Virus record (IMG/VR): IMGVR_UViG_3300034117_001582 | Location: 124,001 to 188,000 of that record | Reading direction: 5' to 3' (one strand) | Length of the DNA: 64,000 bases | In this document: piece after piece, positions 1 to 64,000 of the stretch | Numbering within the stretch: position 1 is the stretch's first letter | Layout: each line of letters begins with the position of its first letter | Notes under the pieces: model-generated | Told to the model about the DNA's origin: nothing | Databases searched by the model: none | Seen by the model: the letters and a program-made list of their open reading frames with translations, nothing else | Made by a program: the position numbers and the translations under genes

Positions 1-96
1 TTTGTATTTTGGATAATAATATGTATTTAAATTTTGAGTTGGCATTCTTTTTTTAGATAAATACTTTATATGAAGGTATTTATAGGTAAAGCCTGC

Positions 97-846
97 ATGA
101 AAACATATAAATATTCAACAAAAGAAAGAGCGGAAAGGGTTTCTAAAACTTTGGGATGTTCGGGTTCTCACTATCACAATGAGGATGGCGATAGAAAATA
201 TATGCCATGTAAGTCTCACAACATATTCTTATCTAAAACTAAAAAAAATAAAAAAGGGGAAGAACAAGAAGTCACCGAACTTGTTGATGCGGATGGTACG
301 TGGTTATCATCGAATACCCCAATATTAGATCCGGCAAGTACGGGTGTGGGCACAAAAACTATGGACCAAATCATACCGGCAGCAAGAAATCCAAGAGACC
401 CGTTGATGAGAGGGTGGTACGGTTATTATGGTGAAGGTCGTGTTAAAGAAGAAGACATGTCTAAAGCATTTGGATATAAGAATACAAAAAATATGGACGC
501 TAAAGAAACTCTTGATTACTTCAAAGATGAATTAGAAATGGATGATGAATCCGCCGAACACAGAGTTGAGGATGAATTTGGTAAAAGTCCCGAAAGAGAT
601 AAAAAATCTAAATTTAAAAACAAAAAAGGATTTGTTGGAAGACCAATACTTAAAGAAAAAGAAAGTGAAGATATTGCCGAAGACGTATTAGTTGATAAAG
701 AAACAAACGACCAAGAAAATATTAAGAAAAGAGTATTAGATATTAATCCACTTTTAGTTAGAAATATTAAGTCAATTAAAAAAATGGCAAAAGAAAATGG
801 AATAACCGTTAGGGAATTAATAATGATGTTAAAAGATGAACAGTAA
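97..846 (+). CDS. hypothetical phage protein with GCxGxHxH...YMPCxxH putative metal-binding motif
   Basis: ORF 70..846; ATG at 97 preferred because TATTTATA lies at 77-84; Cys/His motif near N-terminus. Confidence 0.7.
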   Translation: MKTYKYSTKERAERVSKTLGCSGSHYHNEDGDRKYMPCKSHNIFLSKTKKNKKGEEQEVTELVDADGTWLSSNTPILDPASTGVGTKTMDQIIPAARNPRDPLMRGWYGYYGEGRVKEEDMSKAFGYKNTKNMDAKETLDYFKDELEMDDESAEHRVEDEFGKSPERDKKSKFKNKKGFVGRPILKEKESEDIAEDVLVDKETNDQENIKKRVLDINPLLVRNIKSIKKMAKENGITVRELIMMLKDEQ

Positions 847-1288
847 TCTATACGATAGAATTGCAATCATACCGGATTCATTGGTTAAACACTTAAATGA
901 TTGTTTTGGATCAACTGAAGGTGATAATAATGTTGAGGGTTATAAAAGAAACCAAGATTTAAGAAAATCAAGAAAGGCAACATACCAACAAATTAAAAGA
1001 ATTAAAAGTTGGTTTGATAGTTATGGTGGAAATAAAGAAGACGCTCCATTTATATTAAATGGTGGTGATAGAATGCAACAATGGTGTGATGAGGTTTTAA
1101 GGGTTTGGAGAGACAACGATTTAAGTGGAAAAAAATTAAAAATGGATACAGGAATGCAAAACCAATTTTTAGATTCACACGAAAAAAATAGTTTTAACTT
1201 AAACGATAAACACGGAACAACCGTAGATGATTTAAAAGTTAACGAGGATGTTAATAAAATTAATAAACTAATGAAAAAAATAATATAA
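836..1288 (+). CDS. hypothetical phage protein
   Basis: 150-aa ORF overlapping upstream stop; IKRIKSWF...LNGG..M..W motif. Confidence 0.7.
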   Translation: MNSNLYDRIAIIPDSLVKHLNDCFGSTEGDNNVEGYKRNQDLRKSRKATYQQIKRIKSWFDSYGGNKEDAPFILNGGDRMQQWCDEVLRVWRDNDLSGKKLKMDTGMQNQFLDSHEKNSFNLNDKHGTTVDDLKVNEDVNKINKLMKKII

Positions 1289-1582
1289 ATGGCAAATCAA
1301 TCAGACAAGTTAGATTTTTCACAACCTGATAATGCGTTATCACAAATTGCTGAAGAACAAAGAAAAAAACTTTTCCCAAGAAATGACTTTAAACCTACTG
1401 ACCCATATTCGTCTGTTCATCCTGATGCAATTGCAAATGGTGATAAGATTGGTAGAGGAACTGGTGGTGACTTAGATATTTATAACCAACAAGCGGGAAC
1501 ATCAACAGACATTACAGAAAGAAAAGACGATTTAAAAGTTAATAAATTCTCATCTAATAACCCATACTACACGGTAACATGA
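1289..1582 (+). CDS. hypothetical protein
   Basis: 97-aa ORF abutting neighbours. Confidence 0.7.
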   Translation: MANQSDKLDFSQPDNALSQIAEEQRKKLFPRNDFKPTDPYSSVHPDAIANGDKIGRGTGGDLDIYNQQAGTSTDITERKDDLKVNKFSSNNPYYTVT

Positions 1583-2013
1583 AACTAGTTAGGAGTTTAA
1601 GTAAAGTAATTACTGAAGTGGCAGCTTTAGATAATGTTCAAAGTAGCATTAAACAAAAGAATATTATCACGATTAATTATGATGGTGACGAGTACGGTAA
1701 AGGTTATCGTGACGTTGAGCCAGTTTGCTTAGGAATTAGTAAAGCCGGTAATATGGTTTTAAGGGCTTGGGAAAGACAAGGGTCTTCACACTCTAATAAG
1801 GTTGATGGTAACCCAATTCCAGGATGGAGACTTTTTAGATTAGATAAAATATTGACTTATGCTTTACAAGGTGATAGTTTTACAGAAGTTAGACCTAAAT
1901 ATAACCCTAACGGTGATAGGTCAATGGAAAGAGTTATTTTAAATGCCGTATTTGATTACACACCAAATACAGATGACATAGAAAATATCGATAATATAGA
2001 AAATATAACATAA
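1579..2013 (+). CDS. stand-alone WYL-domain protein
   Basis: RDVEPVCLG...LRAW...GWRLFRLDKI matches the WYL pattern R.VEP..L...L.A...R.FRLDRI; no HTH. Confidence 0.75.
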   Translation: MKLVRSLSKVITEVAALDNVQSSIKQKNIITINYDGDEYGKGYRDVEPVCLGISKAGNMVLRAWERQGSSHSNKVDGNPIPGWRLFRLDKILTYALQGDSFTEVRPKYNPNGDRSMERVILNAVFDYTPNTDDIENIDNIENIT

Positions 2014-2014
2014 C

Positions 2015-2635
2015 ATGGGAGCAGCAGAGGACTTAATGCAAAGATTGGCAGTATCCAAAAAAATAATGGAGAAAACAGAAGGAATACAAAGGGGGGCAAT
2101 AGATTCAAGACATATTAATTCACCTAGAGTTGAGGAGTTTCAACCCGTACAAGGAAATTACAACATACCACAAGAATACTTACAGGAAAATTCAACACCT
2201 AAATCGTCATACGACGCAACAAAACCACTTGAGTCAGATAGAATTAAAAATTCAAAGTTACCTGACGAAATTAAACAATTAATGATTGAAAGACCAATTA
2301 TTCAACCGTCTTCATCATCACCAACAATTTCAAATGACATTATAGAAGGGGCACAAAGACTAATGAATATGAATTCAAGTAATAATACACAACAAAAAAA
2401 ACCTATTACTGAAAATGTAAAAACAAATAACGTTAGTTCTAATATTAATATGAATGAAATGAAATCAATAATTCGTGACGTTGTAAGAGATACGGTAAGA
2501 GATGTGGTTAGAGAAGAATTAAAAGATGCTGGAATGTTAGTGGAATCAACCACAGACTCAAATGAGGTAATACAATTTAAAGTGGGAAAACATCTATTTG
2601 TTGGTAGAGTAACTAAAGTTAAAAAACTAGCATAA
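2015..2635 (+). CDS. hypothetical protein
   Basis: 206-aa ORF in operon, followed by terminator. Confidence 0.7.
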   Translation: MGAAEDLMQRLAVSKKIMEKTEGIQRGAIDSRHINSPRVEEFQPVQGNYNIPQEYLQENSTPKSSYDATKPLESDRIKNSKLPDEIKQLMIERPIIQPSSSSPTISNDIIEGAQRLMNMNSSNNTQQKKPITENVKTNNVSSNINMNEMKSIIRDVVRDTVRDVVREELKDAGMLVESTTDSNEVIQFKVGKHLFVGRVTKVKKLA

Positions 2636-2654
2636 TTAAAATAATATTATATTT

Positions 2655-2684
2655 AAAATCCATCCTAATAGGGGTGGATTTTTT
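2655..2684 (+). terminator. intrinsic terminator
   Basis: AAAATCCATCCT-AAT-AGGGGTGGATTTTTT hairpin with T run. Confidence 0.7.
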
Positions 2685-2722
2685 GTTTTAATATGGTTAT
2701 GATTAATACAAATAGTTTTTAT

Positions 2723-3937
2723 ATGAGCAAAATTAGAGTATTAGTATTACCATCAGATAAGACGGGTGTTGGTAAGTTTAGAAGTATTGACCCACACGTA
2801 ATGTTACAAAATAACCACTCTGAAGATTTTCACGTGGATATTGATTATGAACCAAAAATTAACGATATAAACTATTGGAAACAATACGATATCGTACATT
2901 TCCATAGGACTATTGGTCAGGACTATGATAATTCAGTTAATCTAATCCAAAGACTTAATTCTTTAGGTCTCGTAACAATAATGGATTTGGATGATTATTG
3001 GTTACCAACAAAAGAACACCCTGTTCATCAAATGGTCTTACAAATGAAATTACATGAAAAAATCATGGCAAATTTAAAAGCCGCAAGTCATGTTACCACA
3101 ACAACATCGGTGTTTGCAACAGAAATTTCTAAGTTTAATAAAAATGTATATATTTTACCAAACGCAATTAATCCAAAAGAAGGACAATTTAATGTTAAAT
3201 CGGAAACTTCAGACAAATTAAGATTTGGTTGGTTAGGTGGTTCTTCTCACTTACACGATTTAAAGTTATTAGATGGGACTATTAGTAAATTGTCACAACA
3301 TAAAGATAAGTTTAGTATGTATCTTTGTGGTTTTGATATTAGAGGTACGGTAACTGAAATTAACCAACAAACAGGAGAACAAAAACAAAGAGATATTAAA
3401 CCTGAAGAAACGGTTTGGTCTCGATATGAAGAAATATTTACAGATAATTATAAAACGGTTGAACCTAAACATAAAGAATTTTTAATGTCATTTAAAGATG
3501 AGGAATATGTTTCGGATGTTTTACCATTCTATAATAGAATTTGGACTAAACCAGTAACAAGTTACGCAGCAAATTACAAATGGTTTGATGTGTCGTTAGC
3601 ACCAATTAAAAACCACATCTTTAATCGTGTTAAATCACAATTAAAAGTTATTGAGGCTGGTTTCCACAAAAAGGCGATTATCGCATCTAATGTTGGACCA
3701 TATACTATTGATTTAAAACACGGACTCAAAAATGGTGAATTTACTGACGGAAACGCACTATTAGTAGATGAAGCAAGAAACCATAGTGATTGGGCAAAAT
3801 ACATGAAAAAATTAATCGATAACCCTAATTGGGCATATGATTTAGGACAACGTTTGTATGAGACGGTAAAAGACACATACGACCTAAATAAAGTAACAAA
3901 AGACAGAGCTGAACTATATAAATCCTTAATAAAATGA
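2723..3937 (+). CDS. GT-B (GT4-like) glycosyltransferase
   Basis: DLDDYW, GWLGGSSH..DL, FNRVKSQLKVIEAG; start MSKIRV preferred over 2693. Confidence 0.8.
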   Translation: MSKIRVLVLPSDKTGVGKFRSIDPHVMLQNNHSEDFHVDIDYEPKINDINYWKQYDIVHFHRTIGQDYDNSVNLIQRLNSLGLVTIMDLDDYWLPTKEHPVHQMVLQMKLHEKIMANLKAASHVTTTTSVFATEISKFNKNVYILPNAINPKEGQFNVKSETSDKLRFGWLGGSSHLHDLKLLDGTISKLSQHKDKFSMYLCGFDIRGTVTEINQQTGEQKQRDIKPEETVWSRYEEIFTDNYKTVEPKHKEFLMSFKDEEYVSDVLPFYNRIWTKPVTSYAANYKWFDVSLAPIKNHIFNRVKSQLKVIEAGFHKKAIIASNVGPYTIDLKHGLKNGEFTDGNALLVDEARNHSDWAKYMKKLIDNPNWAYDLGQRLYETVKDTYDLNKVTKDRAELYKSLIK

Positions 3938-4662
3938 TAAACATACCTATTAACAAAATCCTATTTTTAGACATTGAAACCGTTGGCTTGTGTCGTAATT
4001 GGGAAGGATGTAAAGAAAATCACCCAAATATTGCAGAACAATTTGTAAAATATTTTGATTGGTTTTTAAAGCGTTTCCCTGAAGATAACGTAGAAACAGA
4101 TGGATTAGAGGAAGAACTACAAAAGATGAACGACGTTTATGAAAAACGTTCCGCACTTGTTCCAGAATTTGCAAAGATTGTTTGTGTTTCAATGGCGTTT
4201 ATGACTAAAGATGGTATTAAACAACAAACCTTTTCTAACCACGACGAAAAACAACTATTAATGGATGTTAGAGATTTATTGGATCGTTGCCACAAATTAG
4301 ATTTTTATCTATGTGGACACAACCTTAAAAACTTTGATATTCCAATGTTAGCGAAACGAATGATTATTAATGGAATTATGCCATCAAAGATTCTTCCTTC
4401 ATACGATACCAAACCGTGGGAAGTAAAAGCGATAGATACAAAAGAAATTTGGCAATACGGAGCATACACATCTATTGGTTCGTTGGATTTAGTTTGTTCT
4501 ACTATGGGTATCGATACACCAAAGGATGGACCAATTCATGGGGGAAATATTCATGAAGTTTATTGGAATAACCAAAGTAGATTAGATGAAATTTCAGAAT
4601 ATTGTGAAAAGGATGTTAAAGTATTAGTTGATTTCATAACAAAATTAAAAGAATTAAAATAA
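3934..4662 (+). CDS. PolB-like 3'-5' exonuclease (DEDD)
   Basis: FLDIET, GHNLKNFDIP, YCEKDV. Confidence 0.85.
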   Translation: MINIPINKILFLDIETVGLCRNWEGCKENHPNIAEQFVKYFDWFLKRFPEDNVETDGLEEELQKMNDVYEKRSALVPEFAKIVCVSMAFMTKDGIKQQTFSNHDEKQLLMDVRDLLDRCHKLDFYLCGHNLKNFDIPMLAKRMIINGIMPSKILPSYDTKPWEVKAIDTKEIWQYGAYTSIGSLDLVCSTMGIDTPKDGPIHGGNIHEVYWNNQSRLDEISEYCEKDVKVLVDFITKLKELK

Positions 4663-5273
4663 TGTTTAATAAAATTAAAGAAATAAAAAACCAAATGAAA
4701 ACGTTAAAGGACTTACAAGGTAAGTTTAATGATGTTGATATGTCAAACCCCCAAGCAATGTTAGAATCTATGGGGATTGATGTTGATGATTTACAAAAAC
4801 AATTTGACTCGGAATCACAAAGTATTGTTGATGCGAAAGTACCTTTACGGTTTATTAATGATAGTGAAAATGAAAATCCTGAATATGCGTATCAATCGGA
4901 TTCGGGATTTGATTTAAGATCGTCCGAAGTTATTTGGATACACCCTAATGATAGAAAATTAATATCTACTGGAATGAGATTTGATATTCCCGAAGGTTAT
5001 GAAATTCAAGTAAGATCCAAAAGTGGTTTAGCTTTAAATCAAGGTCTTATGGTTTTGAATTCACCGGGAACTGTGGATAGTGGTTATCAGGGGGAAATTA
5101 AAGTTATTATGTTTAATACCACAAACCAAAAGGTTAAAGTTGAAAAAGGTCAGAAAGTTGCTCAAGCGGTTCTTTGTCCTGTGGTTAGTGGTAAATGGGT
5201 AGATTTAATTAGAGTAGATAACATTAACAATAAAGACCGTAACTCAAATGGTTTCGGTAGTACAGGATTATGA
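4662..5273 (+). CDS. dut: trimeric dUTPase with ~55-aa N-terminal extension
   Basis: GFDL, RSKSGL, GTVDSGYQGE, AQ, RNSNGFGSTG motifs. Confidence 0.95.
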   Translation: MFNKIKEIKNQMKTLKDLQGKFNDVDMSNPQAMLESMGIDVDDLQKQFDSESQSIVDAKVPLRFINDSENENPEYAYQSDSGFDLRSSEVIWIHPNDRKLISTGMRFDIPEGYEIQVRSKSGLALNQGLMVLNSPGTVDSGYQGEIKVIMFNTTNQKVKVEKGQKVAQAVLCPVVSGKWVDLIRVDNINNKDRNSNGFGSTGL

Positions 5274-6733
5274 TAACAATAGGATTTTCAACAAGGAAAA
5301 CTAATCCAGAATTTGTGGATTACGTAAAAAACACATGTCAAATAAAAGACGTAGAAGTTATTGAAAAAGTTAATAATGGTGAAAAAAGTCTTTCAGAAGT
5401 TTATAATGAAATATTAAAAGAATCAAAAAATGATATTGTAATTTTATGTCACGATGATATTGAATTTGATACTAAAGGTTGGGGAAAAAAAATATTAAAA
5501 CATTTCCAAAATTCAGACTTTGGGATATTGGGAGTTGCAGGAACTACGGAGATGCCAGAAAGTGGTATGTGGTGGGAAGACAGACGAAAAATGTTAGGAA
5601 TTGTAAATCATAAAGACCAAGGCAAAAAATGGGAATCAAAGTATTCTAAAAGTTGGGGCGATGAAATAACCCAATGTTGTTTGGTGGATGGTTTATTTAT
5701 TGCAATTAATAAAACCAAAATAAAGAAAAATTTTGATGAGTCCGTTAAAGGGTTTCACTTTTATGATGTGTATTTTAGCACCAATAATTTTTTAGAGGAT
5801 GTTAAAATTGGTGTAATTTATAATGTTAGAATCACCCATAAATCTATTGGTAAAACAAATGAGACTTGGGAAGAAAATAAATTATTATATAAAGAAACAT
5901 ATAAGTCTAACTTACCACTTAAATCTAAAATTAATTTGGATTACGATATAAAAGAATTTAAATTCTTAAAAAAATACAATATTAAAATTGTAATTAATTC
6001 CGGTGAGAATATTGAATGGGTTGATGAGGTATTAAAAAAGATAGATTCATTTAATTTACCTAACTACTCTGTGAATTTAATCTCACATGAAAAAATAAGT
6101 GATGATATTAAAAAATACGAATCAGAAATAATAAAAATTTATGATGGGTTTTTTGATGAGTTATCCAAAAATTTATCAATATTAAAGTGGGAGGATGATT
6201 TTGTGTCAGAAAAAGATGATTTAATATTCTTTATCGATAAAAATGTAAAACTAATAAATAATATTTTTTCTTCTATGTGTAGAATACATCATACCGAAAG
6301 ACCTAATTTTGGTTGTGCGTTTCCTACATCTTTATATGAGAATCTTAGTATTTTTTCAACAAAAATAGATTACATAAGAAATGCAGATAATAATATTAAC
6401 ATTATTTTAAATGATAATAATTCATATTATAACGTAATGAGTGGGTATATGGAAAAGAACACAGCAAACTTTTCAGATGTTTTTGTAACAACACTTACTA
6501 ATTTGAAAAATAATGATTGGTTTGATATACAGTATAATACCAACACATGTTTTAATGATTTTTCCTTAAAATGTTTTTTAAGTAATAAAAAAACATACAT
6601 AGACACAGATTCGTTAGCGACTCAAACTTCTTTTTTAGATTCAGAAAAAATAAACCAAGATATAAACAAACTTTTAGCTAAGATGGTTGAAAATAAAAAA
6701 AGTGAAACATTAATAGGTGAAATGCGTGGTTAA
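5270..6733 (+). CDS. GT2-like glycosyltransferase with second degenerate GT-A-like domain
   Basis: SLSEVYN, LCHDD, GVAG, VDGLF, GFHFYD. Confidence 0.75.
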   Translation: MITIGFSTRKTNPEFVDYVKNTCQIKDVEVIEKVNNGEKSLSEVYNEILKESKNDIVILCHDDIEFDTKGWGKKILKHFQNSDFGILGVAGTTEMPESGMWWEDRRKMLGIVNHKDQGKKWESKYSKSWGDEITQCCLVDGLFIAINKTKIKKNFDESVKGFHFYDVYFSTNNFLEDVKIGVIYNVRITHKSIGKTNETWEENKLLYKETYKSNLPLKSKINLDYDIKEFKFLKKYNIKIVINSGENIEWVDEVLKKIDSFNLPNYSVNLISHEKISDDIKKYESEIIKIYDGFFDELSKNLSILKWEDDFVSEKDDLIFFIDKNVKLINNIFSSMCRIHHTERPNFGCAFPTSLYENLSIFSTKIDYIRNADNNINIILNDNNSYYNVMSGYMEKNTANFSDVFVTTLTNLKNNDWFDIQYNTNTCFNDFSLKCFLSNKKTYIDTDSLATQTSFLDSEKINQDINKLLAKMVENKKSETLIGEMRG

Positions 6734-7514
6734 AATAGTTTCAGGTTATTCGGATAAGGGAGGGTCAACAACAGCATTTATAAACCTAACCAATTTTTTT
6801 AATGATAATGGTATTGATTGTACATTTTATGGTCCACACGATTGGCATTTAAATAAATGTAAATCAGATTTATTAAAAAATGTAAAATACGATTCAGATG
6901 ATATTGTTATATTTCATTTTTTAGATTTGAAAGAAAGACCTAATGTTAAAAGGGTAATATTATCCTGTCATGAAAAATGGTGGTTCCCTGTTGGAAAAAT
7001 TACAAAATATTGGGACACTGTGGTTTTTTTACATGACCAACATAGAGATTACCATAAAGAATATACTGGCAACTTTGTAATTATTCCTAACCTAAAAGAA
7101 GACTTAAACGTATCAGATAAAACTAATGTAAAAAATATTGCAGGAATTATCGGGACAATAGAAGATAGAAAACAAACTCACGTTTCAATACAAAGAGCAT
7201 TAAAAGATAAGTGTGAAAAAATTTATCTATTTGGTCACGTTGGTGATGATAATTACTTTAATAATTACGTTAAACCATTACTCTTACCTAAAGTGATACA
7301 ATATGGTCACACAACTAATAAACAAGAGATGTATGACATGATAGGTAAAGTATATCACTCATCTAAAGGTGAGGTTGCGTGTTTAGTAAAAGATGAATGT
7401 TATTTAACAAACACTGAATTTTATGGTAATGAAGAAACCAATAATGAGGTATCTAAATTAACAAATAATGAGGTATTAATATTATGGAAAAAACTTTTTA
7501 ATTATGGAAATTGA
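6717..7514 (+). CDS. GT-B glycosyltransferase
   Basis: GGST N-terminal motif, IIGTIEDRKQTH, HSSKGEVACLVKDE; true start may be GTG at 6726. Confidence 0.65.
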   Translation: MKCVVKIVSGYSDKGGSTTAFINLTNFFNDNGIDCTFYGPHDWHLNKCKSDLLKNVKYDSDDIVIFHFLDLKERPNVKRVILSCHEKWWFPVGKITKYWDTVVFLHDQHRDYHKEYTGNFVIIPNLKEDLNVSDKTNVKNIAGIIGTIEDRKQTHVSIQRALKDKCEKIYLFGHVGDDNYFNNYVKPLLLPKVIQYGHTTNKQEMYDMIGKVYHSSKGEVACLVKDECYLTNTEFYGNEETNNEVSKLTNNEVLILWKKLFNYGN

Positions 7515-8076
7515 TAATTCAAACGGGTTTTGGCACCCAGATTTTGCCAAACAACATCACGTTCACAGTCAAAAAGTAAGTGACTGGGTTGTTAAATATT
7601 TATCTGAAGATAAAGAAACTACCGTATATGACTTTGGTTGTGGTATGGGTACATATTTAAATGATTTACACAAAAATGGTTTTAAAAACCTAATAGGTGT
7701 TGAAATGATTCCTCCAAAAAATGATTATCCGTTTGAGATTAAATCTCAAAATTTAGCGGAAAATTTTGATTTTGTGGTTAAGGGTAATGTCATTAGTTTA
7801 GAAGTTGGTGAACATTTACCACCACAACATATGGAGGTATATTTAAATAATATAACTTCACATTGTTCTAAATATCTAATCATTTCATGGGCTTTAAGAG
7901 GTCAAGGAGGTTATGGGCATTTTAATGAATTAAATAATGATGAAGTAATATCCCAAATTGAAAAATTTGGGTTTGAATACTTAAAAGAAGACTCTATGGA
8001 TGTTAGAAAAGATATTGAAGATGGGTATTGGTATTTTAGGAATTCAATAATGATTTTTAAAAAAATTAAATCATGA
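7504..8076 (+). CDS. class I SAM-dependent methyltransferase
   Basis: YDFGCGMG, SLEVGEH, GQGGYGHFN. Confidence 0.85.
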   Translation: MEIDNSNGFWHPDFAKQHHVHSQKVSDWVVKYLSEDKETTVYDFGCGMGTYLNDLHKNGFKNLIGVEMIPPKNDYPFEIKSQNLAENFDFVVKGNVISLEVGEHLPPQHMEVYLNNITSHCSKYLIISWALRGQGGYGHFNELNNDEVISQIEKFGFEYLKEDSMDVRKDIEDGYWYFRNSIMIFKKIKS

Positions 8077-8795
8077 GAATACACGCACACATATTATCAT
8101 GGAACGAAGAAAAAATACTTCCATTCACCCTCGATTATTATTCTTCATTTTGTGAGGAAATTTATATTCATGATAACATGTCAACCGATTCATCTGATGA
8201 GATATATAAAAAGTACCCAAAAGTAAAAGTATTAAAATGGAATAGTGACGAACAGATAAATGAAATGAACTACATAAACCTAAAAAATAACGAATATAAA
8301 AAACACAGTAGAGATAAAGGGGTTGATTGGGTTATTGTTTGTGATTGTGATGAATTATTATACCACCCTAATTTAATAGAAATTTTAGAAGAGTATAAAG
8401 AAACCGGTATTACGGTACCAAAAGTTTGTGGACATGATATGGTTAGTGAAATATTCCCCATTTATGACGGTGAGTTGATTACTAAAAAAATAAAAATAGG
8501 GTCAGATCGTTACCAACCCATGTGTAAAAATATTATATTTAATCCTAACGTTGATGTTAATTTTGGTGTGGGAGCACATAGTTTTTCATCATCAAATGGT
8601 ATTTTTTCTGAAAATGAAGATTTAAAATTACTACACTATAAATTTTTAGGCAAAGACTATGTAAAAAAACTTTATGTCGATAGAGCTAAAAGACTATCAG
8701 CATTTAATAAACAAAACAAGTTCGGAGAACATTACTTTAATTTACCTTTTAAATATATGGACGAGGTGTTAAGTAAAAACCAAGAAGTAATATGA
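8073..8795 (+). CDS. GT2-family glycosyltransferase
   Basis: WNEE..LP, DNMSTD, DCDE, LLHYK. Confidence 0.8.
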   Translation: MRIHAHILSWNEEKILPFTLDYYSSFCEEIYIHDNMSTDSSDEIYKKYPKVKVLKWNSDEQINEMNYINLKNNEYKKHSRDKGVDWVIVCDCDELLYHPNLIEILEEYKETGITVPKVCGHDMVSEIFPIYDGELITKKIKIGSDRYQPMCKNIIFNPNVDVNFGVGAHSFSSSNGIFSENEDLKLLHYKFLGKDYVKKLYVDRAKRLSAFNKQNKFGEHYFNLPFKYMDEVLSKNQEVI

Positions 8796-9619
8796 GAAAA
8801 ATTTTAGTTTCAGATTTTACAACAAAAGAAGTTCCTCATGGTGGATCAGAATGGGTAAATCAAGTTTTAATAGAACAATTAGGATTAGAGTTTGAATATT
8901 CACAAAACTTACAATCATTTGATTCAAATACTTTTTATATCATATCTAACATATCATTAATGAATCCTTCACTGGTTCGTCAAATACCTAATCTCAATTA
9001 TATTATAATTGAAAATGATTATAAAATTTGCCCGTCAAGACATCCTTGGCGTTACCCTGATAACATTATACCATTAAGTGATAGAATCAATTACGACTTA
9101 TATAGTAATGCGAAAGCGGTATTTGTTCAAACTACAGACCACATGAATGTTTATTTAAAAAATGATGTTAAGGCTAATTTTATAAATTTAGAATGTTCAA
9201 TATGGTCAGATTCGGATATCAAATTATTAAACGAGTTATCAGAAAAAAATAAAATAAAAAATGGTAAATATGGTGTCTATTATACAAATAACTGGATTAA
9301 AAACACACAAGGTAATTTAAAATATTGTAGTGAAAATAAATTACCATTCTCTATTATTAAAGAAAGTCACGATAGGGTTGAGTTTTTAGATAACCTATCT
9401 AAATGTGAGGGGTTAGTTTTCTACCCTTTAGCAAGAGAAACCTTTTGTAGATTGGTTGTTGAGGCTAAATGTATGGGACTTAAAGTCATTACCTCTAAGA
9501 ATTACGGAGCATCGTTAGAGACTTGGTTTGATGAGTTATCAGGTAAATCTTTAATTAGTTTTTTAGAGACAAAAACAAAAGAAAATATAAATAAAATAAA
9601 AAACTTTTTACAATTATGA
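8792..9619 (+). CDS. GT-B glycosyltransferase
   Basis: GGSE N-terminal motif; ETFCRLVVEAKCMG (EX7E). Confidence 0.7.
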   Translation: MRKILVSDFTTKEVPHGGSEWVNQVLIEQLGLEFEYSQNLQSFDSNTFYIISNISLMNPSLVRQIPNLNYIIIENDYKICPSRHPWRYPDNIIPLSDRINYDLYSNAKAVFVQTTDHMNVYLKNDVKANFINLECSIWSDSDIKLLNELSEKNKIKNGKYGVYYTNNWIKNTQGNLKYCSENKLPFSIIKESHDRVEFLDNLSKCEGLVFYPLARETFCRLVVEAKCMGLKVITSKNYGASLETWFDELSGKSLISFLETKTKENINKIKNFLQL

Positions 9620-10365
9620 AGGTAACCTTATTTACGGTTTTTTGGTTAAATGGTAATATTGAAAGAACCAGAAACGCCGCTTTTTCACAAATTAAACTTA
9701 AAAACCTTTGCAACTTTTTAAAAAAAAATGGAGTAGATGCCGATTTTTTTACGTTTGATTTTTCTATAAAAAAAACTATTGACTGTTCAGTCCACATGCC
9801 TTACAACCCATCCCAATACCATAGGTCAAAAAAAATGAACATGTCTATGAATCATATATTAAAAAAAAATAATTCAGACGTATTTTGCCAATTTGATTCT
9901 GATATTTTTTTAAATGAGGATAAGTATGTTGATTTTTTAAATCTTTTAAAAAATTTAAAAGATAATGAATTTTTTATTGCTCAAGTATTAGACATTTCTG
10001 AAAAATCTTTGGGTAATATAAACTTTGATTCGGTGGATGTTGATTTAAATGGTATTATAGTCACACCCAGAACCATTACAGGATTAGGTGCTGTGTTTAT
10101 AACACACACTAAAAACATAATTGAAGTTGGTGGGTTTGATGAAAGATTTGAAGTGTGGGGTGGTGAGGATGACGATTTAGCTGAGAGATTAATGAGACTA
10201 GGTAAATTAAGGAAGTTATGCCCATTCAATTACTATCACTTACCACATAAGTCTTTAGAGGCCGAATCTAAAAATAATATTAAATATCATGAACAGGTTA
10301 ACATAATAAGGTCTGACTCATCGAATATTAGACCTTCATTTATGAACAATTATAATATAAAATAA
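9616..10365 (+). CDS. GT2/GT7C galactosyltransferase-like protein
   Basis: DSD, GGFDERFEVWGGEDDD, YHLPH. Confidence 0.8.
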   Translation: MKVTLFTVFWLNGNIERTRNAAFSQIKLKNLCNFLKKNGVDADFFTFDFSIKKTIDCSVHMPYNPSQYHRSKKMNMSMNHILKKNNSDVFCQFDSDIFLNEDKYVDFLNLLKNLKDNEFFIAQVLDISEKSLGNINFDSVDVDLNGIIVTPRTITGLGAVFITHTKNIIEVGGFDERFEVWGGEDDDLAERLMRLGKLRKLCPFNYYHLPHKSLEAESKNNIKYHEQVNIIRSDSSNIRPSFMNNYNIK

Positions 10366-10367
10366 AT

Positions 10368-11627
10368 ATGAAAAAAATAATTAAATTTAATCCTTTATCA
10401 CTATTAACCCCCTTAAGGTTTGACATTAATGCTAAGATTTTTTACGCAAAACATAGAAATTTAAACTCCGAATACCCTAAAGAACTTTATTTAGAACATA
10501 TTCGCGTATGGAATGGATTTTTTGAGTCTTATCCTGAAAAAAATAAACCTGAAGATTTTATTAATTCATTTAATATCACTTTAGAGTCTATTTTAAGGTT
10601 TGGGTTTAAATCTCCTGAGAAAAATTATATACCGTTAAAAAACAATTCCCCATATAATGGGTCACATAGGGTGGCCGCCAGTATAGTTTCTGATGTTGAA
10701 ATTTATGGGATGGAGGATGATAGTAATGGACAACACATATGTGACTATAGATTTTTTAAACAAAAAGGACTTTCTGATGTTTATTTAGATGAAATGGCTT
10801 TAGAATATGTAAGAAATAAAAAAAACACATACACAATAAGTATTTTTTCGTCAGATAAAAAAGACCTATCATTAGCAGTAGAAACAATAAAAAAACATTC
10901 AAATATTGTTTACAACAAAGAAATAAACTTTACGGAGTTAGGTAAACATAATTACATAATAGAACTTTATAGGTTTGAAAAATGGATAGGTAATCACCAC
11001 TCAGAATACGGGGGAGCGAAACATAAAATGTCCAACTGTTTTAGAAATTCAAATAAAATACAACTATTTGTTGTGGAATGCGACAATATAGAAAAATTGT
11101 TATTATGTAAGAAAGAAATTAGAGATTACTACAAAGAAGAAAACCATTCTGTACATATTAACGATACTCAAGAAGAGACGTGGAGAATATGTTCAACGTT
11201 ATTAAATAAAAATTCTTTGTGGGTTATTAATAATGTAAAACAACCGAATTATGACAATTTTATTTCATTATTTAGTCAGTATCGGGACGAAATAAAAAAC
11301 CAAGATATTAATAAATTTTGTATTACGTCAAGTTCGGTCCTATCTCTTTTTTCAATTAGAGAATGTAACGACATTGATTTTATTACTACCGATGTTAGTT
11401 ATGTTGATAAGAAAGATGGTAATGTATCCAGTCACGAAAACCAATTAAAATATTACCCGTACCATAAAGACGATATAATTATAAACCCTAATTTACATTT
11501 TTATTTTATGGGTTATAAATTTACAACATTAGACGTATTAAAAAAAATGAAAGAGAGTAGAGGAGAACAAAAGGATAAAAATGACGTGTTATTAATAAAC
11601 GATTTTACAATAAAAAATAAAAAATAA
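10368..11627 (+). CDS. hypothetical glycan-locus protein (ParB-like GSHR motif, C-terminal NTase-like DID)
   Basis: NGSHRVAA; SSSVLSLFSIRECNDIDF. Confidence 0.5.
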   Translation: MKKIIKFNPLSLLTPLRFDINAKIFYAKHRNLNSEYPKELYLEHIRVWNGFFESYPEKNKPEDFINSFNITLESILRFGFKSPEKNYIPLKNNSPYNGSHRVAASIVSDVEIYGMEDDSNGQHICDYRFFKQKGLSDVYLDEMALEYVRNKKNTYTISIFSSDKKDLSLAVETIKKHSNIVYNKEINFTELGKHNYIIELYRFEKWIGNHHSEYGGAKHKMSNCFRNSNKIQLFVVECDNIEKLLLCKKEIRDYYKEENHSVHINDTQEETWRICSTLLNKNSLWVINNVKQPNYDNFISLFSQYRDEIKNQDINKFCITSSSVLSLFSIRECNDIDFITTDVSYVDKKDGNVSSHENQLKYYPYHKDDIIINPNLHFYFMGYKFTTLDVLKKMKESRGEQKDKNDVLLINDFTIKNKK

Positions 11628-11631
11628 AATA

Positions 11632-12486
11632 ATGAATAATAATAAAAAAATAAAAATAGGATTTACAGACTTTTGGGGTGGATTTAATCCAACAACAGAC
11701 CCCATATTTAGTTTATTACTAAACAAACATTACGATGTAATTTATGATAACATAAACCCTGATGTGTTATTTTTTAGTGTAGACGGGGACACACATAAAC
11801 AATATAATTGTAAAAAAATTCTATTCACTCCTGAAAATTTTTATTCTCATAGGTATCGACCTTTAGATTTTACATTAGGAGAGGATAACCTTTACAAATA
11901 TGCGGACTACAGTATAACAGGATTTGATACGGGTAATGAGAAAAATTTTAGATTACCTTGCTATATCAGAAGGTACGGCCATAATATTAAGGATACTATA
12001 AATGATAGAACGATACCTAAAAAATCTAAAAAGATTCTTTATCTACAAAGAAACTGCGTACAATTTAGAGACGAATTTGTTTTAAAATTACAAAAACACA
12101 TAGAAGTTGATTGTTTAGGTAATTGTATCAGAAATAAAAACATCGATGTAATCGATAAAATAGAATTTATGAAAGATTACAAATTTGTCATGTCTTTTGA
12201 GAACTCCTCCTACCCTGGATATAATACGGAAAAACTTGTCGATGGATTCATCTCTAAAACTATACCAATTTATTGGGGAGATACCAACGTAAATTCTGAC
12301 TATAACCCTAAATCTTTTTTAAGTTACCACGATTATAATAATCAAGACATATTAATTGAAAAAATATTAGAACTTGATAATGATGATTCTAAGTATAATC
12401 AAATGTTACTTGAGCAACCTATAATTAATTATAGCCTTTTTGATGAAAATAAATTGATTAATTTTTTAAACAAAATATTATTATGA
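11632..12486 (+). CDS. GT10 alpha-1,3-fucosyltransferase-like
   Basis: YKFVMSFENSSYPGYNTEKL...IPIYWG is the GT10 motif. Confidence 0.9.
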   Translation: MNNNKKIKIGFTDFWGGFNPTTDPIFSLLLNKHYDVIYDNINPDVLFFSVDGDTHKQYNCKKILFTPENFYSHRYRPLDFTLGEDNLYKYADYSITGFDTGNEKNFRLPCYIRRYGHNIKDTINDRTIPKKSKKILYLQRNCVQFRDEFVLKLQKHIEVDCLGNCIRNKNIDVIDKIEFMKDYKFVMSFENSSYPGYNTEKLVDGFISKTIPIYWGDTNVNSDYNPKSFLSYHDYNNQDILIEKILELDNDDSKYNQMLLEQPIINYSLFDENKLINFLNKILL

Positions 12487-12893
12487 TAAAAATATATTCA
12501 AAAGTAGACACAACAAAATTATTACATATTATAGTAAAAAAAGAAGATATGACACCAGGTAGACAAGATATTGTACCTGAAGAAAATTTTATACAGTGTT
12601 CTATATTAAATTTAGAAAAAGACAAAACATTTAGACCACATAAACACGTTTGGAAAAGAAGAGATATAGACGTAATTGCCCAAGAAAGTTGGGTTATTAT
12701 TCAAGGGAGTGTTAAATGTATTTTTTATGATTTAGACGATACAATTTTAGTCGAACATATATTAAACGTTGGTGATTCAAGTTTTACTTTAGAGGGCGGA
12801 CATAACTACTTGATTTTAGAAGAAAATACATTAATTTATGAATATAAAACAGGTCCTTATGAGGGCCAAATAAATGATAAAACTTTTATTTAA
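12483..12893 (+). CDS. cupin-fold sugar-modifying protein (WbuC-like)
   Basis: PHKH...QE...GGH...EYKTGPY. Confidence 0.65.
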   Translation: MIKIYSKVDTTKLLHIIVKKEDMTPGRQDIVPEENFIQCSILNLEKDKTFRPHKHVWKRRDIDVIAQESWVIIQGSVKCIFYDLDDTILVEHILNVGDSSFTLEGGHNYLILEENTLIYEYKTGPYEGQINDKTFI

Positions 12894-12894
12894 A

Positions 12895-13539
12895 ATGGAT
12901 AAAATTTTGATATATATAGGACTAAACAATGGTGTTGGGTTTTTAAATATAATAAAAAATGAAAATTTTGACAAATGTTATGGGTTTGAACCAATTCCTC
13001 ACTTATATGAAAAAGTAAAAAATGAACATATAAATAACCCAAAAGTTGAAATAATTAATGCCGCTGTAGTTGAGACAGAGGGCGAGTATGATTTTTATGT
13101 TAGTAAATTTAATGATATAATTGGGGACTCTTCTTCATTATTTCAAATAACAGAAGAATATAGAGAAATAACAGGTAATGACATACACACAGACAAAAAG
13201 ATAAAAGTTAAGGGTATAAATCTTAAAAAATTTTTGGAAGAAAAAAAAATAACTAATATTAAAAAATATGTTTCTGATGCCGAAGGAATGGATTATACAA
13301 TATTAAAAAGTATTAATAGTTTTCTTAATGAAAGAAGAATTGAATTTATACAAGTTGAGTCTATTTGTGATCACGTAATAAACGAAATTAGAGAAAATCA
13401 ACCGACTAACTACGAAAAAGATTTTGTTAATTTATTATCTAATAATTATGAATTATATAAAAAACAAGAAGGCAATTACAACCAAAAATCACCTAACCAT
13501 TGGGTGAACAGGGATTTATATTTTAAACTTAACCAATAA
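12895..13539 (+). CDS. FkbM-family methyltransferase
   Basis: YIGLNNG, GFEP, NAAV, SDAEGMD. Confidence 0.75.
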   Translation: MDKILIYIGLNNGVGFLNIIKNENFDKCYGFEPIPHLYEKVKNEHINNPKVEIINAAVVETEGEYDFYVSKFNDIIGDSSSLFQITEEYREITGNDIHTDKKIKVKGINLKKFLEEKKITNIKKYVSDAEGMDYTILKSINSFLNERRIEFIQVESICDHVINEIRENQPTNYEKDFVNLLSNNYELYKKQEGNYNQKSPNHWVNRDLYFKLNQ

Positions 13540-13543
13540 AAAA

Positions 13544-14158
13544 ATGAACGTTAATTTTGAAGTAGTTCAAGAATTTGAAAATAAAATATCAAAATTTTTT
13601 GGATCACCTTATGCCGTTGCGGTAGATAGTTGTACACATGGTATTGAGTTATGTTTAAGGTACACCAAAGAAACAAAAATAAATGTCCCAAAAAGAACAT
13701 ATTTGTCCGTTCCTTTTTTATCTGATAAAATGGGGTTAGAACGAGAATGGAAAGACGAGGAATGGGAAGATTATTATACTTTAAATTATGGTAATAAAAG
13801 AATAATTGACGCAGCAGTTCTTTGGAGAAAAGATAGTTATTTACCAAATACATTTATGTGTGTTAGTTTTCAGTATCAAAAACATCTTTCATTGGGTCGT
13901 GGCGGTATTATTTTATTAGATAATGAAGAAGACTATATTAAGTTAAAAAAAATGTCTTACGATGGTAGATTACCTAACATACCATGGAGAGATCAAGACA
14001 TTGAAACGGTAGGTTATCATTATTACATGACGCCAGAAACAGCACAACTAGGATTAAATAAATTACAAGAAGCTATCAACACACAACCAAAAAAATGGGT
14101 AGTTACAGATTGGCCCGACTTAACAAAAATGAAAATATTTAAAAACTATGATTTATAA
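13544..14158 (+). CDS. short DegT/DnrJ/EryC1/StrS PLP-dependent aminotransferase-like protein
   Basis: AVAVDSCTHG, IDAA, SFQYQKHL..GRGG. Confidence 0.8.
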   Translation: MNVNFEVVQEFENKISKFFGSPYAVAVDSCTHGIELCLRYTKETKINVPKRTYLSVPFLSDKMGLEREWKDEEWEDYYTLNYGNKRIIDAAVLWRKDSYLPNTFMCVSFQYQKHLSLGRGGIILLDNEEDYIKLKKMSYDGRLPNIPWRDQDIETVGYHYYMTPETAQLGLNKLQEAINTQPKKWVVTDWPDLTKMKIFKNYDL

Positions 14159-14408
14159 AATTTTTGATTCAGTATCATATGGACATATGGAACCATTAGT
14201 TCCCTTTACAAAAATTGCGGAATTTAATACACTTAATGAAGTAAGTGATTTTTTATCTAAATCTGATGAATCAATTAAATACTTTATTTGTGATAAAGAG
14301 AATAAAGTTTTATTTGAAAGTACTATGAAAATATTTGAGTCACCAGATAACGGTAAAACCATCTACGAAAGAGGGTATTTACAAAGAAATAAAAAACAAA
14401 TTAAATGA
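14148..14408 (+). CDS. hypothetical protein
   Basis: 86-aa coupled ORF with IFESPDNGKTIY motif. Confidence 0.6.
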   Translation: MIYKIFDSVSYGHMEPLVPFTKIAEFNTLNEVSDFLSKSDESIKYFICDKENKVLFESTMKIFESPDNGKTIYERGYLQRNKKQIK

Positions 14409-15385
14409 AACAGAAAAAAGCATTTATAACAGGAATTAATGGTCAAGATGGTAGTTATCTTGCGGAATATTTATTGTCTTTAGGATATGAAGTACATGGG
14501 ATGGTTAGAAGACATTCTATGGCCGAAAACCAAGACTCAAGACTTTTACACTTAACAAATGAAGTGACTACACATTATGGTGATTTATTAGATGTAGGAT
14601 CAATAGACAACATATTACAAAAAGTAATGCCTGATGAAATTTATAATATTGGGGCACAAAGTCACGTTAGGATTAGTTTTGAAATACCTCAATTTACCGT
14701 ACAATCAAATGCTCTCGGTGTACTAAACATATTAGAATCATATAGAAGAATATGTCCTAATGCTAAATTCTATCAGGCAAGTTCATCTGAGATGTTTGGT
14801 AATTGTGTAGATGATGATGGATTCCAAAGAGAAACCACACCAATGCACCCTGTTAGCCCTTATGGGTGTTCTAAATTATTTGGATACTCTATAGTTAGAA
14901 ATTATCGCAATGCGTACGGATTACATGCAACTAATGGTATTTTATTTAATCATGAATCGCCAAGAAGAGGTTCTAATTTTGTTACAAATAAAGTTGTTAA
15001 AACAGCAGTTAGAATTAAATTAGGGTTAGAAACTAAACTAGAGTTGGGTAATTTGGATTCTTATAGGGATTGGGGCCACTCTAAAGACTACGTTAGGGCA
15101 ATGCACGCGATTATTAATCACGAAAAACCGGAAGATTTTGTGGTATCAACAATGGAAACACATTCAGTTAGAGATATGACAAAATACGTATTTGACCAAT
15201 TAGGTATGGACTATAAAGATTATGTTACCCAAAATAATCTTTTTATTAGACCTGAGGAGCTTAAATACCTAAAAGGTGACTCTACCAAGGCTAGAGAAAT
15301 ATTTAAATGGTCTCCGGAATATACCTTTGAATCAATGCTAGATGAAATGATTAATTATTGGTTAGATTTTTATAAAAAATTATAA
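14405..15385 (+). CDS. gmd: GDP-mannose 4,6-dehydratase
   Basis: GINGQDGSYLAE, AQSHV, YQASSSE, SPYGCSK, FNHESPRRG, RDWGH. Confidence 0.95.
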   Translation: MKQKKAFITGINGQDGSYLAEYLLSLGYEVHGMVRRHSMAENQDSRLLHLTNEVTTHYGDLLDVGSIDNILQKVMPDEIYNIGAQSHVRISFEIPQFTVQSNALGVLNILESYRRICPNAKFYQASSSEMFGNCVDDDGFQRETTPMHPVSPYGCSKLFGYSIVRNYRNAYGLHATNGILFNHESPRRGSNFVTNKVVKTAVRIKLGLETKLELGNLDSYRDWGHSKDYVRAMHAIINHEKPEDFVVSTMETHSVRDMTKYVFDQLGMDYKDYVTQNNLFIRPEELKYLKGDSTKAREIFKWSPEYTFESMLDEMINYWLDFYKKL

Positions 15386-15386
15386 A

Positions 15387-15827
15387 ATGGATAAAAAAAT
15401 TGTTGGTATAACTTGTAGTACTTTTGACTTACTACACACAGGTCACATCATTATGTTAGAAGAATGTAAAAAACATTGTGATTATTTAATATGCGCATTA
15501 CAAAATGATCCAACAATAGATAGGCCTGAAAAAAATAAACCCGTACAATCTATCGTCGAAAGATATCTTCAATTAGATGCGGTTAAATATGTAGATAAGA
15601 TAATACCTTATAGCACGGAAGAAGAATTACAATCAATATTTGCATCCTTAGATTTGGATGTAAGAATTATTGGGGAAGAATATAAAGACACACAATTCAC
15701 GGCAAAAGACATTTGTCAAAAAAGGGGTATTAAATTGGTGTATAATAAAAGAGATCATGATTTCTCAACATCCAGTTTACGGCAAAGGATTTATAATCAA
15801 GAATCCACTAAACGATTTGTAAAATAA
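15387..15827 (+). CDS. glycerol-3-phosphate cytidylyltransferase-like (HIGH family)
   Basis: FDLLHTGH, R.HDFSTSSLR. Confidence 0.85.
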   Translation: MDKKIVGITCSTFDLLHTGHIIMLEECKKHCDYLICALQNDPTIDRPEKNKPVQSIVERYLQLDAVKYVDKIIPYSTEEELQSIFASLDLDVRIIGEEYKDTQFTAKDICQKRGIKLVYNKRDHDFSTSSLRQRIYNQESTKRFVK

Positions 15828-15830
15828 AAT

Positions 15831-16571
15831 ATGACGACAAGAAAAAAACCACAAACACAAACTGAAGATAATGAACAAAAACAAGTTTCTAAAAAAGATT
15901 TTATAAACTCAACAATTAAAAGAAAACAAAAAAGTAAATTTTTATCTGATAATCAAAAAGAATATTACGATTTACTGATTAATAATCAAATAACTATTTG
16001 TTCCGGACCTGCAGGTGTTGGTAAAAGTTATATTTCCATGAAGGCTGCCGTTGATTTATTAATGGACCCAAATAACTCATATGAAAAAATAATTATCGTT
16101 AGACCGGCAGTCGAAGCCGAAGAAAAATTAGGGTCATTACCTGGTAATTTAGAAGAAAAATTGGACCCGTATATTTTTCCTTCATATTATTTATTAAATA
16201 AGATTATAGGTAAGGAAGCAAGAGAAAAATTAAAAGAGGGTGAGGTTATTGAAGTATTTGCATTGGCCTACATGAGGGGTATGAATATAGACAACTCAAT
16301 TCTTATTTTTGAAGAGGCTCAAAATTCAACACCCAATCAAATGAAACTACTATTGACAAGAATAGGATTTAATAGTAAATTCTTTATATCAGGTGACTTG
16401 GAACAAACTGACAGGTATAAAGATAAAAAACAATCAGGACTTTATGACGCATTACAAAGGTTCAATAAAATACCAGATATTGGTATTTACGATTTTAAAA
16501 ATGCTAAAAACGTTAGAAATCCATTAATTAGTAAAATATTAGTCAAATACGATGAAGAAAATAGGGATTGA
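15831..16571 (+). CDS. phoH: PhoH-family ATPase
   Basis: GPAGVGKS, RPAVE, LGSLPG, AYMRG, EEAQN, LTRIG, GD..Q.D. Confidence 0.95.
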   Translation: MTTRKKPQTQTEDNEQKQVSKKDFINSTIKRKQKSKFLSDNQKEYYDLLINNQITICSGPAGVGKSYISMKAAVDLLMDPNNSYEKIIIVRPAVEAEEKLGSLPGNLEEKLDPYIFPSYYLLNKIIGKEAREKLKEGEVIEVFALAYMRGMNIDNSILIFEEAQNSTPNQMKLLLTRIGFNSKFFISGDLEQTDRYKDKKQSGLYDALQRFNKIPDIGIYDFKNAKNVRNPLISKILVKYDEENRD

Positions 16572-17208
16572 AATTAACGGGGTTTTAAGAGATACTATAA
16601 GTAAGTTTATTCAGTTATATGAAAAAAATATGATTGAAGAAAATGAAACGGAAAACAATTTAAAATCTTTTGATGTTGATATGTCCGGCAATACTGATTT
16701 AGTAATTGAGGAAGAAAATTTTAAATACGAAATAAAAAATGAAGTAACCAGTTTAAATTTAATGAATCATTTTAGTTTTAGAAATGAGGACGAACTATAC
16801 TCTTTTACTTATGAAGACTTTGCAATGCAAATCTTTGGTCATGCTGGATCCTCAGAAACTTTTACGTTTAATGATTTAAATGAAATATATTTAAAATATA
16901 GAGATAATAATGAATTATTAATTGTTTCGGATGAGATGGGTAGATCAAAACCGGCATCATTATTTTTCCTATCTAAGTTTGGGTGTCAGTTAGAAAAGGT
17001 AAAATTTTACTCAAATACGACAATTAATTCTATGTGGGACGAGGTAGACGTTTTACTTACGTCCAATCCTAACTTAATATTAGAAAAACCAAAAGATAAA
17101 ATTGTTGTGAAATACATAACAAACTATAATAAAAATATCAAATCTGATTATGAAATTGAAAAATTAAAAGATTTTGATGAAGTATTACAAAAATTAAAAA
17201 TATGTTAA
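16552..17208 (+). CDS. HAD/5'(3')-deoxyribonucleotidase-like protein, degenerate motif I
   Basis: IGIEINGVLRD in place of IxIDxDGVLxD; YN near C-terminus. Confidence 0.55.
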   Translation: MKKIGIEINGVLRDTISKFIQLYEKNMIEENETENNLKSFDVDMSGNTDLVIEEENFKYEIKNEVTSLNLMNHFSFRNEDELYSFTYEDFAMQIFGHAGSSETFTFNDLNEIYLKYRDNNELLIVSDEMGRSKPASLFFLSKFGCQLEKVKFYSNTTINSMWDEVDVLLTSNPNLILEKPKDKIVVKYITNYNKNIKSDYEIEKLKDFDEVLQKLKIC

Positions 17209-17492
17209 ATTTTTTAGGTGAAAATTACTATATAGATGTGAATGAATTAGAAGACCAAGTCAGTCTAATTAATTCTAAGTATTATACACCCCCACCTTCA
17301 GGAGAAACTGAAAATGAACAACAAATAAGTGTTACTAGATATGAAACTTTTAAAAGTTTAATTGAAGTCATACTTACCGAAAGAGAAGAATTAGATGAAA
17401 ATTTAGGTATACATGCTGCAAAAAATTTAACTATTCCCTTTAAGATTGCATTTAATACACTATTAATGAATAAAATAATAAAAACACTTTAA
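17202..17492 (+). CDS. hypothetical protein
   Basis: 96-aa coupled ORF. Confidence 0.65.
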   Translation: MLNFLGENYYIDVNELEDQVSLINSKYYTPPPSGETENEQQISVTRYETFKSLIEVILTEREELDENLGIHAAKNLTIPFKIAFNTLLMNKIIKTL

Positions 17493-17493
17493 A

Positions 17494-18561
17494 ATGGATT
17501 TAGAAAGAATACAAAAAATTGAAAAGTCTTTAGAAAAACTTAAAGATAAAACATCAAGAATTTATTTCTTGGTTCAAGACACTAAAGGAAACCCAATGGC
17601 GGGTATTAAGTATATTTACGATATGGCATTAACCCTAAAAAATAATGGGTACAATTGTATTATTATTCACGAAACAAAAGATTATCATGGTGTTTCTGAA
17701 TGGTTGGGTCAGGAATATATGGATATACCTCATCAAGAAATTGAAAGTCAGAACTTGGCATTATCCCCCGAAGATTTTGTGGTTATACCTGAAATTTACG
17801 GTCACGTAATGGAACAAATTAAAAATTTTCCGTGTGGTAAAATTGTATTATGTCAAGCGTATGATAATATGTTGGAAACTATGTCTCCTGGAGTTAATTG
17901 GTCTCAACATGGATTTTATAAATGTATTACTACCTCTGAAAGTCAGAAAAAAATGTTATCAGATATTATGAAAGGCACCTCTTTTGATATTCTTGAACCT
18001 TTTATTTATGAGAAATTCACTAAAAAAGAAAAACCTTCTAAACCAATTATCGCAATACACACAAGAGAACCAAGAAATACCGCAAAAATTATTAAAACAT
18101 TTTATTTAAAATATCCACAATATAGATGGATTACTTTTAGAGATATGAGAGGGATTAAACTTGATGATTTTGCTAAGTATTTAAAAGATTCTTATTTATC
18201 GGTTTGGGTTGATGATGAGTCATCATTTGGTACTTACCCATTAGAATGTATGGCAACAGGGACTCCAGTTGTTGGTAAAGTACCTAACATGAAACCTGAA
18301 TGGTTAACAGAAGAAAATGGTATTTGGACATATCAATTTAATGATATTGTAGAGATTATTGCAAACTATACCCAAAATTGGTTGGAAGATAATATTTCAG
18401 GTACTCTTTATGATAACATGGAATTAACCGCTAACATGTACAACCAAAAAAATAAATTTGAGACTGATGTTGTATCTATTTTTGATGAATATTTCTCAGT
18501 AAGGTCAAATTCATTTTCTGAACAATTAGAAAAAATAAACGTAACAGAAGAAAATAAGTAA
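17494..18561 (+). CDS. GT-B (GT4-like) glycosyltransferase
   Basis: VVIPE; SSFGTYPLECMATGTPVVG. Confidence 0.8.
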   Translation: MDLERIQKIEKSLEKLKDKTSRIYFLVQDTKGNPMAGIKYIYDMALTLKNNGYNCIIIHETKDYHGVSEWLGQEYMDIPHQEIESQNLALSPEDFVVIPEIYGHVMEQIKNFPCGKIVLCQAYDNMLETMSPGVNWSQHGFYKCITTSESQKKMLSDIMKGTSFDILEPFIYEKFTKKEKPSKPIIAIHTREPRNTAKIIKTFYLKYPQYRWITFRDMRGIKLDDFAKYLKDSYLSVWVDDESSFGTYPLECMATGTPVVGKVPNMKPEWLTEENGIWTYQFNDIVEIIANYTQNWLEDNISGTLYDNMELTANMYNQKNKFETDVVSIFDEYFSVRSNSFSEQLEKINVTEENK

Positions 18562-18563
18562 TT

Positions 18564-19373
18564 ATGGAAAAAGAAAAATTAGACGTATCGGTAATTTTAC
18601 CGATTAACTCATCAAAACAAAGAGATTTTGATATACTATTTGAAAGGGCCGTTAAATCATTACAAATACAATTAACAGACATTAATGAGTTGGTTATTGT
18701 TCATACAGATGAGGACGGTTTAAAGTCAAGATTAGAGGAATACGATTATAGTGGTATCACTGTTAATTTTATTGAAAATAAAGGTGATTTTGATTTTAGC
18801 TCACAAGTTAATTTAGGTGTTAAAAACGCAAAAAGTAAGTGGGTATCCATTTTAGAATTTGATGATGAATATTCAAGCATATGGTTTAAAAATGTTAATA
18901 GATTTATTAAGGCATATCCTGAAGTGGACGCATTTTTACCATTAGTAGTCGATACAGATGAAAAAGGTATGTTTGTTGGGTTCACAAATGAAGCAACATT
19001 TGCGGCAAGTTTAAATTCAGAAATCGGGTATCTAACAAATGATGTTTTAATGGCTTACCAAAATTTCCAATCAAGTGGTATGGTAATAAAAAAAGAAACA
19101 TATTTAGAAAACGGTGGGTTTAAATCTTCTATGAGATTAACATTTGTTTATGAATTCCTTTTACGATTAACTTACAACTCTGTAAATATTATGACCATTC
19201 CTAGAATTGGTTATAAACATATGAACTTAAGAGAAGGGTCAATTTTTTGGAATTATAAAAATGGTAACGAAAAGATTTCAGACAAAGAAGTTTCATTTTG
19301 GATTGAGTCGGCAAAAAAAGAACATTTCTTCACTTCAGATAGAAATATAAAGTTTGAACCTGAACAAGCTTAA
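18564..19373 (+). CDS. GT2 glycosyltransferase
   Basis: VSVILP, NLGV, ILEFDDE, GGF. Confidence 0.8.
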   Translation: MEKEKLDVSVILPINSSKQRDFDILFERAVKSLQIQLTDINELVIVHTDEDGLKSRLEEYDYSGITVNFIENKGDFDFSSQVNLGVKNAKSKWVSILEFDDEYSSIWFKNVNRFIKAYPEVDAFLPLVVDTDEKGMFVGFTNEATFAASLNSEIGYLTNDVLMAYQNFQSSGMVIKKETYLENGGFKSSMRLTFVYEFLLRLTYNSVNIMTIPRIGYKHMNLREGSIFWNYKNGNEKISDKEVSFWIESAKKEHFFTSDRNIKFEPEQA

Positions 19374-20128
19374 TGATTTTATCATCAGTAACAGAAAATG
19401 AAATAATTAACGAAACGCAAAAGACGGAAAAAAAACCAAAATTAACTACAAATTATTTTGATGTCCGTGAAGAAGAAGCGGTTAAAGCTTATTTAATAGC
19501 TGAAACCAAACAAGAAAAAGATTCAATATACAACGAGTTTCTTCGTAGTCCACTGGATAAAATGATAGAGTCAATTATTAGAAGATATAAGTTGTATAGA
19601 AAAGATATGACGTATATTGATATTCACGCAGATACACATTCTTTTTTAATGACAAAAGTTGATAAGTTTAAACCGGCAAAGAATAAAAAAGCATATTCTT
19701 ATTTTGGGACGATTTGTAAAAACTATTTGATGGGTCAAATATTGAAAGACCAAAAAGAAATGAATAGAAAAATATCTTATGAAGATATTTCTGCAACATT
19801 AGAAAATAGACCAGACATGGTTTATTATTTAGAGTTTGAAAAAATAGATGCTGAAAAAATTATAGATATATTTTTAGTTGATTTAAAAAATTATATTGAA
19901 AAAAACAATTTACCCGATAACGAAACAAAGATGGGTCACGCGTTAATTGATTTATTTGATGACTATGGTAATATTTTTATTGGTAACGATAATAATAAGT
20001 TTAATAAGAATATTGTTCTATTGACGTTAAGAGAAATGACAAATCTTAACACAAAAGAAATTAGAACATGTTTAAAAAAATATAAAACGGTTTATTTAGA
20101 TACGTTAAGAAGAATACATAATCAATAA
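19373..20128 (+). CDS. T4 gp55-like late-transcription sigma factor
   Basis: KFKPAKNKKAYSYFGTICKNYLM resembles the gp55 region-2 pattern (F..K...FAYFT.I); N-terminal NYF. Confidence 0.65.
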   Translation: MILSSVTENEIINETQKTEKKPKLTTNYFDVREEEAVKAYLIAETKQEKDSIYNEFLRSPLDKMIESIIRRYKLYRKDMTYIDIHADTHSFLMTKVDKFKPAKNKKAYSYFGTICKNYLMGQILKDQKEMNRKISYEDISATLENRPDMVYYLEFEKIDAEKIIDIFLVDLKNYIEKNNLPDNETKMGHALIDLFDDYGNIFIGNDNNKFNKNIVLLTLREMTNLNTKEIRTCLKKYKTVYLDTLRRIHNQ

Positions 20129-20144
20129 ACAAATATTTATTGTT

Positions 20145-20513
20145 ATGAGTAGAACAAGAAAAAAAGAAATATCCTTAAATAAGGATTCGGTTTTAGGGCT
20201 TATGCAAGAAATCTACAACGAACTTGTAGAGCAAAGAGCAACCGCAATTAGAATACAAAACAAAATGTTGGCACTGTTAAAAGACCCTGAAGATATGACA
20301 CTTATTGGTCCTGTCATTAAAGAACAACAAAAAATCATTAATGACACCATTGAAAAAAAGTTAACGTTATCTAAACTTCAGTCCACAATTTGGGAAAAAT
20401 CTAACAACACAAAAGAAGAAAGTTTCTCTTTGTCTGACATGGATGATGATTTACTACAAAATTTAATAAAGAAAGACGTAGACAATAGTCAAGGTCAAGG
20501 ATATAAAATGTAA
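20145..20513 (+). CDS. hypothetical coiled-coil protein
   Basis: 122 aa; TATTTAT at 20134-20140. Confidence 0.7.
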   Translation: MSRTRKKEISLNKDSVLGLMQEIYNELVEQRATAIRIQNKMLALLKDPEDMTLIGPVIKEQQKIINDTIEKKLTLSKLQSTIWEKSNNTKEESFSLSDMDDDLLQNLIKKDVDNSQGQGYKM

Positions 20514-20515
20514 TT

Positions 20516-22504
20516 ATGGGTTTAGATTTAAATAACGACTATGATAAGGCAAAGACTAAAATTAGTGCTTATCAAACAACTGTTGAGAACAAAAAAAACG
20601 ACCTTCGTCAAAAAAAAGAAAAAGCAAAAACTTCGTTAGATAAGAAAAAAAGTGATGTTATAAAACAATTAAATGAGTTAGATAAAGGAACAAACAATCT
20701 TAAAAACCAAGTAAAAAATGAAATAAAAAATCAACTTGAACAATTATTAGATTTATTTAAACAAACTCTACCACCAAAAGGTGGGGGTTCCTTATCAACA
20801 ATTAGTGGTTTTTTTTTACAGGCGGCGGAAAAAACAAAAGAACAGGTTAAAGGGCTTTTAGTTGAAGAAATCATTTCAACTATTGGGTGTTCAGAAGAAC
20901 AATCATACGAAGACAAATTAAATCAACCAATTTATATTAAAGTAAGTCAAATCGATTTATTTAAAAGATTAAAATTTTCACCCGATGATGATGATGCTAA
21001 ATATTATTACGAAAACGAACCAACAACTCCGGGAGCAATACCTAGCAGTACTAACAGGATACTTTATGAACGATTACAAAATTTAGGTCAATCTTATCAA
21101 ACGCAATTTAGTTCAGGATATAAGGGGGCGTCAGGACAAGATTTATTTGATGTCGAATATGTTCAGTTTTATCCGGCGGTTAACCCCACAAATTTTGGCG
21201 ACTATTTAAAAATAACTTTAAAACCGCAATTAAATAGTGCAACATCTGTTTCTGATTTTTTAACAGATTACTATGGTAGTATTGATGTTTTACAATTTGA
21301 TGTTTTATCTGCAGAATTAATGAATGCACTTACAGGAGTATTTGATTTTAGTATGAAAATAAGTAGTGATGAGATGAGGGAACAAAAAAAGTTTGACTTA
21401 ATATTAAAAAGAATTATGGGGGTTTGTACAGACCCAACAAAAAAAATAGATGTAAGTGGAGCCGCAAAATTAAGTGACGAAGATAATATTGACGATTCGT
21501 TCTTTGAGGTTTCAAATCAAGATTTAAGGTCCATAGAAAATGATATAAATAACAGACTTGCTGGCGTTGTTGAATTTGAAGATTGTGGTAACTTACAACT
21601 ACCTGTAAATGTTTTAGGTACAAGGCAAATTTTAGATGAGGTAATTACAAAAAAAGGTGAGTCAGGTAAAGTTGATAGGGTTCAACAAGCAATAGACGAA
21701 ATTGCAAACGACCCAAATTGGAAAAACTTAGTCCCTAAATTAGGTATTGATTTAAATATAAAGGCGTCTTTGGATACCAGTTTAATCACCCAATTACCAA
21801 AAATTGTTTTTAAAACTATCTTATCTCCAAAAGTAATGTTAGGGTTTTTAGTTATGGTTAAAGGAATTAGTAGTCAATTTTCAACACAATTAGATTCACT
21901 ATTTGATGATTTAGAAAATTTTATGAAAACCTTTAGAAAGTTTACCGTTAATTTTATGAGAAAAATTATGGCGATTTATGTTAAAGAACTTTTTGATATT
22001 GTTAAGAAAAACGTAAAATTGTTGGTAGAAAAAATATTAACCGATATTATTAAGGAAGCAAAAAACAAACAACTACAAATGTATTCGTCTATAGTCTATG
22101 CCTTACTAATTTTAGGTCAAGCATTTGTTGATTATAGAAACTGTAAAAGTGTTATTGATGAAATTTTAAAATTATTAAACCTTGCACTATCAAAAGGGGG
22201 TAGTGGGTTACCATTATTTGCATTGGCCGGTTCAAAATTATTAGGTGGTGTTTCTGACACTAGATCATTTGCAAATGCTATCGAAGGAATTCAAGCTGCA
22301 GGATTACCAACAGGGGATGCCCCTGACGGAGGACCAAACATGATGAACATGGCATTTATGGCTATGATTAAAGGACAAAATAAAGAACAAGCGGAAAATG
22401 GTAAAACTGAAATATTTATACCACCATTAACGGTAATTGTCCCACCATTTGGTGCAGGACCAGGAATAACTAAAGTGGCAAAAGGATATGGAAAATCATA
22501 TTAA
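20516..22504 (+). CDS. putative virion structural protein
   Basis: 662-aa ORF in operon with baseplate spike. Confidence 0.55.
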   Translation: MGLDLNNDYDKAKTKISAYQTTVENKKNDLRQKKEKAKTSLDKKKSDVIKQLNELDKGTNNLKNQVKNEIKNQLEQLLDLFKQTLPPKGGGSLSTISGFFLQAAEKTKEQVKGLLVEEIISTIGCSEEQSYEDKLNQPIYIKVSQIDLFKRLKFSPDDDDAKYYYENEPTTPGAIPSSTNRILYERLQNLGQSYQTQFSSGYKGASGQDLFDVEYVQFYPAVNPTNFGDYLKITLKPQLNSATSVSDFLTDYYGSIDVLQFDVLSAELMNALTGVFDFSMKISSDEMREQKKFDLILKRIMGVCTDPTKKIDVSGAAKLSDEDNIDDSFFEVSNQDLRSIENDINNRLAGVVEFEDCGNLQLPVNVLGTRQILDEVITKKGESGKVDRVQQAIDEIANDPNWKNLVPKLGIDLNIKASLDTSLITQLPKIVFKTILSPKVMLGFLVMVKGISSQFSTQLDSLFDDLENFMKTFRKFTVNFMRKIMAIYVKELFDIVKKNVKLLVEKILTDIIKEAKNKQLQMYSSIVYALLILGQAFVDYRNCKSVIDEILKLLNLALSKGGSGLPLFALAGSKLLGGVSDTRSFANAIEGIQAAGLPTGDAPDGGPNMMNMAFMAMIKGQNKEQAENGKTEIFIPPLTVIVPPFGAGPGITKVAKGYGKSY

Positions 22505-22505
22505 A

Positions 22506-22706
22506 ATGACTGATCAAGAAGTGTTAGACGTATTAAAAGCATATAAAAATAAATCCAATAAGGACCTTATGGGTGTTATGGATTTTTTACAAGGTGATTT
22601 TGAAAAAACTAAAGACTTGATTCTTAAGTTAACTTATCATTTAGATGAGACTGAAAAGTCATATAATAAAGTTTACGACGAATTTAAAAAAAGAATAAAT
22701 GGCTGA
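22506..22706 (+). CDS. hypothetical protein
   Basis: short coiled-coil ORF coupled to both neighbours. Confidence 0.6.
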   Translation: MTDQEVLDVLKAYKNKSNKDLMGVMDFLQGDFEKTKDLILKLTYHLDETEKSYNKVYDEFKKRING

Positions 22707-24270
22707 TAATTACCAAGATGGACAATTAATATTTTTTGGTACCTGTGTAGACGCTGAAGACCCGTCAATGCTTGGTAGAATTAGAGTTGAGCCGATTAAT
22801 CAAAACATTGAGGCAATAAATAATTCGGTTAAGGGGTTTGATGAAAACTCATCTGACCCGAATAAAAATGGTCCATGGTCACCATTAGACCCATATATTT
22901 ATTTACCACTATTACCTTACTTTGTTAACCAAGTACCAAAAAAAGGTGAGAATGTAATGTTGTTTTACTATAACAAAAATAGTCAAACAGATAAGAATAA
23001 ATTCTATATGTTGGGTACCTTTTCATCGCCAGCAACAATCAAACATGAAGATACCGCATCTTCTCAAACACGATTAATGGGTGGGTATTCTAACTCAACA
23101 AAAAGGTTACAACCAATTAAGAACCAAGATGGGACATACAAAGAAGAAAAATCTAAAGGAGTATTTGTTGAACCCGTAGATATCTCTTTGAATGGTAGGG
23201 ACTCTGCGGATCTTATTATAAAAGAAGATGAGGTTTTACTTAGGGCGGGTAAACACAAAAAATTTGCAACAGGTGAAATGCCAGTTGCAGATGATACAAG
23301 ATCATTTTTACAATTAAGTAAATATTATAGTAAAACCACATTTGGTGAGCCTGAAACCAAAACAAGACTAATTAAAAATGATATCCCAATTAAATATTTA
23401 ATTGAGTATGATGTGATTAATCCTGAAAATGGGTTTTCGGCGTTTACGTCAACAATTTATATATATTCTCTTAGAACTGACCAAAACGCATATCAAACGC
23501 TAAGCTCTAATTTTGATATTGATACGGATTTAGATTTAACCTCAACGACCGGAGGAACAAAACTTATTAGAGTTATAAACCTACCAATAGGTCTTAACCT
23601 AATAGAGCTAGCGTTACGAATTAATGAACAATTAAAAAGTATAATAACAAACCCATCGTCCGCACTATTAAGACCGGACATTAAATTAGGGGAACAATAT
23701 CCATTTTATTTTAGACCATCAAGAAGAATTCTTGATTTAGTTAGAAATTTCACGGGTTCAGGGGATTTAAATGCGTCGGCAAATATGGGATTATTAATGT
23801 TGTTAGTTAAACTTTCAGCAACTGACATAACACCAGGATATGGTTTAGTATTAGATGCTAAACTTTCACCTGAATTACCATTTAACATTAGAAAAGACAC
23901 CTTTGTACCATCAAAGTCAACATTAGAAAATAATAGTGTTGGTCTATTAGGTGCGTCACGATTATTTTTACTATCACACGATACCACAATACCAGGTAAG
24001 GATCCTGTAGATTTAAAAAATAGTGTCTATGGAATTGAATCCGAAACGATTGTTAACCAAATAGAACCTAATACCTCATCTATGGTTAGAGGTGAAGAAC
24101 TTTTGGAGTTAATGGAGTTAATCATTAGGTTCTGTGTTACTCACGTACATCCATATCCATTATTACCACCATCTTCAGTTACGTTAGACGGATTATCCAC
24201 AGATGATTTACTTGCTAAAATGCAAGGGGCATATCAAAAAGTTTTAAATAGCAATATTCGACTTAACTAA
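22699..24270 (+). CDS. baseplate hub/spike protein (gp5/gpV-like)
   Basis: N-terminal OB-fold D..DP..LGRIRV, VPKKGENV; C-terminal RGEEL...HVHP tip motif. Confidence 0.7.
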   Translation: MADNYQDGQLIFFGTCVDAEDPSMLGRIRVEPINQNIEAINNSVKGFDENSSDPNKNGPWSPLDPYIYLPLLPYFVNQVPKKGENVMLFYYNKNSQTDKNKFYMLGTFSSPATIKHEDTASSQTRLMGGYSNSTKRLQPIKNQDGTYKEEKSKGVFVEPVDISLNGRDSADLIIKEDEVLLRAGKHKKFATGEMPVADDTRSFLQLSKYYSKTTFGEPETKTRLIKNDIPIKYLIEYDVINPENGFSAFTSTIYIYSLRTDQNAYQTLSSNFDIDTDLDLTSTTGGTKLIRVINLPIGLNLIELALRINEQLKSIITNPSSALLRPDIKLGEQYPFYFRPSRRILDLVRNFTGSGDLNASANMGLLMLLVKLSATDITPGYGLVLDAKLSPELPFNIRKDTFVPSKSTLENNSVGLLGASRLFLLSHDTTIPGKDPVDLKNSVYGIESETIVNQIEPNTSSMVRGEELLELMELIIRFCVTHVHPYPLLPPSSVTLDGLSTDDLLAKMQGAYQKVLNSNIRLN

Positions 24271-24292
24271 GTATTTATATAAAAAAGTTAAT

Positions 24293-25771
24293 ATGTCAAT
24301 TTATAAATCTTACTTAGATAAGTCTGATACGATAATTTACAACTCATATACAAATACAGGTAGAAACCCAATTGTAGAGTTATTCTATGGTCGTGCAAAC
24401 AACACATCGGCACCAATAGGGTTTAGTCGTCACCTTTTTAGTTTAGATTTAACAGGTCTAACACAAAACATTTCTCAAGGTATTATTTCAACTAATTGTG
24501 GAGGTTCTTTAACACACACATTAAGAATGACCAACACATCCTTTTTTGATAAGGATTTATTAAACGATACAACATCACAAGGTAGAAGAAGAGCAACATC
24601 ATTTGATTTAGTATTATTAAGGATTCCAAAATATTCAGGCACAACAGGTTCTATTCAAAGTTGGGATAGTGGTGTTGGTTATGATTATTATGATTTTGGT
24701 GTTACAAATTTAAATGATAGGTCATTTTCAACAAGACCAACAAATTGGTTTGAAAGAACAACAATTGACGATTGGTCGACACCAGGTATTTACGATAACA
24801 CAAACTCAATATCGGGATTAACAGGATTAAGATATAGTGCATTAACAGTTGTCGATACACAACATTTTGAATTTGGTAATGAAAATATTGAATTTGATAT
24901 GACAACGGAAATTAATAATATTCTAAGTGGAAGTTTAACCGGAGTTACTGGTTGGATTATTGCTTATTACCCCCAAGTTGAAAACTTGTCAGGAATGAGT
25001 GAAAATTACTCTGTGGGGTTCTTTTCCCCTCACACACAGACATTCTATGAGCCGTTCTTAGAAACGTCCTACAATGACTTAATTTTGGACAATAGAAACG
25101 ATTTCTATGCAGGAAACAATAACAATTTATATTTGTATGTATACGAAAATGGAAATGCAATTAATTTAGACTCTAACCCTACCGTCGATCTTTTAGATGG
25201 TAATGGTGCTGCAATTATTCCGTTTACCGGACTATCAACTTGTAAAGTAACCAAAGGAGTATATAAAGTATCAATAAATAATCTAACAGGTGTCACTACT
25301 CCTTGTTTATATTATGATTTGTGGAAAGGGTTATCGATTAATGGTGTTAGTATAACAAATGTTGAAAACGAAGTTGTTGTTTTAGCAAAAAACGGTAACT
25401 ACAAAATAGGTACAACGACTGAAACTCCTAAAATTTATGGTTTTAGTTTTGATGGAATTAAACAAAATGAAAAAATCTTAAATACCGATATTAGAAAAGT
25501 TAATCTAACGATTAAAAAGGCTTACACATCAAAAGAAATTTTAGATAATATTGAAGCATATTATAGAATATATGTTAGAGAAGGGGCAAATACAGAAGTT
25601 CAAGTTCAAGATTGGACAAGGGTTAATAAAACTACCGATAGTTATTACTTTATGTTTGATACAACGGATAAAATACCTAATGAATATTTTGTAGATATTA
25701 AAGTGATTTCAGACAGAAATACAGATACTTATAAAAGAGAACTACAGTTCCAAATTGTTAATAAAAAATAG
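24293..25771 (+). CDS. putative virion structural protein
   Basis: Ser/Thr/Gly-rich beta-type protein after TATTTATA. Confidence 0.55.
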   Translation: MSIYKSYLDKSDTIIYNSYTNTGRNPIVELFYGRANNTSAPIGFSRHLFSLDLTGLTQNISQGIISTNCGGSLTHTLRMTNTSFFDKDLLNDTTSQGRRRATSFDLVLLRIPKYSGTTGSIQSWDSGVGYDYYDFGVTNLNDRSFSTRPTNWFERTTIDDWSTPGIYDNTNSISGLTGLRYSALTVVDTQHFEFGNENIEFDMTTEINNILSGSLTGVTGWIIAYYPQVENLSGMSENYSVGFFSPHTQTFYEPFLETSYNDLILDNRNDFYAGNNNNLYLYVYENGNAINLDSNPTVDLLDGNGAAIIPFTGLSTCKVTKGVYKVSINNLTGVTTPCLYYDLWKGLSINGVSITNVENEVVVLAKNGNYKIGTTTETPKIYGFSFDGIKQNEKILNTDIRKVNLTIKKAYTSKEILDNIEAYYRIYVREGANTEVQVQDWTRVNKTTDSYYFMFDTTDKIPNEYFVDIKVISDRNTDTYKRELQFQIVNKK

Positions 25772-25773
25772 TT

Positions 25774-26232
25774 ATGAAAAATTTAGACAGATTAATTAAA
25801 CAAGTTTTAAGAGAAGATAAAGAGTCCTCAAGATATATGTTCTTTTCTAATTTAGAACAAATGAAAAGACAATGTGAAATATTATTAGATATGGACCACA
25901 ATATGGTTGAGGATATTTTAGATCATGGTCACGATTGGGCTCAAGACCATATATCAGAAGCCAAAAACAATATGGACCAAGTTTTTGATTTTTTAATGAA
26001 TGAGACGGAAAGAGATGGTATGGAAATGTCTATGAATGTTGATGATAATATGATGATGTCTGAAGGAAGAAAAAAAACAGGAACACCTCTTTGTGCAAGA
26101 GGTAAGGCATCAGCAAAGGCAAAATATGACGTGTACCCAAGTGCTTATAGTAATGGCCATGCTGTCCAAGTATGTAAAGGTAAAATAAAAGGTCTTGATG
26201 GTAAAAGACATTGTTCAGGAGCTTATTGTTAA
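25774..26232 (+). CDS. hypothetical protein (LIKQVLRE leader; C-terminal YPSAY Cys motif)
   Basis: ORF; CARGK..AK.KYDVYPSAY.NG.AV..C. Confidence 0.65.
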   Translation: MKNLDRLIKQVLREDKESSRYMFFSNLEQMKRQCEILLDMDHNMVEDILDHGHDWAQDHISEAKNNMDQVFDFLMNETERDGMEMSMNVDDNMMMSEGRKKTGTPLCARGKASAKAKYDVYPSAYSNGHAVQVCKGKIKGLDGKRHCSGAYC

Positions 26233-26948
26233 AGACTACTTAAAACATTTTTAATCACAAATTCTAAGGACTCATTTTGGGTCCTTTTCTTTTTTGGTTT
26301 GTATGAAGTCATAACAGGTTTTTGTCCTTTACCTGTTTGAGTATCCTTTTTTTCTGCTTTTCTTTTTTGTGCACACGCAGCCTTTTTAGCAGAATCAGAC
26401 ATTTTACCAGCAACTCCAGCAGCTCTACATTTAGGGTATGATTTACTATCAGCATCTGGTCGTCCACAAGGGGGATGTTTACCGTCAACTTTACTACATA
26501 TATTAACCCAAGGACCTTTTGGTTGAGAGGACCCTTTAGGTTTTTTCTTTGTACCAAACCACACCGCCAAATCTTCAGTTAAAATATTATCTAATTCAAC
26601 CCACTCTTTAATTGGTACTATTTTGGTTTTTTTACCCGGGTATCGATTGATTGGGTTACCGTCACCATCACTTAAAGTTGCGTTAGGGTGATTTTTAATA
26701 TAATTATATATTTTATCGGCAACTCTTTCTTCTTTACCTATTTGTTTTTTATTTCTTTCCATTTTACCATCGTAAGAATCATACGCTAAATCAGGACTTT
26801 TGTATTTAGATACGTCAACATTGAACGGTGCTAATACATTAGGTTTGAAATACCTTTCACCCGGTAAAAGTGGTGCAACATAACTACCCCTACTACCACT
26901 TGTGGATGTTGCCTCCTTTAAAATATTTTTAATAGTCCTTTCAATCAT
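26229..26948 (-). CDS. hypothetical protein (IKNILKE leader; WF..WV..CGR..YPKC motif)
   Basis: start MIERTIK at 26948, immediately downstream of TATTTATA (26952-26959, minus strand). Confidence 0.7.
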   Translation of the reverse strand: MIERTIKNILKEATSTSGSRGSYVAPLLPGERYFKPNVLAPFNVDVSKYKSPDLAYDSYDGKMERNKKQIGKEERVADKIYNYIKNHPNATLSDGDGNPINRYPGKKTKIVPIKEWVELDNILTEDLAVWFGTKKKPKGSSQPKGPWVNICSKVDGKHPPCGRPDADSKSYPKCRAAGVAGKMSDSAKKAACAQKRKAEKKDTQTGKGQKPVMTSYKPKKKRTQNESLEFVIKNVLSSL

Positions 26949-26971
26949 ATCTATAAATATCCAACTAAACA

Positions 26972-26998
26972 AAAAAAGGGACAATAAATTGTCCCTTT
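26972..26998 (-). terminator. intrinsic terminator after major capsid gene
   Basis: AAAGGGACAAT-AA-ATTGTCCCTTT hairpin with T run on minus strand. Confidence 0.8.
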
Positions 26999-27021
26999 AG
27001 TGTTATTCTTTAAGCTTTTGA

Positions 27022-28830
27022 TTATCTCAATTCTCTTAAATCGAATGTTCTAACACCATCTACGGTAATTCTTCCGTAAAAACGGTTGTTCACCATTTTT
27101 TTCGCGTATCTTGTCATTATTCCTTTAATCGGAGTAAAGTTGAACGGATTGTACATTGTAGGTGTTAATTGTAGAGGTACGTACGGTGCGTAAACATAAC
27201 CTGTATCAAGTAATGACGTTCCTTTGTGTCCTAACAATACTGTGTTTGCTGGGAAGTAAGGGTCACGGTATACTTGGTAACGTCCTGCTAATGTACCAAC
27301 TCTTTCAATACCCATGTTGTATTGGTCTTGTTCAGGAGCTGCGTTAGATACGTGGAAGTATTCTAAATCATCAAAGATTGCAGATATTTCAGAAGATACA
27401 ACGATCCAGTTAGCACCACCTCTCAAAGTAGATTTGTGGATTTGTGCTGAAATTTGGTTAATCGCAGTCAACAAAGTTTGGTTCCAATCTTTTTGAGTGT
27501 ATTGTGTTAATGGGTTAGCTGAAGTACCTCTTTTCCATCCGTTGTAATCCCAACGTAAGTTCCAAGCCGCACCTTTACGTAAGTCACGTAAAATTTCACG
27601 GTCAATTTCAGCCGCCACTTGTTCAGACAATAAAGCTGTTAATTCAGCTTCAGCATCGATGTTATGGAATGCAGAAACGTCTTGTGCTAATTCAGGAGAC
27701 CATTGTGCTCTTAGTTTTCTTTCAGTTACAGAAACCGTTACCGAATCTAAATCAAAAGAAACCTCACCGATTTGGTCTTCAAATTCCATTTCTTTGTAAA
27801 CTCTGTATTTAGCGGTAAATTGTGTGTTAACAGCCGTAGTACCTGTCACTAATGCCGGAATAGTATATCCAGAATATCCGTCCATAGAGTTAGATGTTAC
27901 TGAACAAGGAACTTGAGTATCAACTTCTATGTAGATAAGACCATCTTGAGAACAGATATCATCGTATGATCCACCATTACCTGTTCCAGGGAATGTTGTT
28001 GGTTGTTGTGTTCCGTATTGTATAATACCTTTACCATATTTTTGAGTAACAATTCTAAATAATAGGTTACCAGAACCTAAACCTGAGAATGCTCCACCTG
28101 CTGTAGTAACAGCATTAATTTTTAAGTCAGAAAGGAATGCTTCGTTATCCATCACTTGACCATCAGGACCGATTAATTTTCCAGCCCCACCGTTTGTAAA
28201 TCCAGATAAAACAACTAATACTTTTCTGTATTCAAGTCCTGTTCCGTATCCTGAAATCGATAAATTACCACCATTCCAAGCTACTGTTGTAGCACTTGCA
28301 GTTATTGCAGAGAAAGTACCTTTAGAGTAATCAAATAAACCTGGAGGGTCTAATGATGGCTCATTACCTTCGTAAAATCTGTCATAAAGATTTTTATCAG
28401 TTGCTGAATACCCATCACCGTAAGCTCCACCATTCACAGCACCAATAGGTCCGTAATGTGTACCACCTTCAGTTGGATCTTGTCCGTTTTGGTAATTTTG
28501 AATTTTAGGTACAAAGTAGAACAATTTACCAATTGGTAAGTTCATTGCTTGTACAGAAACTAAGTCGTTAGCCAATAATTTAGAGAATACTCGTCTTACG
28601 ATAGGAAATACTACCGTTTCGAATGAACCTGAACTATCTGTTGACGCCGCTTCGTTAATCAAATGTGACGCTTGATTTTCATACAATTGCGCCATATTTT
28701 CTTTAATGTGACCTTTAAGGCCATCTAGGAACCCTAATTTGTCCCATTTGTTAATTGTGTCTTCTTTGATAACTTTAAGGTGTTTTAACCCTATGTTACC
28801 AACTAGACCTGATTCTAATAATGCTCCCAT
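27022..28830 (-). CDS. major capsid protein (T4 gp23-like)
   Basis: P.VRRVF, VSVQAM..P.G, RKLRAQWSPELAQD, EIDREI, YAPYVPL, FTPIKGIMTRY. Confidence 0.95.
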   Translation of the reverse strand: MGALLESGLVGNIGLKHLKVIKEDTINKWDKLGFLDGLKGHIKENMAQLYENQASHLINEAASTDSSGSFETVVFPIVRRVFSKLLANDLVSVQAMNLPIGKLFYFVPKIQNYQNGQDPTEGGTHYGPIGAVNGGAYGDGYSATDKNLYDRFYEGNEPSLDPPGLFDYSKGTFSAITASATTVAWNGGNLSISGYGTGLEYRKVLVVLSGFTNGGAGKLIGPDGQVMDNEAFLSDLKINAVTTAGGAFSGLGSGNLLFRIVTQKYGKGIIQYGTQQPTTFPGTGNGGSYDDICSQDGLIYIEVDTQVPCSVTSNSMDGYSGYTIPALVTGTTAVNTQFTAKYRVYKEMEFEDQIGEVSFDLDSVTVSVTERKLRAQWSPELAQDVSAFHNIDAEAELTALLSEQVAAEIDREILRDLRKGAAWNLRWDYNGWKRGTSANPLTQYTQKDWNQTLLTAINQISAQIHKSTLRGGANWIVVSSEISAIFDDLEYFHVSNAAPEQDQYNMGIERVGTLAGRYQVYRDPYFPANTVLLGHKGTSLLDTGYVYAPYVPLQLTPTMYNPFNFTPIKGIMTRYAKKMVNNRFYGRITVDGVRTFDLRELR

Positions 28831-28870
28831 TTTTATTTTTTTTTAAATTGAGTTTATTTTATTTTATTTA

Positions 28871-30421
28871 TTACATTTTTGACATCAAATCTCTCATTCT
28901 CATGAATTGAGGATTTTCGTACGTTTTACTTTCGATTAAATTTGAAGCGGAACCGTTAGATGGTGCTTTAGATACTTGTCTCTGAATAGATTCAGTTACA
29001 ATTTCATTAGACCCCTTACTTCCGTCCAATTCATTTTTAATTGTTTTGTAAAGTGATTTAGATTCTTTAATAGATTCTGCGTTATCGAATCTTCTAAGAA
29101 TATTTATTTTTTCTTGTTTTGTTGTTGAGTGTTCTGTGAACAATCTTGTTGAGTACGCCAAGTTTGAATTAAATACTGCCACTTCATTTAATTTGTTTCT
29201 AAAGAAATCTAAAGCTTTTTTGTATTCTTCATTTTTCTCTCTTAACAAATTCATTTCTTTGGAGACTCCTTCGTTAGTTGGTCTAACTTTCATTTTAGGT
29301 AATCCTCTTCCTGGATAATTTCTACTTCCGTTTCCTAATGTTCTTGAAGCTTCTGTAGTTTCACCTGGCATTTCGTCATATGTAGACATATCGTCTTCCA
29401 TATAATCACCTTCCTGCGTTTCATCATCAAACCCTTCGTAGAATTCTTCATCATCCTCATACATTGCTGTTTCAGTATACATTTCATCTTCGTATTCGTC
29501 TTCGTACATTTCAGATTCAGTAACTCCGTGTTTGATTTTACCAAAAGAAAATTTAGGACCTCTACCTGTTTTTTCAGATTTAGAACCACCTTTCATGTTG
29601 TCTTTAAATCCTTTGTTGTTAACAGATGATTTTTTAAATGCTGACTTCATGCTTCCAAAACCAATTCCTACCGGCTTCATTGATTCTTGAACTTCAAGTT
29701 CGTAAACAACTTCATCCTCGTCTTCGTCTTCATACATTTCATACATTTCGTCATCCTCTTCATACATTTCGTCATCCTCTTCATACATTTCGTCATCCTC
29801 TTCGTACATTTCGTCATCCTCTTCGTACATTTCAGAATTCTTTTCATCCTCTTCAAAGACTAATTCATAGATAACACTCTCGTTTGCTGTGTCCATTGGC
29901 ATCGCTTCTATATTATTTGATTCTCCACCTAAACTAATCATGTAGTCGTTGTTTGTGTTGGTATCGGTTAAATGAATATTATCACCATCTTTTTTAATAA
30001 TGATTCCATCTTCATCACCCATAGCCTTCCAAACCTTTAATACTTCTTCAGGAGATGATCCTGTCATGTCTAATGGTGGCATTTCGTCTTCGTTATCTGC
30101 AGGTCCTTCAGTTCCCATAGCGGAGAAATCAATTTCTTCTCCATCTACATCAACCTCAGCATCTACTTCTGTTTCCTCTGTACCGTCTTCTGTGTCTTCA
30201 ACGTCAATGTCACCCTCAGGTGCCATTTCGTCTCCTTGTTCTGGTTGTTCGTACAAAGATTTTTTTCTTGGGCCGTTTAAGGACTCCCTTACTAATTCAC
30301 TGATTTCTTGCTTCATGGTTGAAGCAAGTATTCCTTTTGCGTTTTCACTGATAGCTTCTTCAATCGACTTCATTTGTAATAAAGCCTCTTCTACTATCGA
30401 ATTGTTTTTGTTTAAACTCAT
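28871..30421 (-). CDS. prohead scaffold/core protein
   Basis: very acidic with coiled-coil C-terminus; lies between protease and MCP. Confidence 0.75.
   Translation of the reverse strand: MSLNKNNSIVEEALLQMKSIEEAISENAKGILASTMKQEISELVRESLNGPRKKSLYEQPEQGDEMAPEGDIDVEDTEDGTEETEVDAEVDVDGEEIDFSAMGTEGPADNEDEMPPLDMTGSSPEEVLKVWKAMGDEDGIIIKKDGDNIHLTDTNTNNDYMISLGGESNNIEAMPMDTANESVIYELVFEEDEKNSEMYEEDDEMYEEDDEMYEEDDEMYEEDDEMYEMYEDEDEDEVVYELEVQESMKPVGIGFGSMKSAFKKSSVNNKGFKDNMKGGSKSEKTGRGPKFSFGKIKHGVTESEMYEDEYEDEMYTETAMYEDDEEFYEGFDDETQEGDYMEDDMSTYDEMPGETTEASRTLGNGSRNYPGRGLPKMKVRPTNEGVSKEMNLLREKNEEYKKALDFFRNKLNEVAVFNSNLAYSTRLFTEHSTTKQEKINILRRFDNAESIKESKSLYKTIKNELDGSKGSNEIVTESIQRQVSKAPSNGSASNLIESKTYENPQFMRMRDLMSKM
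29737..29833 (-). repeat. 21-bp tandem repeat encoding EMYEEDD (x4+)
   Basis: TACATTTCGTCATCCTCTTC(A/G) repeated. Confidence 0.9.
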
Positions 30422-30522
30422 TTGTAAATTGCAATGCGTTATCGTTTATTTACAGATAAATATACCGACATAGTAAAAAATTTACTATTTTACTCGATAT
30501 AAACAAAAAAAAATATTATGCA

Positions 30523-30557
30523 CAAAAAAAGGGACACGTAATTTGTATCCCTTTTTT
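30523..30557. terminator. intrinsic terminator, possibly bidirectional
   Basis: AAAAAAAGGGACAC-GTAATTT-GTATCCCTTTTTT. Confidence 0.7.
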
Positions 30558-30574
30558 AATAATTTTTGATGATA

Positions 30575-30784
30575 TTACTCAATAACTTCATCAATTTTAC
30601 TTTCACTGATAGATGTAATTCGCCATGCCATAGAGTAGTTTTCGTAAACCTTTGTTACTTTTGCTTCAATGTCGGTTGGTGAATAACCTTTAACCAATTT
30701 TTCTTCTCTTTGTTTTTTAACCTTTCCGGTTTCAGTATCAACCATGTCTGTGGTGATCTTTGTTACAAAATACTTTTCGTCCAT
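30575..30784 (-). CDS. DUF4494-like small protein
   Basis: GKVKK..E..LV...S.TD.EA.V...I..I.ESKI.EV resembles Bacteroidota DUF4494. Confidence 0.55.
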   Translation of the reverse strand: MDEKYFVTKITTDMVDTETGKVKKQREEKLVKGYSPTDIEAKVTKVYENYSMAWRITSISESKIDEVIE

Positions 30785-30798
30785 TTTTAATTGTTTTT

Positions 30799-31509
30799 TT
30801 ATTTACCTAAATAATCGGATAATCTTCTCATTAAGTCAACAGATTTATCCATACCTGAACCTAAAACTTCAATATTATTATTTTCTTCTAATTTTTCTTC
30901 ATACGTTGGTCTATCTTCTTTATTCAAATAAAGATAAGCTCCAGGTGTTGATGGTGATGACACTAAGTCAAAACAAATTAATTCAAAATCCCCCTGTACT
31001 TCATTTTGTTCTCCTTGTTTAACCAAAGAACCAACACCACGAGAAGAAACCCCCATTGTGACACCTTGTCTCATAAGGTTTGCTGCAACATCACCCTTAG
31101 ACGTTACAATCCCTCTTTCGTGGAAACCTGGACTTGTTAGTAATTTGACTTTACCCATTAGAACATTACCTTCCCACCACATGTCCGTGATAAGGTGTGC
31201 TACTCGATCTAAATCAATCAAGGAAGATTCAGGGTGATTTAATTCTGATATAGACATACCACGTTTAATAACTTCTTGGTATTTTTCAGCTTCTCTTTTT
31301 AATATTTTTTCAGGGTAAACTCTACCATTTCTATTTGGAACTCCATACTTCTGTAAGGTTGCATAAAATACAAACGGTTTAGAGTGTTCTAATTGTCCAT
31401 AAGATTCTTTAATAACATCTGAATTTCTTACTTCATTTGGGTTGATGATTCCAGCATCCCACTCAACTAATATTCCTTTACCAGTATCATTTGGTCCTAA
31501 TATTCTCAT
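30799..31509 (-). CDS. prohead protease (T4 gp21-like)
   Basis: NRNGRVYP, ELNHP, GVSSRGVGS, DLVSSPSTPGA. Confidence 0.92.
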   Translation of the reverse strand: MRILGPNDTGKGILVEWDAGIINPNEVRNSDVIKESYGQLEHSKPFVFYATLQKYGVPNRNGRVYPEKILKREAEKYQEVIKRGMSISELNHPESSLIDLDRVAHLITDMWWEGNVLMGKVKLLTSPGFHERGIVTSKGDVAANLMRQGVTMGVSSRGVGSLVKQGEQNEVQGDFELICFDLVSSPSTPGAYLYLNKEDRPTYEEKLEENNNIEVLGSGMDKSVDLMRRLSDYLGK

Positions 31510-31530
31510 AGTATATTTTTATGATAAATA

Positions 31531-31980
31531 TTAGTCATTTATGAATTCTTTTGTTTTTGTCTTACTTAATATAAAATACTTACTATTTTTTAAGTCATCT
31601 TTATATATTGAACCAAGAATTCTTTTAATTTTGTCCCTTAAAATTAATGATTTAAAATCCATTGTTTGGTTATGTACAAATAAAGTAATTTCAAGATTTA
31701 AAAAACTTTTTTTATTTTTTTGTATCCCACTTGTACGTAAGTCCAAATCGACAATTTGTTTTCTTTCAAAAGTTTGGTTATCAACAACCTCTAATAATGT
31801 ATGTTGTATTTGTCTTTTTATTTCCCCAATTAGTTTTGTCCAATTTTGGTCTTCTTGTATCGGCTCAATCCACGTTTGTAATATTATGTAAACTGATTTA
31901 AAATTTTTTGAGTCAACTGTTCCGTAGTAACATTTTGCATCATCAAATACATTTAGTTTTGATGTTTTTCCTTTTTTCAT
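31531..31980 (-). CDS. hypothetical protein
   Basis: 149-aa ORF. Confidence 0.65.
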   Translation of the reverse strand: MKKGKTSKLNVFDDAKCYYGTVDSKNFKSVYIILQTWIEPIQEDQNWTKLIGEIKRQIQHTLLEVVDNQTFERKQIVDLDLRTSGIQKNKKSFLNLEITLFVHNQTMDFKSLILRDKIKRILGSIYKDDLKNSKYFILSKTKTKEFIND

Positions 31981-32087
31981 TCTTCATACCTTATCTGTTT
32001 ATTGTTTTTATAATGGTAAGTGAAAAAATAAGATTTGTCAAAATTCAAAAAAGTTTGTATATTTATATATAAAAACAAGAAAAATTT

Positions 32088-32282
32088 ATGATTATAGTTA
32101 AGGTAAAAAATGCGGGGTCAATTGAACAAGCGCTTAAGCAATATAAGTTTAAGATTAATAAAACAAAACAATTACAAAAATTAAGAGAACGTCAAGAATT
32201 TACCAAAAAATCAGTTAAAAAAAGAGGACAGAATAAAAAATCAATTTACCAACAAAAAAAGAAGTCTCAATTAGAATCTTGA
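32088..32282 (+). CDS. rpsU: ribosomal protein bS21
   Basis: SIEQALKQYKFK..K..LRERQEFTKKSVKKR...K..Y; 64 aa, basic. Confidence 0.9.
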   Translation: MIIVKVKNAGSIEQALKQYKFKINKTKQLQKLRERQEFTKKSVKKRGQNKKSIYQQKKKSQLES

Positions 32283-32578
32283 TTATCTTCAGTTTTATCT
32301 TCAACGTTATCTAATTTTTTTTCCTTTTGTATTTGATGTAGGATATATCCTGAAATTCCAAACTCAATAGATGCCCACATAACAATATCAGTCATAGATA
32401 AGTCTGGGTATTTCTTTAAAAGAAAAAAAACCATTCCCCATTGTGCCACTATAAAGGCTATTCCTGATTCAAGCCTTTTTTTAGAAAAAAATGATGGTTT
32501 GTGTGAGTATATTCTTATAATTTCAGTAATACCCTTTTTTATGTTTCCCCAACCAAAAAAGAATTTCCTGTTACTCAT
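32267..32578 (-). CDS. small two-TM membrane protein, holin-like
   Basis: two hydrophobic segments and a charged C-terminus. Confidence 0.45.
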   Translation of the reverse strand: MSNRKFFFGWGNIKKGITEIIRIYSHKPSFFSKKRLESGIAFIVAQWGMVFFLLKKYPDLSMTDIVMWASIEFGISGYILHQIQKEKKLDNVEDKTEDNQDSN

Positions 32579-33303
32579 AACCCTTGATTTAACTTTCTTA
32601 ACTGGTAAAGATTATATTTGTCGTATTTAGACTCACTGATTTTTTTGATAGTATTTTCAATAGTATCTTTTAAATCGTTTTCTTTTGATTCGTTTAAAGA
32701 TGTTTTCAAATTAGAAATAACATTTTCTTTTAATGTATCAATTTCTAATTTAATACTCTTATCACTTAAAGACGATAATTCAATTAATTCTTTTCTTTCG
32801 GATTCACTAATATTTGAAAGTTCTTTATTTAACCTATCATTGGCAACCCTTAACATAGTTTTAAGTGGTAGGTTAATAGATTCTTTAATTTTTAATTTAT
32901 CTTCAGAAATTATTGTATTAATAATTCTTTTTTTAGATTCTAAAACCGTTTCTAAATTTTTAATTGACTTATTATAGATTGTAACATCAATATCCTTGTA
33001 ATTGTTTACAGATTTTTTAACAATAGACGATATCCATTCGTCAACATTTTTTAAAGAACGTTCGTTATTTTCAATTAATATTTGTGAGTACTCAATAGAC
33101 TCATTAATATAGTCAGTAGCAATATCATTACTTAATCCCTTCTTTTTAGATAAATCATCATATATATAATACAATTCTGATAAGTCCTTATTTTCTAAAA
33201 CCATAGTTTTTAATTGTGACATATATGTTTTAAATTCAGGTTTACCGTATAACCCAATTGAGGCTTTCTCTATTTTTGTTTTAATTGTTCCGAACGTGTT
33301 CAT
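32575..33303 (-). CDS. hypothetical head-module protein
   Basis: 242 aa, downstream of portal, own TATTTATA. Confidence 0.65.
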   Translation of the reverse strand: MNTFGTIKTKIEKASIGLYGKPEFKTYMSQLKTMVLENKDLSELYYIYDDLSKKKGLSNDIATDYINESIEYSQILIENNERSLKNVDEWISSIVKKSVNNYKDIDVTIYNKSIKNLETVLESKKRIINTIISEDKLKIKESINLPLKTMLRVANDRLNKELSNISESERKELIELSSLSDKSIKLEIDTLKENVISNLKTSLNESKENDLKDTIENTIKKISESKYDKYNLYQLRKLNQGL

Positions 33304-33327
33304 AGTGTTTTTATTTATAAATATTTA

Positions 33328-35139
33328 CTAACTCAGTAAATCCTTCAACTTGTCGTTGATTTCTGTTAATGAGTTTCTTCCTTTCGCTAAATCCATATAA
33401 TCACTACCCCCAAATAAATGGTCTTCTAATAGCATATTTAAATCATTTTTATTAAACCCTTCAGGGGTTACTCCACCGCCAGGAGGGGCGTCAGGGGGAG
33501 GTGCTTCAGCTCCACCACCCATATCAGGCATTCCACCCATGTCACCACCAGCACCACCAGCATCAGCTCCAGCTTCACCCGCAGGCTCACTTTCTTTTTT
33601 ACCATATAGTTTATCTATATTATCAAATAGACCTGTTTTAGTGATAACTTCAGCAGTTTTACCTAATTCTGCAGACACCGCTCTCTCAACTCTTTGTTGT
33701 TGTAAATCCAATCTGATTTCTTCATCTGAGAACCCTAAGATATGTTTCTTAGCCCAAGATGCAGATACAGGTGCTACCGTGTTTGGAATTTCAGCAACCG
33801 CATCTTTATATAATGTTATCTTTTCTTTCCATAATTCAATACCCAATAAGTCGGATTGTTTTGATGGGTTATGTAATCCTAACGTAAAGTTTGTTAATTC
33901 ATCCTCAAACCCTAATAGAAAAAGGTGAATGATTGCTATTTTATTTAATTCGGCAATCATACACTTTTGAATTCTGTTGATTGTTCTTGCAAAACGAATA
34001 TCTAATAATGATAAGTTTTTACCATCACCAACAGCCTCTTCAAATCCTAAATATGCTTTAGGAATTCTTAATGCCGTAACTAATTTCTTTTGAATATACT
34101 CAATATCCGCAATCTCCGCCAAGTTTGTTCCACCAGGTAACGTTTCAATTGGGTTGGTTGCTGCTGCATCCCTAACAGGGATAAAATAATCTTGATCTAC
34201 CGCCAATTGGTTATATCTCATATCAACATTACCTGTTTGGGGGTCTGAAATTTGGTCTCTTTTAAATTTACTTGCAACTCTTTGTACGTATGGGTCGACA
34301 TCTTTATCGTCCATGTTTCCAACAAATACTTTAAACACTCTTCTTTCAGGTGCTCTTGATACACGATAAATTAACATCGCATCTTCTGATAATAAAAGTT
34401 GTTTCCAAATACGACGTGATTTTTCTAACATAGAGGTACCATATGGAAGTTTTCTGTCGTCACCTAAAATTCTAAAGTGAGCAACCTCCCATGTGTTAAA
34501 TTCCATATTCTTTTCTTTCCAAGTAAATTTCAAAGCATCATTCTCCATTTCTTGTGAATACTTGTCAGGTTGGAATCTCATACCCTTTTCCAATCTTTCT
34601 ATTTGAATGTTAGGTAATTGTTGACAACCAACGATTCCTTTTTCTGGATCCAATTTTAAATAAACAAAGTTATCACCAAACTTACATGTGTTTCTTGTCC
34701 ACATTGGTAGGTTTGTGCTAATATCTAATTTATTATTAAACAAATCGGCCAATACTGATTTTATTCTTTTTGACTCTGAATAAATTTGTAATATATGTCC
34801 GTCTTTATCTGGTGTTGTAGATTCTTCACCGTAGATATCTAACGCCGCTGAAATTTCAGGAGTATATTCCATACTTTCGTAGTCATAATATGAGGCCAAC
34901 CTTGTTGGTTCATAATAAACCGCTTGTTGGTATAAATTGCCCTCAACCTTTTGCCATTGTTTACCAATGTACATTGTTTGCTGTGATTGTAGTTTTTCCC
35001 TTTCAAACTCAGCCTTATCTGTTGTTTTTAATAGTTCTTTTTTGTCGAACTTAAAGACAGGTGATTGTTGGTCCAAAGTGGCATTAGGTCCAAAAACCTT
35101 ACCTAACCTTTGCCATACCGTCATTTTATCTTGTGCCAT
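33328..35139 (-). CDS. portal protein (T4 gp20-like)
   Basis: PEISAALD, EDAMLIYRVSRAPERRVF, DYFIP, IETLPGG.NL. Confidence 0.93.
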   Translation of the reverse strand: MAQDKMTVWQRLGKVFGPNATLDQQSPVFKFDKKELLKTTDKAEFEREKLQSQQTMYIGKQWQKVEGNLYQQAVYYEPTRLASYYDYESMEYTPEISAALDIYGEESTTPDKDGHILQIYSESKRIKSVLADLFNNKLDISTNLPMWTRNTCKFGDNFVYLKLDPEKGIVGCQQLPNIQIERLEKGMRFQPDKYSQEMENDALKFTWKEKNMEFNTWEVAHFRILGDDRKLPYGTSMLEKSRRIWKQLLLSEDAMLIYRVSRAPERRVFKVFVGNMDDKDVDPYVQRVASKFKRDQISDPQTGNVDMRYNQLAVDQDYFIPVRDAAATNPIETLPGGTNLAEIADIEYIQKKLVTALRIPKAYLGFEEAVGDGKNLSLLDIRFARTINRIQKCMIAELNKIAIIHLFLLGFEDELTNFTLGLHNPSKQSDLLGIELWKEKITLYKDAVAEIPNTVAPVSASWAKKHILGFSDEEIRLDLQQQRVERAVSAELGKTAEVITKTGLFDNIDKLYGKKESEPAGEAGADAGGAGGDMGGMPDMGGGAEAPPPDAPPGGGVTPEGFNKNDLNMLLEDHLFGGSDYMDLAKGRNSLTEINDKLKDLLS

Positions 35140-35179
35140 AATCTTTTTTTACTTAAATAATAGTGTTAGTTGTAGTAAA

Positions 35180-36958
35180 TTAAACTCTTCCTCCACCGAA
35201 TAACCATAAATACTTTTCATAATCGCTTTTGGATGCTTCTTGTCTACCATAATTCATGTTATTATAGGTGTTGGCGGGTAATCCAGGATTGAAATTTTGA
35301 GAACTATCTTTAAATGTATTTTTTTCGGTAGTCCAAGATTCCAACATCGCCTTTGTTTGTTCTGTTGCCTTTTCTAATTGTGCAAAAGAAGTTTCACCAA
35401 CAAACACAGCCATAGCAAATGCCATGATTAAGTCATCGTGTTGTCCTTTTTGGTGGTCGGGTCTACCATTTACATAAACAAACGTATTCAGTTCGTTAAA
35501 TAGTCTTTGTGACCTTAACGCAAAATCAAATCTTAATGCCTCTTCAAACGCTTGAATTATTAAAATACGTTTTGAATTAAAGTTAATCCCCGGTATTTTG
35601 TCTTGCGATTTTGGATCCCATTTCCATTTATCCGCAGGGTTAACACCATCTATGTATAGATTTTTATATCCTAATTCTTGTAATTTTCTTGAGGTGGATA
35701 CTCCCATACCACCAGTAATATCAGTAACAATAAATGAGTTATACATTGTCGCCCATTTAAACGCAATTTCCGCCAATACATCCGGTGGGACTTTTCCTAT
35801 ATATTCTAATACTTGTTCTCTAGCATCAAAATCAATAATAGATATGGTACTAAAATCTTCACTATCCCCTCTTGAAACGTCAACACCCATTATATATCGA
35901 TGTCCTTCTACTGGTTCTTTCCATTGCCAAATCGATCCACCCATAAATTTGTTTTCAGGCTCCTTAATATGGTTTTCTTTAATTTTTTTCATGGTTTCGG
36001 AAGGAATAACACTATCCCCCGAACCTAAAAAGTTACATTCAAGTTCTTGTGAAATTTTTCTTTTATCGAACTTTAATTTTTTAGCCATTGACTCAAACCA
36101 AGAACTATAAGGTTTATACCCCTCGTTTTCAACTTTTAATTTAATCTCTTTAAAATCCCTGTCACCTACTTTAATGTCTGAATAATCTAATATGATTTCA
36201 CTATCATTATAATCGCCTCTATTTAACATGTAATGAACAATATCATTACATTTAATAAGTTTTAAATCTTTAGAATAACGTGGGTCACGAAACCAATACA
36301 TTTCAGTAATCCTAAAGTCATTCATACCTTTAATGGCCTGACTAAATATTGAATAGTAGATTGGGTCAAACCCGTTTGGAGTTGAAATAACAATTACCTT
36401 ACCACCTGTAGATAGAGACGCCATACAAGCAGACCAAAAGTCTTCATCGGCGTTAATGTATGCTGCCTCATCAAATATTAATATTGTTGGTGTATAACCA
36501 CGCAAAGCATCCTTTGATGTTGCAACTGCCTTAACCTCACATCCATTTGTTAATTTAAAATGTCTTTGTGAGTTCTTTTCGGTAGAAAAGGTAACACCTA
36601 ACCAAGATGGCCATTGGTCAACAAACGCTCTAACCTTATTTCCCATTTCTTGGGCGGTGTCCATTTTGTTTGCAATAATTAGAATTTTTTCTGGTTTTGA
36701 TTTTTTAGCAAACACTAATCTTTTTGATGCCCAAGCAGACGTTACGGTAGATACTCCAGCCTGACGATACTTTAATGCGATATTTTCCTCACAAGTATCG
36801 TAATCCTTAACCAACGTAACTTGGTCATTAAATAATTCTAATGGTACGTATTTAGATTGTGTGTTATCGTAAGTTTGTAGATAGGTTTTAAGTGCGTACG
36901 GAGTATCGTTTATACACTTAGCATACTCTAATAATATTTGTTCTTTTGATAAAGACAT
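35180..36958 (-). CDS. terminase large subunit (gp17-like)
   Basis: KYRQAGVST, LIFDEAA, ISTPNG, QELEC.F, GVDVSRG, HDDLIMA. Confidence 0.93.
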   Translation of the reverse strand: MSLSKEQILLEYAKCINDTPYALKTYLQTYDNTQSKYVPLELFNDQVTLVKDYDTCEENIALKYRQAGVSTVTSAWASKRLVFAKKSKPEKILIIANKMDTAQEMGNKVRAFVDQWPSWLGVTFSTEKNSQRHFKLTNGCEVKAVATSKDALRGYTPTILIFDEAAYINADEDFWSACMASLSTGGKVIVISTPNGFDPIYYSIFSQAIKGMNDFRITEMYWFRDPRYSKDLKLIKCNDIVHYMLNRGDYNDSEIILDYSDIKVGDRDFKEIKLKVENEGYKPYSSWFESMAKKLKFDKRKISQELECNFLGSGDSVIPSETMKKIKENHIKEPENKFMGGSIWQWKEPVEGHRYIMGVDVSRGDSEDFSTISIIDFDAREQVLEYIGKVPPDVLAEIAFKWATMYNSFIVTDITGGMGVSTSRKLQELGYKNLYIDGVNPADKWKWDPKSQDKIPGINFNSKRILIIQAFEEALRFDFALRSQRLFNELNTFVYVNGRPDHQKGQHDDLIMAFAMAVFVGETSFAQLEKATEQTKAMLESWTTEKNTFKDSSQNFNPGLPANTYNNMNYGRQEASKSDYEKYLWLFGGGRV

Positions 36959-36961
36959 TCA

Positions 36962-37633
36962 TTATCCTTTTCTTTTATTCAACGACTTTAATAATTCACC
37001 TTTCGTCGTGTGTGCAGGTAAATGGTTTTGAATAAGTAACATAATACTTTCTTCTATTTTTTTAACATCGTCTTTCTTTTCCGTTTTTTTAGGTAATCCT
37101 TTGTGTTTTGTTGATGCAAAATCTTTTAAATCTTTTTTAGACATTTCTTTTGACATGTCTTGAACTTTTTTAGAAACCTTAGATTTTGGTGTATCACCCC
37201 TTTTAACTGAAAGGGCTAAGCCCATAATTTTTTGTTGTTGTTTAGAAACTGCCTTTTCATTTACCTCTCCTTCATCCATACCATCAGGTCCTTGTTTTTG
37301 GATTGGGTCTTCATCATCTTCACCTTTAGTCACATCAGACACATCCTCTTCTTCAGATTCTTTAAATTCATTTTCTGTTTGTGTAATAACGGTTTTACCA
37401 CCTTCATTTGATACGGTAGCATTCCCAACAGGCATTTTAGCACCAGAAGGTAATTCAGTAACTTTTGACGTTACGGTTTTTTCAATTGGTTTTGGTTGCT
37501 CTTCAATCTCAACTTTAGATTTTTTTACTTTTTCATATAAAACTCCAATTTGTTTTGAAGTTAATTTTTCAATCGTAGTAATCGAAAACCCTTCATTTAA
37601 AAGTCTCGCTAATTTAGGATTCATATGTTTCAT
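36962..37633 (-). CDS. hypothetical protein with DUF3008-like motif
   Basis: AVSKQQQKIMG.A...KRG...MSKKDLKDFASTKHKGLP. Confidence 0.6.
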   Translation of the reverse strand: MKHMNPKLARLLNEGFSITTIEKLTSKQIGVLYEKVKKSKVEIEEQPKPIEKTVTSKVTELPSGAKMPVGNATVSNEGGKTVITQTENEFKESEEEDVSDVTKGEDDEDPIQKQGPDGMDEGEVNEKAVSKQQQKIMGLALSVKRGDTPKSKVSKKVQDMSKEMSKKDLKDFASTKHKGLPKKTEKKDDVKKIEESIMLLIQNHLPAHTTKGELLKSLNKRKG

Positions 37634-38018
37634 CTTGTACTAAATTTTTTTCCCATTTTAATACGATATCTTTCTCGTATAACTTATTTTCAACAGATTC
37701 AATACTTTCTCCGTATTGAAACACTAATCTTTTTCCTTCGTAATTTTCAGGTTTTTCCCAACCTAACGCAATTACACCATCAACCGAGTCATACATTCCA
37801 AAAAAATCAGAATTTTGTATTAAGTCTAATTCTATTTCAGAATTTTTTAAAACCCCAACCCTTTTAATAAATTCAACCTTTGGTGGTGTTGGTTTACCAT
37901 TTGCTGGTTCACTATCCCATTCTTCACCATAAACATCATCAACATCAGAAAATATAAACTCATATATATTATCACCCTTAAAATTAGGGCCTAACTCGTT
38001 TATAAATACTAATATCAT
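37614..38018 (-). CDS. hypothetical protein
   Basis: 134-aa coupled ORF. Confidence 0.65.
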   Translation of the reverse strand: MILVFINELGPNFKGDNIYEFIFSDVDDVYGEEWDSEPANGKPTPPKVEFIKRVGVLKNSEIELDLIQNSDFFGMYDSVDGVIALGWEKPENYEGKRLVFQYGESIESVENKLYEKDIVLKWEKNLVQDETYES

Positions 38019-39409
38019 ATAGTTCTTCCGTTTGGTGTAACTTTAACTTCTTTACCGTTAACAATTAAAACTAAATTCTGTTTATTTGTTTTTCCAATAA
38101 ATCTTGTATTTGCATATCCTTCAAAAAGACTTAACGCCTTTTGTTCTTGTGCAGTAGTAACTGAAAAATTAACTAAATCTTTTTTTTGTTCAATTTTTTG
38201 TAGTTTTTTACCCAAATAGTCCATTTTAGTTTTATGTTCTATAATTGGTTTTTCTTCTGTTTTAATGTTAAAATAATTGGATAATAGTCTATCTATTTTT
38301 GATTCGGAAAAAATTGAATCCATAACGTTTTGGTATCCTTCTTTTGGTTCTTCGATTTCGGCTCCCATACCACCTTCATCACCCATTTCAGGTTCAATTT
38401 CCGGTCCCATATCACCCATATCACCCATATCACCCATATCTTCACCAGATAAATCTAGTTCACCTTCACCTTCGGTTCCATATTCGTCGTCAAACCCTTC
38501 AATTTTATCTACAATTTCTTCTCTATCATCATCATCTAAATTTTTCATATCAATTGCAGATATGATTGAATTAATAACATATTTAATATCTTGAGAATCC
38601 ATTCCCTTATCTTTATCTAATGAACGAATTTTTTGACTTAATTTTCCGGTTAGTTTTTGAATCATTTTTAAACTCATTGGACCAACCTCTTCATCTGAAT
38701 CAATACCTTCTTCGTCACCCATTGGTGGCATTCCCATATCCGGTGCCGGTGGCATTCCCATATCCGGTGCCGGTGGCATTCCTTCTCCTTCAGGTGCCGG
38801 TGGCATTCCTTCTCCTTCAGGTGCCGGTGGCATTCCTTCTCCTTCAGGTGCCGGTGGCATTCCTTCTCCTTCAGGTGCCGGTGGCATTCCCATATCAGGT
38901 GCCGGTGGCATTCCCATATCAGGTGCCGGTGGCATTCCCATATCCGGTGCCGGTGGCATTCCCATATCCGGTGCCGGTGGGGGTAAATCATCACCAGGAA
39001 CAGATTCAGGTGCCGCAGGGGCTTTAGGTGTTTTTAATATGAATTTTTTTTTTGATTGTTCCCCTATTAACGGAACTTCAAAAACATTACCTTCGTTTCT
39101 ATTAACTTCAGAAACAACTAAATTAAGTTTTTTCATTGCGTCAGCATAAGAACGATAGTGTTTTCTACTTCTCATCGGTTCTGAATAATCCAAATTGGAC
39201 TCATTCAACCCCTTTTTAATGATATATCCTGTTTTTTCTTTTACTATACCATAAAGGTTTCCATCAGCAAGACGGATAGTATAATTTGTAGTAGACAAAT
39301 CATTTATTTCTTGTCTAGGAACTTCTTTGTATTTGGCAATTTCCATAATACGTCTTAATTTATCCATTCCTTCTAATTTCTCACTACCTATTGGTTTGAT
39401 ATCTCCCAT
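38015..39409 (-). CDS. hypothetical protein with Pro-rich repeats
   Basis: 464 aa; PPAPDMGM / PPAPEGEGM repeats. Confidence 0.7.
   Translation of the reverse strand: MGDIKPIGSEKLEGMDKLRRIMEIAKYKEVPRQEINDLSTTNYTIRLADGNLYGIVKEKTGYIIKKGLNESNLDYSEPMRSRKHYRSYADAMKKLNLVVSEVNRNEGNVFEVPLIGEQSKKKFILKTPKAPAAPESVPGDDLPPPAPDMGMPPAPDMGMPPAPDMGMPPAPDMGMPPAPEGEGMPPAPEGEGMPPAPEGEGMPPAPEGEGMPPAPDMGMPPAPDMGMPPMGDEEGIDSDEEVGPMSLKMIQKLTGKLSQKIRSLDKDKGMDSQDIKYVINSIISAIDMKNLDDDDREEIVDKIEGFDDEYGTEGEGELDLSGEDMGDMGDMGDMGPEIEPEMGDEGGMGAEIEEPKEGYQNVMDSIFSESKIDRLLSNYFNIKTEEKPIIEHKTKMDYLGKKLQKIEQKKDLVNFSVTTAQEQKALSLFEGYANTRFIGKTNKQNLVLIVNGKEVKVTPNGRTI
38724..38979 (-). repeat. 24/27-bp tandem repeats encoding PPAPDMGM and PPAPEGEGM (about 10 units)
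   Basis: GGTGCCGGTGGCATTCC recurring. Confidence 0.9.
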
Positions 39410-39421
39410 TTTATATTAATT

Positions 39422-39610
39422 TTAATTGTTTAATCCATTAAATCCACCAATAGCAACCGCGTTACATTGTAAATTAGTTGTATTTGTTACACTTCCATAA
39501 TCGGGTTTAGGGGCTGTAAATGTAACTACATTTCCTGCGGATGTACCAGAACCTGGTAAAAACCCAACTATTGTTGTGGTGTAATAAGATGTACAAGCTG
39601 TTGTTGGCAT
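39422..39610 (-). CDS. small Thr/Gly-rich putative virion protein
   Basis: 62 aa; TATTTATA upstream (39623-39630). Confidence 0.6.
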   Translation of the reverse strand: MPTTACTSYYTTTIVGFLPGSGTSAGNVVTFTAPKPDYGSVTNTTNLQCNAVAIGGFNGLNN

Positions 39611-39654
39611 AATATTTTTTTATATAAATATACGGATAATTTGTATTTTTATTT

Positions 39655-40404
39655 TTATTTTAAATTTTCTTGCTCTAAAGATAATTTTTTATCTGCAATT
39701 TTATTTTTAAAGTCCTCAAGTTTAGAAATATACCCGTTTCTTCTTAGATATTTAAACACTAAATTCTCATAAGAAAACTCTCCTTCTTTTTTAAGACCAC
39801 AAGCTCTATACTTTCTTAATTTTTCCTTATACTTCTTAACGAGTTTAATTGCCTCCCCTAAATCTTCATCTTTAGCGTTCTCTAAAACCCCATCAATAAT
39901 ATCCATCCATTGTTGTGATTTATCTTTTAATTTTTTTTCGTCAATTGTGAAGTTTTCTTTTTCAGGTACTCTAACCCATTTATTGTTTAAAATTGAGTAT
40001 GATCCGGCACTTTCTTCCGATTCATTAATGTCTTGAGCGAATAACTCAGTTTCAAACCCTTTGATTCTTATATCGTGGGCGGCATTGAATACCGTTTTTT
40101 TAAGTCTAAACAGTTCTTTATGTAGTTCAACATCCCCACCAAATTCTTTTGGGTCATATAAAATATGAATATCAAAATCTGAAAACTCACTCCAATTATA
40201 TCCGGCTAATGATCCAATAAAAATTATATCGTGTACAAAAAAATCATAATCCAAATAATCTATGAATAATTGTGCAACCTTAAGTAATCGTTTTCTTATT
40301 TCAGGTTTTAGTTTGTAATCACCTTCATTAGGTTCGTCCCATATATCAGGATTTAATTCGTCTTGTAAGTAAAAACTATTAATGATTTTTTTATCGTTCA
40401 TCAT
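39655..40404 (-). CDS. Pol-beta superfamily nucleotidyltransferase
   Basis: IFIGSLAGYNWSEFSDFDIHI (GS...DxD), later ELFAQD. Confidence 0.75.
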   Translation of the reverse strand: MMNDKKIINSFYLQDELNPDIWDEPNEGDYKLKPEIRKRLLKVAQLFIDYLDYDFFVHDIIFIGSLAGYNWSEFSDFDIHILYDPKEFGGDVELHKELFRLKKTVFNAAHDIRIKGFETELFAQDINESEESAGSYSILNNKWVRVPEKENFTIDEKKLKDKSQQWMDIIDGVLENAKDEDLGEAIKLVKKYKEKLRKYRACGLKKEGEFSYENLVFKYLRRNGYISKLEDFKNKIADKKLSLEQENLK

Positions 40405-40421
40405 ACATATAAATACCTATG

Positions 40422-40676
40422 TTATTCTGTTTCTTCTATTTTTTTGTACTTGTACTGTTTTGCAATATCAGTATTAAAGTATTTTCCTTGTGATTCTGCC
40501 AATCTAAATTGTGCATATGTTTTGTGTGGAACATCTTCATATTCGTATATAATTCCGTTTTTGAATGTTGCCATTAATTTATTAGTTTCGCTATCGTATT
40601 CAGTTTTAACTAAATTTGAAGATTCGATTTCACAAATTATTTTTGTTCCGTCTATTGTTGTTCTTTTAATCGCCAT
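40422..40676 (-). CDS. KTSC-domain protein
   Basis: SSNL...YD..T..L...FKNG..YEY.DVP...Y..F..AES.GKYFN..I. Confidence 0.9.
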   Translation of the reverse strand: MAIKRTTIDGTKIICEIESSNLVKTEYDSETNKLMATFKNGIIYEYEDVPHKTYAQFRLAESQGKYFNTDIAKQYKYKKIEETE

Positions 40677-40977
40677 TTGGGTTTGGTTTTCTTAATGGGG
40701 TTATGTCATCTATATGACGAAGTTTATCCATAACATAATAATGAACTTTAGTTCCGTCAACATCAAAACCGTAATCTTTAATTGTTTGGTCTATTTCTCT
40801 AACCAATGGTGGTAATTCAGAATGTAAAAACATTAAATCTTGCGGATAATATGGTGGTTTTTCAATATCCTTTTCTGTCCACCCTTCTTTTTGAAAAATT
40901 TTTCTCATTTTAAAGTAAATTTCCTCTAAATTTTTTGTTAGCTGCAAAGCATCTGCAAATTTTTCCCATGACTCCAT
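40666..40977 (-). CDS. hypothetical protein
   Basis: 103 aa; TATTTATA upstream (40981-40988). Confidence 0.65.
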   Translation of the reverse strand: MESWEKFADALQLTKNLEEIYFKMRKIFQKEGWTEKDIEKPPYYPQDLMFLHSELPPLVREIDQTIKDYGFDVDGTKVHYYVMDKLRHIDDITPLRKPNPNGD

Positions 40978-41089
40978 AACTATAAATATAACTAAAAAAA
41001 AAACTAAAGAATATTGGGGTATGGTTAAAACAATTAAAAGATTGATTATTTAACTACTTATGTTTAATATTTTCTAAAAACAATTTGAT

Positions 41090-43135
41090 ATGATAGATTC
41101 GGCGGACGGAACAGAAAAACCAAAAAACAAAAACCAAGACGGTTCAGGAAAAACACCAGTTTTAGATAACTTTTCAAGGGATTTAATTAAATTGGCGGAA
41201 GAAGGGAAATTAGATCCGGTTATTGGTCGTGAGGATGAAATAAATAGAATAGCTCAAATACTTTCAAGACGCAAGAAAAATAACCCAATTATTTTAGGTG
41301 AACCTGGTTGTGGTAAAACTGCAATTGTGGAAGGGTTGGCTAAGAAGATTTTTGAAGGTGATTGCCCACAAAATTTAGCAAATAAAAGAATTGTTTCTTT
41401 GGATATGACCTCAATTGTTGCGGGGACAAAATATCGCGGTCAATTTGAGGAAAGAATGAAAGTAATAATTGAAGAATTATACGCAAACCCTGATATCATT
41501 ATTTTCATAGATGAAATCCATACAATGATTGGTGCAGGTAATTCATCAGGATCTATGGATGCGTCAAACATATTCAAACCAGCACTTTCTCGTGGTGAAT
41601 TACAATGTATTGGAGCGACAACATTAGAAGAATATAGAAAGAACATTGAAAAGGACGGAGCATTAGAAAGACGTTTCCAAAAAGTGATTGTGGACCCATC
41701 AACAAAAGAAGAAACATTAATAATATTACAAAACTCAAAAGATAGGTACGAAAAACACCACAAAGTATCCTACAGTGATGATATTTTAAAACTATGTGTT
41801 GAGTTGGCGGATAGATATATTACCGATCGCGAATTCCCTGATAAAGCATTTGATATTATTGATGAGGTTGGTGCTCGTTCGCAGGTGGAAATTAAACTAC
41901 CTGAAATTATTGAGGATTTAAAAAAACAAGCACAACTAATTAAAGAAGAAAAGTTGGATGTGATTAACAAACAAAAATATGAGGAGGCTGCAAATCTTCG
42001 TGACAAAGAAAGAAAAATATTAGCCTATTTGGCAAAAGAAAAAGAAAACTTTGAAAATAATAGAGACCAAAATAAAAGGGTAGTAACCGAAGATGTTGTT
42101 TATGATGTTGTTTCGTTAATGACAAAAATACCAATTAACAAAATTACAAGCGATGAAACACAACAATTAATCACATTAAAAGAAACTTTATCGACTAAAG
42201 TTATTGGTCAAGAGGACGCGGTAGCAAAAATATCAAGATCTATCCAAAGAAATAAAGTAGGATTAAGTGACCCTAAAAAACCAATTTTTAGTGGTTTATT
42301 AATTGGTAATTCAGGTGTTGGTAAAACGGAATTAGCAAAACAATTGGCAAAACATATGTTTAATAGTGAAGATGCACTTATCAGATTAGATATGAGTGAA
42401 TTTTCAGATAAAATTGCGACATCAAAATTAACAGGTACCTCACCAGGTTATGTTGGATATGAAGATGGTTCACCATTCTTAAACAAAATTAAAAATAAAC
42501 CTTATTCAGTTATTCTTTTAGATGAGATTGAAAAGGCTCACCCTGAAATCTTTAACGTATTTTTACAAATGTTAGATGAAGGGTTTTTAACTGATGGTCA
42601 CGGAAGAAAAATCAACTTTAAAAATTGTATTATATTAATGACTTCTAATGTTGGTACTAGAGTCGTACAAGATTTTGGTACTGGCGTTGGTTTTACCACA
42701 AGTACAAAAATTGAAAGACGTGAGGATGAAATAAAATCAGTTTTAGAAAAAGAATTATTTAAAAAGTTTGCACCTGAATTTATAAATAGGTTTGATGACA
42801 TTGTATATTTCAAAGACTTAAACGAAGAAGACTTATTAAAAATTGTTGATTTGGAACTTAACAAATTCTATGAGAGAATTGGTCAATTAGAGTTTCAAGT
42901 TGAGGTTGACGATACTTTGAAAAAACACTTAACTGAAGTTGGTACTGACACTAGATTTGGGTCTCGTATTCTAAAACGTACCGTTCAAAAGTGGGTGGAT
43001 GATGCAATTACGGAAAAGATTTTAACTGATAATCCAGAAAAGGGATCAACTTTTATTCTAACATACAATGAAAAGGATAAAAAGACTGACGTTAAAATAA
43101 AAAAACCAACAAAAAGAAAAACAAAATCACAATAA
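41090..43135 (+). CDS. clpC: ClpC-like AAA+ ATPase lacking N-terminal Clp repeats
   Basis: GEPGCGKT/FIDEIH, UVR-type M domain, GNSGVGKT/LLDEIEKAH, GYVG pore loop, VGF ClpP-docking loop. Confidence 0.88.
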   Translation: MIDSADGTEKPKNKNQDGSGKTPVLDNFSRDLIKLAEEGKLDPVIGREDEINRIAQILSRRKKNNPIILGEPGCGKTAIVEGLAKKIFEGDCPQNLANKRIVSLDMTSIVAGTKYRGQFEERMKVIIEELYANPDIIIFIDEIHTMIGAGNSSGSMDASNIFKPALSRGELQCIGATTLEEYRKNIEKDGALERRFQKVIVDPSTKEETLIILQNSKDRYEKHHKVSYSDDILKLCVELADRYITDREFPDKAFDIIDEVGARSQVEIKLPEIIEDLKKQAQLIKEEKLDVINKQKYEEAANLRDKERKILAYLAKEKENFENNRDQNKRVVTEDVVYDVVSLMTKIPINKITSDETQQLITLKETLSTKVIGQEDAVAKISRSIQRNKVGLSDPKKPIFSGLLIGNSGVGKTELAKQLAKHMFNSEDALIRLDMSEFSDKIATSKLTGTSPGYVGYEDGSPFLNKIKNKPYSVILLDEIEKAHPEIFNVFLQMLDEGFLTDGHGRKINFKNCIILMTSNVGTRVVQDFGTGVGFTTSTKIERREDEIKSVLEKELFKKFAPEFINRFDDIVYFKDLNEEDLLKIVDLELNKFYERIGQLEFQVEVDDTLKKHLTEVGTDTRFGSRILKRTVQKWVDDAITEKILTDNPEKGSTFILTYNEKDKKTDVKIKKPTKRKTKSQ

Positions 43136-43161
43136 AATTTTTTAATTGTTAAAAAGTTTCT

Positions 43162-43169
43162 TATCTTTG
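43162..43169 (+). promoter_or_regulatory. Bacteroidota sigmaA -7 element
   Basis: TATCTTTG matches TAnnTTTG, 15 nt before ATG at 43185. Confidence 0.6.
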
Positions 43170-43184
43170 TAGAAATATTATAAA

Positions 43185-44219
43185 ATGAATATAGATAAAT
43201 TTAAGGAACTTCTTTCAGTGCCGTCAAAGACATATCAAGAAGAAGATATGGTTGAGCACATCTGCAACGAGTTAGACTCGATTGAGGGTGTTATGTATTA
43301 TCGAGACGAGATGATGAATGTCTACGCAACTAAAGGTGTGTTAGAGGAAGGTGAATACTACCCTATGTTCATTGCACATACAGATACCGTACACACAAAG
43401 ATTGATAAAATTGTTGTTAAAGAAGAAAAACTTAAACGACCAAATACCTTTGGAAAAACTTTTGATGATACCTTAGTTGATGTTTTAAAGGCATATGATG
43501 AAGAAGGGAACCCAACAGGTATTGGTGGTGACGATAAATGTGGGATTTTTATTTGTTTAGAATTACTTAAACAATTAGACAAAGTAAAAGTTGGTTTGTT
43601 TGTGTCTGAAGAAACGGGTTGTCACGGATCATCAAAATGTGATGAGAGTTTTTTAACAGATGTTGGTTATATTACCCAGTATGACGCCCCTGGTAATCAC
43701 CTAATTTCCGAGATTTGCTCGGGAGTTCGTTTGTTTGAAAGAGATAGTGAATTCTTTGAAAAAAGTATTTCAGTAATCGAAGCAGCATTTGGAAATGAAA
43801 TGTTAGTTCAATCACACCCATATACTGATGTATCACAATTAAAGAAAAAGATTGACGTTTCTTGCATCAACATGTCTTGTGGTTACTACAACATGCACAC
43901 AAAAGAAGAATTCATTTCAATTGATGATGTTGAACGTGCAATTGAGGCAGGAAAAAATATGGTTTTTATCTTGGGATTAAATAAACACCAATACGAATAC
44001 AAACCAATTGTTTATACTAATAAAACAATTATGAATTCTTTAGTGGAGGAAGATTTTGATGAGGATATTATCCATCAGTTAGAAACTATCGATGTTGAGG
44101 AAAATAAAGATGGTATCACCATTATTGATCCGTTTGATGGGAATGCTATGTTTATCAATGATGATGATTTGGTTTACTTATATGATATCATTAAAGAAAG
44201 ATTACTTAAAAAATATTAA
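43185..44219 (+). CDS. M20/M28-type zinc peptidase/hydrolase
   Basis: AHTDTVH, GGDDKCG, SEETGC, YD, NMHT..E. Confidence 0.8.
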   Translation: MNIDKFKELLSVPSKTYQEEDMVEHICNELDSIEGVMYYRDEMMNVYATKGVLEEGEYYPMFIAHTDTVHTKIDKIVVKEEKLKRPNTFGKTFDDTLVDVLKAYDEEGNPTGIGGDDKCGIFICLELLKQLDKVKVGLFVSEETGCHGSSKCDESFLTDVGYITQYDAPGNHLISEICSGVRLFERDSEFFEKSISVIEAAFGNEMLVQSHPYTDVSQLKKKIDVSCINMSCGYYNMHTKEEFISIDDVERAIEAGKNMVFILGLNKHQYEYKPIVYTNKTIMNSLVEEDFDEDIIHQLETIDVEENKDGITIIDPFDGNAMFINDDDLVYLYDIIKERLLKKY

Positions 44220-45364
44220 TCCGTTCTATAATCCATTGGGTCAAATAGACTCTCGTTGTATACCATATTTAGAATATCATCAATATACGATTCACCATAT
44301 TTTACGTTGTACGTTTTTGAGTCCCTAAGTGCATATTTGACTTTAAGCGTTTCTTTATCAACGGATTTAATCAATAATGTGACGTTACTATTTGGGACTT
44401 TAACGTATTTATCAAAACCAACCGTTGTGTTAATCTTATCAATTACTGAAAAATACTTTTCTAATGTTCCTTCATTATAGTCCTCAAGTACCCTATCTTT
44501 AAAACTTTCTAAATCGTTATCTACATTGTGGTCAAACGATCCATGAAATGCTTCATCGTCCCAAACATTATATTGTATTTCATAATATTCAGGTAAGTGT
44601 GATATCCGTTCTTTTGATATTGCCAAAAATAATAAATCAAGAAGACTATCACCTTCAGTACCAAAACGTGGATATAACATAATGGCATCTCCCCAATGTA
44701 ATTTATATTTCCAAAAACAATGTCTTTCAGAATAATTTTCAATACCAACAGGAGACAAACAATTACAATATGCGTCTTCAATGTATTTTTCAATACCACC
44801 CTCAACCGCAGCCACTTCAGCATCTACATACGACATTGTTATATCATCAGATATTCTAGTATCTACTTGGTCTAAAAATGAGCCTACCCTATCCACACCG
44901 TCACCACCAAACACCTGTAATTTACCATCCGGGCGCTTATTAAAAGCAGTTAAAAGTCCTGGTTGAACTATTTTTGCAACATCATAAATAATTTGTAAAT
45001 GATCCGATGTTAATGCTTCAACAATAACACCCTCTCTCCAATCATCGTAGGATCTATCATCAAAATCCCAAGTCCAACTTCTTCTATACATAGAATCATA
45101 ATATCCGGCCTCGTAATAAGAATCACTACCTTCTTCACCATACTCTTCAGGAAAAAAGAATCTCAAATATTCTTCTAACCCATCAAACGTAAACATTAAA
45201 CCGTCTTGTTCTACAGTAATAACGTCACTAAAATCATTACCTTCAGAATTAAAAAACTCTACGTCGTAAGGACTGATTTTTTTTTTATTAAGTGCAAGAA
45301 TTTTTTGAAAGTCATTTAACTCTTCTTCTTCCTCTTGTTCAAAAATCCTTAAAATTTTTTTCAT
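44216..45364 (-). CDS. acidic hypothetical protein
   Basis: start MKKILRIFEQ at 45364, next to TATTTATA (45370-45377); the longer ORF would overlap the tmRNA. Confidence 0.7.
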   Translation of the reverse strand: MKKILRIFEQEEEEELNDFQKILALNKKKISPYDVEFFNSEGNDFSDVITVEQDGLMFTFDGLEEYLRFFFPEEYGEEGSDSYYEAGYYDSMYRRSWTWDFDDRSYDDWREGVIVEALTSDHLQIIYDVAKIVQPGLLTAFNKRPDGKLQVFGGDGVDRVGSFLDQVDTRISDDITMSYVDAEVAAVEGGIEKYIEDAYCNCLSPVGIENYSERHCFWKYKLHWGDAIMLYPRFGTEGDSLLDLLFLAISKERISHLPEYYEIQYNVWDDEAFHGSFDHNVDNDLESFKDRVLEDYNEGTLEKYFSVIDKINTTVGFDKYVKVPNSNVTLLIKSVDKETLKVKYALRDSKTYNVKYGESYIDDILNMVYNESLFDPMDYRTD

Positions 45365-45429
45365 ATATTTATAAATATATTGTTTAATAGAAAGAATTAT
45401 CTTATCTTTACAATAGTTCTTTGATATAT

Positions 45430-45849
45430 GGGGGTGTTTTTGGATTTGACAGGTATTGGCTGAAGACAAAGGGCACGTGGGGACTGAATTAATCTCCTTA
45501 AAAACTGATTCATTTTTACAGACGGCAACGTTTTGAACAACCTTGAGACTTTGGGACTTATCTCAACTCAAGAAGTTACTGTAGCTTAATTTAAGCACGG
45601 TAACGGGGGGTCGGTCAGACATATAACCTAGCAACAGAAGTCGTTGACGAGTTGGTTTTCACTCTAAAAGAAAACAGCGGTCTCGTTCAGAGGTCTACCG
45701 TAATAAAAGTGAACTCGACACAGTTATTGGTGACAATGTCAAAATAGGAACCAAATATTTCGGAAGGTATGACAAACCTTGACCTAAACGTGTAGTCCTT
45801 ATCTGACAGGATAGACTGGACCGGAGTTCGAAACTCCGCACCTCCACCA
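45430..45849 (+). ncRNA. ssrA: tmRNA; predicted tag (A)GNVLNNLETLGLISTQEVTVA at 45524-45589
   Basis: GGGGGTG/CACCTCC-ACCA acceptor stem with G3:U, GGATTTGAC D-loop region, T arm CGGAG-TTCGAAA-CTCCG, pk1 at 45479-45512 followed by open tag frame. Confidence 0.93.
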
Positions 45850-45852
45850 TTT

Positions 45853-45880
45853 AAACCTCATCTTAGGATGGGGTTTTTTT
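45853..45880 (+). terminator. terminator after tmRNA
   Basis: AAACCTCATC-TTAG-GATGGGGTTTTTTT. Confidence 0.8.
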
Positions 45881-45931
45881 ATGCACTATAATTATATTTT
45901 AGTGTTGTGTGAATATTATATTTTAGTGCAC

Positions 45932-45965
45932 AAAAAAACCCACCAAAAGGTAGGTTTTGTTTTTT
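45932..45965 (-). terminator. terminator for minus-strand genes
   Basis: AAAAAAACCCACC-AAAA-GGTAGGTTTT. Confidence 0.65.
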
Positions 45966-46812
45966 AAAGATTTCTTGTATTTTTTCGTATCGACTCTTGA
46001 ATCAATTTATCTAATTTGTGATTATTATATTCTTCAATCTTTAATGACTTTAAAACCGCTTCACCACCAGCACCAACAGCCTTTTCAACTGTGCTTGACA
46101 TCATTTTAACAACGGCAGGAGCTAAAAACTTATAAGATGCTGATAAGAATTTTTTAAAGTTTGAACCAACATTATCAAACTTTGATTTTTCATCCGGAGT
46201 CACCTTTGGGCCATAAAGTTTATGACAATATCTAAAAACTTTATTTTCATCTTTAGACATGACCCTTGCAATATCCTTTTGTGCTTTAAGGTCCTTATCT
46301 TTCATTTGGGATTGGTAACCCTTAAGTCTTACCTCAAAACTTTTCCATATTTCACCACAATTTTGTTTAATTTTTTCTGTTAGGCCTTCAGGTGTCGGTG
46401 TGGTGGTTGTAGTTCCGGTCGGAGGTGTCGCACCAGTCGGAGTTGTAGTTCCGGTTGGTGGTGTAGTTCCGGTTGGTGGTGTAGTTCCTGTTGGTGTTGG
46501 TGTAGTTCCTGTTGGTGTTGGTGTGGTTCCTGTTGGTGTTGGTTGACCTTCTGCCGTTGCAGGAGCTGCAGTCGATTTGGTAAATAATTTATTTATTGCT
46601 TCTATACCCTTTGGATTTGTTTGTGTTTTCCAATTATTGGTACCTTTAGTTGCGTACTCAACTTTATCTCCGGTTTTTCTATATTGGTAAGAGTCTCCAT
46701 TACCACCTTGTACAACTTCTTGCTCTACTAAATACAACCTTTTAGTTGCATTTTCATGCAAATTAATAATTCTATTTTTTTCCTCTTGGGATAATTCAAA
46801 TAAATTTTTCAT
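45964..46812 (-). CDS. putative head-internal protein with PTGTT linker
   Basis: leader ELSQEEKNRIINLHE...LVEQ; Pro/Thr/Gly repeats at ~46390-46545. Confidence 0.6.
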   Translation of the reverse strand: MKNLFELSQEEKNRIINLHENATKRLYLVEQEVVQGGNGDSYQYRKTGDKVEYATKGTNNWKTQTNPKGIEAINKLFTKSTAAPATAEGQPTPTGTTPTPTGTTPTPTGTTPPTGTTPPTGTTTPTGATPPTGTTTTTPTPEGLTEKIKQNCGEIWKSFEVRLKGYQSQMKDKDLKAQKDIARVMSKDENKVFRYCHKLYGPKVTPDEKSKFDNVGSNFKKFLSASYKFLAPAVVKMMSSTVEKAVGAGGEAVLKSLKIEEYNNHKLDKLIQESIRKNTRNL

Positions 46813-46819
46813 GCGTTTT

Positions 46820-47974
46820 TTAATAATAAATACTTTTATATTTTAATTTTTTCTTTGTTGTGTAAAAATAGTTTTCATTTGTTGTTTGCCCTGTGGTCGT
46901 AACTTGTGTTTCAGTTTGCCCTGTGGTCGTAACTTGTGTTTCAGATTGACTAATTGCCTCAAGTTCTGTTTGTGCTTGTTGAATCGCATCTTTACCTTTT
47001 GACATATCTGCTTTTAATTTTTTCTTTGCCCAAGAATCCCCTTGAGAAATTAATTTGTTAACGTTTGCAAATTTTTCAATCGCTTTTGGTAAAAACTTTT
47101 TTACGATATCGTATATTTTTGGCATTTTTTTAATTGATTCTACTGCCTGTGAAATTCCAGACGACATAATGTTTTTAAGCGGTTGTAAAAATTTCGTAAG
47201 ATAACCATTAGATAATAACGCAAAAATATCAATCAATAACAACATCCAACTACCCTTTCCACTTATGGCCATATAAGCATCATATATGGTTAAAGCTCCC
47301 CACGCTACCGTAGTGGCAATTGCTCCTATACCTGTAAAACTTAAAAATTTTTGTACAAGGGCACCCATAGGACTATTTAATGCGTTTCTTAAACCTGCAA
47401 AAAACTTATCAAACCCCGTTTTTTTTATTTTTTCGGCAACTTGGTCATCAGATAAAGTTTGTTGTGTTACTGACTGTCCACCATTAAATGGTATTTTTTT
47501 TTCAATCTCTTTAGATAGTTCACCTTCAGCACCGTACCATTGTTCAGTATTTTTTAATCTCCACGCATATTTTTTTTCTCCACTTTCAAAATATAATTTA
47601 AAGTCGTATTGTGGATTTGTTTTTATATCAATTTGTTCTGTTTTTTGGGTTTCTGATTGTTCTAAAATAAAATTTTTAAAATTTTTAAATTGTGAGTCGG
47701 TAAATATTTTGATATTTTCTTCATTTTCTAAAATGAGGTTATTTAAGTTTTTTTTACTATACTCCAAAATCTTTTTCTTTGGGTATCCAATAGATTTTAA
47801 ATTATCCTCTATTAGTTTTTGAACGTATTTTTTTTGTTCGTATTTACCTTTTATAAAACAACCAAAAGTTGCATCACAAATTCTTTTTTGAAATTCTAAC
47901 GACTCATTTATTGATGAAGTATTTAATTTTTTTGATAACTCTTTTAATTGGTTGTCCGTTAAAATAATTTTCAT
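46820..47974 (-). CDS. putative head-internal/ejection protein with hydrophobic hairpin
   Basis: leader IILTDNQLKE..INES; hydrophobic stretch TGIGAIATTVAWGAL...MLLLIDIFALL; exact 30-bp duplication at 46884-46943. Confidence 0.6.
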   Translation of the reverse strand: MKIILTDNQLKELSKKLNTSSINESLEFQKRICDATFGCFIKGKYEQKKYVQKLIEDNLKSIGYPKKKILEYSKKNLNNLILENEENIKIFTDSQFKNFKNFILEQSETQKTEQIDIKTNPQYDFKLYFESGEKKYAWRLKNTEQWYGAEGELSKEIEKKIPFNGGQSVTQQTLSDDQVAEKIKKTGFDKFFAGLRNALNSPMGALVQKFLSFTGIGAIATTVAWGALTIYDAYMAISGKGSWMLLLIDIFALLSNGYLTKFLQPLKNIMSSGISQAVESIKKMPKIYDIVKKFLPKAIEKFANVNKLISQGDSWAKKKLKADMSKGKDAIQQAQTELEAISQSETQVTTTGQTETQVTTTGQTTNENYFYTTKKKLKYKSIYY

Positions 47975-48002
47975 TAATTTTTTTTTTATTTATATAAATA
48001 TC

Positions 48003-48186
48003 CGTATATTTGTAATTATACAAACATTCCTTCCATATTCAGATTTTAGAAAATCTTGATAACAAACGATTAGGTAAAAAACTTGTTGATGATTATAAGA
48101 TATTTTGGAAGGTATGACAAGCCTTGACCTAAACGTGTAGTCCTTATCTGACAGGCTGGACAGGATCGGAGTTCAAATCTCCACCA
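48003..48186 (+). pseudogene. chimeric remnant: 5' end of the glycosylase gene fused to the 3' end of tmRNA
   Basis: 48003-48100 resembles 48582-48690 (ATG changed to ATA, ~11-nt deletion); 48100-48186 resembles 45755-45849 with 34 nt identical. Confidence 0.9.
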
Positions 48187-48194
48187 TTTAAAAA

Positions 48195-48225
48195 CAAAAA
48201 CCCCTCTTTTGGAGGGGTTTGTTTT
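48195..48225. terminator. intrinsic terminator, likely bidirectional
   Basis: AAAACCCCTC-TTTTG-GAGGGGTTT. Confidence 0.75.
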
Positions 48226-48226
48226 A

Positions 48227-48514
48227 TTACCATTTAGGGCATTGCAATAATTTGGATTTAAATATAGGGCTTTTTGCACTATGTTTTTGTAACATTCTTT
48301 TTAATTTACGTAAATTTCTACCTTTAAATTTACGGATGTTATCACCAAGTTTGTCGATTAATCTTTTTAAACCGTTTGCATCATTTTCATCCACATCATC
48401 AAGTTCATCGTCTACTTCCATTTCAATGTCCCCTGAAATTTCTTCTTGTTCTCTAATCACTCGTCTAACGATGCGAGATAAATCAGACTCTGTTAATCTT
48501 ACAATTCTGTTCAT
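48227..48514 (-). CDS. small protein with VRLTESDL.RIV.RVI.EQ leader
   Basis: 95 aa; TATTTATA at 48552-48559. Confidence 0.7.
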   Translation of the reverse strand: MNRIVRLTESDLSRIVRRVIREQEEISGDIEMEVDDELDDVDENDANGLKRLIDKLGDNIRKFKGRNLRKLKRMLQKHSAKSPIFKSKLLQCPKW

Positions 48515-48583
48515 AATTTTTTTTTAATTTTTTTTATTTATTATCTTTCCATATAAATATATCGTACTTTAAAAAAAGATTCG

Positions 48584-48591
48584 TATATTTG
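48584..48591 (+). promoter_or_regulatory. Bacteroidota sigmaA -7 element
   Basis: TATATTTG 5 nt before ATG; second copy at 48005-48012. Confidence 0.6.
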
Positions 48592-48596
48592 TAATT

Positions 48597-49103
48597 ATGC
48601 AAACATTTCTTCCATACTCAGATTTTAGAAAATCTTTAGAATCTCTTGATAACAAACGATTAGGTAAACAACGCGTTGAGGCTTATCAGATAATTTCAGC
48701 AATTACGGGTCGACCAAAAAAGAACGGACAACCTTATAAAGGGTGGATATCTCACCCATGTTCGGTAATGTGGAAAGACTATGTGAATGCGCTTAAACTA
48801 TACTACAACGATTGTATTGATGTGTGGGTGTCTCGTGGTTTTAAAAACACAATGCAACATGAACACATTGAAGGTGAGTTTGTTTTACCTCATTGGTTGG
48901 GTGATGAAGAGTTTCATTCATCACATAGATCTAATCTATTACGTAAGGATTTTGATTATTATACAAAACACGGGTGGTTAGATAACCCTGACGACCCATA
49001 CGTGTGGATGGATAATCAAGGATTGTGGTACAAACAAATTGCTGGTACTAAAGAAAGGATTTATTATAAACCAAATATTATATTAGAATCCGTTGGTTGT
49101 TGA
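48597..49103 (+). CDS. pyrimidine-dimer DNA glycosylase/EndoV-like (MSMEG_6728 family)
   Basis: MQTFLPY..F..S...LD.KRLGKQRVE..QI, HP...MW, SHRSNLLRKD. Confidence 0.85.
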   Translation: MQTFLPYSDFRKSLESLDNKRLGKQRVEAYQIISAITGRPKKNGQPYKGWISHPCSVMWKDYVNALKLYYNDCIDVWVSRGFKNTMQHEHIEGEFVLPHWLGDEEFHSSHRSNLLRKDFDYYTKHGWLDNPDDPYVWMDNQGLWYKQIAGTKERIYYKPNIILESVGC

Positions 49104-49928
49104 ATTATAGAAAACCAATCCTGTTACGTTAGTTGTTTTTGAGATAGTTGGGGTTGAGTAATTAAATGTCATTACATCACCTCCACCCTGTTCTCCAAAT
49201 TGTATTCTGATTGGATAATAAGTCTCCGCGGTTAATGATGCAGTTCCTGACCGTTCTTGATTTGCGTGTAAACCCCCATTTTTTACTGTCGCATTTAAAG
49301 TAGTAAACCCTGTTATCGCAATATCACCGATCCACATATATGAAGCATCATCCGATGACGTAAAGAATGCGTAGGTTTCCGTTGTTGTTGGTTTGAAATA
49401 ACCTAACCATTGACAACTAAAATTAGATCCATCATCTTGGGCTGGTTCAAATATAGAAGTGGTTTGTACTGATGTTGCCGGATTTCCACCTACCGATGCC
49501 GGAGTTGCAGTTGCAAAGAAACTAACGTTATCGGCAAAATATCCAGAGTAGGTTGTTTTAAATACACCAGCAGTATAAGGTAAAACCCAAGAAGTCCAAT
49601 ACCCATTTGTAGTTAAATACGATGAACACTGAGTAGTTCCGGTAAATGTTTGATTAAATACAGAATTAACTAAATTAATAAATGATTGGTCTGTTTTTAA
49701 TTTTGACCTTGAAAATCTAATATAAGCTGGCACATTGTCAGGGTTAGGTTGATTTCCACTAGTGTTTGGTCTACAAATAACATATCCTAAATCTTCATCG
49801 GGACCATTCCACCATCTAGGGTTTCCAGTAAATCCTGATGATGGCGTACCAACGGCCAATGAACCAATTTGTGTTGTTCCTGATATCGTTGAACCTGTGT
49901 TATATGCGAAAGGTCTTGCAGTTGCCAT
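49083..49928 (-). CDS. PA14-domain virion protein
   Basis: FSCQWLGYF.P....Y.F...SDDAS..WI, NGGLH, YPIRIQFGE.GG. Confidence 0.8.
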   Translation of the reverse strand: MATARPFAYNTGSTISGTTQIGSLAVGTPSSGFTGNPRWWNGPDEDLGYVICRPNTSGNQPNPDNVPAYIRFSRSKLKTDQSFINLVNSVFNQTFTGTTQCSSYLTTNGYWTSWVLPYTAGVFKTTYSGYFADNVSFFATATPASVGGNPATSVQTTSIFEPAQDDGSNFSCQWLGYFKPTTTETYAFFTSSDDASYMWIGDIAITGFTTLNATVKNGGLHANQERSGTASLTAETYYPIRIQFGEQGGGDVMTFNYSTPTISKTTNVTGLVFYNSTTNGF

Positions 49929-49957
49929 TATTGTTGTTTAACAATAAATACCAGTAA

Positions 49958-50884
49958 CTAAACTATTTCCAATACCTTATTATAAACGGCAAAGATTGTT
50001 GGGTGACACTCAAATGTTTCTTTTCTTTCTAAACAATTAACAAGTGAAGGTATACCTTGTATTGATTGCCATTCTCTAACTCCGTATTTAATATCTGAAG
50101 CACAATGTAAACCACAACCACCAAGAACATAATGGTATTTATAACCTTGATTATTTTTTCTATATGGTGCTCTAAATTGAGGGTGTATTGAACTTCCAAG
50201 TTGAATAATTTCTGAGTCTGTTGTTCCTGCTAAATGAAGTAATCCTGAATCCATAGTAATGAAACACATTGCACCATTAATTAACCACCATGTTTGAGAT
50301 AAGGTTGTTTGGTTCATTAAATTCAAACCAATATCAATATTAAAATTAAAAACGGGTTTATCCACATTTGAACCACCAAGTTCTGATGAATCTTTTCCAA
50401 CAGAAATAACGGCAATACCTCTTTCATTTAATAGTTTTGTTAACATTTGCCATTTTTTTGCATCCCAAGTTCTTGAATTCCAATTTTGAACAGGGTGAAT
50501 TAAAACATATTTTTCAGGTAATCCTTCAATTGATTCTACCTCATCAGGAAAATAGTCCATTGACATTTCATCTTTGGTCAACATAAAACCTAAATTAACC
50601 GCATGAAATTGTCTAATATCCATTGCATTATGTTTATAACAAACACCGTTTGGGTGATACCCAATATTAAAGGATTGAAATACTTCATAATCATTTTTAA
50701 TGTCGTCTGTAATTTCATTAAAAATATTATCTACATAAGGATTGTTTTTAAAAATTTCTGGTTGGTTTGTTGCTACTGATATTTTTTTACCGTAAGAATT
50801 ATAAAGTTTTCTTAAAGTGGGTGTTACCGCTAAGGTATCACCTAACGCTCTACATCCTAACACATCAACACAAACATCTTTCAT
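49958..50884 (-). CDS. GT9 (heptosyltransferase-like) glycosyltransferase with C-terminal Cys cluster
   Basis: LGDTL..TP, MDSGLLHLAG, CGLHC...C...FEC. Confidence 0.85.
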   Translation of the reverse strand: MKDVCVDVLGCRALGDTLAVTPTLRKLYNSYGKKISVATNQPEIFKNNPYVDNIFNEITDDIKNDYEVFQSFNIGYHPNGVCYKHNAMDIRQFHAVNLGFMLTKDEMSMDYFPDEVESIEGLPEKYVLIHPVQNWNSRTWDAKKWQMLTKLLNERGIAVISVGKDSSELGGSNVDKPVFNFNIDIGLNLMNQTTLSQTWWLINGAMCFITMDSGLLHLAGTTDSEIIQLGSSIHPQFRAPYRKNNQGYKYHYVLGGCGLHCASDIKYGVREWQSIQGIPSLVNCLERKETFECHPTIFAVYNKVLEIV

Positions 50885-50935
50885 TCTATAATAATATGAA
50901 CTTCACAAATAAACTAAATGTTTTATTTTTATGTT

Positions 50936-53900
50936 ATGGAAAAAACTAAAATAGTCCTCATAAGTTCGTATTGTGATACCGAAGAAAAAATTGACGTTCT
51001 AATAAATACCATCAAAACCATTAAGAGTTACAATTTAGATGTAATGGTAAATAGTCCTTTACCTTTACCTTCAGATGTAATAAATATGTGTGATTTTTAT
51101 GTGCAAACAAAAGAAAACCCATTACTTAATTGGCCCGAAAAATCTGTTATGTCTTGGGCAAGATACATTGGAAAGGATAGGGAAATTGTAGTTAAAAGAT
51201 CGGTAATTGATTATGGGTGGGCAGCACTTTACCAAACTAAAAAATTATCTGAATATGCGTTAACATATGACTATGACAGATATTATCATATTATATATGA
51301 TACGGAAATTGATGATACGGTGGTTTCTACTTTTTTATCGGATAAAAAATGTAACTTTTTTCCATTTCACGAACACAAAGTTAGTTTACATTTAATTGCG
51401 TTAGATAGAGAAAACCTATTGAAATTTTCAAATCTAATAACTTTTGATAGTTACCTTAAATTTAATTGTATTGTTGAGAACTGGCTTTACAACACTCTAA
51501 TTAATAGTGATATGAATTATAAAATTGAATTAGAAAAAATTGATGATTTAATATTATTCCATAAAGACGAAAATTTATTTGACTACTCCGACATTAATGG
51601 TTTAGTTTTTTTCATAGTTAAAGATGTTGTAAATAATGATGAGGTTTGTTTATATTTTTACAATAATAAAGAAAAAATAAATGTTTTAATTACCGTAGAT
51701 GGTGTCGAGTCCTCTTATGATATATCCAATAGGGATATCATTAATTTAGGGTTTAAACCATACAATATAAAAAATGTTTTAATATCTTATGATGGAATAT
51801 CATCGGATATAACAGAAAAAATAAAAAATATTATCCACAATGTTATTGAAATTATTATGAATAAATCAAAAATTAAACTATTATATCTTACACCACACCT
51901 ATCAACAGGTGGAATGCCTCAATTTGTATTAAAAAGAATTCAAGAACTCCAAAAATACAAAGACCAAATTGAAATATTTTTGGTTGAGTATTCTCAGTTT
52001 AGTAACACATACGTTGTCCAACGAGATAAAATAATTAATCTATTAGGTGAAGGTCATTTTTTTAGTTTAGGTGATACAACCGATACAAAAAGAAAATATG
52101 AGCTAATTGATATTATTAAAAACAATAATATTGATATTGTTCATTCAGAAGAAATGTTAGAAGGATTTGAAAGTTTTAATAAAATTCCACTACCATTGTT
52201 AAATCAACTTTATTCAAATGATAGGACTTGGAAAATGGTTGAGACTTGTCATAATGTTTGGTTTAACCCACAAACACATAAAAAGTTCAATCCTGAAGCG
52301 TATTGTTTTGTTACCCCTTATCATTTAAAGGAAACGTTTTTAAATGAAACACCAATTAAGTTTTTATCTCTATACCCAATTGAGAATAAGGTAACTAAAA
52401 TTTTAGAGGAGAATGAAATCTATGGTGATTTTAATCAAGTACCACTTATTGAAAAAATTAAAGTAAGAAATGAACTTGGTTTGGATATGTTTAAAACTCA
52501 CGTACTTAATGTTGGGTTATGGACAAGTGGTAAAAATCAAGGTGAAGGTGTTGAGGTTGCAAGAGAATTAATTGACTCAAACCCAGATATTGAATTCCAT
52601 TTTATTGGGAACCAAGCTCCAAACTTTGAGGACTATTGGGGTCCAATAATGAATAATTTACCATCAAACGTAAAAGTATGGGGTGAGCGTAATGACGTTG
52701 AAAAATTCATGGCGGCTTGTGATGTTTTAATGTTTAACTCAACTTGGGAATGTAATCCGTTGGTTGTTAGAGAATCAATCAACTATGGAATGAAAATACT
52801 TGCAAGAGATTTACCACAATACATGGGTATGTTTGATGGATATATAACACCAATAGAAGGTGATGTTAAAAACATATCAAAACAATTGGTTGGACTTATC
52901 AAAAATAAGGACGTTTATAAAATATTACCTGATGATACATTTGGTGAAGATTTATTAAATTTTTATAACGCAGTTACAAATATAAAAATTACCCAAAACA
53001 AACCATTAACCAAAGATTATACTTTTGTTAGACATTATGTTAATCAACCTTATTTTGAGGTACAAGGAACCACAGAAAACAAATTGAACATTAAATATTA
53101 TGATGATAACAATAATGTTAATTATCAGAACGAATTATCAATTAATAGTTGGGTTAAATTAAATAAAGAATACTTTATTAAATGGAGAACAACGGTTGAA
53201 GAAAATGGTGAAATTATTTACGATGAGACTTTAAATTTAAAAGATAAACGAGTATATATTTCTTTTGGATCAAAATCATTAGGAGATACAATGGCTTGGA
53301 TTCCTTATTGTGAGGTATTTAGAAAAAAACATGGTTGTCAACTTATAGTATCAACATTCCTTAATAGTTTGTTTAAAGACCAATATCCTGAGATTGAATT
53401 TGTTGAACCTGGTGATTTGGTAACTAATATACACGCACAATATAGATTAGGTTGGCATTATACAAGTGAAGGGGTTTACGATAATAACAAACACCCATTT
53501 GATTTTAAGAAAATGCCATTACAAAAAACGGCAACTGACATCTTAGGTTTAGATTATGAAGAAGTTAGACCACTATTAAAATTACCTAACACACCTAAAA
53601 AGAAAAAAGTTGGTATTGGGTTTCACTCAACCGCACAATCAAAATATTGGAACAACCCTGACGGATGGCAAGCAGTTGTTGACCACCTTAATACTTTAGG
53701 TTATGAATGTATGATCTACTCTAAAGAAGGTGACGGATACATGAATAACCATTACCCTAAAGGTGTAACCATTTTTAAAGGAGGTAACTTACAAGAAGTA
53801 ATTGACGACCTATCAGAATGTGAGTTCTTTATTGGTCTCGGATCAGGATTATCTTGGTTAGCTTGGGCTTGTAAATTACCTGTCGTTTTGATTTCAGGAT

Positions 53901-55411
53901 TTAGTGAAAAATGGGCGGAAACAACATTAGACACATATAGAGTTATTAATGAAAGTGTTTGTCACGGATGTTTTAACTCAGATAGATTAGATGCCGGTGA
54001 TTGGAATTGGTGTCCACTACATAAGAACACAGATCGGATGTTTGAATGTACAAAAGAAATAAGTTCCGGTATGGTTATTAAAGAAATAAATAAAATAATT
54101 AACAAAGAATCTAATAGTGATTTAGTTACTATTATATTGTCCCACGCAAACACAAAAGAAAAAAGAAAAATTTTAATAGAACATTTAAAAACAATTAATA
54201 CAAAAATACTACTATCAACAAATTACCCAATTGATGATGAAATTAAAGTTTTATGTGATTACGTCATATATGATGAGGATAACCCAATATTATTGAAGGA
54301 GGATTTTAATAAGTATAACGTGTCTTTTTATTTTTATAGTGTCAGAAAAGGGGTTGAGGTAAGGGAATCCTTTGATTATGAACACGGGTACGCTGTTTAT
54401 AAATTAATACAAAACGGATTAACTGAATCAAAAAAATTAGGATTTAAATATTCTCATATTATAAATTACGATTATTTAATAAACAAAAACACATTACAAG
54501 ATAACTATAAATTATTAGAAAATTACGATTCCGTATTTTATAGATATAAAAATAAATCATATACGCAAGACTCATACTGTACTGGATTTTTTACAGGAAA
54601 AATAGATAAGTTAATTAAACCATTTACCCACTATAACACAAAAGACGAATATTATAATTATGACGGGTATAATAAAATATTAGAAATAATAACAAAAGAT
54701 GCGGTAAAAAAACAAAACTTAAAAGTTAAAGAACTTTTTTATGAAGACTTAAAGGAAACATCAATTGTTAATAGAGTAGACGATAACCACAAAAATAACA
54801 AAGAAGTAATGGAAGAAAACGAATTCAAAAAAATAAGTGATTATTATAATTGCGATAAAACATCCACACACACATACCATAACGTCTATTCAAAAATATT
54901 TGAAGGGATAAGAGATGAGGTATTTTCGTTATTAGAAATCGGAATTCATGAGGGAGCATCTTTAAATGTTTGGAGAGACTATTTGAAGAATGCTAATATA
55001 TATGGTTTAGATATCAATAGGGAATTTTCACATGATAGGGGTCATATTTTTAAAGGAGACCAAAATAACTTATTTGATTTAGAAAAAATCACATCAGAAA
55101 TAAAAAGTTGTAAAGTCATAATTGATGATGCTTCCCATAATCCACAACATCAAATTAAAACCTTTAATTATCTTTTTGAGAATTTATTAGAAGATGGTGG
55201 GTACTATATTATTGAAGACGTTGAAACGTCGTATTGGGATCCATTATCTGAATTATATGGGTATGAAATTGGTTATTTAAATGTTGTTGATTATTTTAGT
55301 AAATTAACACATAATGTTAATTACAAATACAATGGATTTAATAATACTTTAAAAATTGAAAGCATTTTATTTACATCAAATTGTATTGTGATAAAAAAAT
55401 TAATGAAATAA
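50936..55411 (+). CDS. multidomain glycosyltransferase: GT-A-like, GT4, TibC/Aah-type O-heptosyltransferase, GT-A-like, methyltransferase
   Basis: PHLSTGGMPQ / ECNPLVVRES (GT4); SLGDTMAW.PY, GLGSGLSWLAWA, ISGFS, YRVIN..CHGC..C..FEC (TibC); LLEIGI, IIDDASH, GGYYIIEDV (MTase). Confidence 0.85.
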   Translation: MEKTKIVLISSYCDTEEKIDVLINTIKTIKSYNLDVMVNSPLPLPSDVINMCDFYVQTKENPLLNWPEKSVMSWARYIGKDREIVVKRSVIDYGWAALYQTKKLSEYALTYDYDRYYHIIYDTEIDDTVVSTFLSDKKCNFFPFHEHKVSLHLIALDRENLLKFSNLITFDSYLKFNCIVENWLYNTLINSDMNYKIELEKIDDLILFHKDENLFDYSDINGLVFFIVKDVVNNDEVCLYFYNNKEKINVLITVDGVESSYDISNRDIINLGFKPYNIKNVLISYDGISSDITEKIKNIIHNVIEIIMNKSKIKLLYLTPHLSTGGMPQFVLKRIQELQKYKDQIEIFLVEYSQFSNTYVVQRDKIINLLGEGHFFSLGDTTDTKRKYELIDIIKNNNIDIVHSEEMLEGFESFNKIPLPLLNQLYSNDRTWKMVETCHNVWFNPQTHKKFNPEAYCFVTPYHLKETFLNETPIKFLSLYPIENKVTKILEENEIYGDFNQVPLIEKIKVRNELGLDMFKTHVLNVGLWTSGKNQGEGVEVARELIDSNPDIEFHFIGNQAPNFEDYWGPIMNNLPSNVKVWGERNDVEKFMAACDVLMFNSTWECNPLVVRESINYGMKILARDLPQYMGMFDGYITPIEGDVKNISKQLVGLIKNKDVYKILPDDTFGEDLLNFYNAVTNIKITQNKPLTKDYTFVRHYVNQPYFEVQGTTENKLNIKYYDDNNNVNYQNELSINSWVKLNKEYFIKWRTTVEENGEIIYDETLNLKDKRVYISFGSKSLGDTMAWIPYCEVFRKKHGCQLIVSTFLNSLFKDQYPEIEFVEPGDLVTNIHAQYRLGWHYTSEGVYDNNKHPFDFKKMPLQKTATDILGLDYEEVRPLLKLPNTPKKKKVGIGFHSTAQSKYWNNPDGWQAVVDHLNTLGYECMIYSKEGDGYMNNHYPKGVTIFKGGNLQEVIDDLSECEFFIGLGSGLSWLAWACKLPVVLISGFSEKWAETTLDTYRVINESVCHGCFNSDRLDAGDWNWCPLHKNTDRMFECTKEISSGMVIKEINKIINKESNSDLVTIILSHANTKEKRKILIEHLKTINTKILLSTNYPIDDEIKVLCDYVIYDEDNPILLKEDFNKYNVSFYFYSVRKGVEVRESFDYEHGYAVYKLIQNGLTESKKLGFKYSHIINYDYLINKNTLQDNYKLLENYDSVFYRYKNKSYTQDSYCTGFFTGKIDKLIKPFTHYNTKDEYYNYDGYNKILEIITKDAVKKQNLKVKELFYEDLKETSIVNRVDDNHKNNKEVMEENEFKKISDYYNCDKTSTHTYHNVYSKIFEGIRDEVFSLLEIGIHEGASLNVWRDYLKNANIYGLDINREFSHDRGHIFKGDQNNLFDLEKITSEIKSCKVIIDDASHNPQHQIKTFNYLFENLLEDGGYYIIEDVETSYWDPLSELYGYEIGYLNVVDYFSKLTHNVNYKYNGFNNTLKIESILFTSNCIVIKKLMK

Positions 55412-55502
55412 TAGATGGTGTTGATATTAAGTGGGATATATGGAATGACCATTTTATTGAATACTATAGTGAAGTGATTGTTTATATGGATAACAGATAA
55501 AT

Positions 55503-56018
55503 TTATCCATTAGCGGCCTTTATCCACTCACAAGTTAAAAAATCGGAAGTACTAACAACAGAACCTGCCACAATTAAATATTGATTAACCGTCCAATTTA
55601 TTGATAAAGTAGAAAATCCTGTTGTATAGTTAGCAACACCAATATCATCTCTCGCACCAATAGTTGAATTAATCGCTATTGTTGCATTTCCTGTTCCTGC
55701 GGCAACATTTATTGCCAATCTTCTATATAACTGAGCCGCTCTTGTGGCAGTAGCAACTGATGTATTTGTGGCAACTAAAGTCGCACCAACAAGTGTTGCG
55801 GATGTGTTAACATAAAAATAAAAACTAAATGCGTTGTTAGCCGCACTTTTTGTAACGCAAGTTTCTATTGTAACAATATCATCAGCAACAAATGTGTTCG
55901 CCGGTATTAAAATAGAATGAATTAAAGTTATAGATGTGGAGTTTACACTTCCTGTTTGTGTGGTAGATGTAACTACCGCGTATTTTTTTCCCACATTAAA
56001 TCCGTCTATTTTAGCCAT
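55503..56018 (-). CDS. fibre-associated beta protein, paralog 3
   Basis: MAKIDGFN, IPANTF, INWTV..Y.I.AG. Confidence 0.65.
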   Translation of the reverse strand: MAKIDGFNVGKKYAVVTSTTQTGSVNSTSITLIHSILIPANTFVADDIVTIETCVTKSAANNAFSFYFYVNTSATLVGATLVATNTSVATATRAAQLYRRLAINVAAGTGNATIAINSTIGARDDIGVANYTTGFSTLSINWTVNQYLIVAGSVVSTSDFLTCEWIKAANG

Positions 56019-56529
56019 TTGTAATTCTTATCCATTGACAGTTTATGTTATCGGCTGCGTTGTCAACATCACCCGCCAATATAATATAACTATCTACAGT
56101 CCAATTTATTGCTAAAGAACTTGGGATTGTGGTTAAAGCAGCATTATATATATAATCTTGATTAACATCTACAGTATTCAACAATACATTAGTCCCATTT
56201 CCTGACCCATCTGACACCATAATACTAAGCCTTCTTACAAAAAGTATTGCAGTTATGGTTGCAGTAACTCCTATGTTTTCGGCAATTTGAACCGGAGTTG
56301 TTAAATCGTCAGTATTGTTCCAATATAATCTTACATTTGAAACCGCATTAGTTCCTGTTTTTTTTACAAAAGATTCAAGTTTAACGACATCAAAAGTTTT
56401 AAATGTATTTGCTGGAACAAAAATAGAACCTAACTTAACTTCCGTTAACGAGGATGTAGTTGATTGAGGTGTTGTCAAACTTATTGTCTGAAACGGACTA
56501 TACATGTTGAACCCATTAATTTTTGCCAT
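56011..56529 (-). CDS. fibre-associated beta protein, paralog 2
   Basis: MAKINGFN, VPANTF, YWN.TDDLTTP, INWTVDSYIILAG. Confidence 0.65.
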   Translation of the reverse strand: MAKINGFNMYSPFQTISLTTPQSTTSSLTEVKLGSIFVPANTFKTFDVVKLESFVKKTGTNAVSNVRLYWNNTDDLTTPVQIAENIGVTATITAILFVRRLSIMVSDGSGNGTNVLLNTVDVNQDYIYNAALTTIPSSLAINWTVDSYIILAGDVDNAADNINCQWIRITNG

Positions 56530-56792
56530 TACAAGTCGTATACATAATTTATAAAGTCTTGAGAAACCAAAAATGAAATATTGTCAATAGTTACATCTCT
56601 AACTTTGAAAAAAATAATGTTTCCGTCAAGTTCAATTGAAACGTCTTCATCATTATTTGTAAAATATCCTTTTTGACCATTTTCATCTTCAATTAAAAAT
56701 GTTAAAGTTCTTGGGATATCTAAAAAAGAAGACCCCTCTTCTGAATCAATTTTTTTAACCAACGTGTTTCTTTTTTTTTCTAACTGTATCAT
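56529..56792 (-). CDS. hypothetical protein, possibly fibre chaperone
   Basis: 87 aa between paralogs. Confidence 0.55.
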   Translation of the reverse strand: MIQLEKKRNTLVKKIDSEEGSSFLDIPRTLTFLIEDENGQKGYFTNNDEDVSIELDGNIIFFKVRDVTIDNISFLVSQDFINYVYDL

Positions 56793-56796
56793 ATCT

Positions 56797-57303
56797 TTAA
56801 TTACTTACTTTTAAAAATTCTGTTCTAACACCTGTCCCTGTTCCACAAAATCCGGCCAATATAATGTATGAATCCACTGTCCAATTTAGTGCGACGGTAG
56901 ATAAAGCAAAACTTGCAGCCGTAAAATCAGAATCATGCGCGGTTCCTGTTCCATAAATTTTAGAACCATTTCCTGTCCCATTTGCAACAATTACTGACAA
57001 CCTTCTATTTTGACCATAAAATATACTTGTGTTCAAAAGACTTCTTACGGTTAATTGTATTGGTGTTGTTAAATCGTCAGTTTCATTCCAATATAAAGTT
57101 GTTGAATAATTTCCTGACGTTAAACCTGTTAATTTGGTTTGCCATTCTATATGTAAAATATCACCAGCAGCAAAAGTATTTGCAGGAACATAAACAGATG
57201 TAATTTTAGTTGTTGACGCCGCATTAACATAATTACTTGGTGTGCCATTAGTTGAAACAACTTGTTTATTATTATAAAAATCAAATCCGTTAAATTTACT
57301 CAT
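56797..57303 (-). CDS. fibre-associated beta protein, paralog 1
   Basis: MSKFNGFD, VPANTF, YWNETDDLTTP, LNWTVDSYIILAG. Confidence 0.65.
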   Translation of the reverse strand: MSKFNGFDFYNNKQVVSTNGTPSNYVNAASTTKITSVYVPANTFAAGDILHIEWQTKLTGLTSGNYSTTLYWNETDDLTTPIQLTVRSLLNTSIFYGQNRRLSVIVANGTGNGSKIYGTGTAHDSDFTAASFALSTVALNWTVDSYIILAGFCGTGTGVRTEFLKVSN

Positions 57304-57307
57304 ATAA

Positions 57308-60300
57308 TTAAATTTCTACCCAACTATTATCAGGATTAAAATAAATTGTTTCATTAGTCCCATCCAAACTATAACCAATTATTCTTATTATATCACCACT
57401 TCCTGAAGGTGCCGTTGTTGTTATACCTCCTGCGGTTGTTGAAACATATAAAATATCACCTGTGGTTGTTGTGAATCCTGAATTTCTAATATATCCGTTT
57501 ATTAACATACCACTCGTCGTTCCCGTACCTAACGCAAATGCTAACATTCCTGTGGAGCCTGATGCAAAATCCGCATCTGCCGCAACCCAAGCCCCTGAAC
57601 TATTATAGTAATATAGATTACCCGCAGTTAATGACCCCGTACCAAAAGTCACAATATCACCATAACCTGAAACTGAAGATGTTAATCCTGTTACGGGGTT
57701 ATGTATGAATTGGTAATCACCTCTAACATCTATTTTTCTTGATGGAGATGCGGTACCAATACCAACATTTGTTCCATCATCAAAAATAGTACTTGTGCTT
57801 GATAATGTTGATGTTGTTTGCCATTTAACGGCATAATTGGCTGTTCCTGATCCTACAAAAGAAGTTCCAGAAGTACCGTTAGTTCCGCTTGTACCATTTG
57901 TACCGTTGGTTCCTGATGTTCCATTCGTACCATTTGTACCTGACGTGCCATTTGTTCCTGAAGTTCCATTGGTTCCCGATGTTCCGTTTAATCCATTGTA
58001 AACCCACGATATTGTATAGGTCTGAGCCGAAAAAGAACCATTTCCAACAACATTGGTTAAATCAAATTGGTATACAGATCCCGAAACTGAAATACCGTTT
58101 ACAGCCCAAATACCAATAATATTATTACTACCAACTTTAGTCACTTGTAAATAAACAGTATTTCCTGATGATTGTATTGAATCAATTGCCGAAAACCAAG
58201 CCGAGTAATTAACACTGTTAATGTCGGTGGTATTAATGTAAATAATGGTTGTTGCTGATATTGTTGCGGAATCACTATTAAACTTTGTTTCGATAGGGCC
58301 ACCACCTAGTTTCCAGAAATCCCATCTACCTGAGTTTGACCCGTCATTACCATAAATCCCACTAGTTCCGTTAGTTCCATTCGTACCACTTGTTCCTCTT
58401 GTGCCTGAAGTGCCGTTGGTCCCTGAAGACCCATTAGTTCCTGATGTACCATTAGTTCCTGAAGTACCATTAGTTCCTGATGTACCATTAGTTCCTGAAG
58501 TACCATTAGTACCATTTAGTCCATTAAAGACCCACGAAACAGTATACGTAGCCTGATCGGTTAAAGCCCCTGAACCAGTGACAAAACTAAGCCCTATATC
58601 CCAATATGTGGTATTATCCGTCATACCTGTTATATCATAGATTCCAATTACACTATTATTACCTAATTCTGTTATTTGTAGATAACCTTTATTACCCGCC
58701 GATTTTAAAACGGCACAGGCATCAAACCAATCGTAATAATCTATTGTATTAATATCTACAACATTAATAGAAATATATGAAATTGTTGATATTATTTGTG
58801 TGTCAGGAACAAAGTATGTCGAAACAGGACTTCCAGGTACAGTTCCTTCATTATACCATCTTCCACTATTTGAACCATCATTACCCACTTTTCCAGTATT
58901 TCCATTATTTCCTGAAGTTCCATCAGTTCCTGAAGTTCCATCAGTTCCTGAAGTTCCTGCCTGTGCCATTAATGCCCAATTACCACTAAATGGAGGAGTT
59001 GGTATCCCCGTATTACCATTTATTAATGAAATATAAGAACTACCGGCAAATTGAACGACATCATTTATATTGTAAGTGGACATTAAGTTCCATGAACCTT
59101 GCCAATTAAATGAAATGCCACTAGTTCCGTTAGTACCTGATGTTCCGTTAGTACCTGATGTTCCATTTGTTCCATTAGTACCGTTAGTTCCTGAAGTACC
59201 ATTAGTCCCCGAAGTTCCATTTGTACCATTAGTACCATTAGTACCTGAGGTTCCATTTGTACCATTAGTACCTGAAGTTCCATTCGTTCCGCTTGTACCA
59301 TTAGTTCCATTCGTTCCGCTTGTACCATTAGTTCCATTCGTTCCAGATGTTCCTGAAGTTCCATTTGTCCCACTTGATCCATTAGTTCCATTCGTACCTG
59401 AAGTTCCATTTGTACCCGAAGTTCCATTTGTACCATTTGTTCCCGAAGTCCCGTTTGTTCCTGATGTTCCGTTTGTACCATTCGTTCCTGAAGTACCTGA
59501 TGTTCCATTGGTCCCTGAAGTTCCGTTTGTACCAGAAGTCCCATTTGTACCGTTCATTCCTGAAGTCCCATTAGTACCATTGGTTCCTGAAGTACCATTT
59601 GTTCCGCTAGTGCCATTTGTCCCTGAGGTACCATTCGTTCCACTAGTTCCGTTTGTCCCGTTCGTTCCACTTGTTCCGTTAGTTCCAGATGTCCCATTTG
59701 TTCCGTTAGTTCCACTAGTGCCGTTGGTACCATTTGTACCATTAGTTCCTGAAGTCCCATTAGTACCGCTAGTTCCATTTGTACCATTTGTTCCTGATGT
59801 TCCATTTGTGCCGTTAGTTCCGCTCGTACCATTTGTCCCACTTGTACCGTTGGTACCATTCGTTCCTGAAGTTCCATTTGTTCCGCTAGTCCCGTTTGTT
59901 CCCGATGTTCCATTTGTACCGTTAGTTCCTGAAGTACCATTTGTTCCGCTCGTACCATTAGTCCCTGAAGTACCGTTGGTTCCATTTGTGCCGTTTGTCC
60001 CTGAAGTCCCGTTAGTACCGTTCGTTCCCGAAGTTCCATTTGTTCCATTAGTTCCTGATGTGCCGTTTGTTCCTGAAGTTCCATTAGTCCCTGATGTTCC
60101 ATTAGTACCGTTAGTTCCGTTAGTACCAGATGTTCCATTCGTTCCTGAGGTTCCATTTGTTCCATTAGTACCATTCGTTCCTGAAGTTCCATTAGTACCA
60201 TTCGTACCGCTAGTGCCATTTGTGCCGCTAGTTCCATTAGTCCCCGACGTACCATTTGTTCCATTGGTACCTGATGTTCCATTGGTACCGCTAGTTCCAT

Positions 60301-63300
60301 TCGTGCCGTTTGTTCCCGACGTTCCATTAGTACCGTTCGTCCCTGAAGTTCCGTTTGTACCATTCGTTCCTGAAGTTCCGTTGGTACCTGAAGTTCCATT
60401 CGTACCGTTGGTACCACTTGAACCATTTGTTCCCGAAGTTCCATTAGTCCCGTTAGTCCCATTAGTACCTGAAGTTCCGTTTGTACCTGAAGTTCCGTTT
60501 GTACCATTAGTACCCGATGTTCCATTTGTTCCTGAAGTTCCATTTGTACCTGAAGTCCCGTTAGTACCTGAGGTTCCATTGGTGCCTGATGTTCCGTTAG
60601 TACCTGAAGTCCCATTTGTTCCATTTGTACCTGAGGTGCCGTTTGTTCCTGAAGTCCCGTTTGTTCCGTTAGTTCCACTTGTACCATTCGTACCTGAAGT
60701 CCCATTAGTTCCTGAAGTTCCGTTTGTACCATTAGTACCTGATGTACCATTAGTTCCTGAAGTTCCGTTTGTACCACTAGTACCTGATGTACCATTAGTT
60801 CCAGATGTTCCGTTCGTACCATTTGTACCTGATGTTCCGTTAGTACCTGACGTACCATTAGTACCTGAAGTTCCGTTTGTACCTGATGTACCATCAGTCC
60901 CATCAACACCAGAAAGTCCACTAGATCCATTCGTACCATTCGTTCCAGATGTGCCATTTGTACCCGAAGTTCCATTTGTACCATTTGTTCCCGAAGTCCC
61001 GTTTGTTCCTGAAGTTCCGTTGGTACCATTAGTCCCGTTTGTTCCCGATGTACCATTTGTGCCGCTAGTACCGTTTGTTCCATTTGTGCCGCTAGTACCA
61101 TTCGTACCGTTGGTTCCATTTGTCCCTGATGTACCATTTGCTCCACTTGTACCATTTGTACCTGAAGTTCCATTTGTTCCATTTGTGCCTGACGTTCCGT
61201 TTGTACCGTTTGTCCCCGAAGTTCCATTTGCTCCGCTAGTTCCATTAGTCCCGTTGGTACCACTTGAACCATTTGTACCTGAAGTTCCATTTGTTCCGTT
61301 AGTCCCTGATGTGCCATTTGTTCCCGAAGTTCCATTAGTACCGTTGGTTCCATTCGTCCCATTTGTTCCTGATGTTCCATTTGTTCCGTTTGTACCTGAA
61401 GTACCATTTGTACCTGAAGTTCCATTTGTACCTGAAGTTCCGGCAGATGTTAATAAATTTGTACCGACACCCGCAGCACATGCGGTTATGTCAAGAAACG
61501 CACCTCTTGCAGTACCACCTTGTTCAAAAAACCTAATTCTATCTTGCCATATGTCAAAAGTGACCCCTGTACCTGAAATGGTAGTGTTAGTTACAGGTTT
61601 GTTTAATAGGATTTCCCCACCTTCATCACCAGCCTGATACAATACACTTAATTTTGTACCATCAAATGTTAAAAGAGATTCGGCAACTATTCCTCCTGAT
61701 CCGTTTGACGTTAAAACTTGATTATCTGAACCTGGTACTGCAGGTGATGATCCACTTGTTCCGTTTGTTCCGCTCGTACCATTAGTGCCTGAAGTTCCAT
61801 TTGTTCCGTTTGTACCTGAAGTTCCATTAGTTCCTGACGATCCATTTGTACCATTTGTTCCTGAAGTTCCGTTGGTCCCGCTCGTACCATTTGTACCATT
61901 TGTACCTGAAGTTCCATTAGTTCCGTTAGTTCCGCTAGTACCATTAGTACCGCTAGTACCATTCGTACCTGATGTTCCGTTTGTCCCATTTGTTCCCGAA
62001 GTTCCATTTGTACCTGAAGTCCCGTTCGTACCATTTGTTCCTGATGTTCCATTAGTCCCTGATGTTCCGTTTGTTCCATTAGTCCCTGAAGTTCCATTCG
62101 TTCCATTAGTTCCGCTAGTCCCATTTGTACCTGAAGTCCCGTTGGTTCCATTAGTACCATTCGTCCCTGAAGTGCCATTTGTGCCGCTAGATCCATTAGT
62201 CCCAGAAGTTCCGCTAGTACCGTTAGTGCCTGAAGTACCATCTGTACCTGATGTTCCCGCAATAAATGGTGATAATGAAGTGGTTACCTGAGCAATTGTT
62301 GCATCTTCAAAATAACAAGTCATTGTTTTTGCACCTAATGAGGTTGCATAGAACTTAACGACTATTCTATCACTAATATTTACCGTTGTTGCGGGTACAG
62401 GTACAGAAAATAAATAAAGCTCCACAAGCGTACCGTCGCTAATGGGGTGGGGTGCCGCACTATTTGATCCAATTAAAGTTTCAGTACCACCTGTTGTTCT
62501 AATATATATATCAGCATATAATTTTGGAGTACCACCATTGGAGCTCATACTAACGTAATTCTCAAAGTTCCAGTTTCCTGCGGGTATTGTGGTTATTCCT
62601 GGATCACCAATAATTGTTGAAAATGAACCTATTAGTTGTGTTCCAGCACCTGTTGCCGTTAATGTTGTTCCGGCACCTATCACTATGTTTCTATCCATTA
62701 CATAGTAAGTTGGAATTGTAGATGCGGATGAAGGGTTAAAATAATAAACTAAACCTGTTGAAAATCCATTCACCCCTGAAGTTCCATTAGTACCGCTGGT
62801 TCCGTTCGTTCCATTTGTACCTGATGTTCCATTGGTCCCTGATGTTCCATTCGTCCCGTTTGTTCCCGATGTACCATTCGTTCCGTTAGTACCTGAGGTT
62901 CCATTCGTTCCGCTAGTTCCATTTGTTCCTGAAGTCCCATTTGTACCATTTGTTCCGTTTGTTCCACTAGTCCCATCTGTTCCGTTAGTCCCCGATGTTC
63001 CGTTGGTTCCATTAGTCCCGCTAGTACCATTGGTACCTGATGTTCCTGAAGTTCCATTTGTACCTGACGTTCCATTTGCACCATTTGTTCCCGAAGTCCC
63101 ATTTGTACCATTAGTCCCATTTGTACCATTAGTTCCTGATGTTCCATTAGTCCCCGATGTGCCATTTGTTCCATTAGTTCCTGATGTACCATTAGTACCG
63201 TTAGTTCCTGAAGTCCCGTTAGTTCCTGAAGTCCCGTTTGTGCCATTTGTTCCTGACGTTCCGTTAGTTCCACTTGTACCATTGGTACCTGATGTTCCGT

Positions 63301-64000
63301 TAGTTCCATTAGTACCATTAGTACCATTAGTTCCTGAAGTACCATTTGTACCTGATGTACCATTCGTACCATTTGTTCCACTAGTACCATTTGTTCCCGA
63401 AGTTCCATTAGTTCCATTCGTACCTGAAGTACCTGATGTTCCATTGGTCCCTGAAGTTCCGTTTGTACCAGAAGTCCCTGAAGTACCATTTGTACCGTTA
63501 GTTCCACTTGTACCATTTGTTCCGTTAGTGCCCGATGTTCCATTAGTACCTGAAGTACCGTTTGTTCCGTTAGTTCCTGAGGTACCATTCGTTCCCGAAG
63601 TTCCATTTGTACCATTGGTTCCGCTAGTTCCGTTTGTTCCATTAGTACCTGAAGTTCCATTAGTTCCTGACGTACCATTTGTACCGTTTGTTCCCGAAGT
63701 ACCGTTTGTTCCCGAAGTACCATTTGTTCCTGATGTTCCATTAACCCCCGATATGCCACTTGTACCATTTGTTCCTGATGTTCCATTTGTACCATTTGTT
63801 CCGCTAGTACCATTCGTACCTGAAGTTCCGTTCGTTCCATTTGTACCTGAAGTGCCGTTTGTTCCATTAGTTCCTGATGTCCCATTTGTACCATTCGTTC
63901 CATTTGCTCCGCTAGTACCATTTGTACCCGAAGTTCCATCAGTACCATTAGTTCCGTTAGCACCTGAAGTACCATTTGTTCCGCTAGTACCATCCGTTCC
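57308..64000 (-). CDS. giant collagen-like (Gly-Thr-Asn/Gly-Thr-Ser) fibre protein, 5'-truncated (>2200 aa)
   Basis: the frame of the 1821-aa ORF stays open upstream of the GTG at 62773 (...GTSGVNGF) with GTN/GTS repeats to the window edge; interspersed globular domains; NVGIGT.SP fibre motif. Confidence 0.85.
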   Translation of the reverse strand, partial: GTDGTSGTNGTSGANGTNGTDGTSGTNGTSGANGTNGTNGTSGTNGTNGTSGTNGTNGTSGTNGTSGTNGTNGTSGTNGTSGISGVNGTSGTNGTSGTNGTSGTNGTNGTSGTNGTSGTNGTNGTSGTNGTNGTSGTNGTSGTNGTNGTSGTNGTSGTNGTNGTSGTNGTNGTSGTSGTNGTSGTNGTSGTSGTNGTNGTSGTNGTSGTNGTNGTSGTNGTSGTNGTNGTNGTNGTSGTNGTSGTNGTSGTNGTNGTSGTNGTSGTNGTNGTSGTNGTNGTSGTNGTSGTNGTNGTNGTNGTSGTNGANGTSGTNGTSGTSGTNGTSGTNGTNGTSGTNGTDGTSGTNGTNGTNGTSGTNGTSGTNGTSGTNGTNGTSGTNGTNGTSGTNGTSGTNGTNGTSGTNGTSGVNGFSTGLVYYFNPSSASTIPTYYVMDRNIVIGAGTTLTATGAGTQLIGSFSTIIGDPGITTIPAGNWNFENYVSMSSNGGTPKLYADIYIRTTGGTETLIGSNSAAPHPISDGTLVELYLFSVPVPATTVNISDRIVVKFYATSLGAKTMTCYFEDATIAQVTTSLSPFIAGTSGTDGTSGTNGTSGTSGTNGSSGTNGTSGTNGTNGTNGTSGTNGTSGTNGTNGTSGTNGTNGTSGTNGTSGTNGTNGTSGTNGTSGTNGTNGTSGTNGTSGTNGTSGTNGTNGTSGTNGTNGTSGTNGTSGTNGTNGSSGTNGTSGTNGTNGTSGTNGTSGTNGTSGSSPAVPGSDNQVLTSNGSGGIVAESLLTFDGTKLSVLYQAGDEGGEILLNKPVTNTTISGTGVTFDIWQDRIRFFEQGGTARGAFLDITACAAGVGTNLLTSAGTSGTNGTSGTNGTSGTNGTNGTSGTNGTNGTNGTNGTSGTNGTSGTNGTNGTSGTNGSSGTNGTNGTSGANGTSGTNGTNGTSGTNGTNGTSGTNGTSGANGTSGTNGTNGTNGTSGTNGTNGTSGTNGTSGTNGTNGTNGTSGTNGTSGTNGTNGTSGTNGTSGTNGTNGSSGLSGVDGTDGTSGTNGTSGTNGTSGTNGTSGTNGTNGTSGTNGTSGTSGTNGTSGTNGTSGTNGTNGTSGTNGTSGTNGTSGTNGTNGTSGTNGTSGTNGTNGTSGTNGTSGTNGTSGTNGTSGTNGTSGTNGTSGTNGTNGTSGTNGTSGTNGTNGTNGTSGTNGSSGTNGTNGTSGTNGTSGTNGTNGTSGTNGTNGTSGTNGTNGTSGTNGTSGTNGTNGTSGTNGTSGTNGTSGTNGTNGTSGTNGTNGTNGTSGTNGTSGTNGTNGTNGTSGTNGTSGTNGTSGTNGTNGTSGTNGTNGTSGTNGTNGTNGTSGTNGTSGTNGTSGTNGTNGTSGTNGTSGTNGTSGTNGTNGTSGTNGTSGTNGTNGTSGTNGTNGTSGTNGTSGTNGTNGTNGTSGTNGTNGTSGTNGTSGTNGTNGTSGTNGTSGTNGTSGTNGTSGTNGTNGTSGMNGTNGTSGTNGTSGTNGTSGTSGTNGTNGTSGTNGTSGTNGTNGTSGTNGTSGTNGTNGSSGTNGTSGTSGTNGTNGTSGTNGTNGTSGTNGTSGTNGTNGTSGTNGTNGTNGTSGTNGTSGTNGTNGTNGTSGTNGTSGTNGTSGISFNWQGSWNLMSTYNINDVVQFAGSSYISLINGNTGIPTPPFSGNWALMAQAGTSGTDGTSGTDGTSGNNGNTGKVGNDGSNSGRWYNEGTVPGSPVSTYFVPDTQIISTISYISINVVDINTIDYYDWFDACAVLKSAGNKGYLQITELGNNSVIGIYDITGMTDNTTYWDIGLSFVTGSGALTDQATYTVSWVFNGLNGTNGTSGTNGTSGTNGTSGTNGTSGTNGSSGTNGTSGTRGTSGTNGTNGTSGIYGNDGSNSGRWDFWKLGGGPIETKFNSDSATISATTIIYINTTDINSVNYSAWFSAIDSIQSSGNTVYLQVTKVGSNNIIGIWAVNGISVSGSVYQFDLTNVVGNGSFSAQTYTISWVYNGLNGTSGTNGTSGTNGTSGTNGTNGTSGTNGTNGTSGTNGTSGTSFVGSGTANYAVKWQTTSTLSSTSTIFDDGTNVGIGTASPSRKIDVRGDYQFIHNPVTGLTSSVSGYGDIVTFGTGSLTAGNLYYYNSSGAWVAADADFASGSTGMLAFALGTGTTSGMLINGYIRNSGFTTTTGDILYVSTTAGGITTTAPSGSGDIIRIIGYSLDGTNETIYFNPDNSWVEI
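59120..61440 (-). repeat. main block of 9-bp degenerate GTN/GTS repeats (others at ~57870-57990, 58360-58520, 61755-62258, 62775-64000)
   Basis: period-9 pattern of GTWCC-containing units with synonymous variation. Confidence 0.95.

What the first reader, a model, noticed from the sequence alone, without database searches (positions are those of the whole stretch)
77..49950. Late promoter motif TATTTAT(A), the reverse complement of T4's TATAAATA, with very short leaders
Seen: TATTTAT(A/C/T) on the coding strand 3-40 nt before starts at 77, 20134, 24272, 32060 (+) and 26952, 30455, 31523, 33316, 39623, 40408, 40981, 45370, 46825, 47993, 48552, 49943 (-). A gp55-like sigma (19373-20128) is in the window. 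Known: T4 gp55 reads TATAAATA. Inference: a gp55-family sigma with altered specificity. Spacers of 3-5 nt imply near-leaderless late mRNAs.
Basis: partly seen in the sequence, partly recalled or inferred. Interest (0 to 1): 0.65.

Follow-up and report, generated by a model that had tools for sequence, protein, structure and literature searches.

The report
Phage-specific TATTTAT promoter heptamer
A strictly conserved seven-base signal, TATTTAT, lies just upstream of about a hundred genes of this 292-kb T4-related lake phage of Bacteroidota and of its relatives. It is most likely the promoter read by a phage-made sigma factor, and it often sits so close to the start codon that the messages would have no leader.

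Summary
TATTTAT is not over-represented in the window as a whole (52 copies, 52 expected). But 15-16 copies lie within 45 nt upstream of a same-strand start, against 1.1 expected. Across the 291,867-bp phage genome it is the top upstream 7-mer: 99 of 342 genes against about 9 expected. In intergenic spacers it occurs 86 times against 16.7 in shuffles. Every one-mismatch variant stays at background. The heptamer is invariant at orthologous sites in 80/80 and 78/78 related contigs. It precedes virion genes in the cultured Flavobacterium phage immuto, and Rhodothermus phage RM378 has a near-identical TATTTAA. A second class, the host Bacteroidota sigma-A type (TTG plus TAnnTTTG), marks other genes. 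ORF 19373-20128 is a sigma-70-family protein with weak gp55 affinity. "Reverse complement of T4" is a coincidence of a near-palindrome; the motif differs from TATAAATA only at its two central bases. No -35 element is present. About a third of the promoters sit 4-6 nt from the ATG, which implies leaderless mRNA. Three points are unsettled. "Late" is only partly supported, because some replication genes carry the motif. The sigma-to-motif link is inferred, and a second, canonical sigma lies elsewhere in the genome. No transcription start site (TSS) was mapped.

The parts
77..83 (+). TATTTAT heptamer, 13 nt before the in-frame ATG at 97. It is the only recognisable promoter of the 28-gene block 97-20128.
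19373..20128 (+). Gene for a 251-aa sigma-70-family protein. Residues 28-133 form a sigma region-2 domain. It has weak gp55 (phrog_234) affinity. The C-terminal four-helix domain is only weakly sigma-4-like.
20134..20140 (+). Heptamer 4 nt before ATG 20145, directly after the sigma stop codon. It is invariant at this place in 80 of 80 related contigs.
24272..24278 (+). Heptamer 14 nt before ATG 24293. It is invariant upstream of the ortholog in 78 of 78 related contigs.
32060..32066 (+). Heptamer 21 nt before ATG 32088.
26953..26959 (-). Heptamer 4 nt before ATG 26948, placed directly after the terminator that follows the capsid gene.
26978..26995 (-). G+C-rich hairpin followed by a T run, read as an intrinsic terminator after the major capsid gene. 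Metatranscriptome contigs stop at 27008.
30456..30462 (-). Heptamer 34 nt before ATG 30421, heading the operon 28871-30421 plus the gp23 capsid gene 27022-28830. Lake metatranscriptome contigs end at 30432 and 30440, and summed depth collapses upstream.
31524..31530 (-). Heptamer 14 nt before ATG 31509 of the prohead protease gene.
33317..33323 (-). Heptamer 13 nt before ATG 33303. It is part of the palindrome TATTTATAAATA at 33312-33323.
35206..35212 (-). Candidate only: heptamer 66 nt before the portal gene start at 35139, inside the 3' end of the terminase gene.
39624..39630 (-). Heptamer 13 nt before ATG 39610.
40409..40415 (-). Heptamer 4 nt before ATG 40404.
40982..40988 (-). Heptamer 4 nt before ATG 40977.
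45371..45377 (-). Heptamer 6 nt before ATG 45364. It is part of the palindrome at 45366-45377.
46826..46832 (-). Heptamer 13 nt before ATG 46812.
47994..48000 (-). Heptamer 19 nt before ATG 47974.
48553..48559 (-). Heptamer 38 nt before ATG 48514.
49944..49950 (-). Heptamer 15 nt before ATG 49928.
43162..43169 (+). Contrast class: host-type Bacteroidota sigma-A -7 box (TATCTTTG), 15 nt before ATG 43185.
48584..48591 (+). Contrast class: host-type -7 box (TATATTTG), 5 nt before ATG 48597.

Best explanation
R-TATTTAT-W is the single, -10-like core element of the phage-specific (post-early) promoters of a large clade of T4-related phages that infect Bacteroidota. Host RNA polymerase most likely reads it with the phage's diverged, gp55-related sigma, whose gene is window 19373-20128. 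No -35/-33 element is involved. Early genes use ordinary host sigma-A promoters instead (TTG, about 19 nt, TAnnTTTG).

Transcription would start about 5-7 nt after the A at heptamer position 6. Where the heptamer lies 4-6 nt from the ATG, the mRNA begins at or within 1-2 nt of the A of AUG and is leaderless. That covers about one third of cases here and 41% in the pooled clade. The other main class, with a 13-15 nt spacer, has a leader of roughly 8-10 nt, which suits hosts that do not use Shine-Dalgarno pairing.

Shown: enrichment, strand and position bias, strictness, conservation, the two promoter classes, and the sigma fold.
Inferred: which sigma reads the motif, the exact start sites, and the timing.
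For: Statistics and strictness:
- Upstream, strand-aware enrichment.
- 263 non-redundant promoters pooled from the genome and 80 related contigs show no -35 signal. They show only an AT-only W-T-W patch 14-16 nt upstream.

Conservation:
- The heptamer is the top upstream 7-mer in 80 related contigs, 274 genes against 29.7 expected.
- It is invariant at orthologous sites while its flanks and spacers vary: 80/80 after the sigma gene and 78/78 before the gene-24293 ortholog.
- It is present directly after sigma homologs that are only 30-31% identical, in 2 of 3 contigs.

Cultured relatives:
- In Flavobacterium phage immuto it precedes the terminase, portal, sheath, tube, hub and tape-measure genes. 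It stands before 19/61 genes in virion modules against 11/151 elsewhere (odds ratio 5.8, p = 3.6e-5).
- Immuto's early region instead carries about 25 TTG-plus-box promoters.
- RM378 uses TATTTAA in the same way, with TATTTA before 17 of 54 genes against 1.6 expected.

Second class and spacing:
- This genome has 25-30 host-type promoters with the same spacer modes.
- In Flavobacterium psychrophilum TAnnTTTG occupies -12 to -5 (PMC9723704). A 4-nt spacer therefore puts +1 on the A of ATG.

Sigma:
- The family profile hits SigA region 2, ECF (extracytoplasmic-function) sigmas and T4 gp55 chain 7d7c_F.
- 29/76 relatives match Pfam Sigma70_r2 and 16/76 match phrog_234.
- hhalign against T4 gp55 gives E = 1.4e-4.
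- The AlphaFold2 model has mean pLDDT 90.5. In both the Foldseek and the VIA-align lists the top fold matches are almost all sigma factors; the VIA-align top 50 are all sigma factors.
- Immuto has this sigma (28% identity, E = 4e-17, annotated as hypothetical). It sits in an operon behind the last early promoter and lacks the second, canonical sigma.

Transcripts:
- Lake metatranscriptome contigs cover 27008-30440 and stop 16-24 nt from the heptamer at 30456-30462. Summed contig depth falls from 44-361 to 0-11.
Against: - No start site was mapped. The RNA runs were available only as contigs, which cannot show 5' ends.
- In this genome the sigma gene sits at the end of a 20-kb block whose only visible promoter is itself a TATTTAT. 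Its first expression is unexplained.
- The window protein itself gets no hit in direct Pfam or PHROG scans. Similarity to gp55 is weak: 17.4 bits and hhalign probability 52%.
- No gp45 clamp or gp33 was detected.
- The motif also precedes the DnaB helicase gene and lies 61 nt upstream of the family-B polymerase gene, so it is not a purely late signal.
- With T4's geometry (+1 six bases after the 8-mer), promoters with a 4-5 nt spacer would start inside the ATG. The register must therefore differ from T4 by 1-2 nt.
Confidence: 0.6

Rival explanations
1. The heptamer is a promoter, but another factor reads it. Candidates are the phage's second, canonical sigma-70-like protein (genome 41958-42773, minus strand, outside the window) or host sigma-A redirected by a phage protein. 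The 19373 protein would then serve a different, unrecognised promoter class.
For: - The second sigma carries regions 1.2, 2 and 4 and matches SigA at E = 8e-44.
- It lies in an operon behind a host-type promoter, as an early activator would.
- It is conserved in three jumbo relatives.
- The gp55-like sigma gene has no visible early promoter in this genome.
Against: - Phage immuto uses TATTTAT before its virion genes. It has no Sigma70_r2 match at E <= 0.1 and no tblastn match to the second sigma, but it does have the gp55-like one, placed in an early operon.
- A sigma with a canonical region 4 would be expected to need a -33/-35 element, and these promoters have none.
- Only two enriched promoter classes were found, and the host-type class fits a SigA-like protein.
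Confidence: 0.2
2. The heptamer is the promoter of a phage-encoded RNA polymerase that sequence searches cannot see, for example a giant crAss-type virion enzyme.
For: Two giant ORFs (2431 and 2148 aa, genome 90039-104087) have no Pfam hit, and they were not scanned against PHROGs. Some phage RNA polymerases read short AT-rich motifs next to the start site (my own knowledge of the phiKZ and AR9 systems).
Against: - No beta-subunit-like (PF00562) match was found. PF00940 (T7-type) also gave nothing, but its control was uninformative.
- The phage carries two sigma factors, which only make sense with host core enzyme.
- Immuto (160 kb) and RM378 (130 kb) use the same core motif, and their records annotate no RNA polymerase beyond a small 'subunit N'-like ORF in immuto.
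Confidence: 0.05
3. The heptamer acts at the RNA level, as an endonuclease processing site or a translation-initiation enhancer, and not as a promoter.
For: It lies close to start codons. Contig ends near 30440 could equally be processed ends.
Against: - The spacer ranges from 4 to 38 nt in distinct modes, which is unlike a ribosome-positioning signal.
- With a 4-nt spacer, an RNA containing the motif would need yet another promoter upstream. Many sites follow a terminator hairpin directly.
- Host-type promoters in the same genome show the same spacing modes.
Confidence: 0.05
4. It is a chance product of AT-rich intergenic DNA.
For: The total count in the window equals the shuffle expectation. 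The genome is 32% G+C.
Against: - In intergenic spacers alone there are 86 copies against 16.7 +/- 4.0 in shuffles, with a sense/antisense ratio of 86/24.
- One-mismatch variants stay at background.
- The heptamer is invariant in 80/80 and 78/78 orthologous sites.
- The same core is enriched in a 43% G+C phage.
Confidence: 0.01

Closest known systems
T4 late promoters (TATAAATA) read by gp55, with gp33 and the gp45 clamp
   Same: - A single, very strict -10-like element with no -35 conservation.
- A phage-encoded, highly diverged sigma-70 relative with a region-2 domain.
- A phage with gp23, gp20, gp17 and gp21 homologs.
- The motif precedes virion genes.
- In the hhalign register, four of the six mapped gp55 promoter-pocket residues are kept: L54/I68, R57/R71, F86/F99 and Y97/Y110. 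Y97 stacks on the A at -12.
   Different: - The core differs at the two central bases (TT for AA), and the eighth base is free.
- gp55 H95 (the -9 pocket) and T99 (the -8 contact) are replaced by Y108 and G112.
- The sigma is 251 aa, has an extra C-terminal domain and lacks the SLDFL-type clamp-binding tail.
- No gp45 or gp33 was found.
- The motif also stands before some replication genes.
- It lies 1-2 nt closer to the start point than in T4.
Bacteroidota primary sigma-A promoters (-33 TTG, -7 TAnnTTTG)
   Same: An AT-rich box ending about 5 nt before +1. About 55% of the phage motifs read TATATTTAT, which overlaps TAnnTTT. The hosts do not use Shine-Dalgarno pairing.
   Different: The G is invariably replaced by A-T. 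There is no -33 element. True TAnnTTTG promoters coexist in the same genome before other genes, and only 3 genes carry both.
Rhodothermus phage RM378 upstream motif TATTTAA (found here; no report of it in the library searched)
   Same: The same TATTTA core, the same position 7-25 nt before starts in the virion-gene region, and a phage-encoded sigma (Rm378p144).
   Different: The seventh base is A, not T. The sigma is 199 aa and barely alignable to this family. Only 50 kb of that genome was examined.
Sigma cascades of large phages (Bacillus phage SPO1 gp28, then gp33/34)
   Same: Host sigma-A is used for early genes. Phage sigmas then redirect the host core enzyme. This genome has two phage sigma genes.
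   Different: SPO1 sigmas read two-element promoters. The order and targets of the two sigmas here are unknown.
Leaderless mRNAs of Actinobacteria and Deinococcus, where the -10 box sits about 6-7 nt before the ATG
   Same: The spacing between promoter box and ATG is fixed and places +1 on the A of AUG.
   Different: The host phylum differs. In Flavobacterium psychrophilum only 5.5% of mRNAs are leaderless (PMC9723704), against about a third of this phage's promoters at that spacing.

Membership tests
T4-type late promoter | A single -10-like element with no conserved -35 region | tested here: met
   263 pooled promoters: information content is 0.1 bit or less from -50 to -17. The only upstream signal is a W-T-W patch at -16 to -14.
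T4-type late promoter | The sequence TATAAATA on the coding strand | tested here: not met
   The core is TATTTAT. TATAAAT and ATAAATA in sense orientation stand before 29-36 genes against 8-9 expected, the same 3-4-fold excess as other AT-rich words.
T4-type late promoter | Stands before late (virion) genes and not before early or replication genes | tested here: inconclusive
   - In the window it precedes the capsid operon, the prohead protease and other head-region genes.
- In immuto it is enriched 5.8-fold in the virion modules.
- In this genome it also precedes the DnaB gene, lies 61 nt before the polymerase gene and precedes many unassigned genes.
T4-type late promoter | Activation through the gp45 sliding clamp and the gp33 co-activator | tested here: not met
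   phrog_223 gave no match. PF09116 gave only a 14.9-bit hit inside an SbcC-like gene. gp33 was not searched for. Divergent homologs cannot be excluded.
gp55 family (phrog_234, late sigma) | Sigma region-2 homology domain | tested here: met
   Model residues 28-133 superpose on sigma-2 domains at rmsd 2.5-3.0 A over 93-97 residues, Z about 9. 29/76 relatives match Sigma70_r2.
gp55 family (phrog_234, late sigma) | Significant match to the gp55 family profile | tested here: inconclusive
   - Six-frame search of the genome: E = 5.4e-4, 17.4 bits.
- Direct scan of the protein: no hit.
- 16 of 76 relatives hit, best E = 7.5e-6.
- hhalign against T4 gp55: E = 1.4e-4, probability 52%.
- The PDB profile search ranks SigA (E = 0.005) above gp55 (E = 0.11).
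gp55 family (phrog_234, late sigma) | No sigma-4 domain, and a C-terminal clamp-binding motif | tested here: inconclusive
   - The C-terminal 100 residues fold with pLDDT 87.6. Foldseek finds nothing.
- The wide search puts sigma-4 domains (3mzy, 2h27, 6ono, 3vep) at Z 4.4-5.8 among unrelated helical proteins.
- No SLDFL-like tail is seen when the two sequences are read side by side.
Bacteroidota sigma-A promoter | TAnnTTTG at -12 to -5, plus TTG about 19-21 nt upstream | tested here: not met
   The heptamer has A-T where the G should be, TATTTGT is a separate class, and there is no TTG upstream. The genome's own TAnnTTTG promoters do show T-T-G at -23 to -21.
Leaderless mRNA | Primary 5' end at the A of the start codon | not testable with these tools
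   Only spacing is available. 34 of 99 promoters here and 107 of 263 pooled lie 4-6 nt from the ATG. The RNA runs were held as contigs only.

The most novel reading that the evidence does not exclude
A whole lineage of T4-related phages of the Bacteroidota-Rhodothermota group uses its own late-transcription system. It would consist of a re-specified gp55-like sigma that reads TATTTA(T/A) instead of TATAAATA through changed -9 and -8 pockets, and that works without the gp45 clamp or gp33, possibly because it has kept or gained a flap-binding C-terminal domain. This system would be coupled to unusually frequent leaderless translation in hosts that lack Shine-Dalgarno pairing.
Probability: 0.35. 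Interest if true: 0.7.

Novelty: new variant of a known kind. Interest (0 to 1): 0.55.

Why it matters
- The sigma family has more than 1,000 cluster representatives at 50% identity at E <= 0.001. A word search of metagenomic proteins returned 8,000 matches, the scoring cap. Its phages are transcribed in lakes. A seven-base rule that marks about a hundred transcription units per genome would help annotate these largely unassigned genomes: start codons, operons, and early versus phage-specific genes.
- It offers a natural specificity variant of the T4 gp55 system, with candidate residue changes at the -9 and -8 pockets. That makes a long-studied recognition problem testable by swaps.
- It gives a compact, probably orthogonal promoter and sigma pair for Flavobacteriia, where genetic tools are scarce.
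- The frequency of leaderless spacing, about a third of promoters against 5.5% of host mRNAs in F. psychrophilum, is a lead on translation initiation without Shine-Dalgarno pairing.

Tried and rejected
- Megablast of 8 kb against GenBank phages found no match.
- Direct Pfam and PHROG scans of the 19373 protein found nothing. The family signal came only from relatives and profiles.
It was rerun with the single protein.
- Calling the C-terminal domain sigma-4 was rejected as unproven. Foldseek is blank and the wide search gives only Z 4.4-5.8, mixed with unrelated helices. The sequence profile finds nothing in the PDB.
- Searches for a T4-type clamp (phrog_223, PF09116), phrog_12791, family-A polymerase, a beta-like RNA polymerase subunit and a T7-type RNA polymerase were negative or uninformative.
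- PHROG annotation of 20 large genes outside the window gave functions for only seven. A clean early/late functional test in this genome was therefore not possible and was done in phage immuto instead.
- No host-type promoter was found upstream of the sigma gene.
- TSS mapping from public reads failed because all RNA runs were held as contigs. Only contig ends and presence could be used.
- Literature searches for this motif, for promoters of immuto or RM378, and for late promoters of Bacteroidota phages found nothing relevant. The library misses most subscription journals.
- Only genetic code 11 was used.

Full report
**What the window is.** The window is bases 124001-188000 of a 291,867-bp IMG/VR virus record judged 99% complete. 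G+C is 32%.
- It encodes a gp23-type major capsid protein (27022-28830, minus strand), a gp20-type portal (33328-35139), a T4-type large terminase (35180-36958) and a prohead protease (30799-31509).
- Only 18 of 342 genes have a Shine-Dalgarno-like 4-mer, and the upstream regions are A-rich with A at -3.
- The closest cultured relatives by capsid protein are Flavobacterium phage immuto (40% identity) and Rhodothermus phage RM378 (34%).
- Parts of the window are held by lake-water metatranscriptomes.
- The host is therefore most likely a freshwater member of Bacteroidota. This is an inference.

**The observation.** All 16 sites are present. The count in the window is not above chance: 52 copies against 52.25 in shuffles.
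- In the window, 15 copies lie within 45 nt upstream of a same-strand ATG, against 1.1 expected. It is 16 if the first gene starts at the in-frame ATG 97.
- In the whole genome TATTTAT is the most enriched upstream 7-mer, before 99 of 342 genes against 8.8 expected.
- Against an AT-matched background of 162 co-directional intergenic spacers it occurs 86 times in sense and 24 times in antisense. Dinucleotide shuffles of the same spacers give 16.7 +/- 4.0.
- The exact heptamer is enriched about 15-fold, and none of its 21 one-mismatch variants exceeds about 3-fold.
- The logo is R-TATTTAT-W. The eighth base is A in only half of the cases.

**Spacing.**
- Heptamer-to-ATG distances are bimodal, with a sharp peak at 4-5 nt and a second at 13-15 nt.
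- In 263 non-redundant promoters pooled with relatives, the counts are 57, 36 and 14 at 4, 5 and 6 nt, and 21, 28 and 18 at 13, 14 and 15 nt.
- In the window only five sites are at 4-6 nt.

**A second promoter class gives the contrast.**
- Intergenic regions without the heptamer often carry TAT(A/C)TTTGT.
- This box is preceded by T-T-G at -23 to -21, which is the Bacteroidota sigma-A -33/-7 promoter. It stands before 25-30 genes. Only three genes carry both signals.
- In Flavobacterium psychrophilum TAnnTTTG occupies -12 to -5 (PMC9723704).
- Ten of this phage's host-type promoters sit 4-5 nt before the ATG, so +1 falls on the A of ATG. The heptamer class shows the same spacing modes. This is the best sequence-level argument that both are promoter boxes and that the short-spacer genes give leaderless mRNA.
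- That paper reports only 5.5% leaderless mRNAs in the host species, against 34 of 99 heptamer promoters at that spacing here.

**Conservation.**
- In 80 related viral contigs whose sigma is 64-88% identical, TATTTAT is again the top upstream 7-mer: 274 genes against 29.7 expected.
- Directly after the sigma stop codon the heptamer is present in 80 of 80 contigs, 4-7 nt before the next ATG. The flanking and spacer bases and the spacer length vary.
- Upstream of the ortholog of gene 24293 it is present in 78 of 78 contigs.
- Two of three short contigs whose sigma homologs are only 30-31% identical also carry it just downstream of the sigma gene.

**Cultured relatives.**
- In phage immuto (160 kb) TATTTAT stands before 33 genes against 3.8 expected. 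These include the terminase, portal, sheath, tube, hub and tape-measure genes.
- It precedes 19 of 61 genes in the virion modules against 11 of 151 elsewhere (odds ratio 5.8, p = 3.6e-5).
- Immuto's 60-76 kb region of small ORFs carries about 25 near-identical promoters with a TTG-containing upstream box about 19 nt before TATATTTAGGTAT. This is plainly a different, early class.
- In the 50-kb virion region of RM378 (43% G+C) the top upstream hexamer is TATTTA, before 17 of 54 genes against 1.6 expected. It occurs there as TATTTAA 7-25 nt before starts.
- The TATTTA core is therefore shared across this phage lineage and differs by lineage at the seventh base.

**Transcripts.**
- Four lake metatranscriptomes, available only as contigs, cover 27008-30440 (the capsid gene and the gene before it) at summed depths of tens to thousands.
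- Contigs end at 30432 and 30440, and depth falls to 0-11 beyond 30400. The heptamer is at 30456-30462.
- At the other end, a contig from run X1 begins at 27008, next to a terminator hairpin at 26978-26995.
- This fits a unit that starts just downstream of the heptamer. Contigs cannot prove a start site, and DNA carry-over cannot be excluded.

**The sigma.**
- The 251-aa product of 19373-20128 has no direct Pfam or PHROG hit. The gp55 family profile finds it in the genome at E = 5.4e-4.
- Its family is large: 1,070 representatives at 50% identity clustering.
- A 76-member profile hits SigA region 2 (E = 0.005), ECF sigmas and T4 gp55 (E = 0.11) in the PDB.
- 29 members match Sigma70_r2 and 16 match phrog_234. 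hhalign against T4 gp55 gives E = 1.4e-4.
- The model has pLDDT 90.5. Nearly all of the best fold matches are sigma factors, and residues 28-133 superpose on sigma-2 domains at 2.5-3.0 A.
- The C-terminal 100 residues form a confident four-helix domain. Its resemblance to sigma-4 (Z 4.4-5.8) does not stand out from unrelated helical proteins.
- There is no SLDFL-type tail such as gp55 uses to bind the clamp, and no gp45 was found.

**How the specificity change might work (inference on a weak alignment).**
- T4 gp55 flips the adenines at -12, -9 and -8 of TATAAATA into pockets lined by N13, L54, R57, F86, H95, Y97 and T99 (PMC7892883).
- Written in the same register, TATTTAT keeps the A at -12 and the A at -8 and changes -10 and -9.
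- In the hhalign register L54, R57, F86 and Y97 correspond to the conserved I68, R71, F99 and Y110. H95 (the -9 pocket) and T99 are replaced by the conserved Y108 and G112.
- The start-point geometry must differ from T4 by 1-2 nt. Otherwise promoters with a 4-5 nt spacer would start inside the ATG.

- "Reverse complement" is a by-product of a near-palindrome.
- The motif is not confined to late genes here. It precedes the DnaB-type helicase (28 nt upstream) and lies 61 nt before the family-B polymerase gene. It is common in regions of unassigned small genes such as 205-240 kb.
- A second sigma gene, a canonical sigma-70 type with regions 1.2, 2 and 4, lies at genome 41958-42773 in an operon behind a host-type promoter. 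It is conserved in three jumbo relatives.
- I assign the heptamer to the gp55-like sigma for three reasons. Immuto has that sigma, in an early operon, but not the canonical one, and still uses the heptamer. The promoters lack the upstream element that a region-4-bearing sigma would read. The host-type class is the natural target of a SigA-like protein.
- How the gp55-like sigma gene is first transcribed in this genome is unexplained. It ends a 20-kb, 28-gene block whose only visible promoter is a heptamer.

**Verdict.**
- The motif is a real, strict, clade-wide promoter core (confidence about 0.85).
- That it is read by the window's sigma is likely (about 0.6).
- That it is "late" in the T4 sense is only half supported.
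- The leaderless inference for the short-spacer subset is well founded on geometry but unmapped.
- I found no description of this motif in the papers I could search.

Noticed in passing
genome G000:C1:41958-42773 (minus strand), outside the window; locus L136:1081-1896: A second phage sigma gene of canonical sigma-70 type (regions 1.2, 2 and 4; SigA E = 8e-44). It sits in an operon behind a host-type promoter. It is present in three jumbo relatives and absent from phage immuto.
   Followed up: partly
window 97-20128 (+): A 28-gene, roughly 20-kb co-directional block with overlapping or abutting genes and no internal promoter of either class. It holds a family-2 glycosyltransferase (18564-19373), matches to immuto sugar-modifying genes, a PhoH homolog (15831-16571) and, at its end, the sigma gene.
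   Followed up: partly
window 57308-64000 (-), continuing beyond the window to genome 190067: A 2919-aa ORF made largely of collagen triple-helix repeats (Pfam Collagen, E = 1e-201). One stretch is 56% identical to part of an immuto gene annotated as tail fiber. G+C rises to 41-45% here.
   Followed up: partly
window 50918-55411 (+): A 1497-aa protein with at least two glycosyltransferase domains (GT1 and GT9 families). It has no promoter motif in its 33-nt divergent upstream region.
   Followed up: no
window 41090-43135 (+): A 681-aa ATP-dependent protease homolog (phrog_4871, E = 3.5e-223), followed by a peptidase-like gene (43185-44219) behind a host-type promoter.
   Followed up: no
window 33312-33323 and 45366-45377: Perfect palindromes TATTTATAAATA, which place a heptamer on both strands. 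Only the minus-strand copy faces a gene.
   Followed up: partly
14-16 nt upstream of the heptamers (pooled, 263 promoters): A three-base AT-only patch (W-T-W) with G+C of 3-8% per position. It is the only upstream conservation, and what contacts it is unknown.
   Followed up: partly
phage immuto, MW353175.1: about 20 sites at 60.9-76.2 kb, plus 22094 and 25514 (loci L125, L126): About 22 near-identical early-type promoters with a TTG-containing box about 19 nt before TATATTTAGGTAT, each ahead of a small ORF. The gene annotated as hypothetical, immuto26A_153 (78174-78872), is the homolog of the window's sigma.
   Followed up: partly
Rhodothermus phage RM378, NC_004735.1 80001-129908 (locus L144): TATTTAA stands 7-25 nt before many genes of the virion region: 26 copies in 50 kb, most of them facing a start. 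The annotated sigma factor Rm378p144 lies next to the capsid gene.
   Followed up: partly
genome G000:C1:90039-104087 (minus strand): Two adjacent giant ORFs (2431 and 2148 aa) next to the tail genes, with no Pfam match. They were not scanned against PHROGs. Their function is unknown.
   Followed up: no
window 27022-28830 (-): The gp23-type capsid protein is 602 aa. The Pfam Gp23 model matches only residues 328-587 plus a short N-terminal piece, so the protein carries a large insertion or extension. It is by far the most heavily covered stretch in the lake metatranscriptome contigs.
   Followed up: no

What the first reader, a model, noticed from the sequence alone, without database searches (positions are those of the whole stretch)
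1579..48514. Shared amphipathic leader ending in (I/L/V)xE marks a set of likely head-packaged, protease-matured proteins
Seen: unrelated ORFs start with similar basic-amphipathic helices ending in Glu: LSKVITE (1579), LIKQVLRE (25774), IKNILKE (26948), LARLLNE (37633), ILRIFE (45364), RIINLHE..LVE (46812), LTDNQLKE..INE (47974), LTESDL.RIV.RVIRE (48514). Known: T4 gp21 cleaves after (L/I)xE and removes capsid-targeting leaders from internal proteins. Inference: a general packaging signal that delivers diverse cargo into the capsid and then the host cell.
Basis: inference. Interest (0 to 1): 0.7.

Follow-up and report, generated by a model that had tools for sequence, protein, structure and literature searches.

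The report
Shared leader peptides in jumbo phage
A 292-kb phage of Bacteroidetes puts a few short, strongly conserved N-terminal peptides, each holding a T4-protease-type (L/I)xE site, in front of about 60 otherwise unrelated proteins; this is most likely a tag that loads cargo into the capsid, but that has not been tested.

Summary
The bare (I/L/V)xE motif is worthless as a marker: 49% of this genome's ORFs have it in their first 30 residues. The whole 291,867-bp genome nevertheless holds about 61 genes in six families of conserved N-terminal leaders. These sit on 56 unrelated protein bodies and make up 17% of the proteome.

- Three are strong members (48514, 47974, 46812).
- Three are weak or degenerate (25774, 26948, 45364).
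- Two look like chance (1579, 37633).

Evidence bearing on the capsid-tag reading:
- Selection acts on the peptide, not the DNA.
- Conservation ends at a near-invariant Glu with I/L at P3.
- The phage encodes a T4 gp21-type protease.
- Leader genes share a phage-specific promoter motif with structural genes, not the host-type promoter.
- The same test recovers the known capsid-targeting sequences in T4.
- A cultured relative has leader-family genes inside its head module.

The class-A leader marks about 7,850 protein clusters in metagenomes and matches no Pfam family.

Packaging and cleavage remain inferred. A similar leader on orphan genes in Prevotella chromosomes, and the leaders' extreme conservation, leave room for a capsid-independent docking role.

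The parts
48227..48514 (-). 95-aa protein with a class A leader (residues 1-22, nt 48449-48514: MNRIVRLTESDLSRIVRRVIRE), followed by an acidic tract
   Evidence: Class A profile E 2.5e-15. Near-identical leaders occur in metagenomic homologues. TATTTAT lies at 48553-48559.
46820..47974 (-). 384-aa protein with a class B leader (MKIILTDNQLKEL..., nt about 47930-47974)
   Evidence: Class B profile E 4e-10. TATTTAT lies at 47994-48000. No Pfam, PHROG or Atlas assignment for the body.
45964..46812 (-). 282-aa protein with a class D leader (MKNLFELSQEEKNRIINLHE, nt 46753-46812)
   Evidence: Class D profile E 4e-13. TATTTAT lies at 46826-46832. The body is related only to g15680.
44216..45364 (-). 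382-aa protein. MKKILRIFE followed by an acidic run looks like the first nine residues of class A. Degenerate candidate.
   Evidence: No profile hit. TATTTAT lies at 45371-45377, 13 nt before the ATG. The tmRNA upstream rules out the longer TTG-started ORF.
26229..26948 (-). 239-aa protein with a lysine-rich C-terminal part, directly downstream of the capsid gene. MIERTIKNILKE|A is a marginal class C2 leader and the best internal-protein-like candidate in the head module.
   Evidence: C2 profile E 0.04. A hairpin-plus-T-run lies just upstream, then TATTTAT at 26953-26959, 11 nt before the ATG. Sequence.
25774..26232 (+). 152-aa protein. MKNLDRLIKQVLRE is a weak class A/C2-like leader.
   Evidence: Class A E 0.007, C2 E 0.06. 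The orthologue in relative G001 (MKNLDSIIKKVLKED) scores as C2 at E<1e-3. No promoter motif of its own.
36962..37633 (-). 223-aa DUF3008 protein directly upstream of TerL. LARLLNE is not a member of any leader family.
   Evidence: Best profile E 0.32. Pfam DUF3008. No TATTTAT.
1579..2013 (+). 144-aa WYL-domain protein. LSKVITE is a chance match.
   Evidence: Pfam WYL. No profile support. No promoter motif, and it overlaps the preceding gene.
30799..31509 (-). Prohead protease of T4 gp21 type (Peptidase_S77), the presumed processing enzyme
   Evidence: Pfam PF03420 4.8e-25 and phrog_207. 33% identity to T4 gp21, with ELNHP and GVSSRG aligned to T4 His85 and Ser140. TATTTAT lies at 31524-31530.
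27022..28830 (-). Major capsid protein (gp23 family). The presumed N-terminal propeptide is residues 1-60 (nt 28651-28830), ending L-I-N-E|A-A-S.
   Evidence: Pfam Gp23 2.9e-73. Aligned with T4 gp23 from residue 62 (T4 residue 80). T4's own site FLTE65|A was read from the T4 record.
28871..30421 (-). 516-aa very acidic repeat protein in the scaffold (gp22) position, with several [IL]xE sites at its N-terminus (SIVEE|A, SIEE|A, ISE|N)
   Evidence: Sequence. No family match. TATTTAT lies at 30456-30462. Its role is inferred from position.
33328..36958 (-). Portal (gp20 type, 33328-35139) and large terminase (35180-36958), which complete the T4-like head module
   Evidence: Pfam Portal_T4 6.4e-74 and Terminase_6N.

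Best explanation
The leaders are capsid-targeting propeptides of the T4 kind, expanded to an unusual scale. A short N-terminal strand-plus-amphipathic-helix tag of about 10-22 residues, in six sequence classes, would bind a component of the assembling prohead core. This would bring the attached protein inside the shell. The gp21-type protease would then cut after the conserved Glu of the (L/I)xE sites (E9 and E22 in class A, E7 and E15 in class B), releasing the mature cargo. The cargo would be packed with the DNA and probably enter the host at infection.

Shown: the families exist, they are strictly N-terminal or module-initial, selection acts on the peptide, the bodies are unrelated, the promoter class is shared with structural genes, and the protease is present.

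Inferred: binding to the prohead, cleavage, packaging and injection.
For: 1. Leader families are real. There are 292 N-terminal similarity pairs against 6 in the control. About 61 genes fall in six classes. 70 of 76 profile matches start within the first 12 residues.
2. The bodies are unrelated: 56 BLASTP clusters, and 5 of 327 same-class pairs share body similarity. One homologous body carries class C1 in this phage and class B in relative G001.
3. Selection is on the peptide. 40% of identical-residue codon pairs use different codons. Nucleotide identity by codon position is pos2 0.80 > pos1 0.69 > pos3 0.56, falling to about 0.3 right after the leader.
4. [LI]xE lies in the first 16 residues of 58 of 61 leader proteins against 50 of 281 others, p 1.6e-31.
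5. In class A, L7-T8-E9 is 99-100% conserved and I20-x-E22 is 90-98% conserved, and conservation collapses after E22.
6. In a GH24-lysozyme family of 377 homologues the leader ends L13-x-E15|[A/G/S], with E15 invariant.
7. The protease is S77 type with catalytic motifs conserved. The capsid protein has LINE60|A.
8. T4's own cleaved N-termini look alike: gp24 MAKINELLRE|S, gp22 MLKEQLIAE|A, gp23 FLTE|A (PMC9026906).
9. Positive control: the same test on T4 recovers the IPII, IPIII and IPI capsid-targeting cluster and the Alt pair.
10. Among genes with 30 nt or more of upstream spacer, 30 of 32 leader genes have TATTTAT against 47 of 126 others, p 3e-9. The motif also precedes the scaffold, protease, sheath, tube and baseplate wedge genes. 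The Bacteroidetes-type TAnnTTTG motif precedes 28 of 126 non-leader genes and 1 of 32 leader genes.
11. In the cultured Flavobacterium phage immuto, small leader families have members next to the terminase gene, between portal and protease, and just after the protease. The slot between portal and protease is where T4 encodes the core proteins gp67 and gp68. The top 12 hits of its I2 profile in this genome are all leader genes.
12. In an AlphaFold2 model the leader is not packed on the lysozyme body (pLDDT below 50 for residues 1-14).
Against: - There are no proteomic, N-terminal or expression-timing data.
- About 20 of the 22 class-A positions are conserved at 60% or more among the best 150 profile matches in a search that found about 7,850 protein clusters. 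That is far more than a protease site or the 10-residue T4 tag needs, and it suggests a specific binding partner that need not be the capsid.
- 61 cargo proteins (17% of coding capacity, up to 1,031 aa) would exceed any known head cargo set. SPN3US has nine protease substrates (PMC10052503).
- Two annotated bodies are lysozyme or chitinase-like enzymes with cell-wall-binding domains and could be ordinary endolysins.
- The small genes in this phage's own head module between portal and protease lack class A-E leaders.
- TATTTAT also lies upstream of the DNA polymerase (-68) and helicase (-35), so the promoter class may not be strictly late.
- A class-A-like leader heads single orphan genes in Prevotella and Segatella chromosomes, next to a Y-family-polymerase-like ORF, a large hydrolase-like ORF or an IS1595 element, with no head genes in the roughly 8 kb examined.
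- The related Microcystis phage Mel-JY01 has a similar head module, an annotated prohead protease and bS21, but almost no leader families.
- [LI]xE is expected fairly often in any I/L/E/K-rich amphipathic helix.
Confidence: 0.45

Rival explanations
1. The leaders are docking or oligomerisation helices for a common partner that is not the capsid. Candidates are a host protein conserved in Bacteroidota, the phage's own ClpA/B-type unfoldase or chaperones, or each other. On this reading many different activities are recruited to one site and no cleavage is required.
For: - Both faces of the helix are conserved, including polar residues R6, T8, E9, S10, D11, R14 and R18.
- Copies occur inside proteins at the start of a second or third module.
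- A near-identical leader occurs on single orphan genes in Prevotella and Segatella chromosomes without head genes nearby.
- The phage encodes a two-ring AAA+ Clp-type ATPase and an M42/M20 peptidase next to a leader-gene cluster.
- Mel-JY01 has a similar head module and an annotated prohead protease but almost no leader families.
Against: - This does not explain why all six classes keep (L/I)xE in the first 16 residues, or why the lysozyme family keeps L-x-E|[AGS].
- It does not explain the promoter class shared with virion genes.
- It does not explain the head-module location of leader-family genes in phage immuto.
- No partner has been identified.
Confidence: 0.25
2. The leader genes are fast-diverging paralogues from repeated duplication. 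Only the N-terminal element is still recognisable, and it has no common targeting role.
For: Leader genes lie in tandem same-strand arrays at genome positions 190-275 kb. A few neighbours still share body similarity, for example g229687/g230146 and g237225/g240787.
Against: - 322 of 327 same-class pairs have no body similarity, and lengths range from 68 to 1,031 aa.
- Bodies include unrelated known folds: GH24+LysM, GH19+PG_binding and CarboxypepD_reg+Big_1.
- Known endolysins match the lysozyme body only from residue about 66, without the leader.
- One homologous body carries different leader classes in two phages.
- The leader heads thousands of distinct clusters.
Confidence: 0.1
3. The conservation is at nucleic-acid level. 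On this reading a promoter plus 5' coding cassette is kept for recombination, or for translation initiation on SD-less Bacteroidetes ribosomes carrying the phage's own bS21 protein.
For: The promoter motif and leader travel together, often preceded by a G-run followed by a T-run that looks like a terminator. The phage encodes bS21 (window 32088-32282), which others have proposed favours late phage mRNAs (PMC9723584). A-rich first codons (MKK, MKI) are common.
Against: - Codon position 2 is more conserved than 1, and 1 more than 3. 40% of identical residues use different codons.
- Internal in-frame copies exist within proteins.
- The 30 nt upstream apart from TATTTAT are not conserved (0.36-0.42 identity).
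Confidence: 0.05
4. Chance: K/I/L/E-rich N-termini in an AT-rich genome happen to look alike.
For: This is true for the bare motif: 49% of ORFs have it. It probably explains 1579 and 37633, and perhaps 45364.
Against: - 292 similar pairs against 6 in the control.
- Profile E-values down to 1e-17.
- About 7,850 database clusters, with the match at residues 1-28 in most of the 150 best listed.
Confidence: 0.02

Closest known systems
Capsid targeting sequence (CTS) of phage T4 internal proteins IPI, IPII, IPIII and Alt, removed by gp21 (Mullaney and Black 1996; reviewed in PMC9026906)
   Same: - A short N-terminal tag shared by otherwise unrelated proteins.
- It ends in (L/I)xE.
- The genome has a gp21-type protease and a gp20/gp23 head.
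- The genes are promoter-leader-variable-body cassettes.
- The same N-terminal clustering test recovers the T4 CTS group.
   Different: - No sequence similarity to MKTYQEFIAE (best leader-profile E 0.03-0.5 on T4 N-termini).
- The leaders are up to 22 residues and far more conserved.
- There are six classes and about 61 genes, against 4-6 in T4.
- Some proteins have internal copies.
- Packaging and cleavage are untested here.
Short N-terminal propeptides of T4 head proteins gp24, gp22, gp21, gp67 and gp68
   Same: An amphipathic N-terminus of 6-10 residues ending in [LI]xE. Weak leader-profile hits fall on gp24 and gp22 (class C1, E 0.18 and 0.5). In phage immuto, leader-family genes lie next to the terminase gene, between portal and protease (the gp67/68-like slot) and just after the protease.
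   Different: Those are structural core and shell proteins encoded in the head module. Most leader genes here lie far from the head module and have enzyme-like or unknown bodies.
Propeptides of head and ejection proteins in giant phages phiKZ, 201phi2-1 and SPN3US (PMC10052503, PMC5694885)
   Same: Jumbo phages with a gp21-like protease that cuts after Glu. They have many internal or ejected head proteins, redundant sites within propeptides, and some 20-24-residue propeptides.
   Different: The motif there is A/S/G-x-E. SPN3US has only 9 substrates (201phi2-1 has 19), mostly with propeptides of 111-254 residues. No conserved leader shared by dozens of unrelated proteins is mentioned in the passages of those papers that I read.
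Cargo-loading peptides of encapsulins (from general knowledge, not tested here)
   Same: Short conserved terminal peptides that direct diverse cargo into an HK97-fold shell.
   Different: They are usually C-terminal, are not cleaved, and belong to cellular nanocompartments rather than virions.

Membership tests
T4-type capsid-targeting / protease-removed propeptide system | The genome encodes a gp21-family (S77) prohead protease with catalytic His and Ser | tested here: met
   PF03420 4.8e-25. ELNHP and GVSSRG align to T4 His85 and Ser140. The residue roles come from the literature.
T4-type capsid-targeting / protease-removed propeptide system | The tag sits at the extreme N-terminus of otherwise unrelated proteins | tested here: met
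   70 of 76 profile matches start within the first 12 residues. 56 body clusters among 61 proteins.
T4-type capsid-targeting / protease-removed propeptide system | The tag ends in the protease's (L/I)-x-E site | tested here: met
   58 of 61 leader proteins against 50 of 281 others within 16 residues. E22 is 98% and I20 is 90% conserved in class A. E15 is invariant and L13 at least 90% conserved in the lysozyme family. The real specificity of this protease is unknown.
T4-type capsid-targeting / protease-removed propeptide system | Sequence homology to the T4 CTS (MKTYQEFIAE) | tested here: not met
   No leader profile matches T4 IP N-termini (best E values 0.03-0.5, on other proteins). This is analogy, not demonstrable homology.
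T4-type capsid-targeting / protease-removed propeptide system | The proteins are present in virions with the N-terminal tag removed | not testable with these tools
   No cultured member with a virion proteome was found.
T4-type capsid-targeting / protease-removed propeptide system | The tag alone is sufficient to carry a foreign protein into the head | not testable with these tools
   Needs an experiment. The complex prediction of protease plus leader gave no answer.
T4-type capsid-targeting / protease-removed propeptide system | Expressed together with head genes (late) | tested here: inconclusive
   The TATTTAT motif is shared with structural genes and is distinct from the host-type TAnnTTTG motif. 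It also lies before DNA polymerase and helicase. RNA contigs were too sparse to help.
Sec / lipoprotein signal peptides | A hydrophobic core of 10-15 residues after a basic N-terminus | tested here: not met
   The leaders are charged and amphipathic. Sequences that look like typical Sec or lipoprotein signals (MKKLLLTLLL...FSQ) form separate clusters in the same test.
Any curated protein family or solved structure | A significant match of the leader to a Pfam, PHROG or PDB entry | tested here: not met
   No Pfam or PHROG hit covers the leaders. The PDB profile search gave only short chance matches. No paper contains the motif strings.

The most novel reading that the evidence does not exclude
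Bacteroidetes huge phages of the bS21 clade use a family of modular peptide tags to load dozens of different, rapidly exchanged effector proteins into the capsid for co-injection with the DNA. The class A tag alone marks about 7,850 protein clusters in public data. This would be by far the largest virion-delivered protein arsenal known. The same tag on orphan genes in Prevotella chromosomes could then mean either that hosts capture such cargo genes or that hosts smuggle their own proteins into phage heads.
Probability: 0.3. Interest if true: 0.85.

Novelty: new variant of a known kind. Interest (0 to 1): 0.72.

Why it matters
If the leaders are capsid tags, roughly one gene in six of these abundant freshwater phages would encode a protein that travels inside the virion. 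The leader profile would then predict injected effectors, such as anti-defence, takeover and cell-wall enzymes, directly from sequence in thousands of uncultured phages.

It would extend the T4 capsid-targeting principle from a handful of internal proteins to a general, modular cargo system. It would also provide short natural tags for loading foreign proteins into phage heads of Bacteroidetes.

If the leaders are not capsid tags, an uncharacterised, very widespread 22-residue motif shared by phages and Prevotella still needs an explanation.

Tried and rejected
- Complex prediction of protease with leader residues 1-45: no answer, score 0.00, and not evidence either way.
- Megablast and tblastn of head genes and leader proteins against cultured phages: no close relative. 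The only leader-like hit is one uncultured huge phage, LR756508.
- Profile search of the leader against PDB sequences: only short chance matches.
- ESM Atlas look-ups for three window proteins: nothing usable.
- Literature search for the motif strings: no relevant paper.
- Contig look-ups for two multi-leader proteins: contigs too short for context.
- Metatranscriptome contigs laid on 44000-49200: depth of about 1-7 over leader genes, no 5' ends, no timing information. The only strong signal is the tmRNA.
- PHROG and Pfam scans of many bodies and neighbours: mostly no hit.
- Isoelectric point and cysteine content of the bodies do not differ from other proteins.
- Fewer leader bodies than other genes have a homologue in relative G001 (12 of 61 against 154 of 281). 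I do not count this as evidence of faster turnover, because G001 is 75% complete and its ends fall in leader-rich regions.
- The idea that TATTTAT is strictly late was weakened by copies upstream of DNA polymerase and helicase.
- The search for related loci with the leader alignment failed (no usable conserved stretch) and with a whole class A protein found nothing in genomes.
- All ORF sets come from a crude caller of my own (first ATG, 50 aa or more), so the counts are approximate.


Full report
**Setting**

The window is bases 124001-188000 of a 291,867-bp virus record that is about 99% complete, with about 30% G+C. On its minus strand lies a T4-like head module:
- large terminase, 35180-36958
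- gp20-type portal, 33328-35139
- Peptidase_S77 (gp21-type) prohead protease, 30799-31509
- a very acidic scaffold-position protein, 28871-30421
- gp23-type major capsid protein, 27022-28830

A ribosomal protein bS21-like gene lies on the opposite strand inside this module (32088-32282). The closest cultured phages share only about 35-37% portal identity: Microcystis phage Mel-JY01 and Flavobacterium phage vB_FspM_immuto.

**Checking the observation**

I called 342 ORFs on the whole genome with a simple caller.
- [ILV]xE occurs in the first 30 residues of 49% of them, so the motif as stated does not discriminate.
- Its frequency is 0.043 per position at residues 6-10 against 0.017 overall.
- An all-against-all comparison of the first 28 residues gives 292 pairs at E<0.01 among 98 ORFs. 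Residues 61-88 of the same proteins give 6 pairs.
- Apart from two clusters that look like ordinary signal peptides, the similarity falls into six leader classes.

| Class | Consensus |
|---|---|
| A | M(K/A)(K/R)(I/V)(I/V)RLTE(S/R)DLxRIV(K/R)R(V/I)(I/L)xE |
| B | MKIIITESQ(Y/L/F)xxLxE |
| C1 | MNLQENIRRIxxMM |
| C2 | MxxLI(R/K)(H/K)(I/V)LKE |
| D | FxISEEEKxxIxxLHE |
| E | LLEEIxRF(K/R)xLMxL |

About 61 genes match a class profile at E<1e-3. 70 of 76 matches start within the first 12 residues. Most of these genes lie outside the window, at genome positions 10-22 kb and 190-275 kb.

- Strong members: 48514 (class A), 47974 (class B), 46812 (class D).
- Marginal: 25774 and 26948. The orthologue of 25774 in a relative scores as C2.
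- Partial: 45364 copies only the first nine residues of class A.
- Unsupported: 1579 (WYL domain) and 37633 (DUF3008).

When the 61 genes are removed, the N-terminal excess of [ILV]xE vanishes.

**What the leaders are attached to**

After masking the leaders, the 61 proteins (68-1,031 aa, 16.6% of all residues) form 56 BLASTP clusters. Only 5 of 327 same-class pairs share any body similarity. Few bodies can be named:
- a GH24 lysozyme with LysM (class B)
- a PG_binding_1 plus GH19 enzyme (class E)
- a CarboxypepD_reg/Big_1 protein (class D-like)

Known endolysins match the lysozyme only from residue about 66, without the leader. In an AlphaFold2 model built on 47 homologues the first 14 residues have pLDDT below 50, while the enzyme core scores 84-95. 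One homologous body carries a C1 leader here and a B leader in relative G001. The leaders therefore behave as exchangeable modules.

**Level of selection**

Within class A, residue identity is 63%, yet 40% of identical residues are encoded by different codons. Nucleotide identity is highest at codon position 2 (0.80), then 1 (0.69), then 3 (0.56). It drops to background (about 0.3) immediately after the leader. The constraint is on the peptide.

**Breadth**

- A 30-column class A profile finds 7,852 representative proteins (50%-identity clusters) at E<=1e-3 among 1.84 billion, and 224 at E<=1e-10. In most of the 150 best listed the match lies at residues 1-28.
- The logo of the best 150 is MKKIIRLTESDLtRIVKRVInE. 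Information falls from 4.1 bits at E22 to 1.5, 1.1 and 0.8 bits in the next three positions. This set is ranked by the profile itself.
- Some proteins carry a second or third copy at the start of a further module (P0031, P0032, P0039, P0109).
- No Pfam or PHROG family, solved structure or paper matches the motif.
- A 219-kb relative (protease 86% identical) has 18 leader genes covering all six classes.

**Link to the protease**

- The protease is 33% identical to T4 gp21, with ELNHP and GVSSRG aligned to T4 His85 and Ser140.
- The capsid protein aligns with T4 gp23 from its residue 62 onward, and L-I-N-E60|A-A-S lies just upstream. The T4 site F-L-T-E65|A lies 14 residues before the aligned block.
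- T4's own cleaved N-termini, read from the T4 record, have the same style: gp24 MAKINELLRE|S, gp22 MLKEQLIAE|A, gp21 MNEPQLLIE|T (PMC9026906).
- [LI]xE occurs in the first 16 residues of 58 of 61 leader proteins against 50 of 281 others (p 1.6e-31). With A, G or S following, the counts are 21 of 61 against 9 of 281.
- Class A holds two such sites: L7-T8-E9|S and I20-x-E22.
- In the lysozyme family (377 homologues down to about 46% identity) nearly every member starts MKIIITESQxxxLxE|(A/G/S), with E15 invariant.

**Regulation**

TATTTAT is the most over-represented heptamer in upstream spacers: 96 genes in the sense orientation against 41 antisense.
- Among genes with at least 30 nt of spacer, 30 of 32 leader genes have it against 47 of 126 others (p 3e-9).
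- It also precedes the scaffold, protease, tail sheath, tail tube and baseplate wedge genes.
- In the window it precedes 48514, 47974, 46812, 45364 and 26948.
- The remaining spacers are enriched for TAnnTTTG, often with an upstream TTG. I recognise this from general knowledge as the Bacteroidetes housekeeping promoter. It occurs in 25 of 81 such spacers against 4 of 77 TATTTAT spacers, and before only 1 of 32 leader genes.
- Leader genes therefore belong to a phage-specific promoter class shared with virion genes. Timing is inferred, because DNA polymerase (-68) and helicase (-35) also carry the motif.

**Controls and relatives**

- The same N-terminal test on T4 recovers the known capsid-targeting group: IPII and IPIII (MKTYQEFIAE), IPI, a fourth small ORF, and the Alt pair. 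The other clusters it finds are full-length homing-endonuclease paralogues.
- Flavobacterium phage immuto gives 28 pairs against 0 in the control. It has small families I1 (MENFDLKKFLVENKLT), I2 (MKKSQLRQIIKEEL) and a third (MKKQILSEQFRRMQKLAGIITES).
- Four immuto members lie in the head module: two directly upstream of the terminase gene, one between portal and protease (where T4 encodes the core proteins gp67 and gp68), and one directly after the protease.
- The 12 best hits of the I2 profile in this genome are all leader genes (chance about 1e-9).
- Mel-JY01 has a similar head module, an annotated prohead protease and bS21. It shows almost no such families: 16 pairs against 10 in the control.

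**A complication**

A degenerate DNA pattern for RLTESDLxRIV finds 37 places in species-representative bacterial genomes, against about 3 expected by my estimate.
- About 23 are N-terminal M(N)KKLIRLTESDLHRIVKESVxxxLxE on small proteins with unrelated bodies. They occur in Prevotella, other Bacteroidales and Muribaculaceae, including the isolates Segatella bryantii DSM 11371 and Prevotella sp. MA2016.
- There is one copy per genome in those two isolates.
- The neighbours are a Y-family-polymerase-like ORF and a 990-aa hydrolase-like ORF (identified by eye, not scanned) in S. bryantii. In MA2016 they are a LytTR regulator, a cyclophilin and an IS1595 transposase. No head genes lie in the 8 kb examined.
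- These may be captured phage genes. Alternatively the motif works without a capsid.

**Conclusion**

The best-supported reading, at about 0.45, is a much expanded and diversified version of the T4 capsid-targeting and propeptide principle. The main rival, at about 0.25, is a capsid-independent docking helix. Diverged paralogy, nucleic-acid-level conservation and chance are unlikely for the families. The phenomenon appears undescribed and is widespread, and it can be tested directly in the cultured phage immuto.

Noticed in passing
window 45430-45849 (+): A phage-encoded tmRNA (Rfam RF00023, 95 bits against a threshold of 47). It is by far the most abundant stretch in three lake metatranscriptomes, with contig depth up to about 900, although depth there may include other organisms. 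ARAGORN did not call it.
   Followed up: partly
window 32088-32282 (+): A 64-aa bS21-like ribosomal protein gene lies on the opposite strand inside the head module (identified by eye). This places the genome in the bS21 huge-phage clades of freshwater Bacteroidetes (PMC9723584). Mel-JY01 also has rpsU in its head module.
   Followed up: partly
window 41090-44219 (+): A 681-aa two-ring AAA+ ClpA/B/C-type ATPase (AAA, AAA_lid_9, AAA_2, ClpB_D2-small) is followed by an M42/M20-family peptidase. Both lie next to the leader-gene cluster at 44216-48514. They could form an unfoldase-peptidase pair acting on tagged proteins.
   Followed up: no
whole genome; examples at window 31524-31530 and 30456-30462: There are two promoter-like classes. 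The phage-specific (A/G)TATTTAT motif lies 11-45 nt before many structural and leader genes, in several cases just after a G-run followed by a T-run that looks like a terminator. The Bacteroidetes-type TTG...TAnnTTTG motif lies before 29 other genes, which supports a Bacteroidota host.
   Followed up: partly
L154 6932-7195 (Segatella bryantii DSM 11371); L161 5795-6220 (Prevotella sp. MA2016); about 20 further Bacteroidales loci L131-L166: Orphan small genes start MNKKLIRLTESDLHRIVKESVNRVLxE, a class-A-like leader four residues longer than the phage form. Their bodies are unrelated. They sit in cellular chromosomes, one of them next to an IS1595 transposase. In several, the translated upstream region is also alike (INTYYN-M), which hints at a conserved 5' region.
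   Followed up: partly
P0031, P0032, P0033, P0034, P0039, P0109; genome ORFs g246308 (residues 336-349) and g37804 (residues 215-231): These proteins have two or three leader copies, each at the start of a new module. They could be polyproteins cut at each leader, or gene fusions.
   Followed up: no
window 57308-64000 (-), continuing to genome position 190067: A 2,919-aa protein is made largely of collagen-like GTS/GTN triplet repeats. G+C reaches 44% against 30% elsewhere, and several overlapping frames are open. It is probably a fibre.
   Followed up: partly
window 2693-19373 (+) and 49958-55411: A long run of + strand ORFs includes a PhoH-like protein (15831-16571) and a weak glycosyltransferase hit (17494-18561). 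The other ORFs in this run look like glycosyltransferase or sugar-nucleotide enzymes by eye only. Further on lie a heptosyltransferase and a 1,497-aa multi-glycosyltransferase. This fits the cell-surface remodelling proposed for this clade.
   Followed up: no
window 38015-39409 (-) and 28871-30421 (-): Two head-module proteins have striking internal repeats: PPAPDMGM/PPAPEGEGM in the first and EMYEEDD in the second. Both are very acidic. They are probably scaffold or core components.
   Followed up: no
window 48597-49103 (+) and 49083-49928 (-): A pyrimidine-dimer DNA glycosylase (denV-like) lies here and carries both promoter motifs. Next to it is a GLEYA/PA14 carbohydrate-binding protein.
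   Followed up: no

What the first reader, a model, noticed from the sequence alone, without database searches (positions are those of the whole stretch)
2723..19373. Capsule-like glycan island in a phage
Seen: about 8 glycosyltransferases (GT2, GT4-like, GT7C, GT10), two methyltransferases, cupin, DegT, Gmd and a cytidylyltransferase, tightly coupled, with no flippase, polymerase or export genes. Gmd plus GT10 points to GDP-fucose-type sugars, and Gmd plus DegT to perosamine/colitose-type sugars. Inference: cytoplasmic glycosylation of virion proteins or DNA rather than an exported polysaccharide; it may supply donors for the 50-55 kb enzymes.
Basis: partly seen in the sequence, partly recalled or inferred. 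Interest (0 to 1): 0.6.

Follow-up and report, generated by a model that had tools for sequence, protein, structure and literature searches.

The report
Swappable sugar-coat gene cassette in jumbo phage
A 292-kb lake-water phage carries a block of soluble sugar-building enzymes whose middle part is swapped for a different enzyme set in almost every relative, much like a bacterial O-antigen locus without its export machinery. It most likely decorates the phage's own proteins with a strain-specific glycan.

Summary
Window 2693-19373 holds five clear glycosyltransferase (GT) genes, two weaker ones, an FkbM methyltransferase, a WbuC-like cupin, Gmd, a 204-aa mini-DegT and a small nucleotidyltransferase. 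An exonuclease, a dUTPase and PhoH sit among them.

The new finding is the architecture. Four GT genes and the housekeeping genes are conserved flanks. The core (about 5950-15830) is hypervariable: 62 related loci give 220 protein families and 45 cassette types. None of the 778 ORFs has more than one membrane-like segment.

The 99%-complete genome has no priming transferase, Wzx flippase, sugar-1-P nucleotidyltransferase, second SDR (so no Fcl), hydroxymethylase or TET. That fits cytoplasmic glycan assembly from host NDP-sugars, and DNA is an unlikely target.

Protein glycosylation is supported indirectly. At 50918-55411 a 1497-aa enzyme carries a TibC-type protein O-heptosyltransferase domain (E 1e-70, catalytic Asp and four iron-finger Cys kept). 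Beside it lies a 2919-aa collagen-like protein with about 700 G-T-S/N triplets. The pairing recurs in 17 of 20 full-flank phage loci and in 0 of 37 bacterial ones.

The acceptor of the island's glycan is not identified. The idea that the island supplies donors to the 50-55 kb enzymes is not supported.

The parts
2655..2682 (+). Terminator-like hairpin (12-bp stem plus T run) just upstream of the first island gene
   Evidence: sequence seen
2693..3937 (+). Conserved flank GT 1: GT-B/GT4-like, 414 aa
   Evidence: Pfam Glyco_trans_1_4 E 3.5e-4. Three orthologues match at the same position. 62-82% identical in 8 relatives.
3934..4662 (+). 3'-5' exonuclease (PolB-exo/RNase H-like). Conserved flank, not a glycan gene.
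   Evidence: conserved
4662..5273 (+). dUTPase/dCTP-deaminase-fold protein. Conserved flank, not a glycan gene.
   Evidence: PF00692, 1.4e-24
5270..6733 (+). Conserved flank GT 2: Glyco_tranf_2_5. The first ~225 aa are conserved and the C-terminal ~260 aa are variable. The left edge of the variable core (~5950) lies inside this gene.
   Evidence: tblastn alignments stop at ~225 aa in all relatives. Contig pile-up drops at 5955.
6717..7514 (+). Cassette ORF, 265 aa, unknown (homologue only in G009)
7504..8076 (+). Cassette ORF, probable SAM methyltransferase (weak)
   Evidence: Methyltransf_23, E 2.5e-5, below cut-off
8073..8795 (+). Cassette GT2 (Glyco_tranf_2_4)
8792..9619 (+). Cassette ORF, 275 aa, unknown
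9616..10365 (+). Cassette GT-A with a Glyco_transf_7C match
10368..11627 (+). Cassette ORF, 419 aa. Belongs to a WbfN-like family shared by phages, bacteria and giant viruses; no assigned activity.
   Evidence: feature score 0.98; structure TM 0.66-0.87; 36% homologue in G003
11632..12486 (+). GT10 (fucosyltransferase family) with FucT_N domain
   Evidence: distant homologues in cyanophages
12483..12893 (+). WbuC-like cupin, candidate 4-keto-sugar isomerase/epimerase
   Evidence: 41.2 bits, cut-off 42. Co-occurs with mini-DegT in 5 of 6 loci.
12874..13539 (+). FkbM-family methyltransferase
13544..14158 (+). Mini-DegT: 204-aa sugar aminotransferase core. Asp89 and PLP-Lys113 are invariant.
   Evidence: AF2 pLDDT 89.9. 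Foldseek top hits are sugar aminotransferases, including GDP-perosamine synthase.
14148..14408 (+). Cassette ORF, 86 aa, unknown
14405..15385 (+). GDP-mannose 4,6-dehydratase (Gmd), the only SDR in the genome
15387..15827 (+). 146-aa nucleotidyltransferase. RfaE-domain-II-like (68.9 bits) or TagD-like (66.1 bits), both below the equivalog cut-offs.
   Evidence: present in 11 of 62 loci
15831..16571 (+). PhoH-like ATPase. Right anchor of the variable core; not a glycan gene.
   Evidence: 73-91% identical in relatives
16552..17492 (+). Two conserved ORFs of unknown function (218 and 96 aa)
17494..18561 (+). Conserved flank GT 3: retaining GT-B related to AmGGT/Agt alpha-glucosyltransferases
   Evidence: PDB 8xsg, E 2.5e-9; PMC12159676; conserved
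18564..19373 (+). Conserved flank GT 4: GT2
19373..20128 (+). Highly conserved 251-aa all-helical protein, possibly a phage sigma factor. It is followed by the first late-promoter-like motif at 20133.
   Evidence: A3. AF2 pLDDT 70.5. Foldseek top hits are almost all sigma factors, but E >= 0.024. Motif.
49083..49928 (-). PA14/GLEYA lectin-domain protein (second glyco-locus)
   Evidence: present in 8 of 20 full-flank TibC-like loci
49958..50884 (-). GT9 (heptosyltransferase-family) protein
   Evidence: present in 8 of 20 loci
50918..55411 (+). 1497-aa multidomain enzyme: GT4 domain (~516-663), TibC-type BAHT domain (722-1061) and a TylF/MycE-like sugar O-methyltransferase (~1305-1453)
   Evidence: The GT4+BAHT pair is conserved in 20 of 20 full-flank loci.
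57308..64000 (-). Collagen-like protein of 2919 aa. The gene runs on to 66067, beyond the window. About 700 G-T-S/G-T-N triplets; a late-promoter-like motif lies at 66090.

Best explanation
The island is the phage counterpart of an O-antigen or giant-virus glycan locus. Four lineage-conserved soluble GTs (2693, 5270, 17494, 18564) bracket a hypervariable cassette of sugar-tailoring enzymes and further GTs.

Proposed mechanism, mostly inferred:
1. The phage takes host NDP-sugars; it has no sugar-1-P nucleotidyltransferase of its own.
2. In this variant Gmd turns GDP-mannose into GDP-4-keto-6-deoxymannose.
3. The cupin and the mini-DegT convert that into a GDP-amino-6-deoxyhexose of the perosamine type.
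4. Methyltransferases decorate the sugars.
5. The GT10, GT2 and GT7C enzymes, together with the conserved GTs, assemble a strain-specific oligosaccharide in the cytoplasm directly on phage proteins, most likely surface parts of the virion.

No lipid carrier or export is involved. The cassette is exchanged by recombination between the conserved flanks, which produces glycan 'serotypes' among co-occurring phages.

Shown: gene content, solubility, lack of export genes, hypervariability and the flank boundaries.
Inferred: the sugar chemistry and the protein target.
For: - Domain assignments.
- Flank and core architecture in 8 relatives.
- In 62 loci, the 10 kb upstream of PhoH holds 220 families and 45 cassette types, and 10 of the 14 ORFs of this window are unique.
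- The pan-cassette is all glycan chemistry. Among 120 family representatives there are 13 GT2, 11 FkbM, 7 SDR, 4 DegT, 3 TylF, 3 GT11 and 3 hexapeptide acyltransferase families.
- 0 of 778 cassette ORFs have more than one TM-like segment.
- The genome lacks PGT, WecA-type, Wzx and NTP_transferase families.
- In lake metagenomes, contigs at least 85% alike pile up on the flank and drop about tenfold at 5955.
- GC falls to 26.5-28% in the core, against 31.8% for the genome.
- Protein glycosylation capacity in the same genome: a TibC-like domain with Asp110, Thr226, Lys230, Trp305 and four iron-finger Cys conserved (PMC4358343). It is paired with a collagen-like Ser/Thr-rich late protein in 17 of 20 full-flank phage loci, against 0 of 18 control loci and 0 of 37 bacterial BAHT loci.
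- Conserved GT 17494 is related to AmGGT, whose closest homologues are the Agt glycosyltransferases of Actinobacillus.
- Precedents: soluble, early-expressed GTs and GT-GT-methyltransferase fusions glycosylate chlorovirus capsids (PMC9614988); Megavirinae have clade-specific clusters of 6-33 genes (PMC10117803); mycobacteriophage virions are glycosylated (cited in PMC12619734).
Against: - No acceptor protein for the island's glycan was identified.
- A complete relative (G001) keeps the four flank GTs and its own cassette but lacks the TibC-like enzyme and the collagen-like protein. The one concrete enzyme-substrate candidate is therefore not the island's conserved target.
- The island is interleaved with nucleotide-metabolism genes (exonuclease, dUTPase, PhoH) and is not preceded by the late-promoter-like motif that precedes the structural genes. 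Its timing is therefore open.
- Soluble GTs can equally act on host lipid-linked intermediates.
- No chemistry was measured.
Confidence: 0.5

Rival explanations
1. Host-surface remodelling. The soluble GTs and sugar enzymes act on the host's own undecaprenyl-linked O-antigen, capsule or general O-glycosylation intermediates. The host machinery exports the altered glycan, which blocks superinfection by competing phages or changes the dying cell's surface.
For: - The enzyme repertoire is that of bacterial surface-polysaccharide loci.
- Hypervariability would also follow from a phage-against-phage arms race at the receptor.
- The genes sit in a non-late context next to early-type genes.
- From my own knowledge, similar 'LPS gene' islands in cyanomyophages have long been read this way. 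GT10 homologues in S-SKS1 and S-SM2 were seen.
Against: - None of 62 cassettes carries a priming transferase, flippase, polymerase, ligase or transporter. Every variant would have to fit the host's carrier and export specificity.
- The four GTs are core genes of a lytic-type jumbo phage lineage (four core GT orthogroups in the probably related moraphages).
- The same genome has a dedicated protein O-glycosyltransferase.
Confidence: 0.25
2. DNA hypermodification. The GTs glycosylate modified bases in phage DNA to evade restriction, as in T-even phages and TET-linked systems.
For: - The flank GTs are interleaved with dUTPase, exonuclease and PhoH.
- Phage GTs that build di- or tri-saccharides on hmC are known (Pyle et al. 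2024, as cited in PMC12619734).
Against: - The single thymidylate-synthase homologue matches bona fide ThyA (220 bits to E. coli TS), and no separate hydroxymethylase exists.
- No TET/JBP was found, though that search had no positive control.
- From my own knowledge, about ten GTs plus O-methyltransferases, GT10/GT11 fucosyltransferase-type enzymes and amino-sugar pathways are without precedent for DNA. I also judge 45 cassette types hard to reconcile with packaging.
Confidence: 0.05
3. The island and the 49-66 kb locus form one pathway. The island makes the donors (ADP-heptose via the RfaE-like enzyme, GDP-sugars via Gmd) that the TibC-like/GT9 enzymes put on the collagen-like fibre.
For: - The best NCBIfam match of 15387-15827 is heptose-1-P adenylyltransferase, RfaE domain II.
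- GT9 and BAHT enzymes use ADP-heptose (PMC4358343).
- Both loci lie in one genome, either side of the structural module.
Against: - The nucleotidyltransferase scores far below the equivalog cut-off (68.9 against 181.5) and scores almost equally as TagD.
- It occurs in 11 of 62 loci and in only 2 of 9 contigs known to carry the TibC-like gene.
- G008-G010 carry the TibC-like gene without it.
- G001 has the island architecture without the second locus.
- TibC sugar-binding Arg286 is Val, and the stereoselectivity residue Pro300 is Gly, so the donor may not be ADP-heptose.
Confidence: 0.15

Closest known systems
Clade-specific glycosylation gene clusters of giant viruses (Megavirinae fibril clusters of 6-33 genes; chlorovirus PBCV-1 capsid glycosylation with A064R)
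   Same: - Virus-encoded soluble GTs plus NDP-sugar tailoring enzymes (Gmd, DegT-type aminotransferases, methyltransferases).
- Rare bacterial-type amino and methylated sugars.
- Cluster content differs between related viruses.
- Multidomain GT-GT-methyltransferase proteins.
- A collagen-like viral protein as a glycosylation target in a giant virus (enzyme L230).
(PMC10117803; PMC9614988.)
   Different: - This is a bacteriophage of about 292 kb.
- Variation occurs at strain level (45 types among 62 loci whose PhoH is 79-91% identical), within fixed flanks like an O-antigen locus, rather than at clade level.
- No glycan has been demonstrated chemically.
Mycobacteriophage virion glycosylation (Che8/Corndog type; Freeman et al. 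2023, seen only as cited in PMC12619734)
   Same: Phage-encoded GTs modify virion proteins inside the host, with no export machinery.
   Different: From my own knowledge, those operons are small. Here the phage has 7 or more GTs, sugar-nucleotide pathways, a hypervariable core and a separate BAHT-collagen module. The primary paper could not be read.
Bacterial O-antigen/capsule loci (Wzx/Wzy- or ABC-dependent)
   Same: - Gene repertoire (Gmd, DegT, cupin, FkbM, GT2/GT4/GT10/GT11, acyltransferases).
- Low-GC hypervariable core between conserved flanks.
- Many 'serotypes' in one habitat.
   Different: No initiating phosphoglycosyltransferase, flippase, polymerase, chain-length regulator, ligase or transporter in the cassette or anywhere in the genome.
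Bacterial autotransporter heptosyltransferases (TibC/AAH, BAHT family)
   Same: Residues 722-1061 of the 1497-aa protein match TibC residues 40-387 at E 1e-70. The catalytic Asp110, Thr226, Lys230, Trp305 and all four iron-finger cysteines are conserved.
   Different: - Fused to a GT4 domain and, in close relatives, to a sugar O-methyltransferase.
- Arg286 is Val and Pro300 is Gly.
- The neighbouring gene is a collagen-like G-T-S/N protein, not an autotransporter (0 of 37 bacterial BAHT loci have one).
'Moraphages' (freshwater 200-307 kb jumbo phages, PMC12619734)
   Same: Habitat, genome size, the Rhodothermus phage as a distant relative in capsid-protein comparisons, and four core GT orthogroups.
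   Different: That paper does not mention sugar-nucleotide genes: a full-text search found no occurrence of 'GDP-mannose' or 'polysaccharide'. It therefore does not appear to describe a variable cassette or the BAHT-collagen module. No HSP70 was found here. Membership could not be tested by sequence.

Membership tests
Exported surface-polysaccharide locus (O-antigen/capsule) | Initiating phosphoglycosyltransferase (Bac_transf or WecA type) | tested here: not met
   No PF02397 or PF00953 match in the 99%-complete genome; the controls were positive.
Exported surface-polysaccharide locus (O-antigen/capsule) | Flippase, polymerase or ABC permease (multi-pass membrane proteins) | tested here: not met
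   No PF01943 match. No ORF in the genome has more than 4 TM-like segments and none in the island has any. 0 of 778 ORFs in 62 cassettes have more than one. Wzy_C and ABC2 families were not searched by profile.
Exported surface-polysaccharide locus (O-antigen/capsule) | NDP-sugar tailoring genes plus GTs in a variable core between conserved flanks | tested here: met
Virus-encoded autonomous protein glycosylation (giant-virus/mycobacteriophage type) | Soluble virus-encoded GTs and sugar-nucleotide enzymes clustered in the genome | tested here: met
Virus-encoded autonomous protein glycosylation (giant-virus/mycobacteriophage type) | Glycans shown on virion proteins | not testable with these tools
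   Needs virions. There is only indirect support: the BAHT domain plus the collagen-like late protein.
BAHT (TibC/AAH) protein O-heptosyltransferases, for 50918-55411 residues 722-1061 | Catalytic base Asp110 and the four iron-finger cysteines (339, 342, 358, 370) | tested here: met
   Alignment to PDB 4rap; residue roles from PMC4358343.
BAHT (TibC/AAH) protein O-heptosyltransferases, for 50918-55411 residues 722-1061 | All four sugar-binding residues (Thr226, Lys230, Arg286, Trp305) | tested here: not met
   Thr226, Lys230 and Trp305 are kept. Arg286 aligns to Val, and Pro300 to Gly. The donor may therefore differ from ADP-heptose.
BAHT (TibC/AAH) protein O-heptosyltransferases, for 50918-55411 residues 722-1061 | Autotransporter substrate encoded next to it | tested here: not met
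   The neighbour is a collagen-like protein. Bacterial loci have none.
T-even/TET-type DNA glycosylation | dCMP/dUMP hydroxymethylase or TET/JBP dioxygenase that creates the acceptor base | tested here: not met
   The one TS homologue matches ThyA best. No PF12851 match, but that search had no positive control.
GDP-L-fucose pathway | Gmd plus GDP-fucose synthase (GMER/Fcl, an SDR) | tested here: not met
   Gmd is present, but it is the only PF01370 match in the genome. The phage would need the host's Fcl.
GDP-perosamine-type pathway | Gmd plus a PLP-dependent DegT-fold aminotransferase with the Schiff-base lysine | tested here: met
   Gmd. Mini-DegT has invariant Asp89 and Lys113. The fold matches sugar aminotransferases, including GDP-perosamine synthase: TMq 0.66, prob 1.0. 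Activity and regiochemistry were not tested. The enzyme lacks the C-terminal domain.
Moraphage lineage (PMC12619734) | Freshwater jumbo phage of 200-307 kb with four core GT orthogroups and heat-shock genes | tested here: inconclusive
   Size, habitat and the four conserved GTs fit. No HSP70 was found. No moraphage sequences were available to compare.

The most novel reading that the evidence does not exclude
Lake jumbo phages carry glycan 'serotypes'. A recombining, O-antigen-like hypervariable cassette (at least 45 types), together with a TibC-type enzyme that glycosylates a 2919-aa collagen-like fibre, coats the virion in strain-specific methylated amino-deoxy-sugars. That would be a bacteriophage equivalent of the glycosylated fibril layer of mimiviruses. 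It would also be built with miniaturised enzymes, such as a 204-aa DegT, that are unknown from cells.
Probability: 0.35. Interest if true: 0.8.

Novelty: new variant of a known kind. Interest (0 to 1): 0.62.

Why it matters
If the glycan ends up on the virion, this abundant lake-phage lineage diversifies its surface in the way bacteria diversify O-antigens. More than 600 IMG/VR contigs share the capsid gene at 75% identity or more, and this cassette variant occurs in at least 20 lake metagenome runs from 2020-2025.

That would bear on host recognition, on evasion of host or grazer recognition, and on competition between co-occurring phages. It would also bring to bacteriophages the clade-specific glycosylation clusters described so far for giant viruses.

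The data also give testable biochemistry:
- a conserved pairing of a BAHT-type protein glycosyltransferase with collagen-like G-T-S/N proteins, which would be a new substrate class for that family;
- a very abundant 200-aa mini sugar aminotransferase;
- a pool of about 220 compact, soluble glycan-tailoring enzyme families.

Tried and rejected
- Megablast of the island against 50,697 phage records: no match.
- PDB sequence searches of unknown ORFs 6717, 8792 and 10368, and profile searches of the conserved 218-aa and 251-aa proteins: nothing usable.
- PHROGs on ten unknown ORFs: nothing informative.
- Atlas search of the 662-aa protein: uninformative. From its sequence it looks like a tape-measure-type tail protein, not a glycan target.
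- Sigma-70 promoter scan: no more sites than in shuffles.
- Timing from promoters: the ATATTTAT motif marks 46 genes, including structural ones, but none at the island's start, so timing stays open.
- Link between the RfaE-like gene and the TibC-like gene: no co-occurrence.
- Frameshifted DegT: rejected. The 204-aa form is a conserved family with at least 8000 database members.
- Colitose: unlikely, because the SDR it would need is absent.
- HSP70 as a moraphage marker: absent.
- The mycobacteriophage glycosylation paper is not held.
- RNA evidence: no RNA run holds the stretch.
- Complex prediction was not used. A transient enzyme-substrate pair with a low-complexity collagen repeat was unlikely to give a verdict.

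Full report
**What the window is.** The window is bases 124001-188000 of a single 291,867-bp IMG/VR virus record, 31.8% GC, with CheckV completeness 99%. It encodes:
- a T4-type major head protein (27022-28830, minus strand);
- an S77 prohead protease (30799-31509);
- a portal protein (33328-35139);
- a large terminase (35180-36958).

The nearest named capsid relatives are an uncultured 484-kb phage, Microcystis phage Mel-JY01, Flavobacterium phage immuto and Rhodothermus phage RM378, at 34-44% identity. More than 600 IMG/VR contigs carry a capsid gene at least 75% identical. The exact cassette studied here is held by at least 20 lake-water metagenome runs from 2020-2025. The phage therefore belongs to a common freshwater jumbo-phage lineage. 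It is probably the lineage, or close to the lineage, described as 'moraphages': freshwater, 200-307 kb, Bacteroidota hosts predicted, four core glycosyltransferase orthogroups (PMC12619734). I could not test membership by sequence, and no HSP70 gene is present.

**Check of the observation.** From 2693 to 20128 every ORF is on the + strand, mostly with 4-base overlaps.

Firm family matches:
- Glyco_tranf_2_5 (5270-6733)
- GT2_4 (8073-8795)
- a GT-A with Glyco_transf_7C (9616-10365)
- GT10 with FucT_N (11632-12486)
- GT2 (18564-19373)
- FkbM methyltransferase (12874-13539)
- DegT (13544-14158)
- Gmd (14405-15385)
- a cytidylyl/adenylyl-transferase-like protein (15387-15827)

Probable assignments:
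- a GT-B/GT4-like protein (2693-3937), sub-threshold but reproduced in three orthologues;
- a GT-B related to the retaining glucosyltransferase AmGGT, PDB 8xsg (17494-18561);
- a weak methyltransferase (7504-8076);
- a WbuC-type cupin 0.8 bits under its cut-off (12483-12893);
- a 419-aa ORF of a WbfN-like family shared with bacterial polysaccharide loci and giant viruses.

It left out an exonuclease, a dUTPase and PhoH, which are interleaved with the glycan genes. It also missed that the 'DegT' is only 204 aa.

**Absence of export functions.**
- No island protein has a hydrophobic segment.
- No ORF in the genome has more than four. The one with four matches no polysaccharide family.
- Profile searches of the whole genome found no Bac_transf, no WecA-type transferase and no Wzx-type flippase. 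Each family rang in 10-13 of 14 control genomes.
- There is no sugar-1-phosphate nucleotidyltransferase.
- Gmd is the only SDR.

The phage must therefore start from host NDP-sugars, and it cannot make GDP-fucose or colitose on its own.

**The main new result: a hypervariable cassette between conserved flanks.** In eight relatives the following genes are conserved at 42-89% identity (capsid 75-77% or PhoH 73-89% identical to this phage): 2693-5273, the first ~225 codons of 5270-6733, and everything from PhoH (15831) to 20513. The stretch between is replaced by other genes of similar total length.

I then took 61 further loci whose PhoH is 79-91% identical, plus this window. The 10 kb upstream of PhoH contains 778 ORFs in 220 families, of which 93 are singletons. 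These fall into 45 cassette types at Jaccard 0.7 or above. Ten of the 14 ORFs of this window are unique in the set. Gmd is the commonest family, in 35 of 62 loci.

The pan-cassette is glycan chemistry throughout. Among 120 family representatives there are 13 GT2 families, 11 FkbM, 7 SDR, 7 Methyltransf_24, 4 DegT, 3 TylF, 3 GT11 and 3 hexapeptide acyltransferases, plus GT4, GT7C and GNAT. None of the 778 ORFs has more than one membrane-like segment.

Two further observations agree. GC drops to 26.5-28% in the core. In four lake metagenomes, contigs at least 85% alike pile up over the left flank, and the summed depth falls about tenfold exactly at 5955. Co-occurring relatives therefore share the flank but not this core (these are contig depths, to be read qualitatively).

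A strong terminator-like hairpin sits at 2655-2682, just before the island. No comparable + strand terminator follows within it.

**Sugar chemistry (inferred).** Gmd should give GDP-4-keto-6-deoxymannose.

The 204-aa DegT is not a fragment:
- It belongs to a family with at least 8000 database members of about 200 aa.
- Asp89 and the PLP lysine (Lys113) are invariant.
- It lacks about 40 residues of the large domain and the whole C-terminal domain of a 387-aa DegT.
- It folds confidently (pLDDT 89.9).
- It matches sugar aminotransferases, including GDP-perosamine synthase (TMq about 0.66).

The module GT10 - cupin - (X) - mini-DegT - Gmd recurs in G003 and G008. The most economical product is a GDP-amino-6-deoxyhexose of the perosamine type. 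The cupin may shift the keto group or the configuration first. The product would then be methylated and transferred by the GT10. This is inference only.

**Who receives the glycan?**

*DNA is unlikely.* The only thymidylate-synthase homologue is an ordinary ThyA. No TET/JBP was found (no positive control). From my own knowledge, the enzyme repertoire is also unlike any known DNA-modifying set.

*A protein target is supported by a second glyco-locus in the same window.* The ORF at 50918-55411 (1497 aa) combines a GT4 domain, a domain matching residues 40-387 of the autotransporter heptosyltransferase TibC at E 1e-70, and a TylF/MycE-like sugar O-methyltransferase. In the alignment, the residues that PMC4358343 defines as essential fare as follows. 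The catalytic Asp110, Thr226, Lys230, Trp305 and all four iron-finger cysteines are conserved. Arg286 is Val and Pro300 is Gly, so the donor may differ.

Next to it lie a GT9 gene, a PA14/GLEYA lectin gene and a 2919-aa collagen-like gene (57308-66067, running past the window). That gene has about 700 G-T-S/G-T-N triplets. It is preceded by the ATATTTAT motif, which sits 4-37 nt upstream of 46 genes, including the prohead protease and other structural-module genes.

The pairing is conserved:
- The TibC-like domain occurs in 79 IMG/VR loci.
- A GT4 domain matching this protein's accompanies it in all 20 loci with full flanks, usually about 1.2 kb upstream.
- 17 of those 20 loci (40 of 79 overall) carry a G-T-S/G-S-S/G-T-N collagen-like ORF within 10 kb. 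This holds even at 44-50% enzyme identity and in either orientation.
- Controls: 0 of 18 capsid loci; none in the complete relative G001, which also lacks the enzyme; 0 of 37 bacterial BAHT loci.

I read this as an enzyme-substrate module: cytoplasmic O-glycosylation of a fibre protein. I did not find it described in the literature search.

*Limits of that support.* The second locus is itself accessory. G001 lacks window 44.2-71.6 kb entirely yet keeps the four flank GTs and a cassette. The collagen-like fibre therefore cannot be the conserved acceptor of the island's glycan, and that acceptor remains unidentified. Candidates include several large late proteins with Thr/Ser/Pro-rich repeats.

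Its family assignment is ambiguous, and its distribution (11 of 62 loci; 2 of 9 TibC-carrying contigs) shows no link.

The island is not preceded by the late motif. It ends with a highly conserved 251-aa helical protein whose weak structural matches are nearly all sigma factors. The first late motif follows at 20133. This suggests pre-late expression. That is compatible with virion glycosylation, since PBCV-1 GT genes are early (PMC9614988), but it does not discriminate between the explanations.

**Comparison with known systems.** The island works like the clade-specific glycosylation clusters of giant viruses (PMC10117803, PMC9614988) and like mycobacteriophage virion glycosylation. It looks like a bacterial O-antigen locus stripped of initiation and export.

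It fails the defining tests for an exported-polysaccharide locus and for T-even/TET DNA glycosylation. The TibC-like domain meets the catalytic and iron-finger tests for the BAHT family, but not the full sugar-pocket test or the substrate-context test.

**Verdict.**
- That this is a recombining, export-less glycan cassette is well established (about 0.95).
- That its product decorates phage proteins is the best explanation, but unproven (about 0.5).
- Host-surface remodelling remains a serious rival (about 0.25).

Novelty: a new variant of a known kind. Interest: 0.62.

Noticed in passing
window 45430-45849 (+): A full-length tmRNA gene (Rfam RF00023, 95 bits against a gathering score of 47, model positions 1-374). 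ARAGORN did not report it. It overlaps the start of the mechanically listed ORF 44216-45469 (-).
   Followed up: no
window 57308-64000 (-), continuing to 66067 in G000: A 2919-aa collagen-like protein with six G-X-Y runs totalling 2103 aa. X is Thr in 642 triplets; Y is Asn in 390 and Ser in 286. This creates hundreds of N-G-T sequons as well as Ser/Thr sites. It also explains the GC rise to 41-45% at 58-64 kb.
   Followed up: partly
genome-wide; in the window at 20133(+), 30463(-), 31531(-), 33324(-), 39631(-), 40989(-), 48001(-), 66090(-): The motif ATATTTAT lies 4-37 nt upstream of 46 start codons. 67 of its 111 genomic occurrences fall in the ~8% of the genome that is intergenic. It precedes the prohead protease, other genes of the capsid module and the collagen-like gene, so it is probably the late promoter, often with very short leaders.
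   Followed up: partly
window 20516-22504 (+): A 662-aa protein with an N-terminal coiled coil, a hydrophobic stretch and Gly-rich segments, only 29-33% identical in most relatives (one close relative, L014, 80%) while its neighbours are 55-75%. It looks like a tape-measure-type tail protein. The moraphage paper reports not finding one.
   Followed up: no
window 13544-14158 (+) and database: The 204-aa mini-DegT family is very abundant: at least 8000 proteins at E<=1e-5, and the best 120 are all ~200 aa and at least 82% identical, on contigs up to 293 kb. It co-occurs with Gmd in only 7 of 19 loci, so it probably also serves other 4-keto sugars.
   Followed up: partly
L117 and L250 (same IMG/VR contig, 3300042523_000478): This relative's TibC-like domain is 96% identical to the window's, but its PhoH is only 84% identical. 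The fibre-glycosylation module therefore appears to move between lineages independently of the backbone.
   Followed up: no
window 45964-46812 (-) and 46820-47974 (-): Two proteins with Thr/Pro-rich repeats (TGTTPTP-type and TQVTTTGQT-type) lie downstream of a late-promoter-like motif at 48001, between the capsid module and the second glyco-locus. They are possible O-glycosylation substrates. G001 has no homologue of either.
   Followed up: no
G000 290446-291576 (-) (L002:1273-2424): A 383-aa thymidylate synthase. It is about 100 aa longer than the E. coli enzyme and its match is split into three stretches, which suggests an insertion.
   Followed up: partly
window 41090-43135 (+), 43185-44219 (+), 48597-49103 (+): An ATP-dependent protease (phrog_4871, E 3.5e-223), a peptidase (phrog_4191) and a pyrimidine-dimer DNA glycosylase (PF03013) sit between the capsid module and the second glyco-locus.
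   Followed up: no
G000 242046-242531 (-) (L004:1285-2007): A further GT2 gene (E 8e-14) lies far from both glyco-loci, next to a calcineurin-like phosphoesterase.
   Followed up: no
window 70-846 (+) and 1579-2013 (+): A DUF3721-containing protein and a WYL-domain protein lie upstream of the island's terminator. They are conserved at 28-59% in relatives.
   Followed up: no
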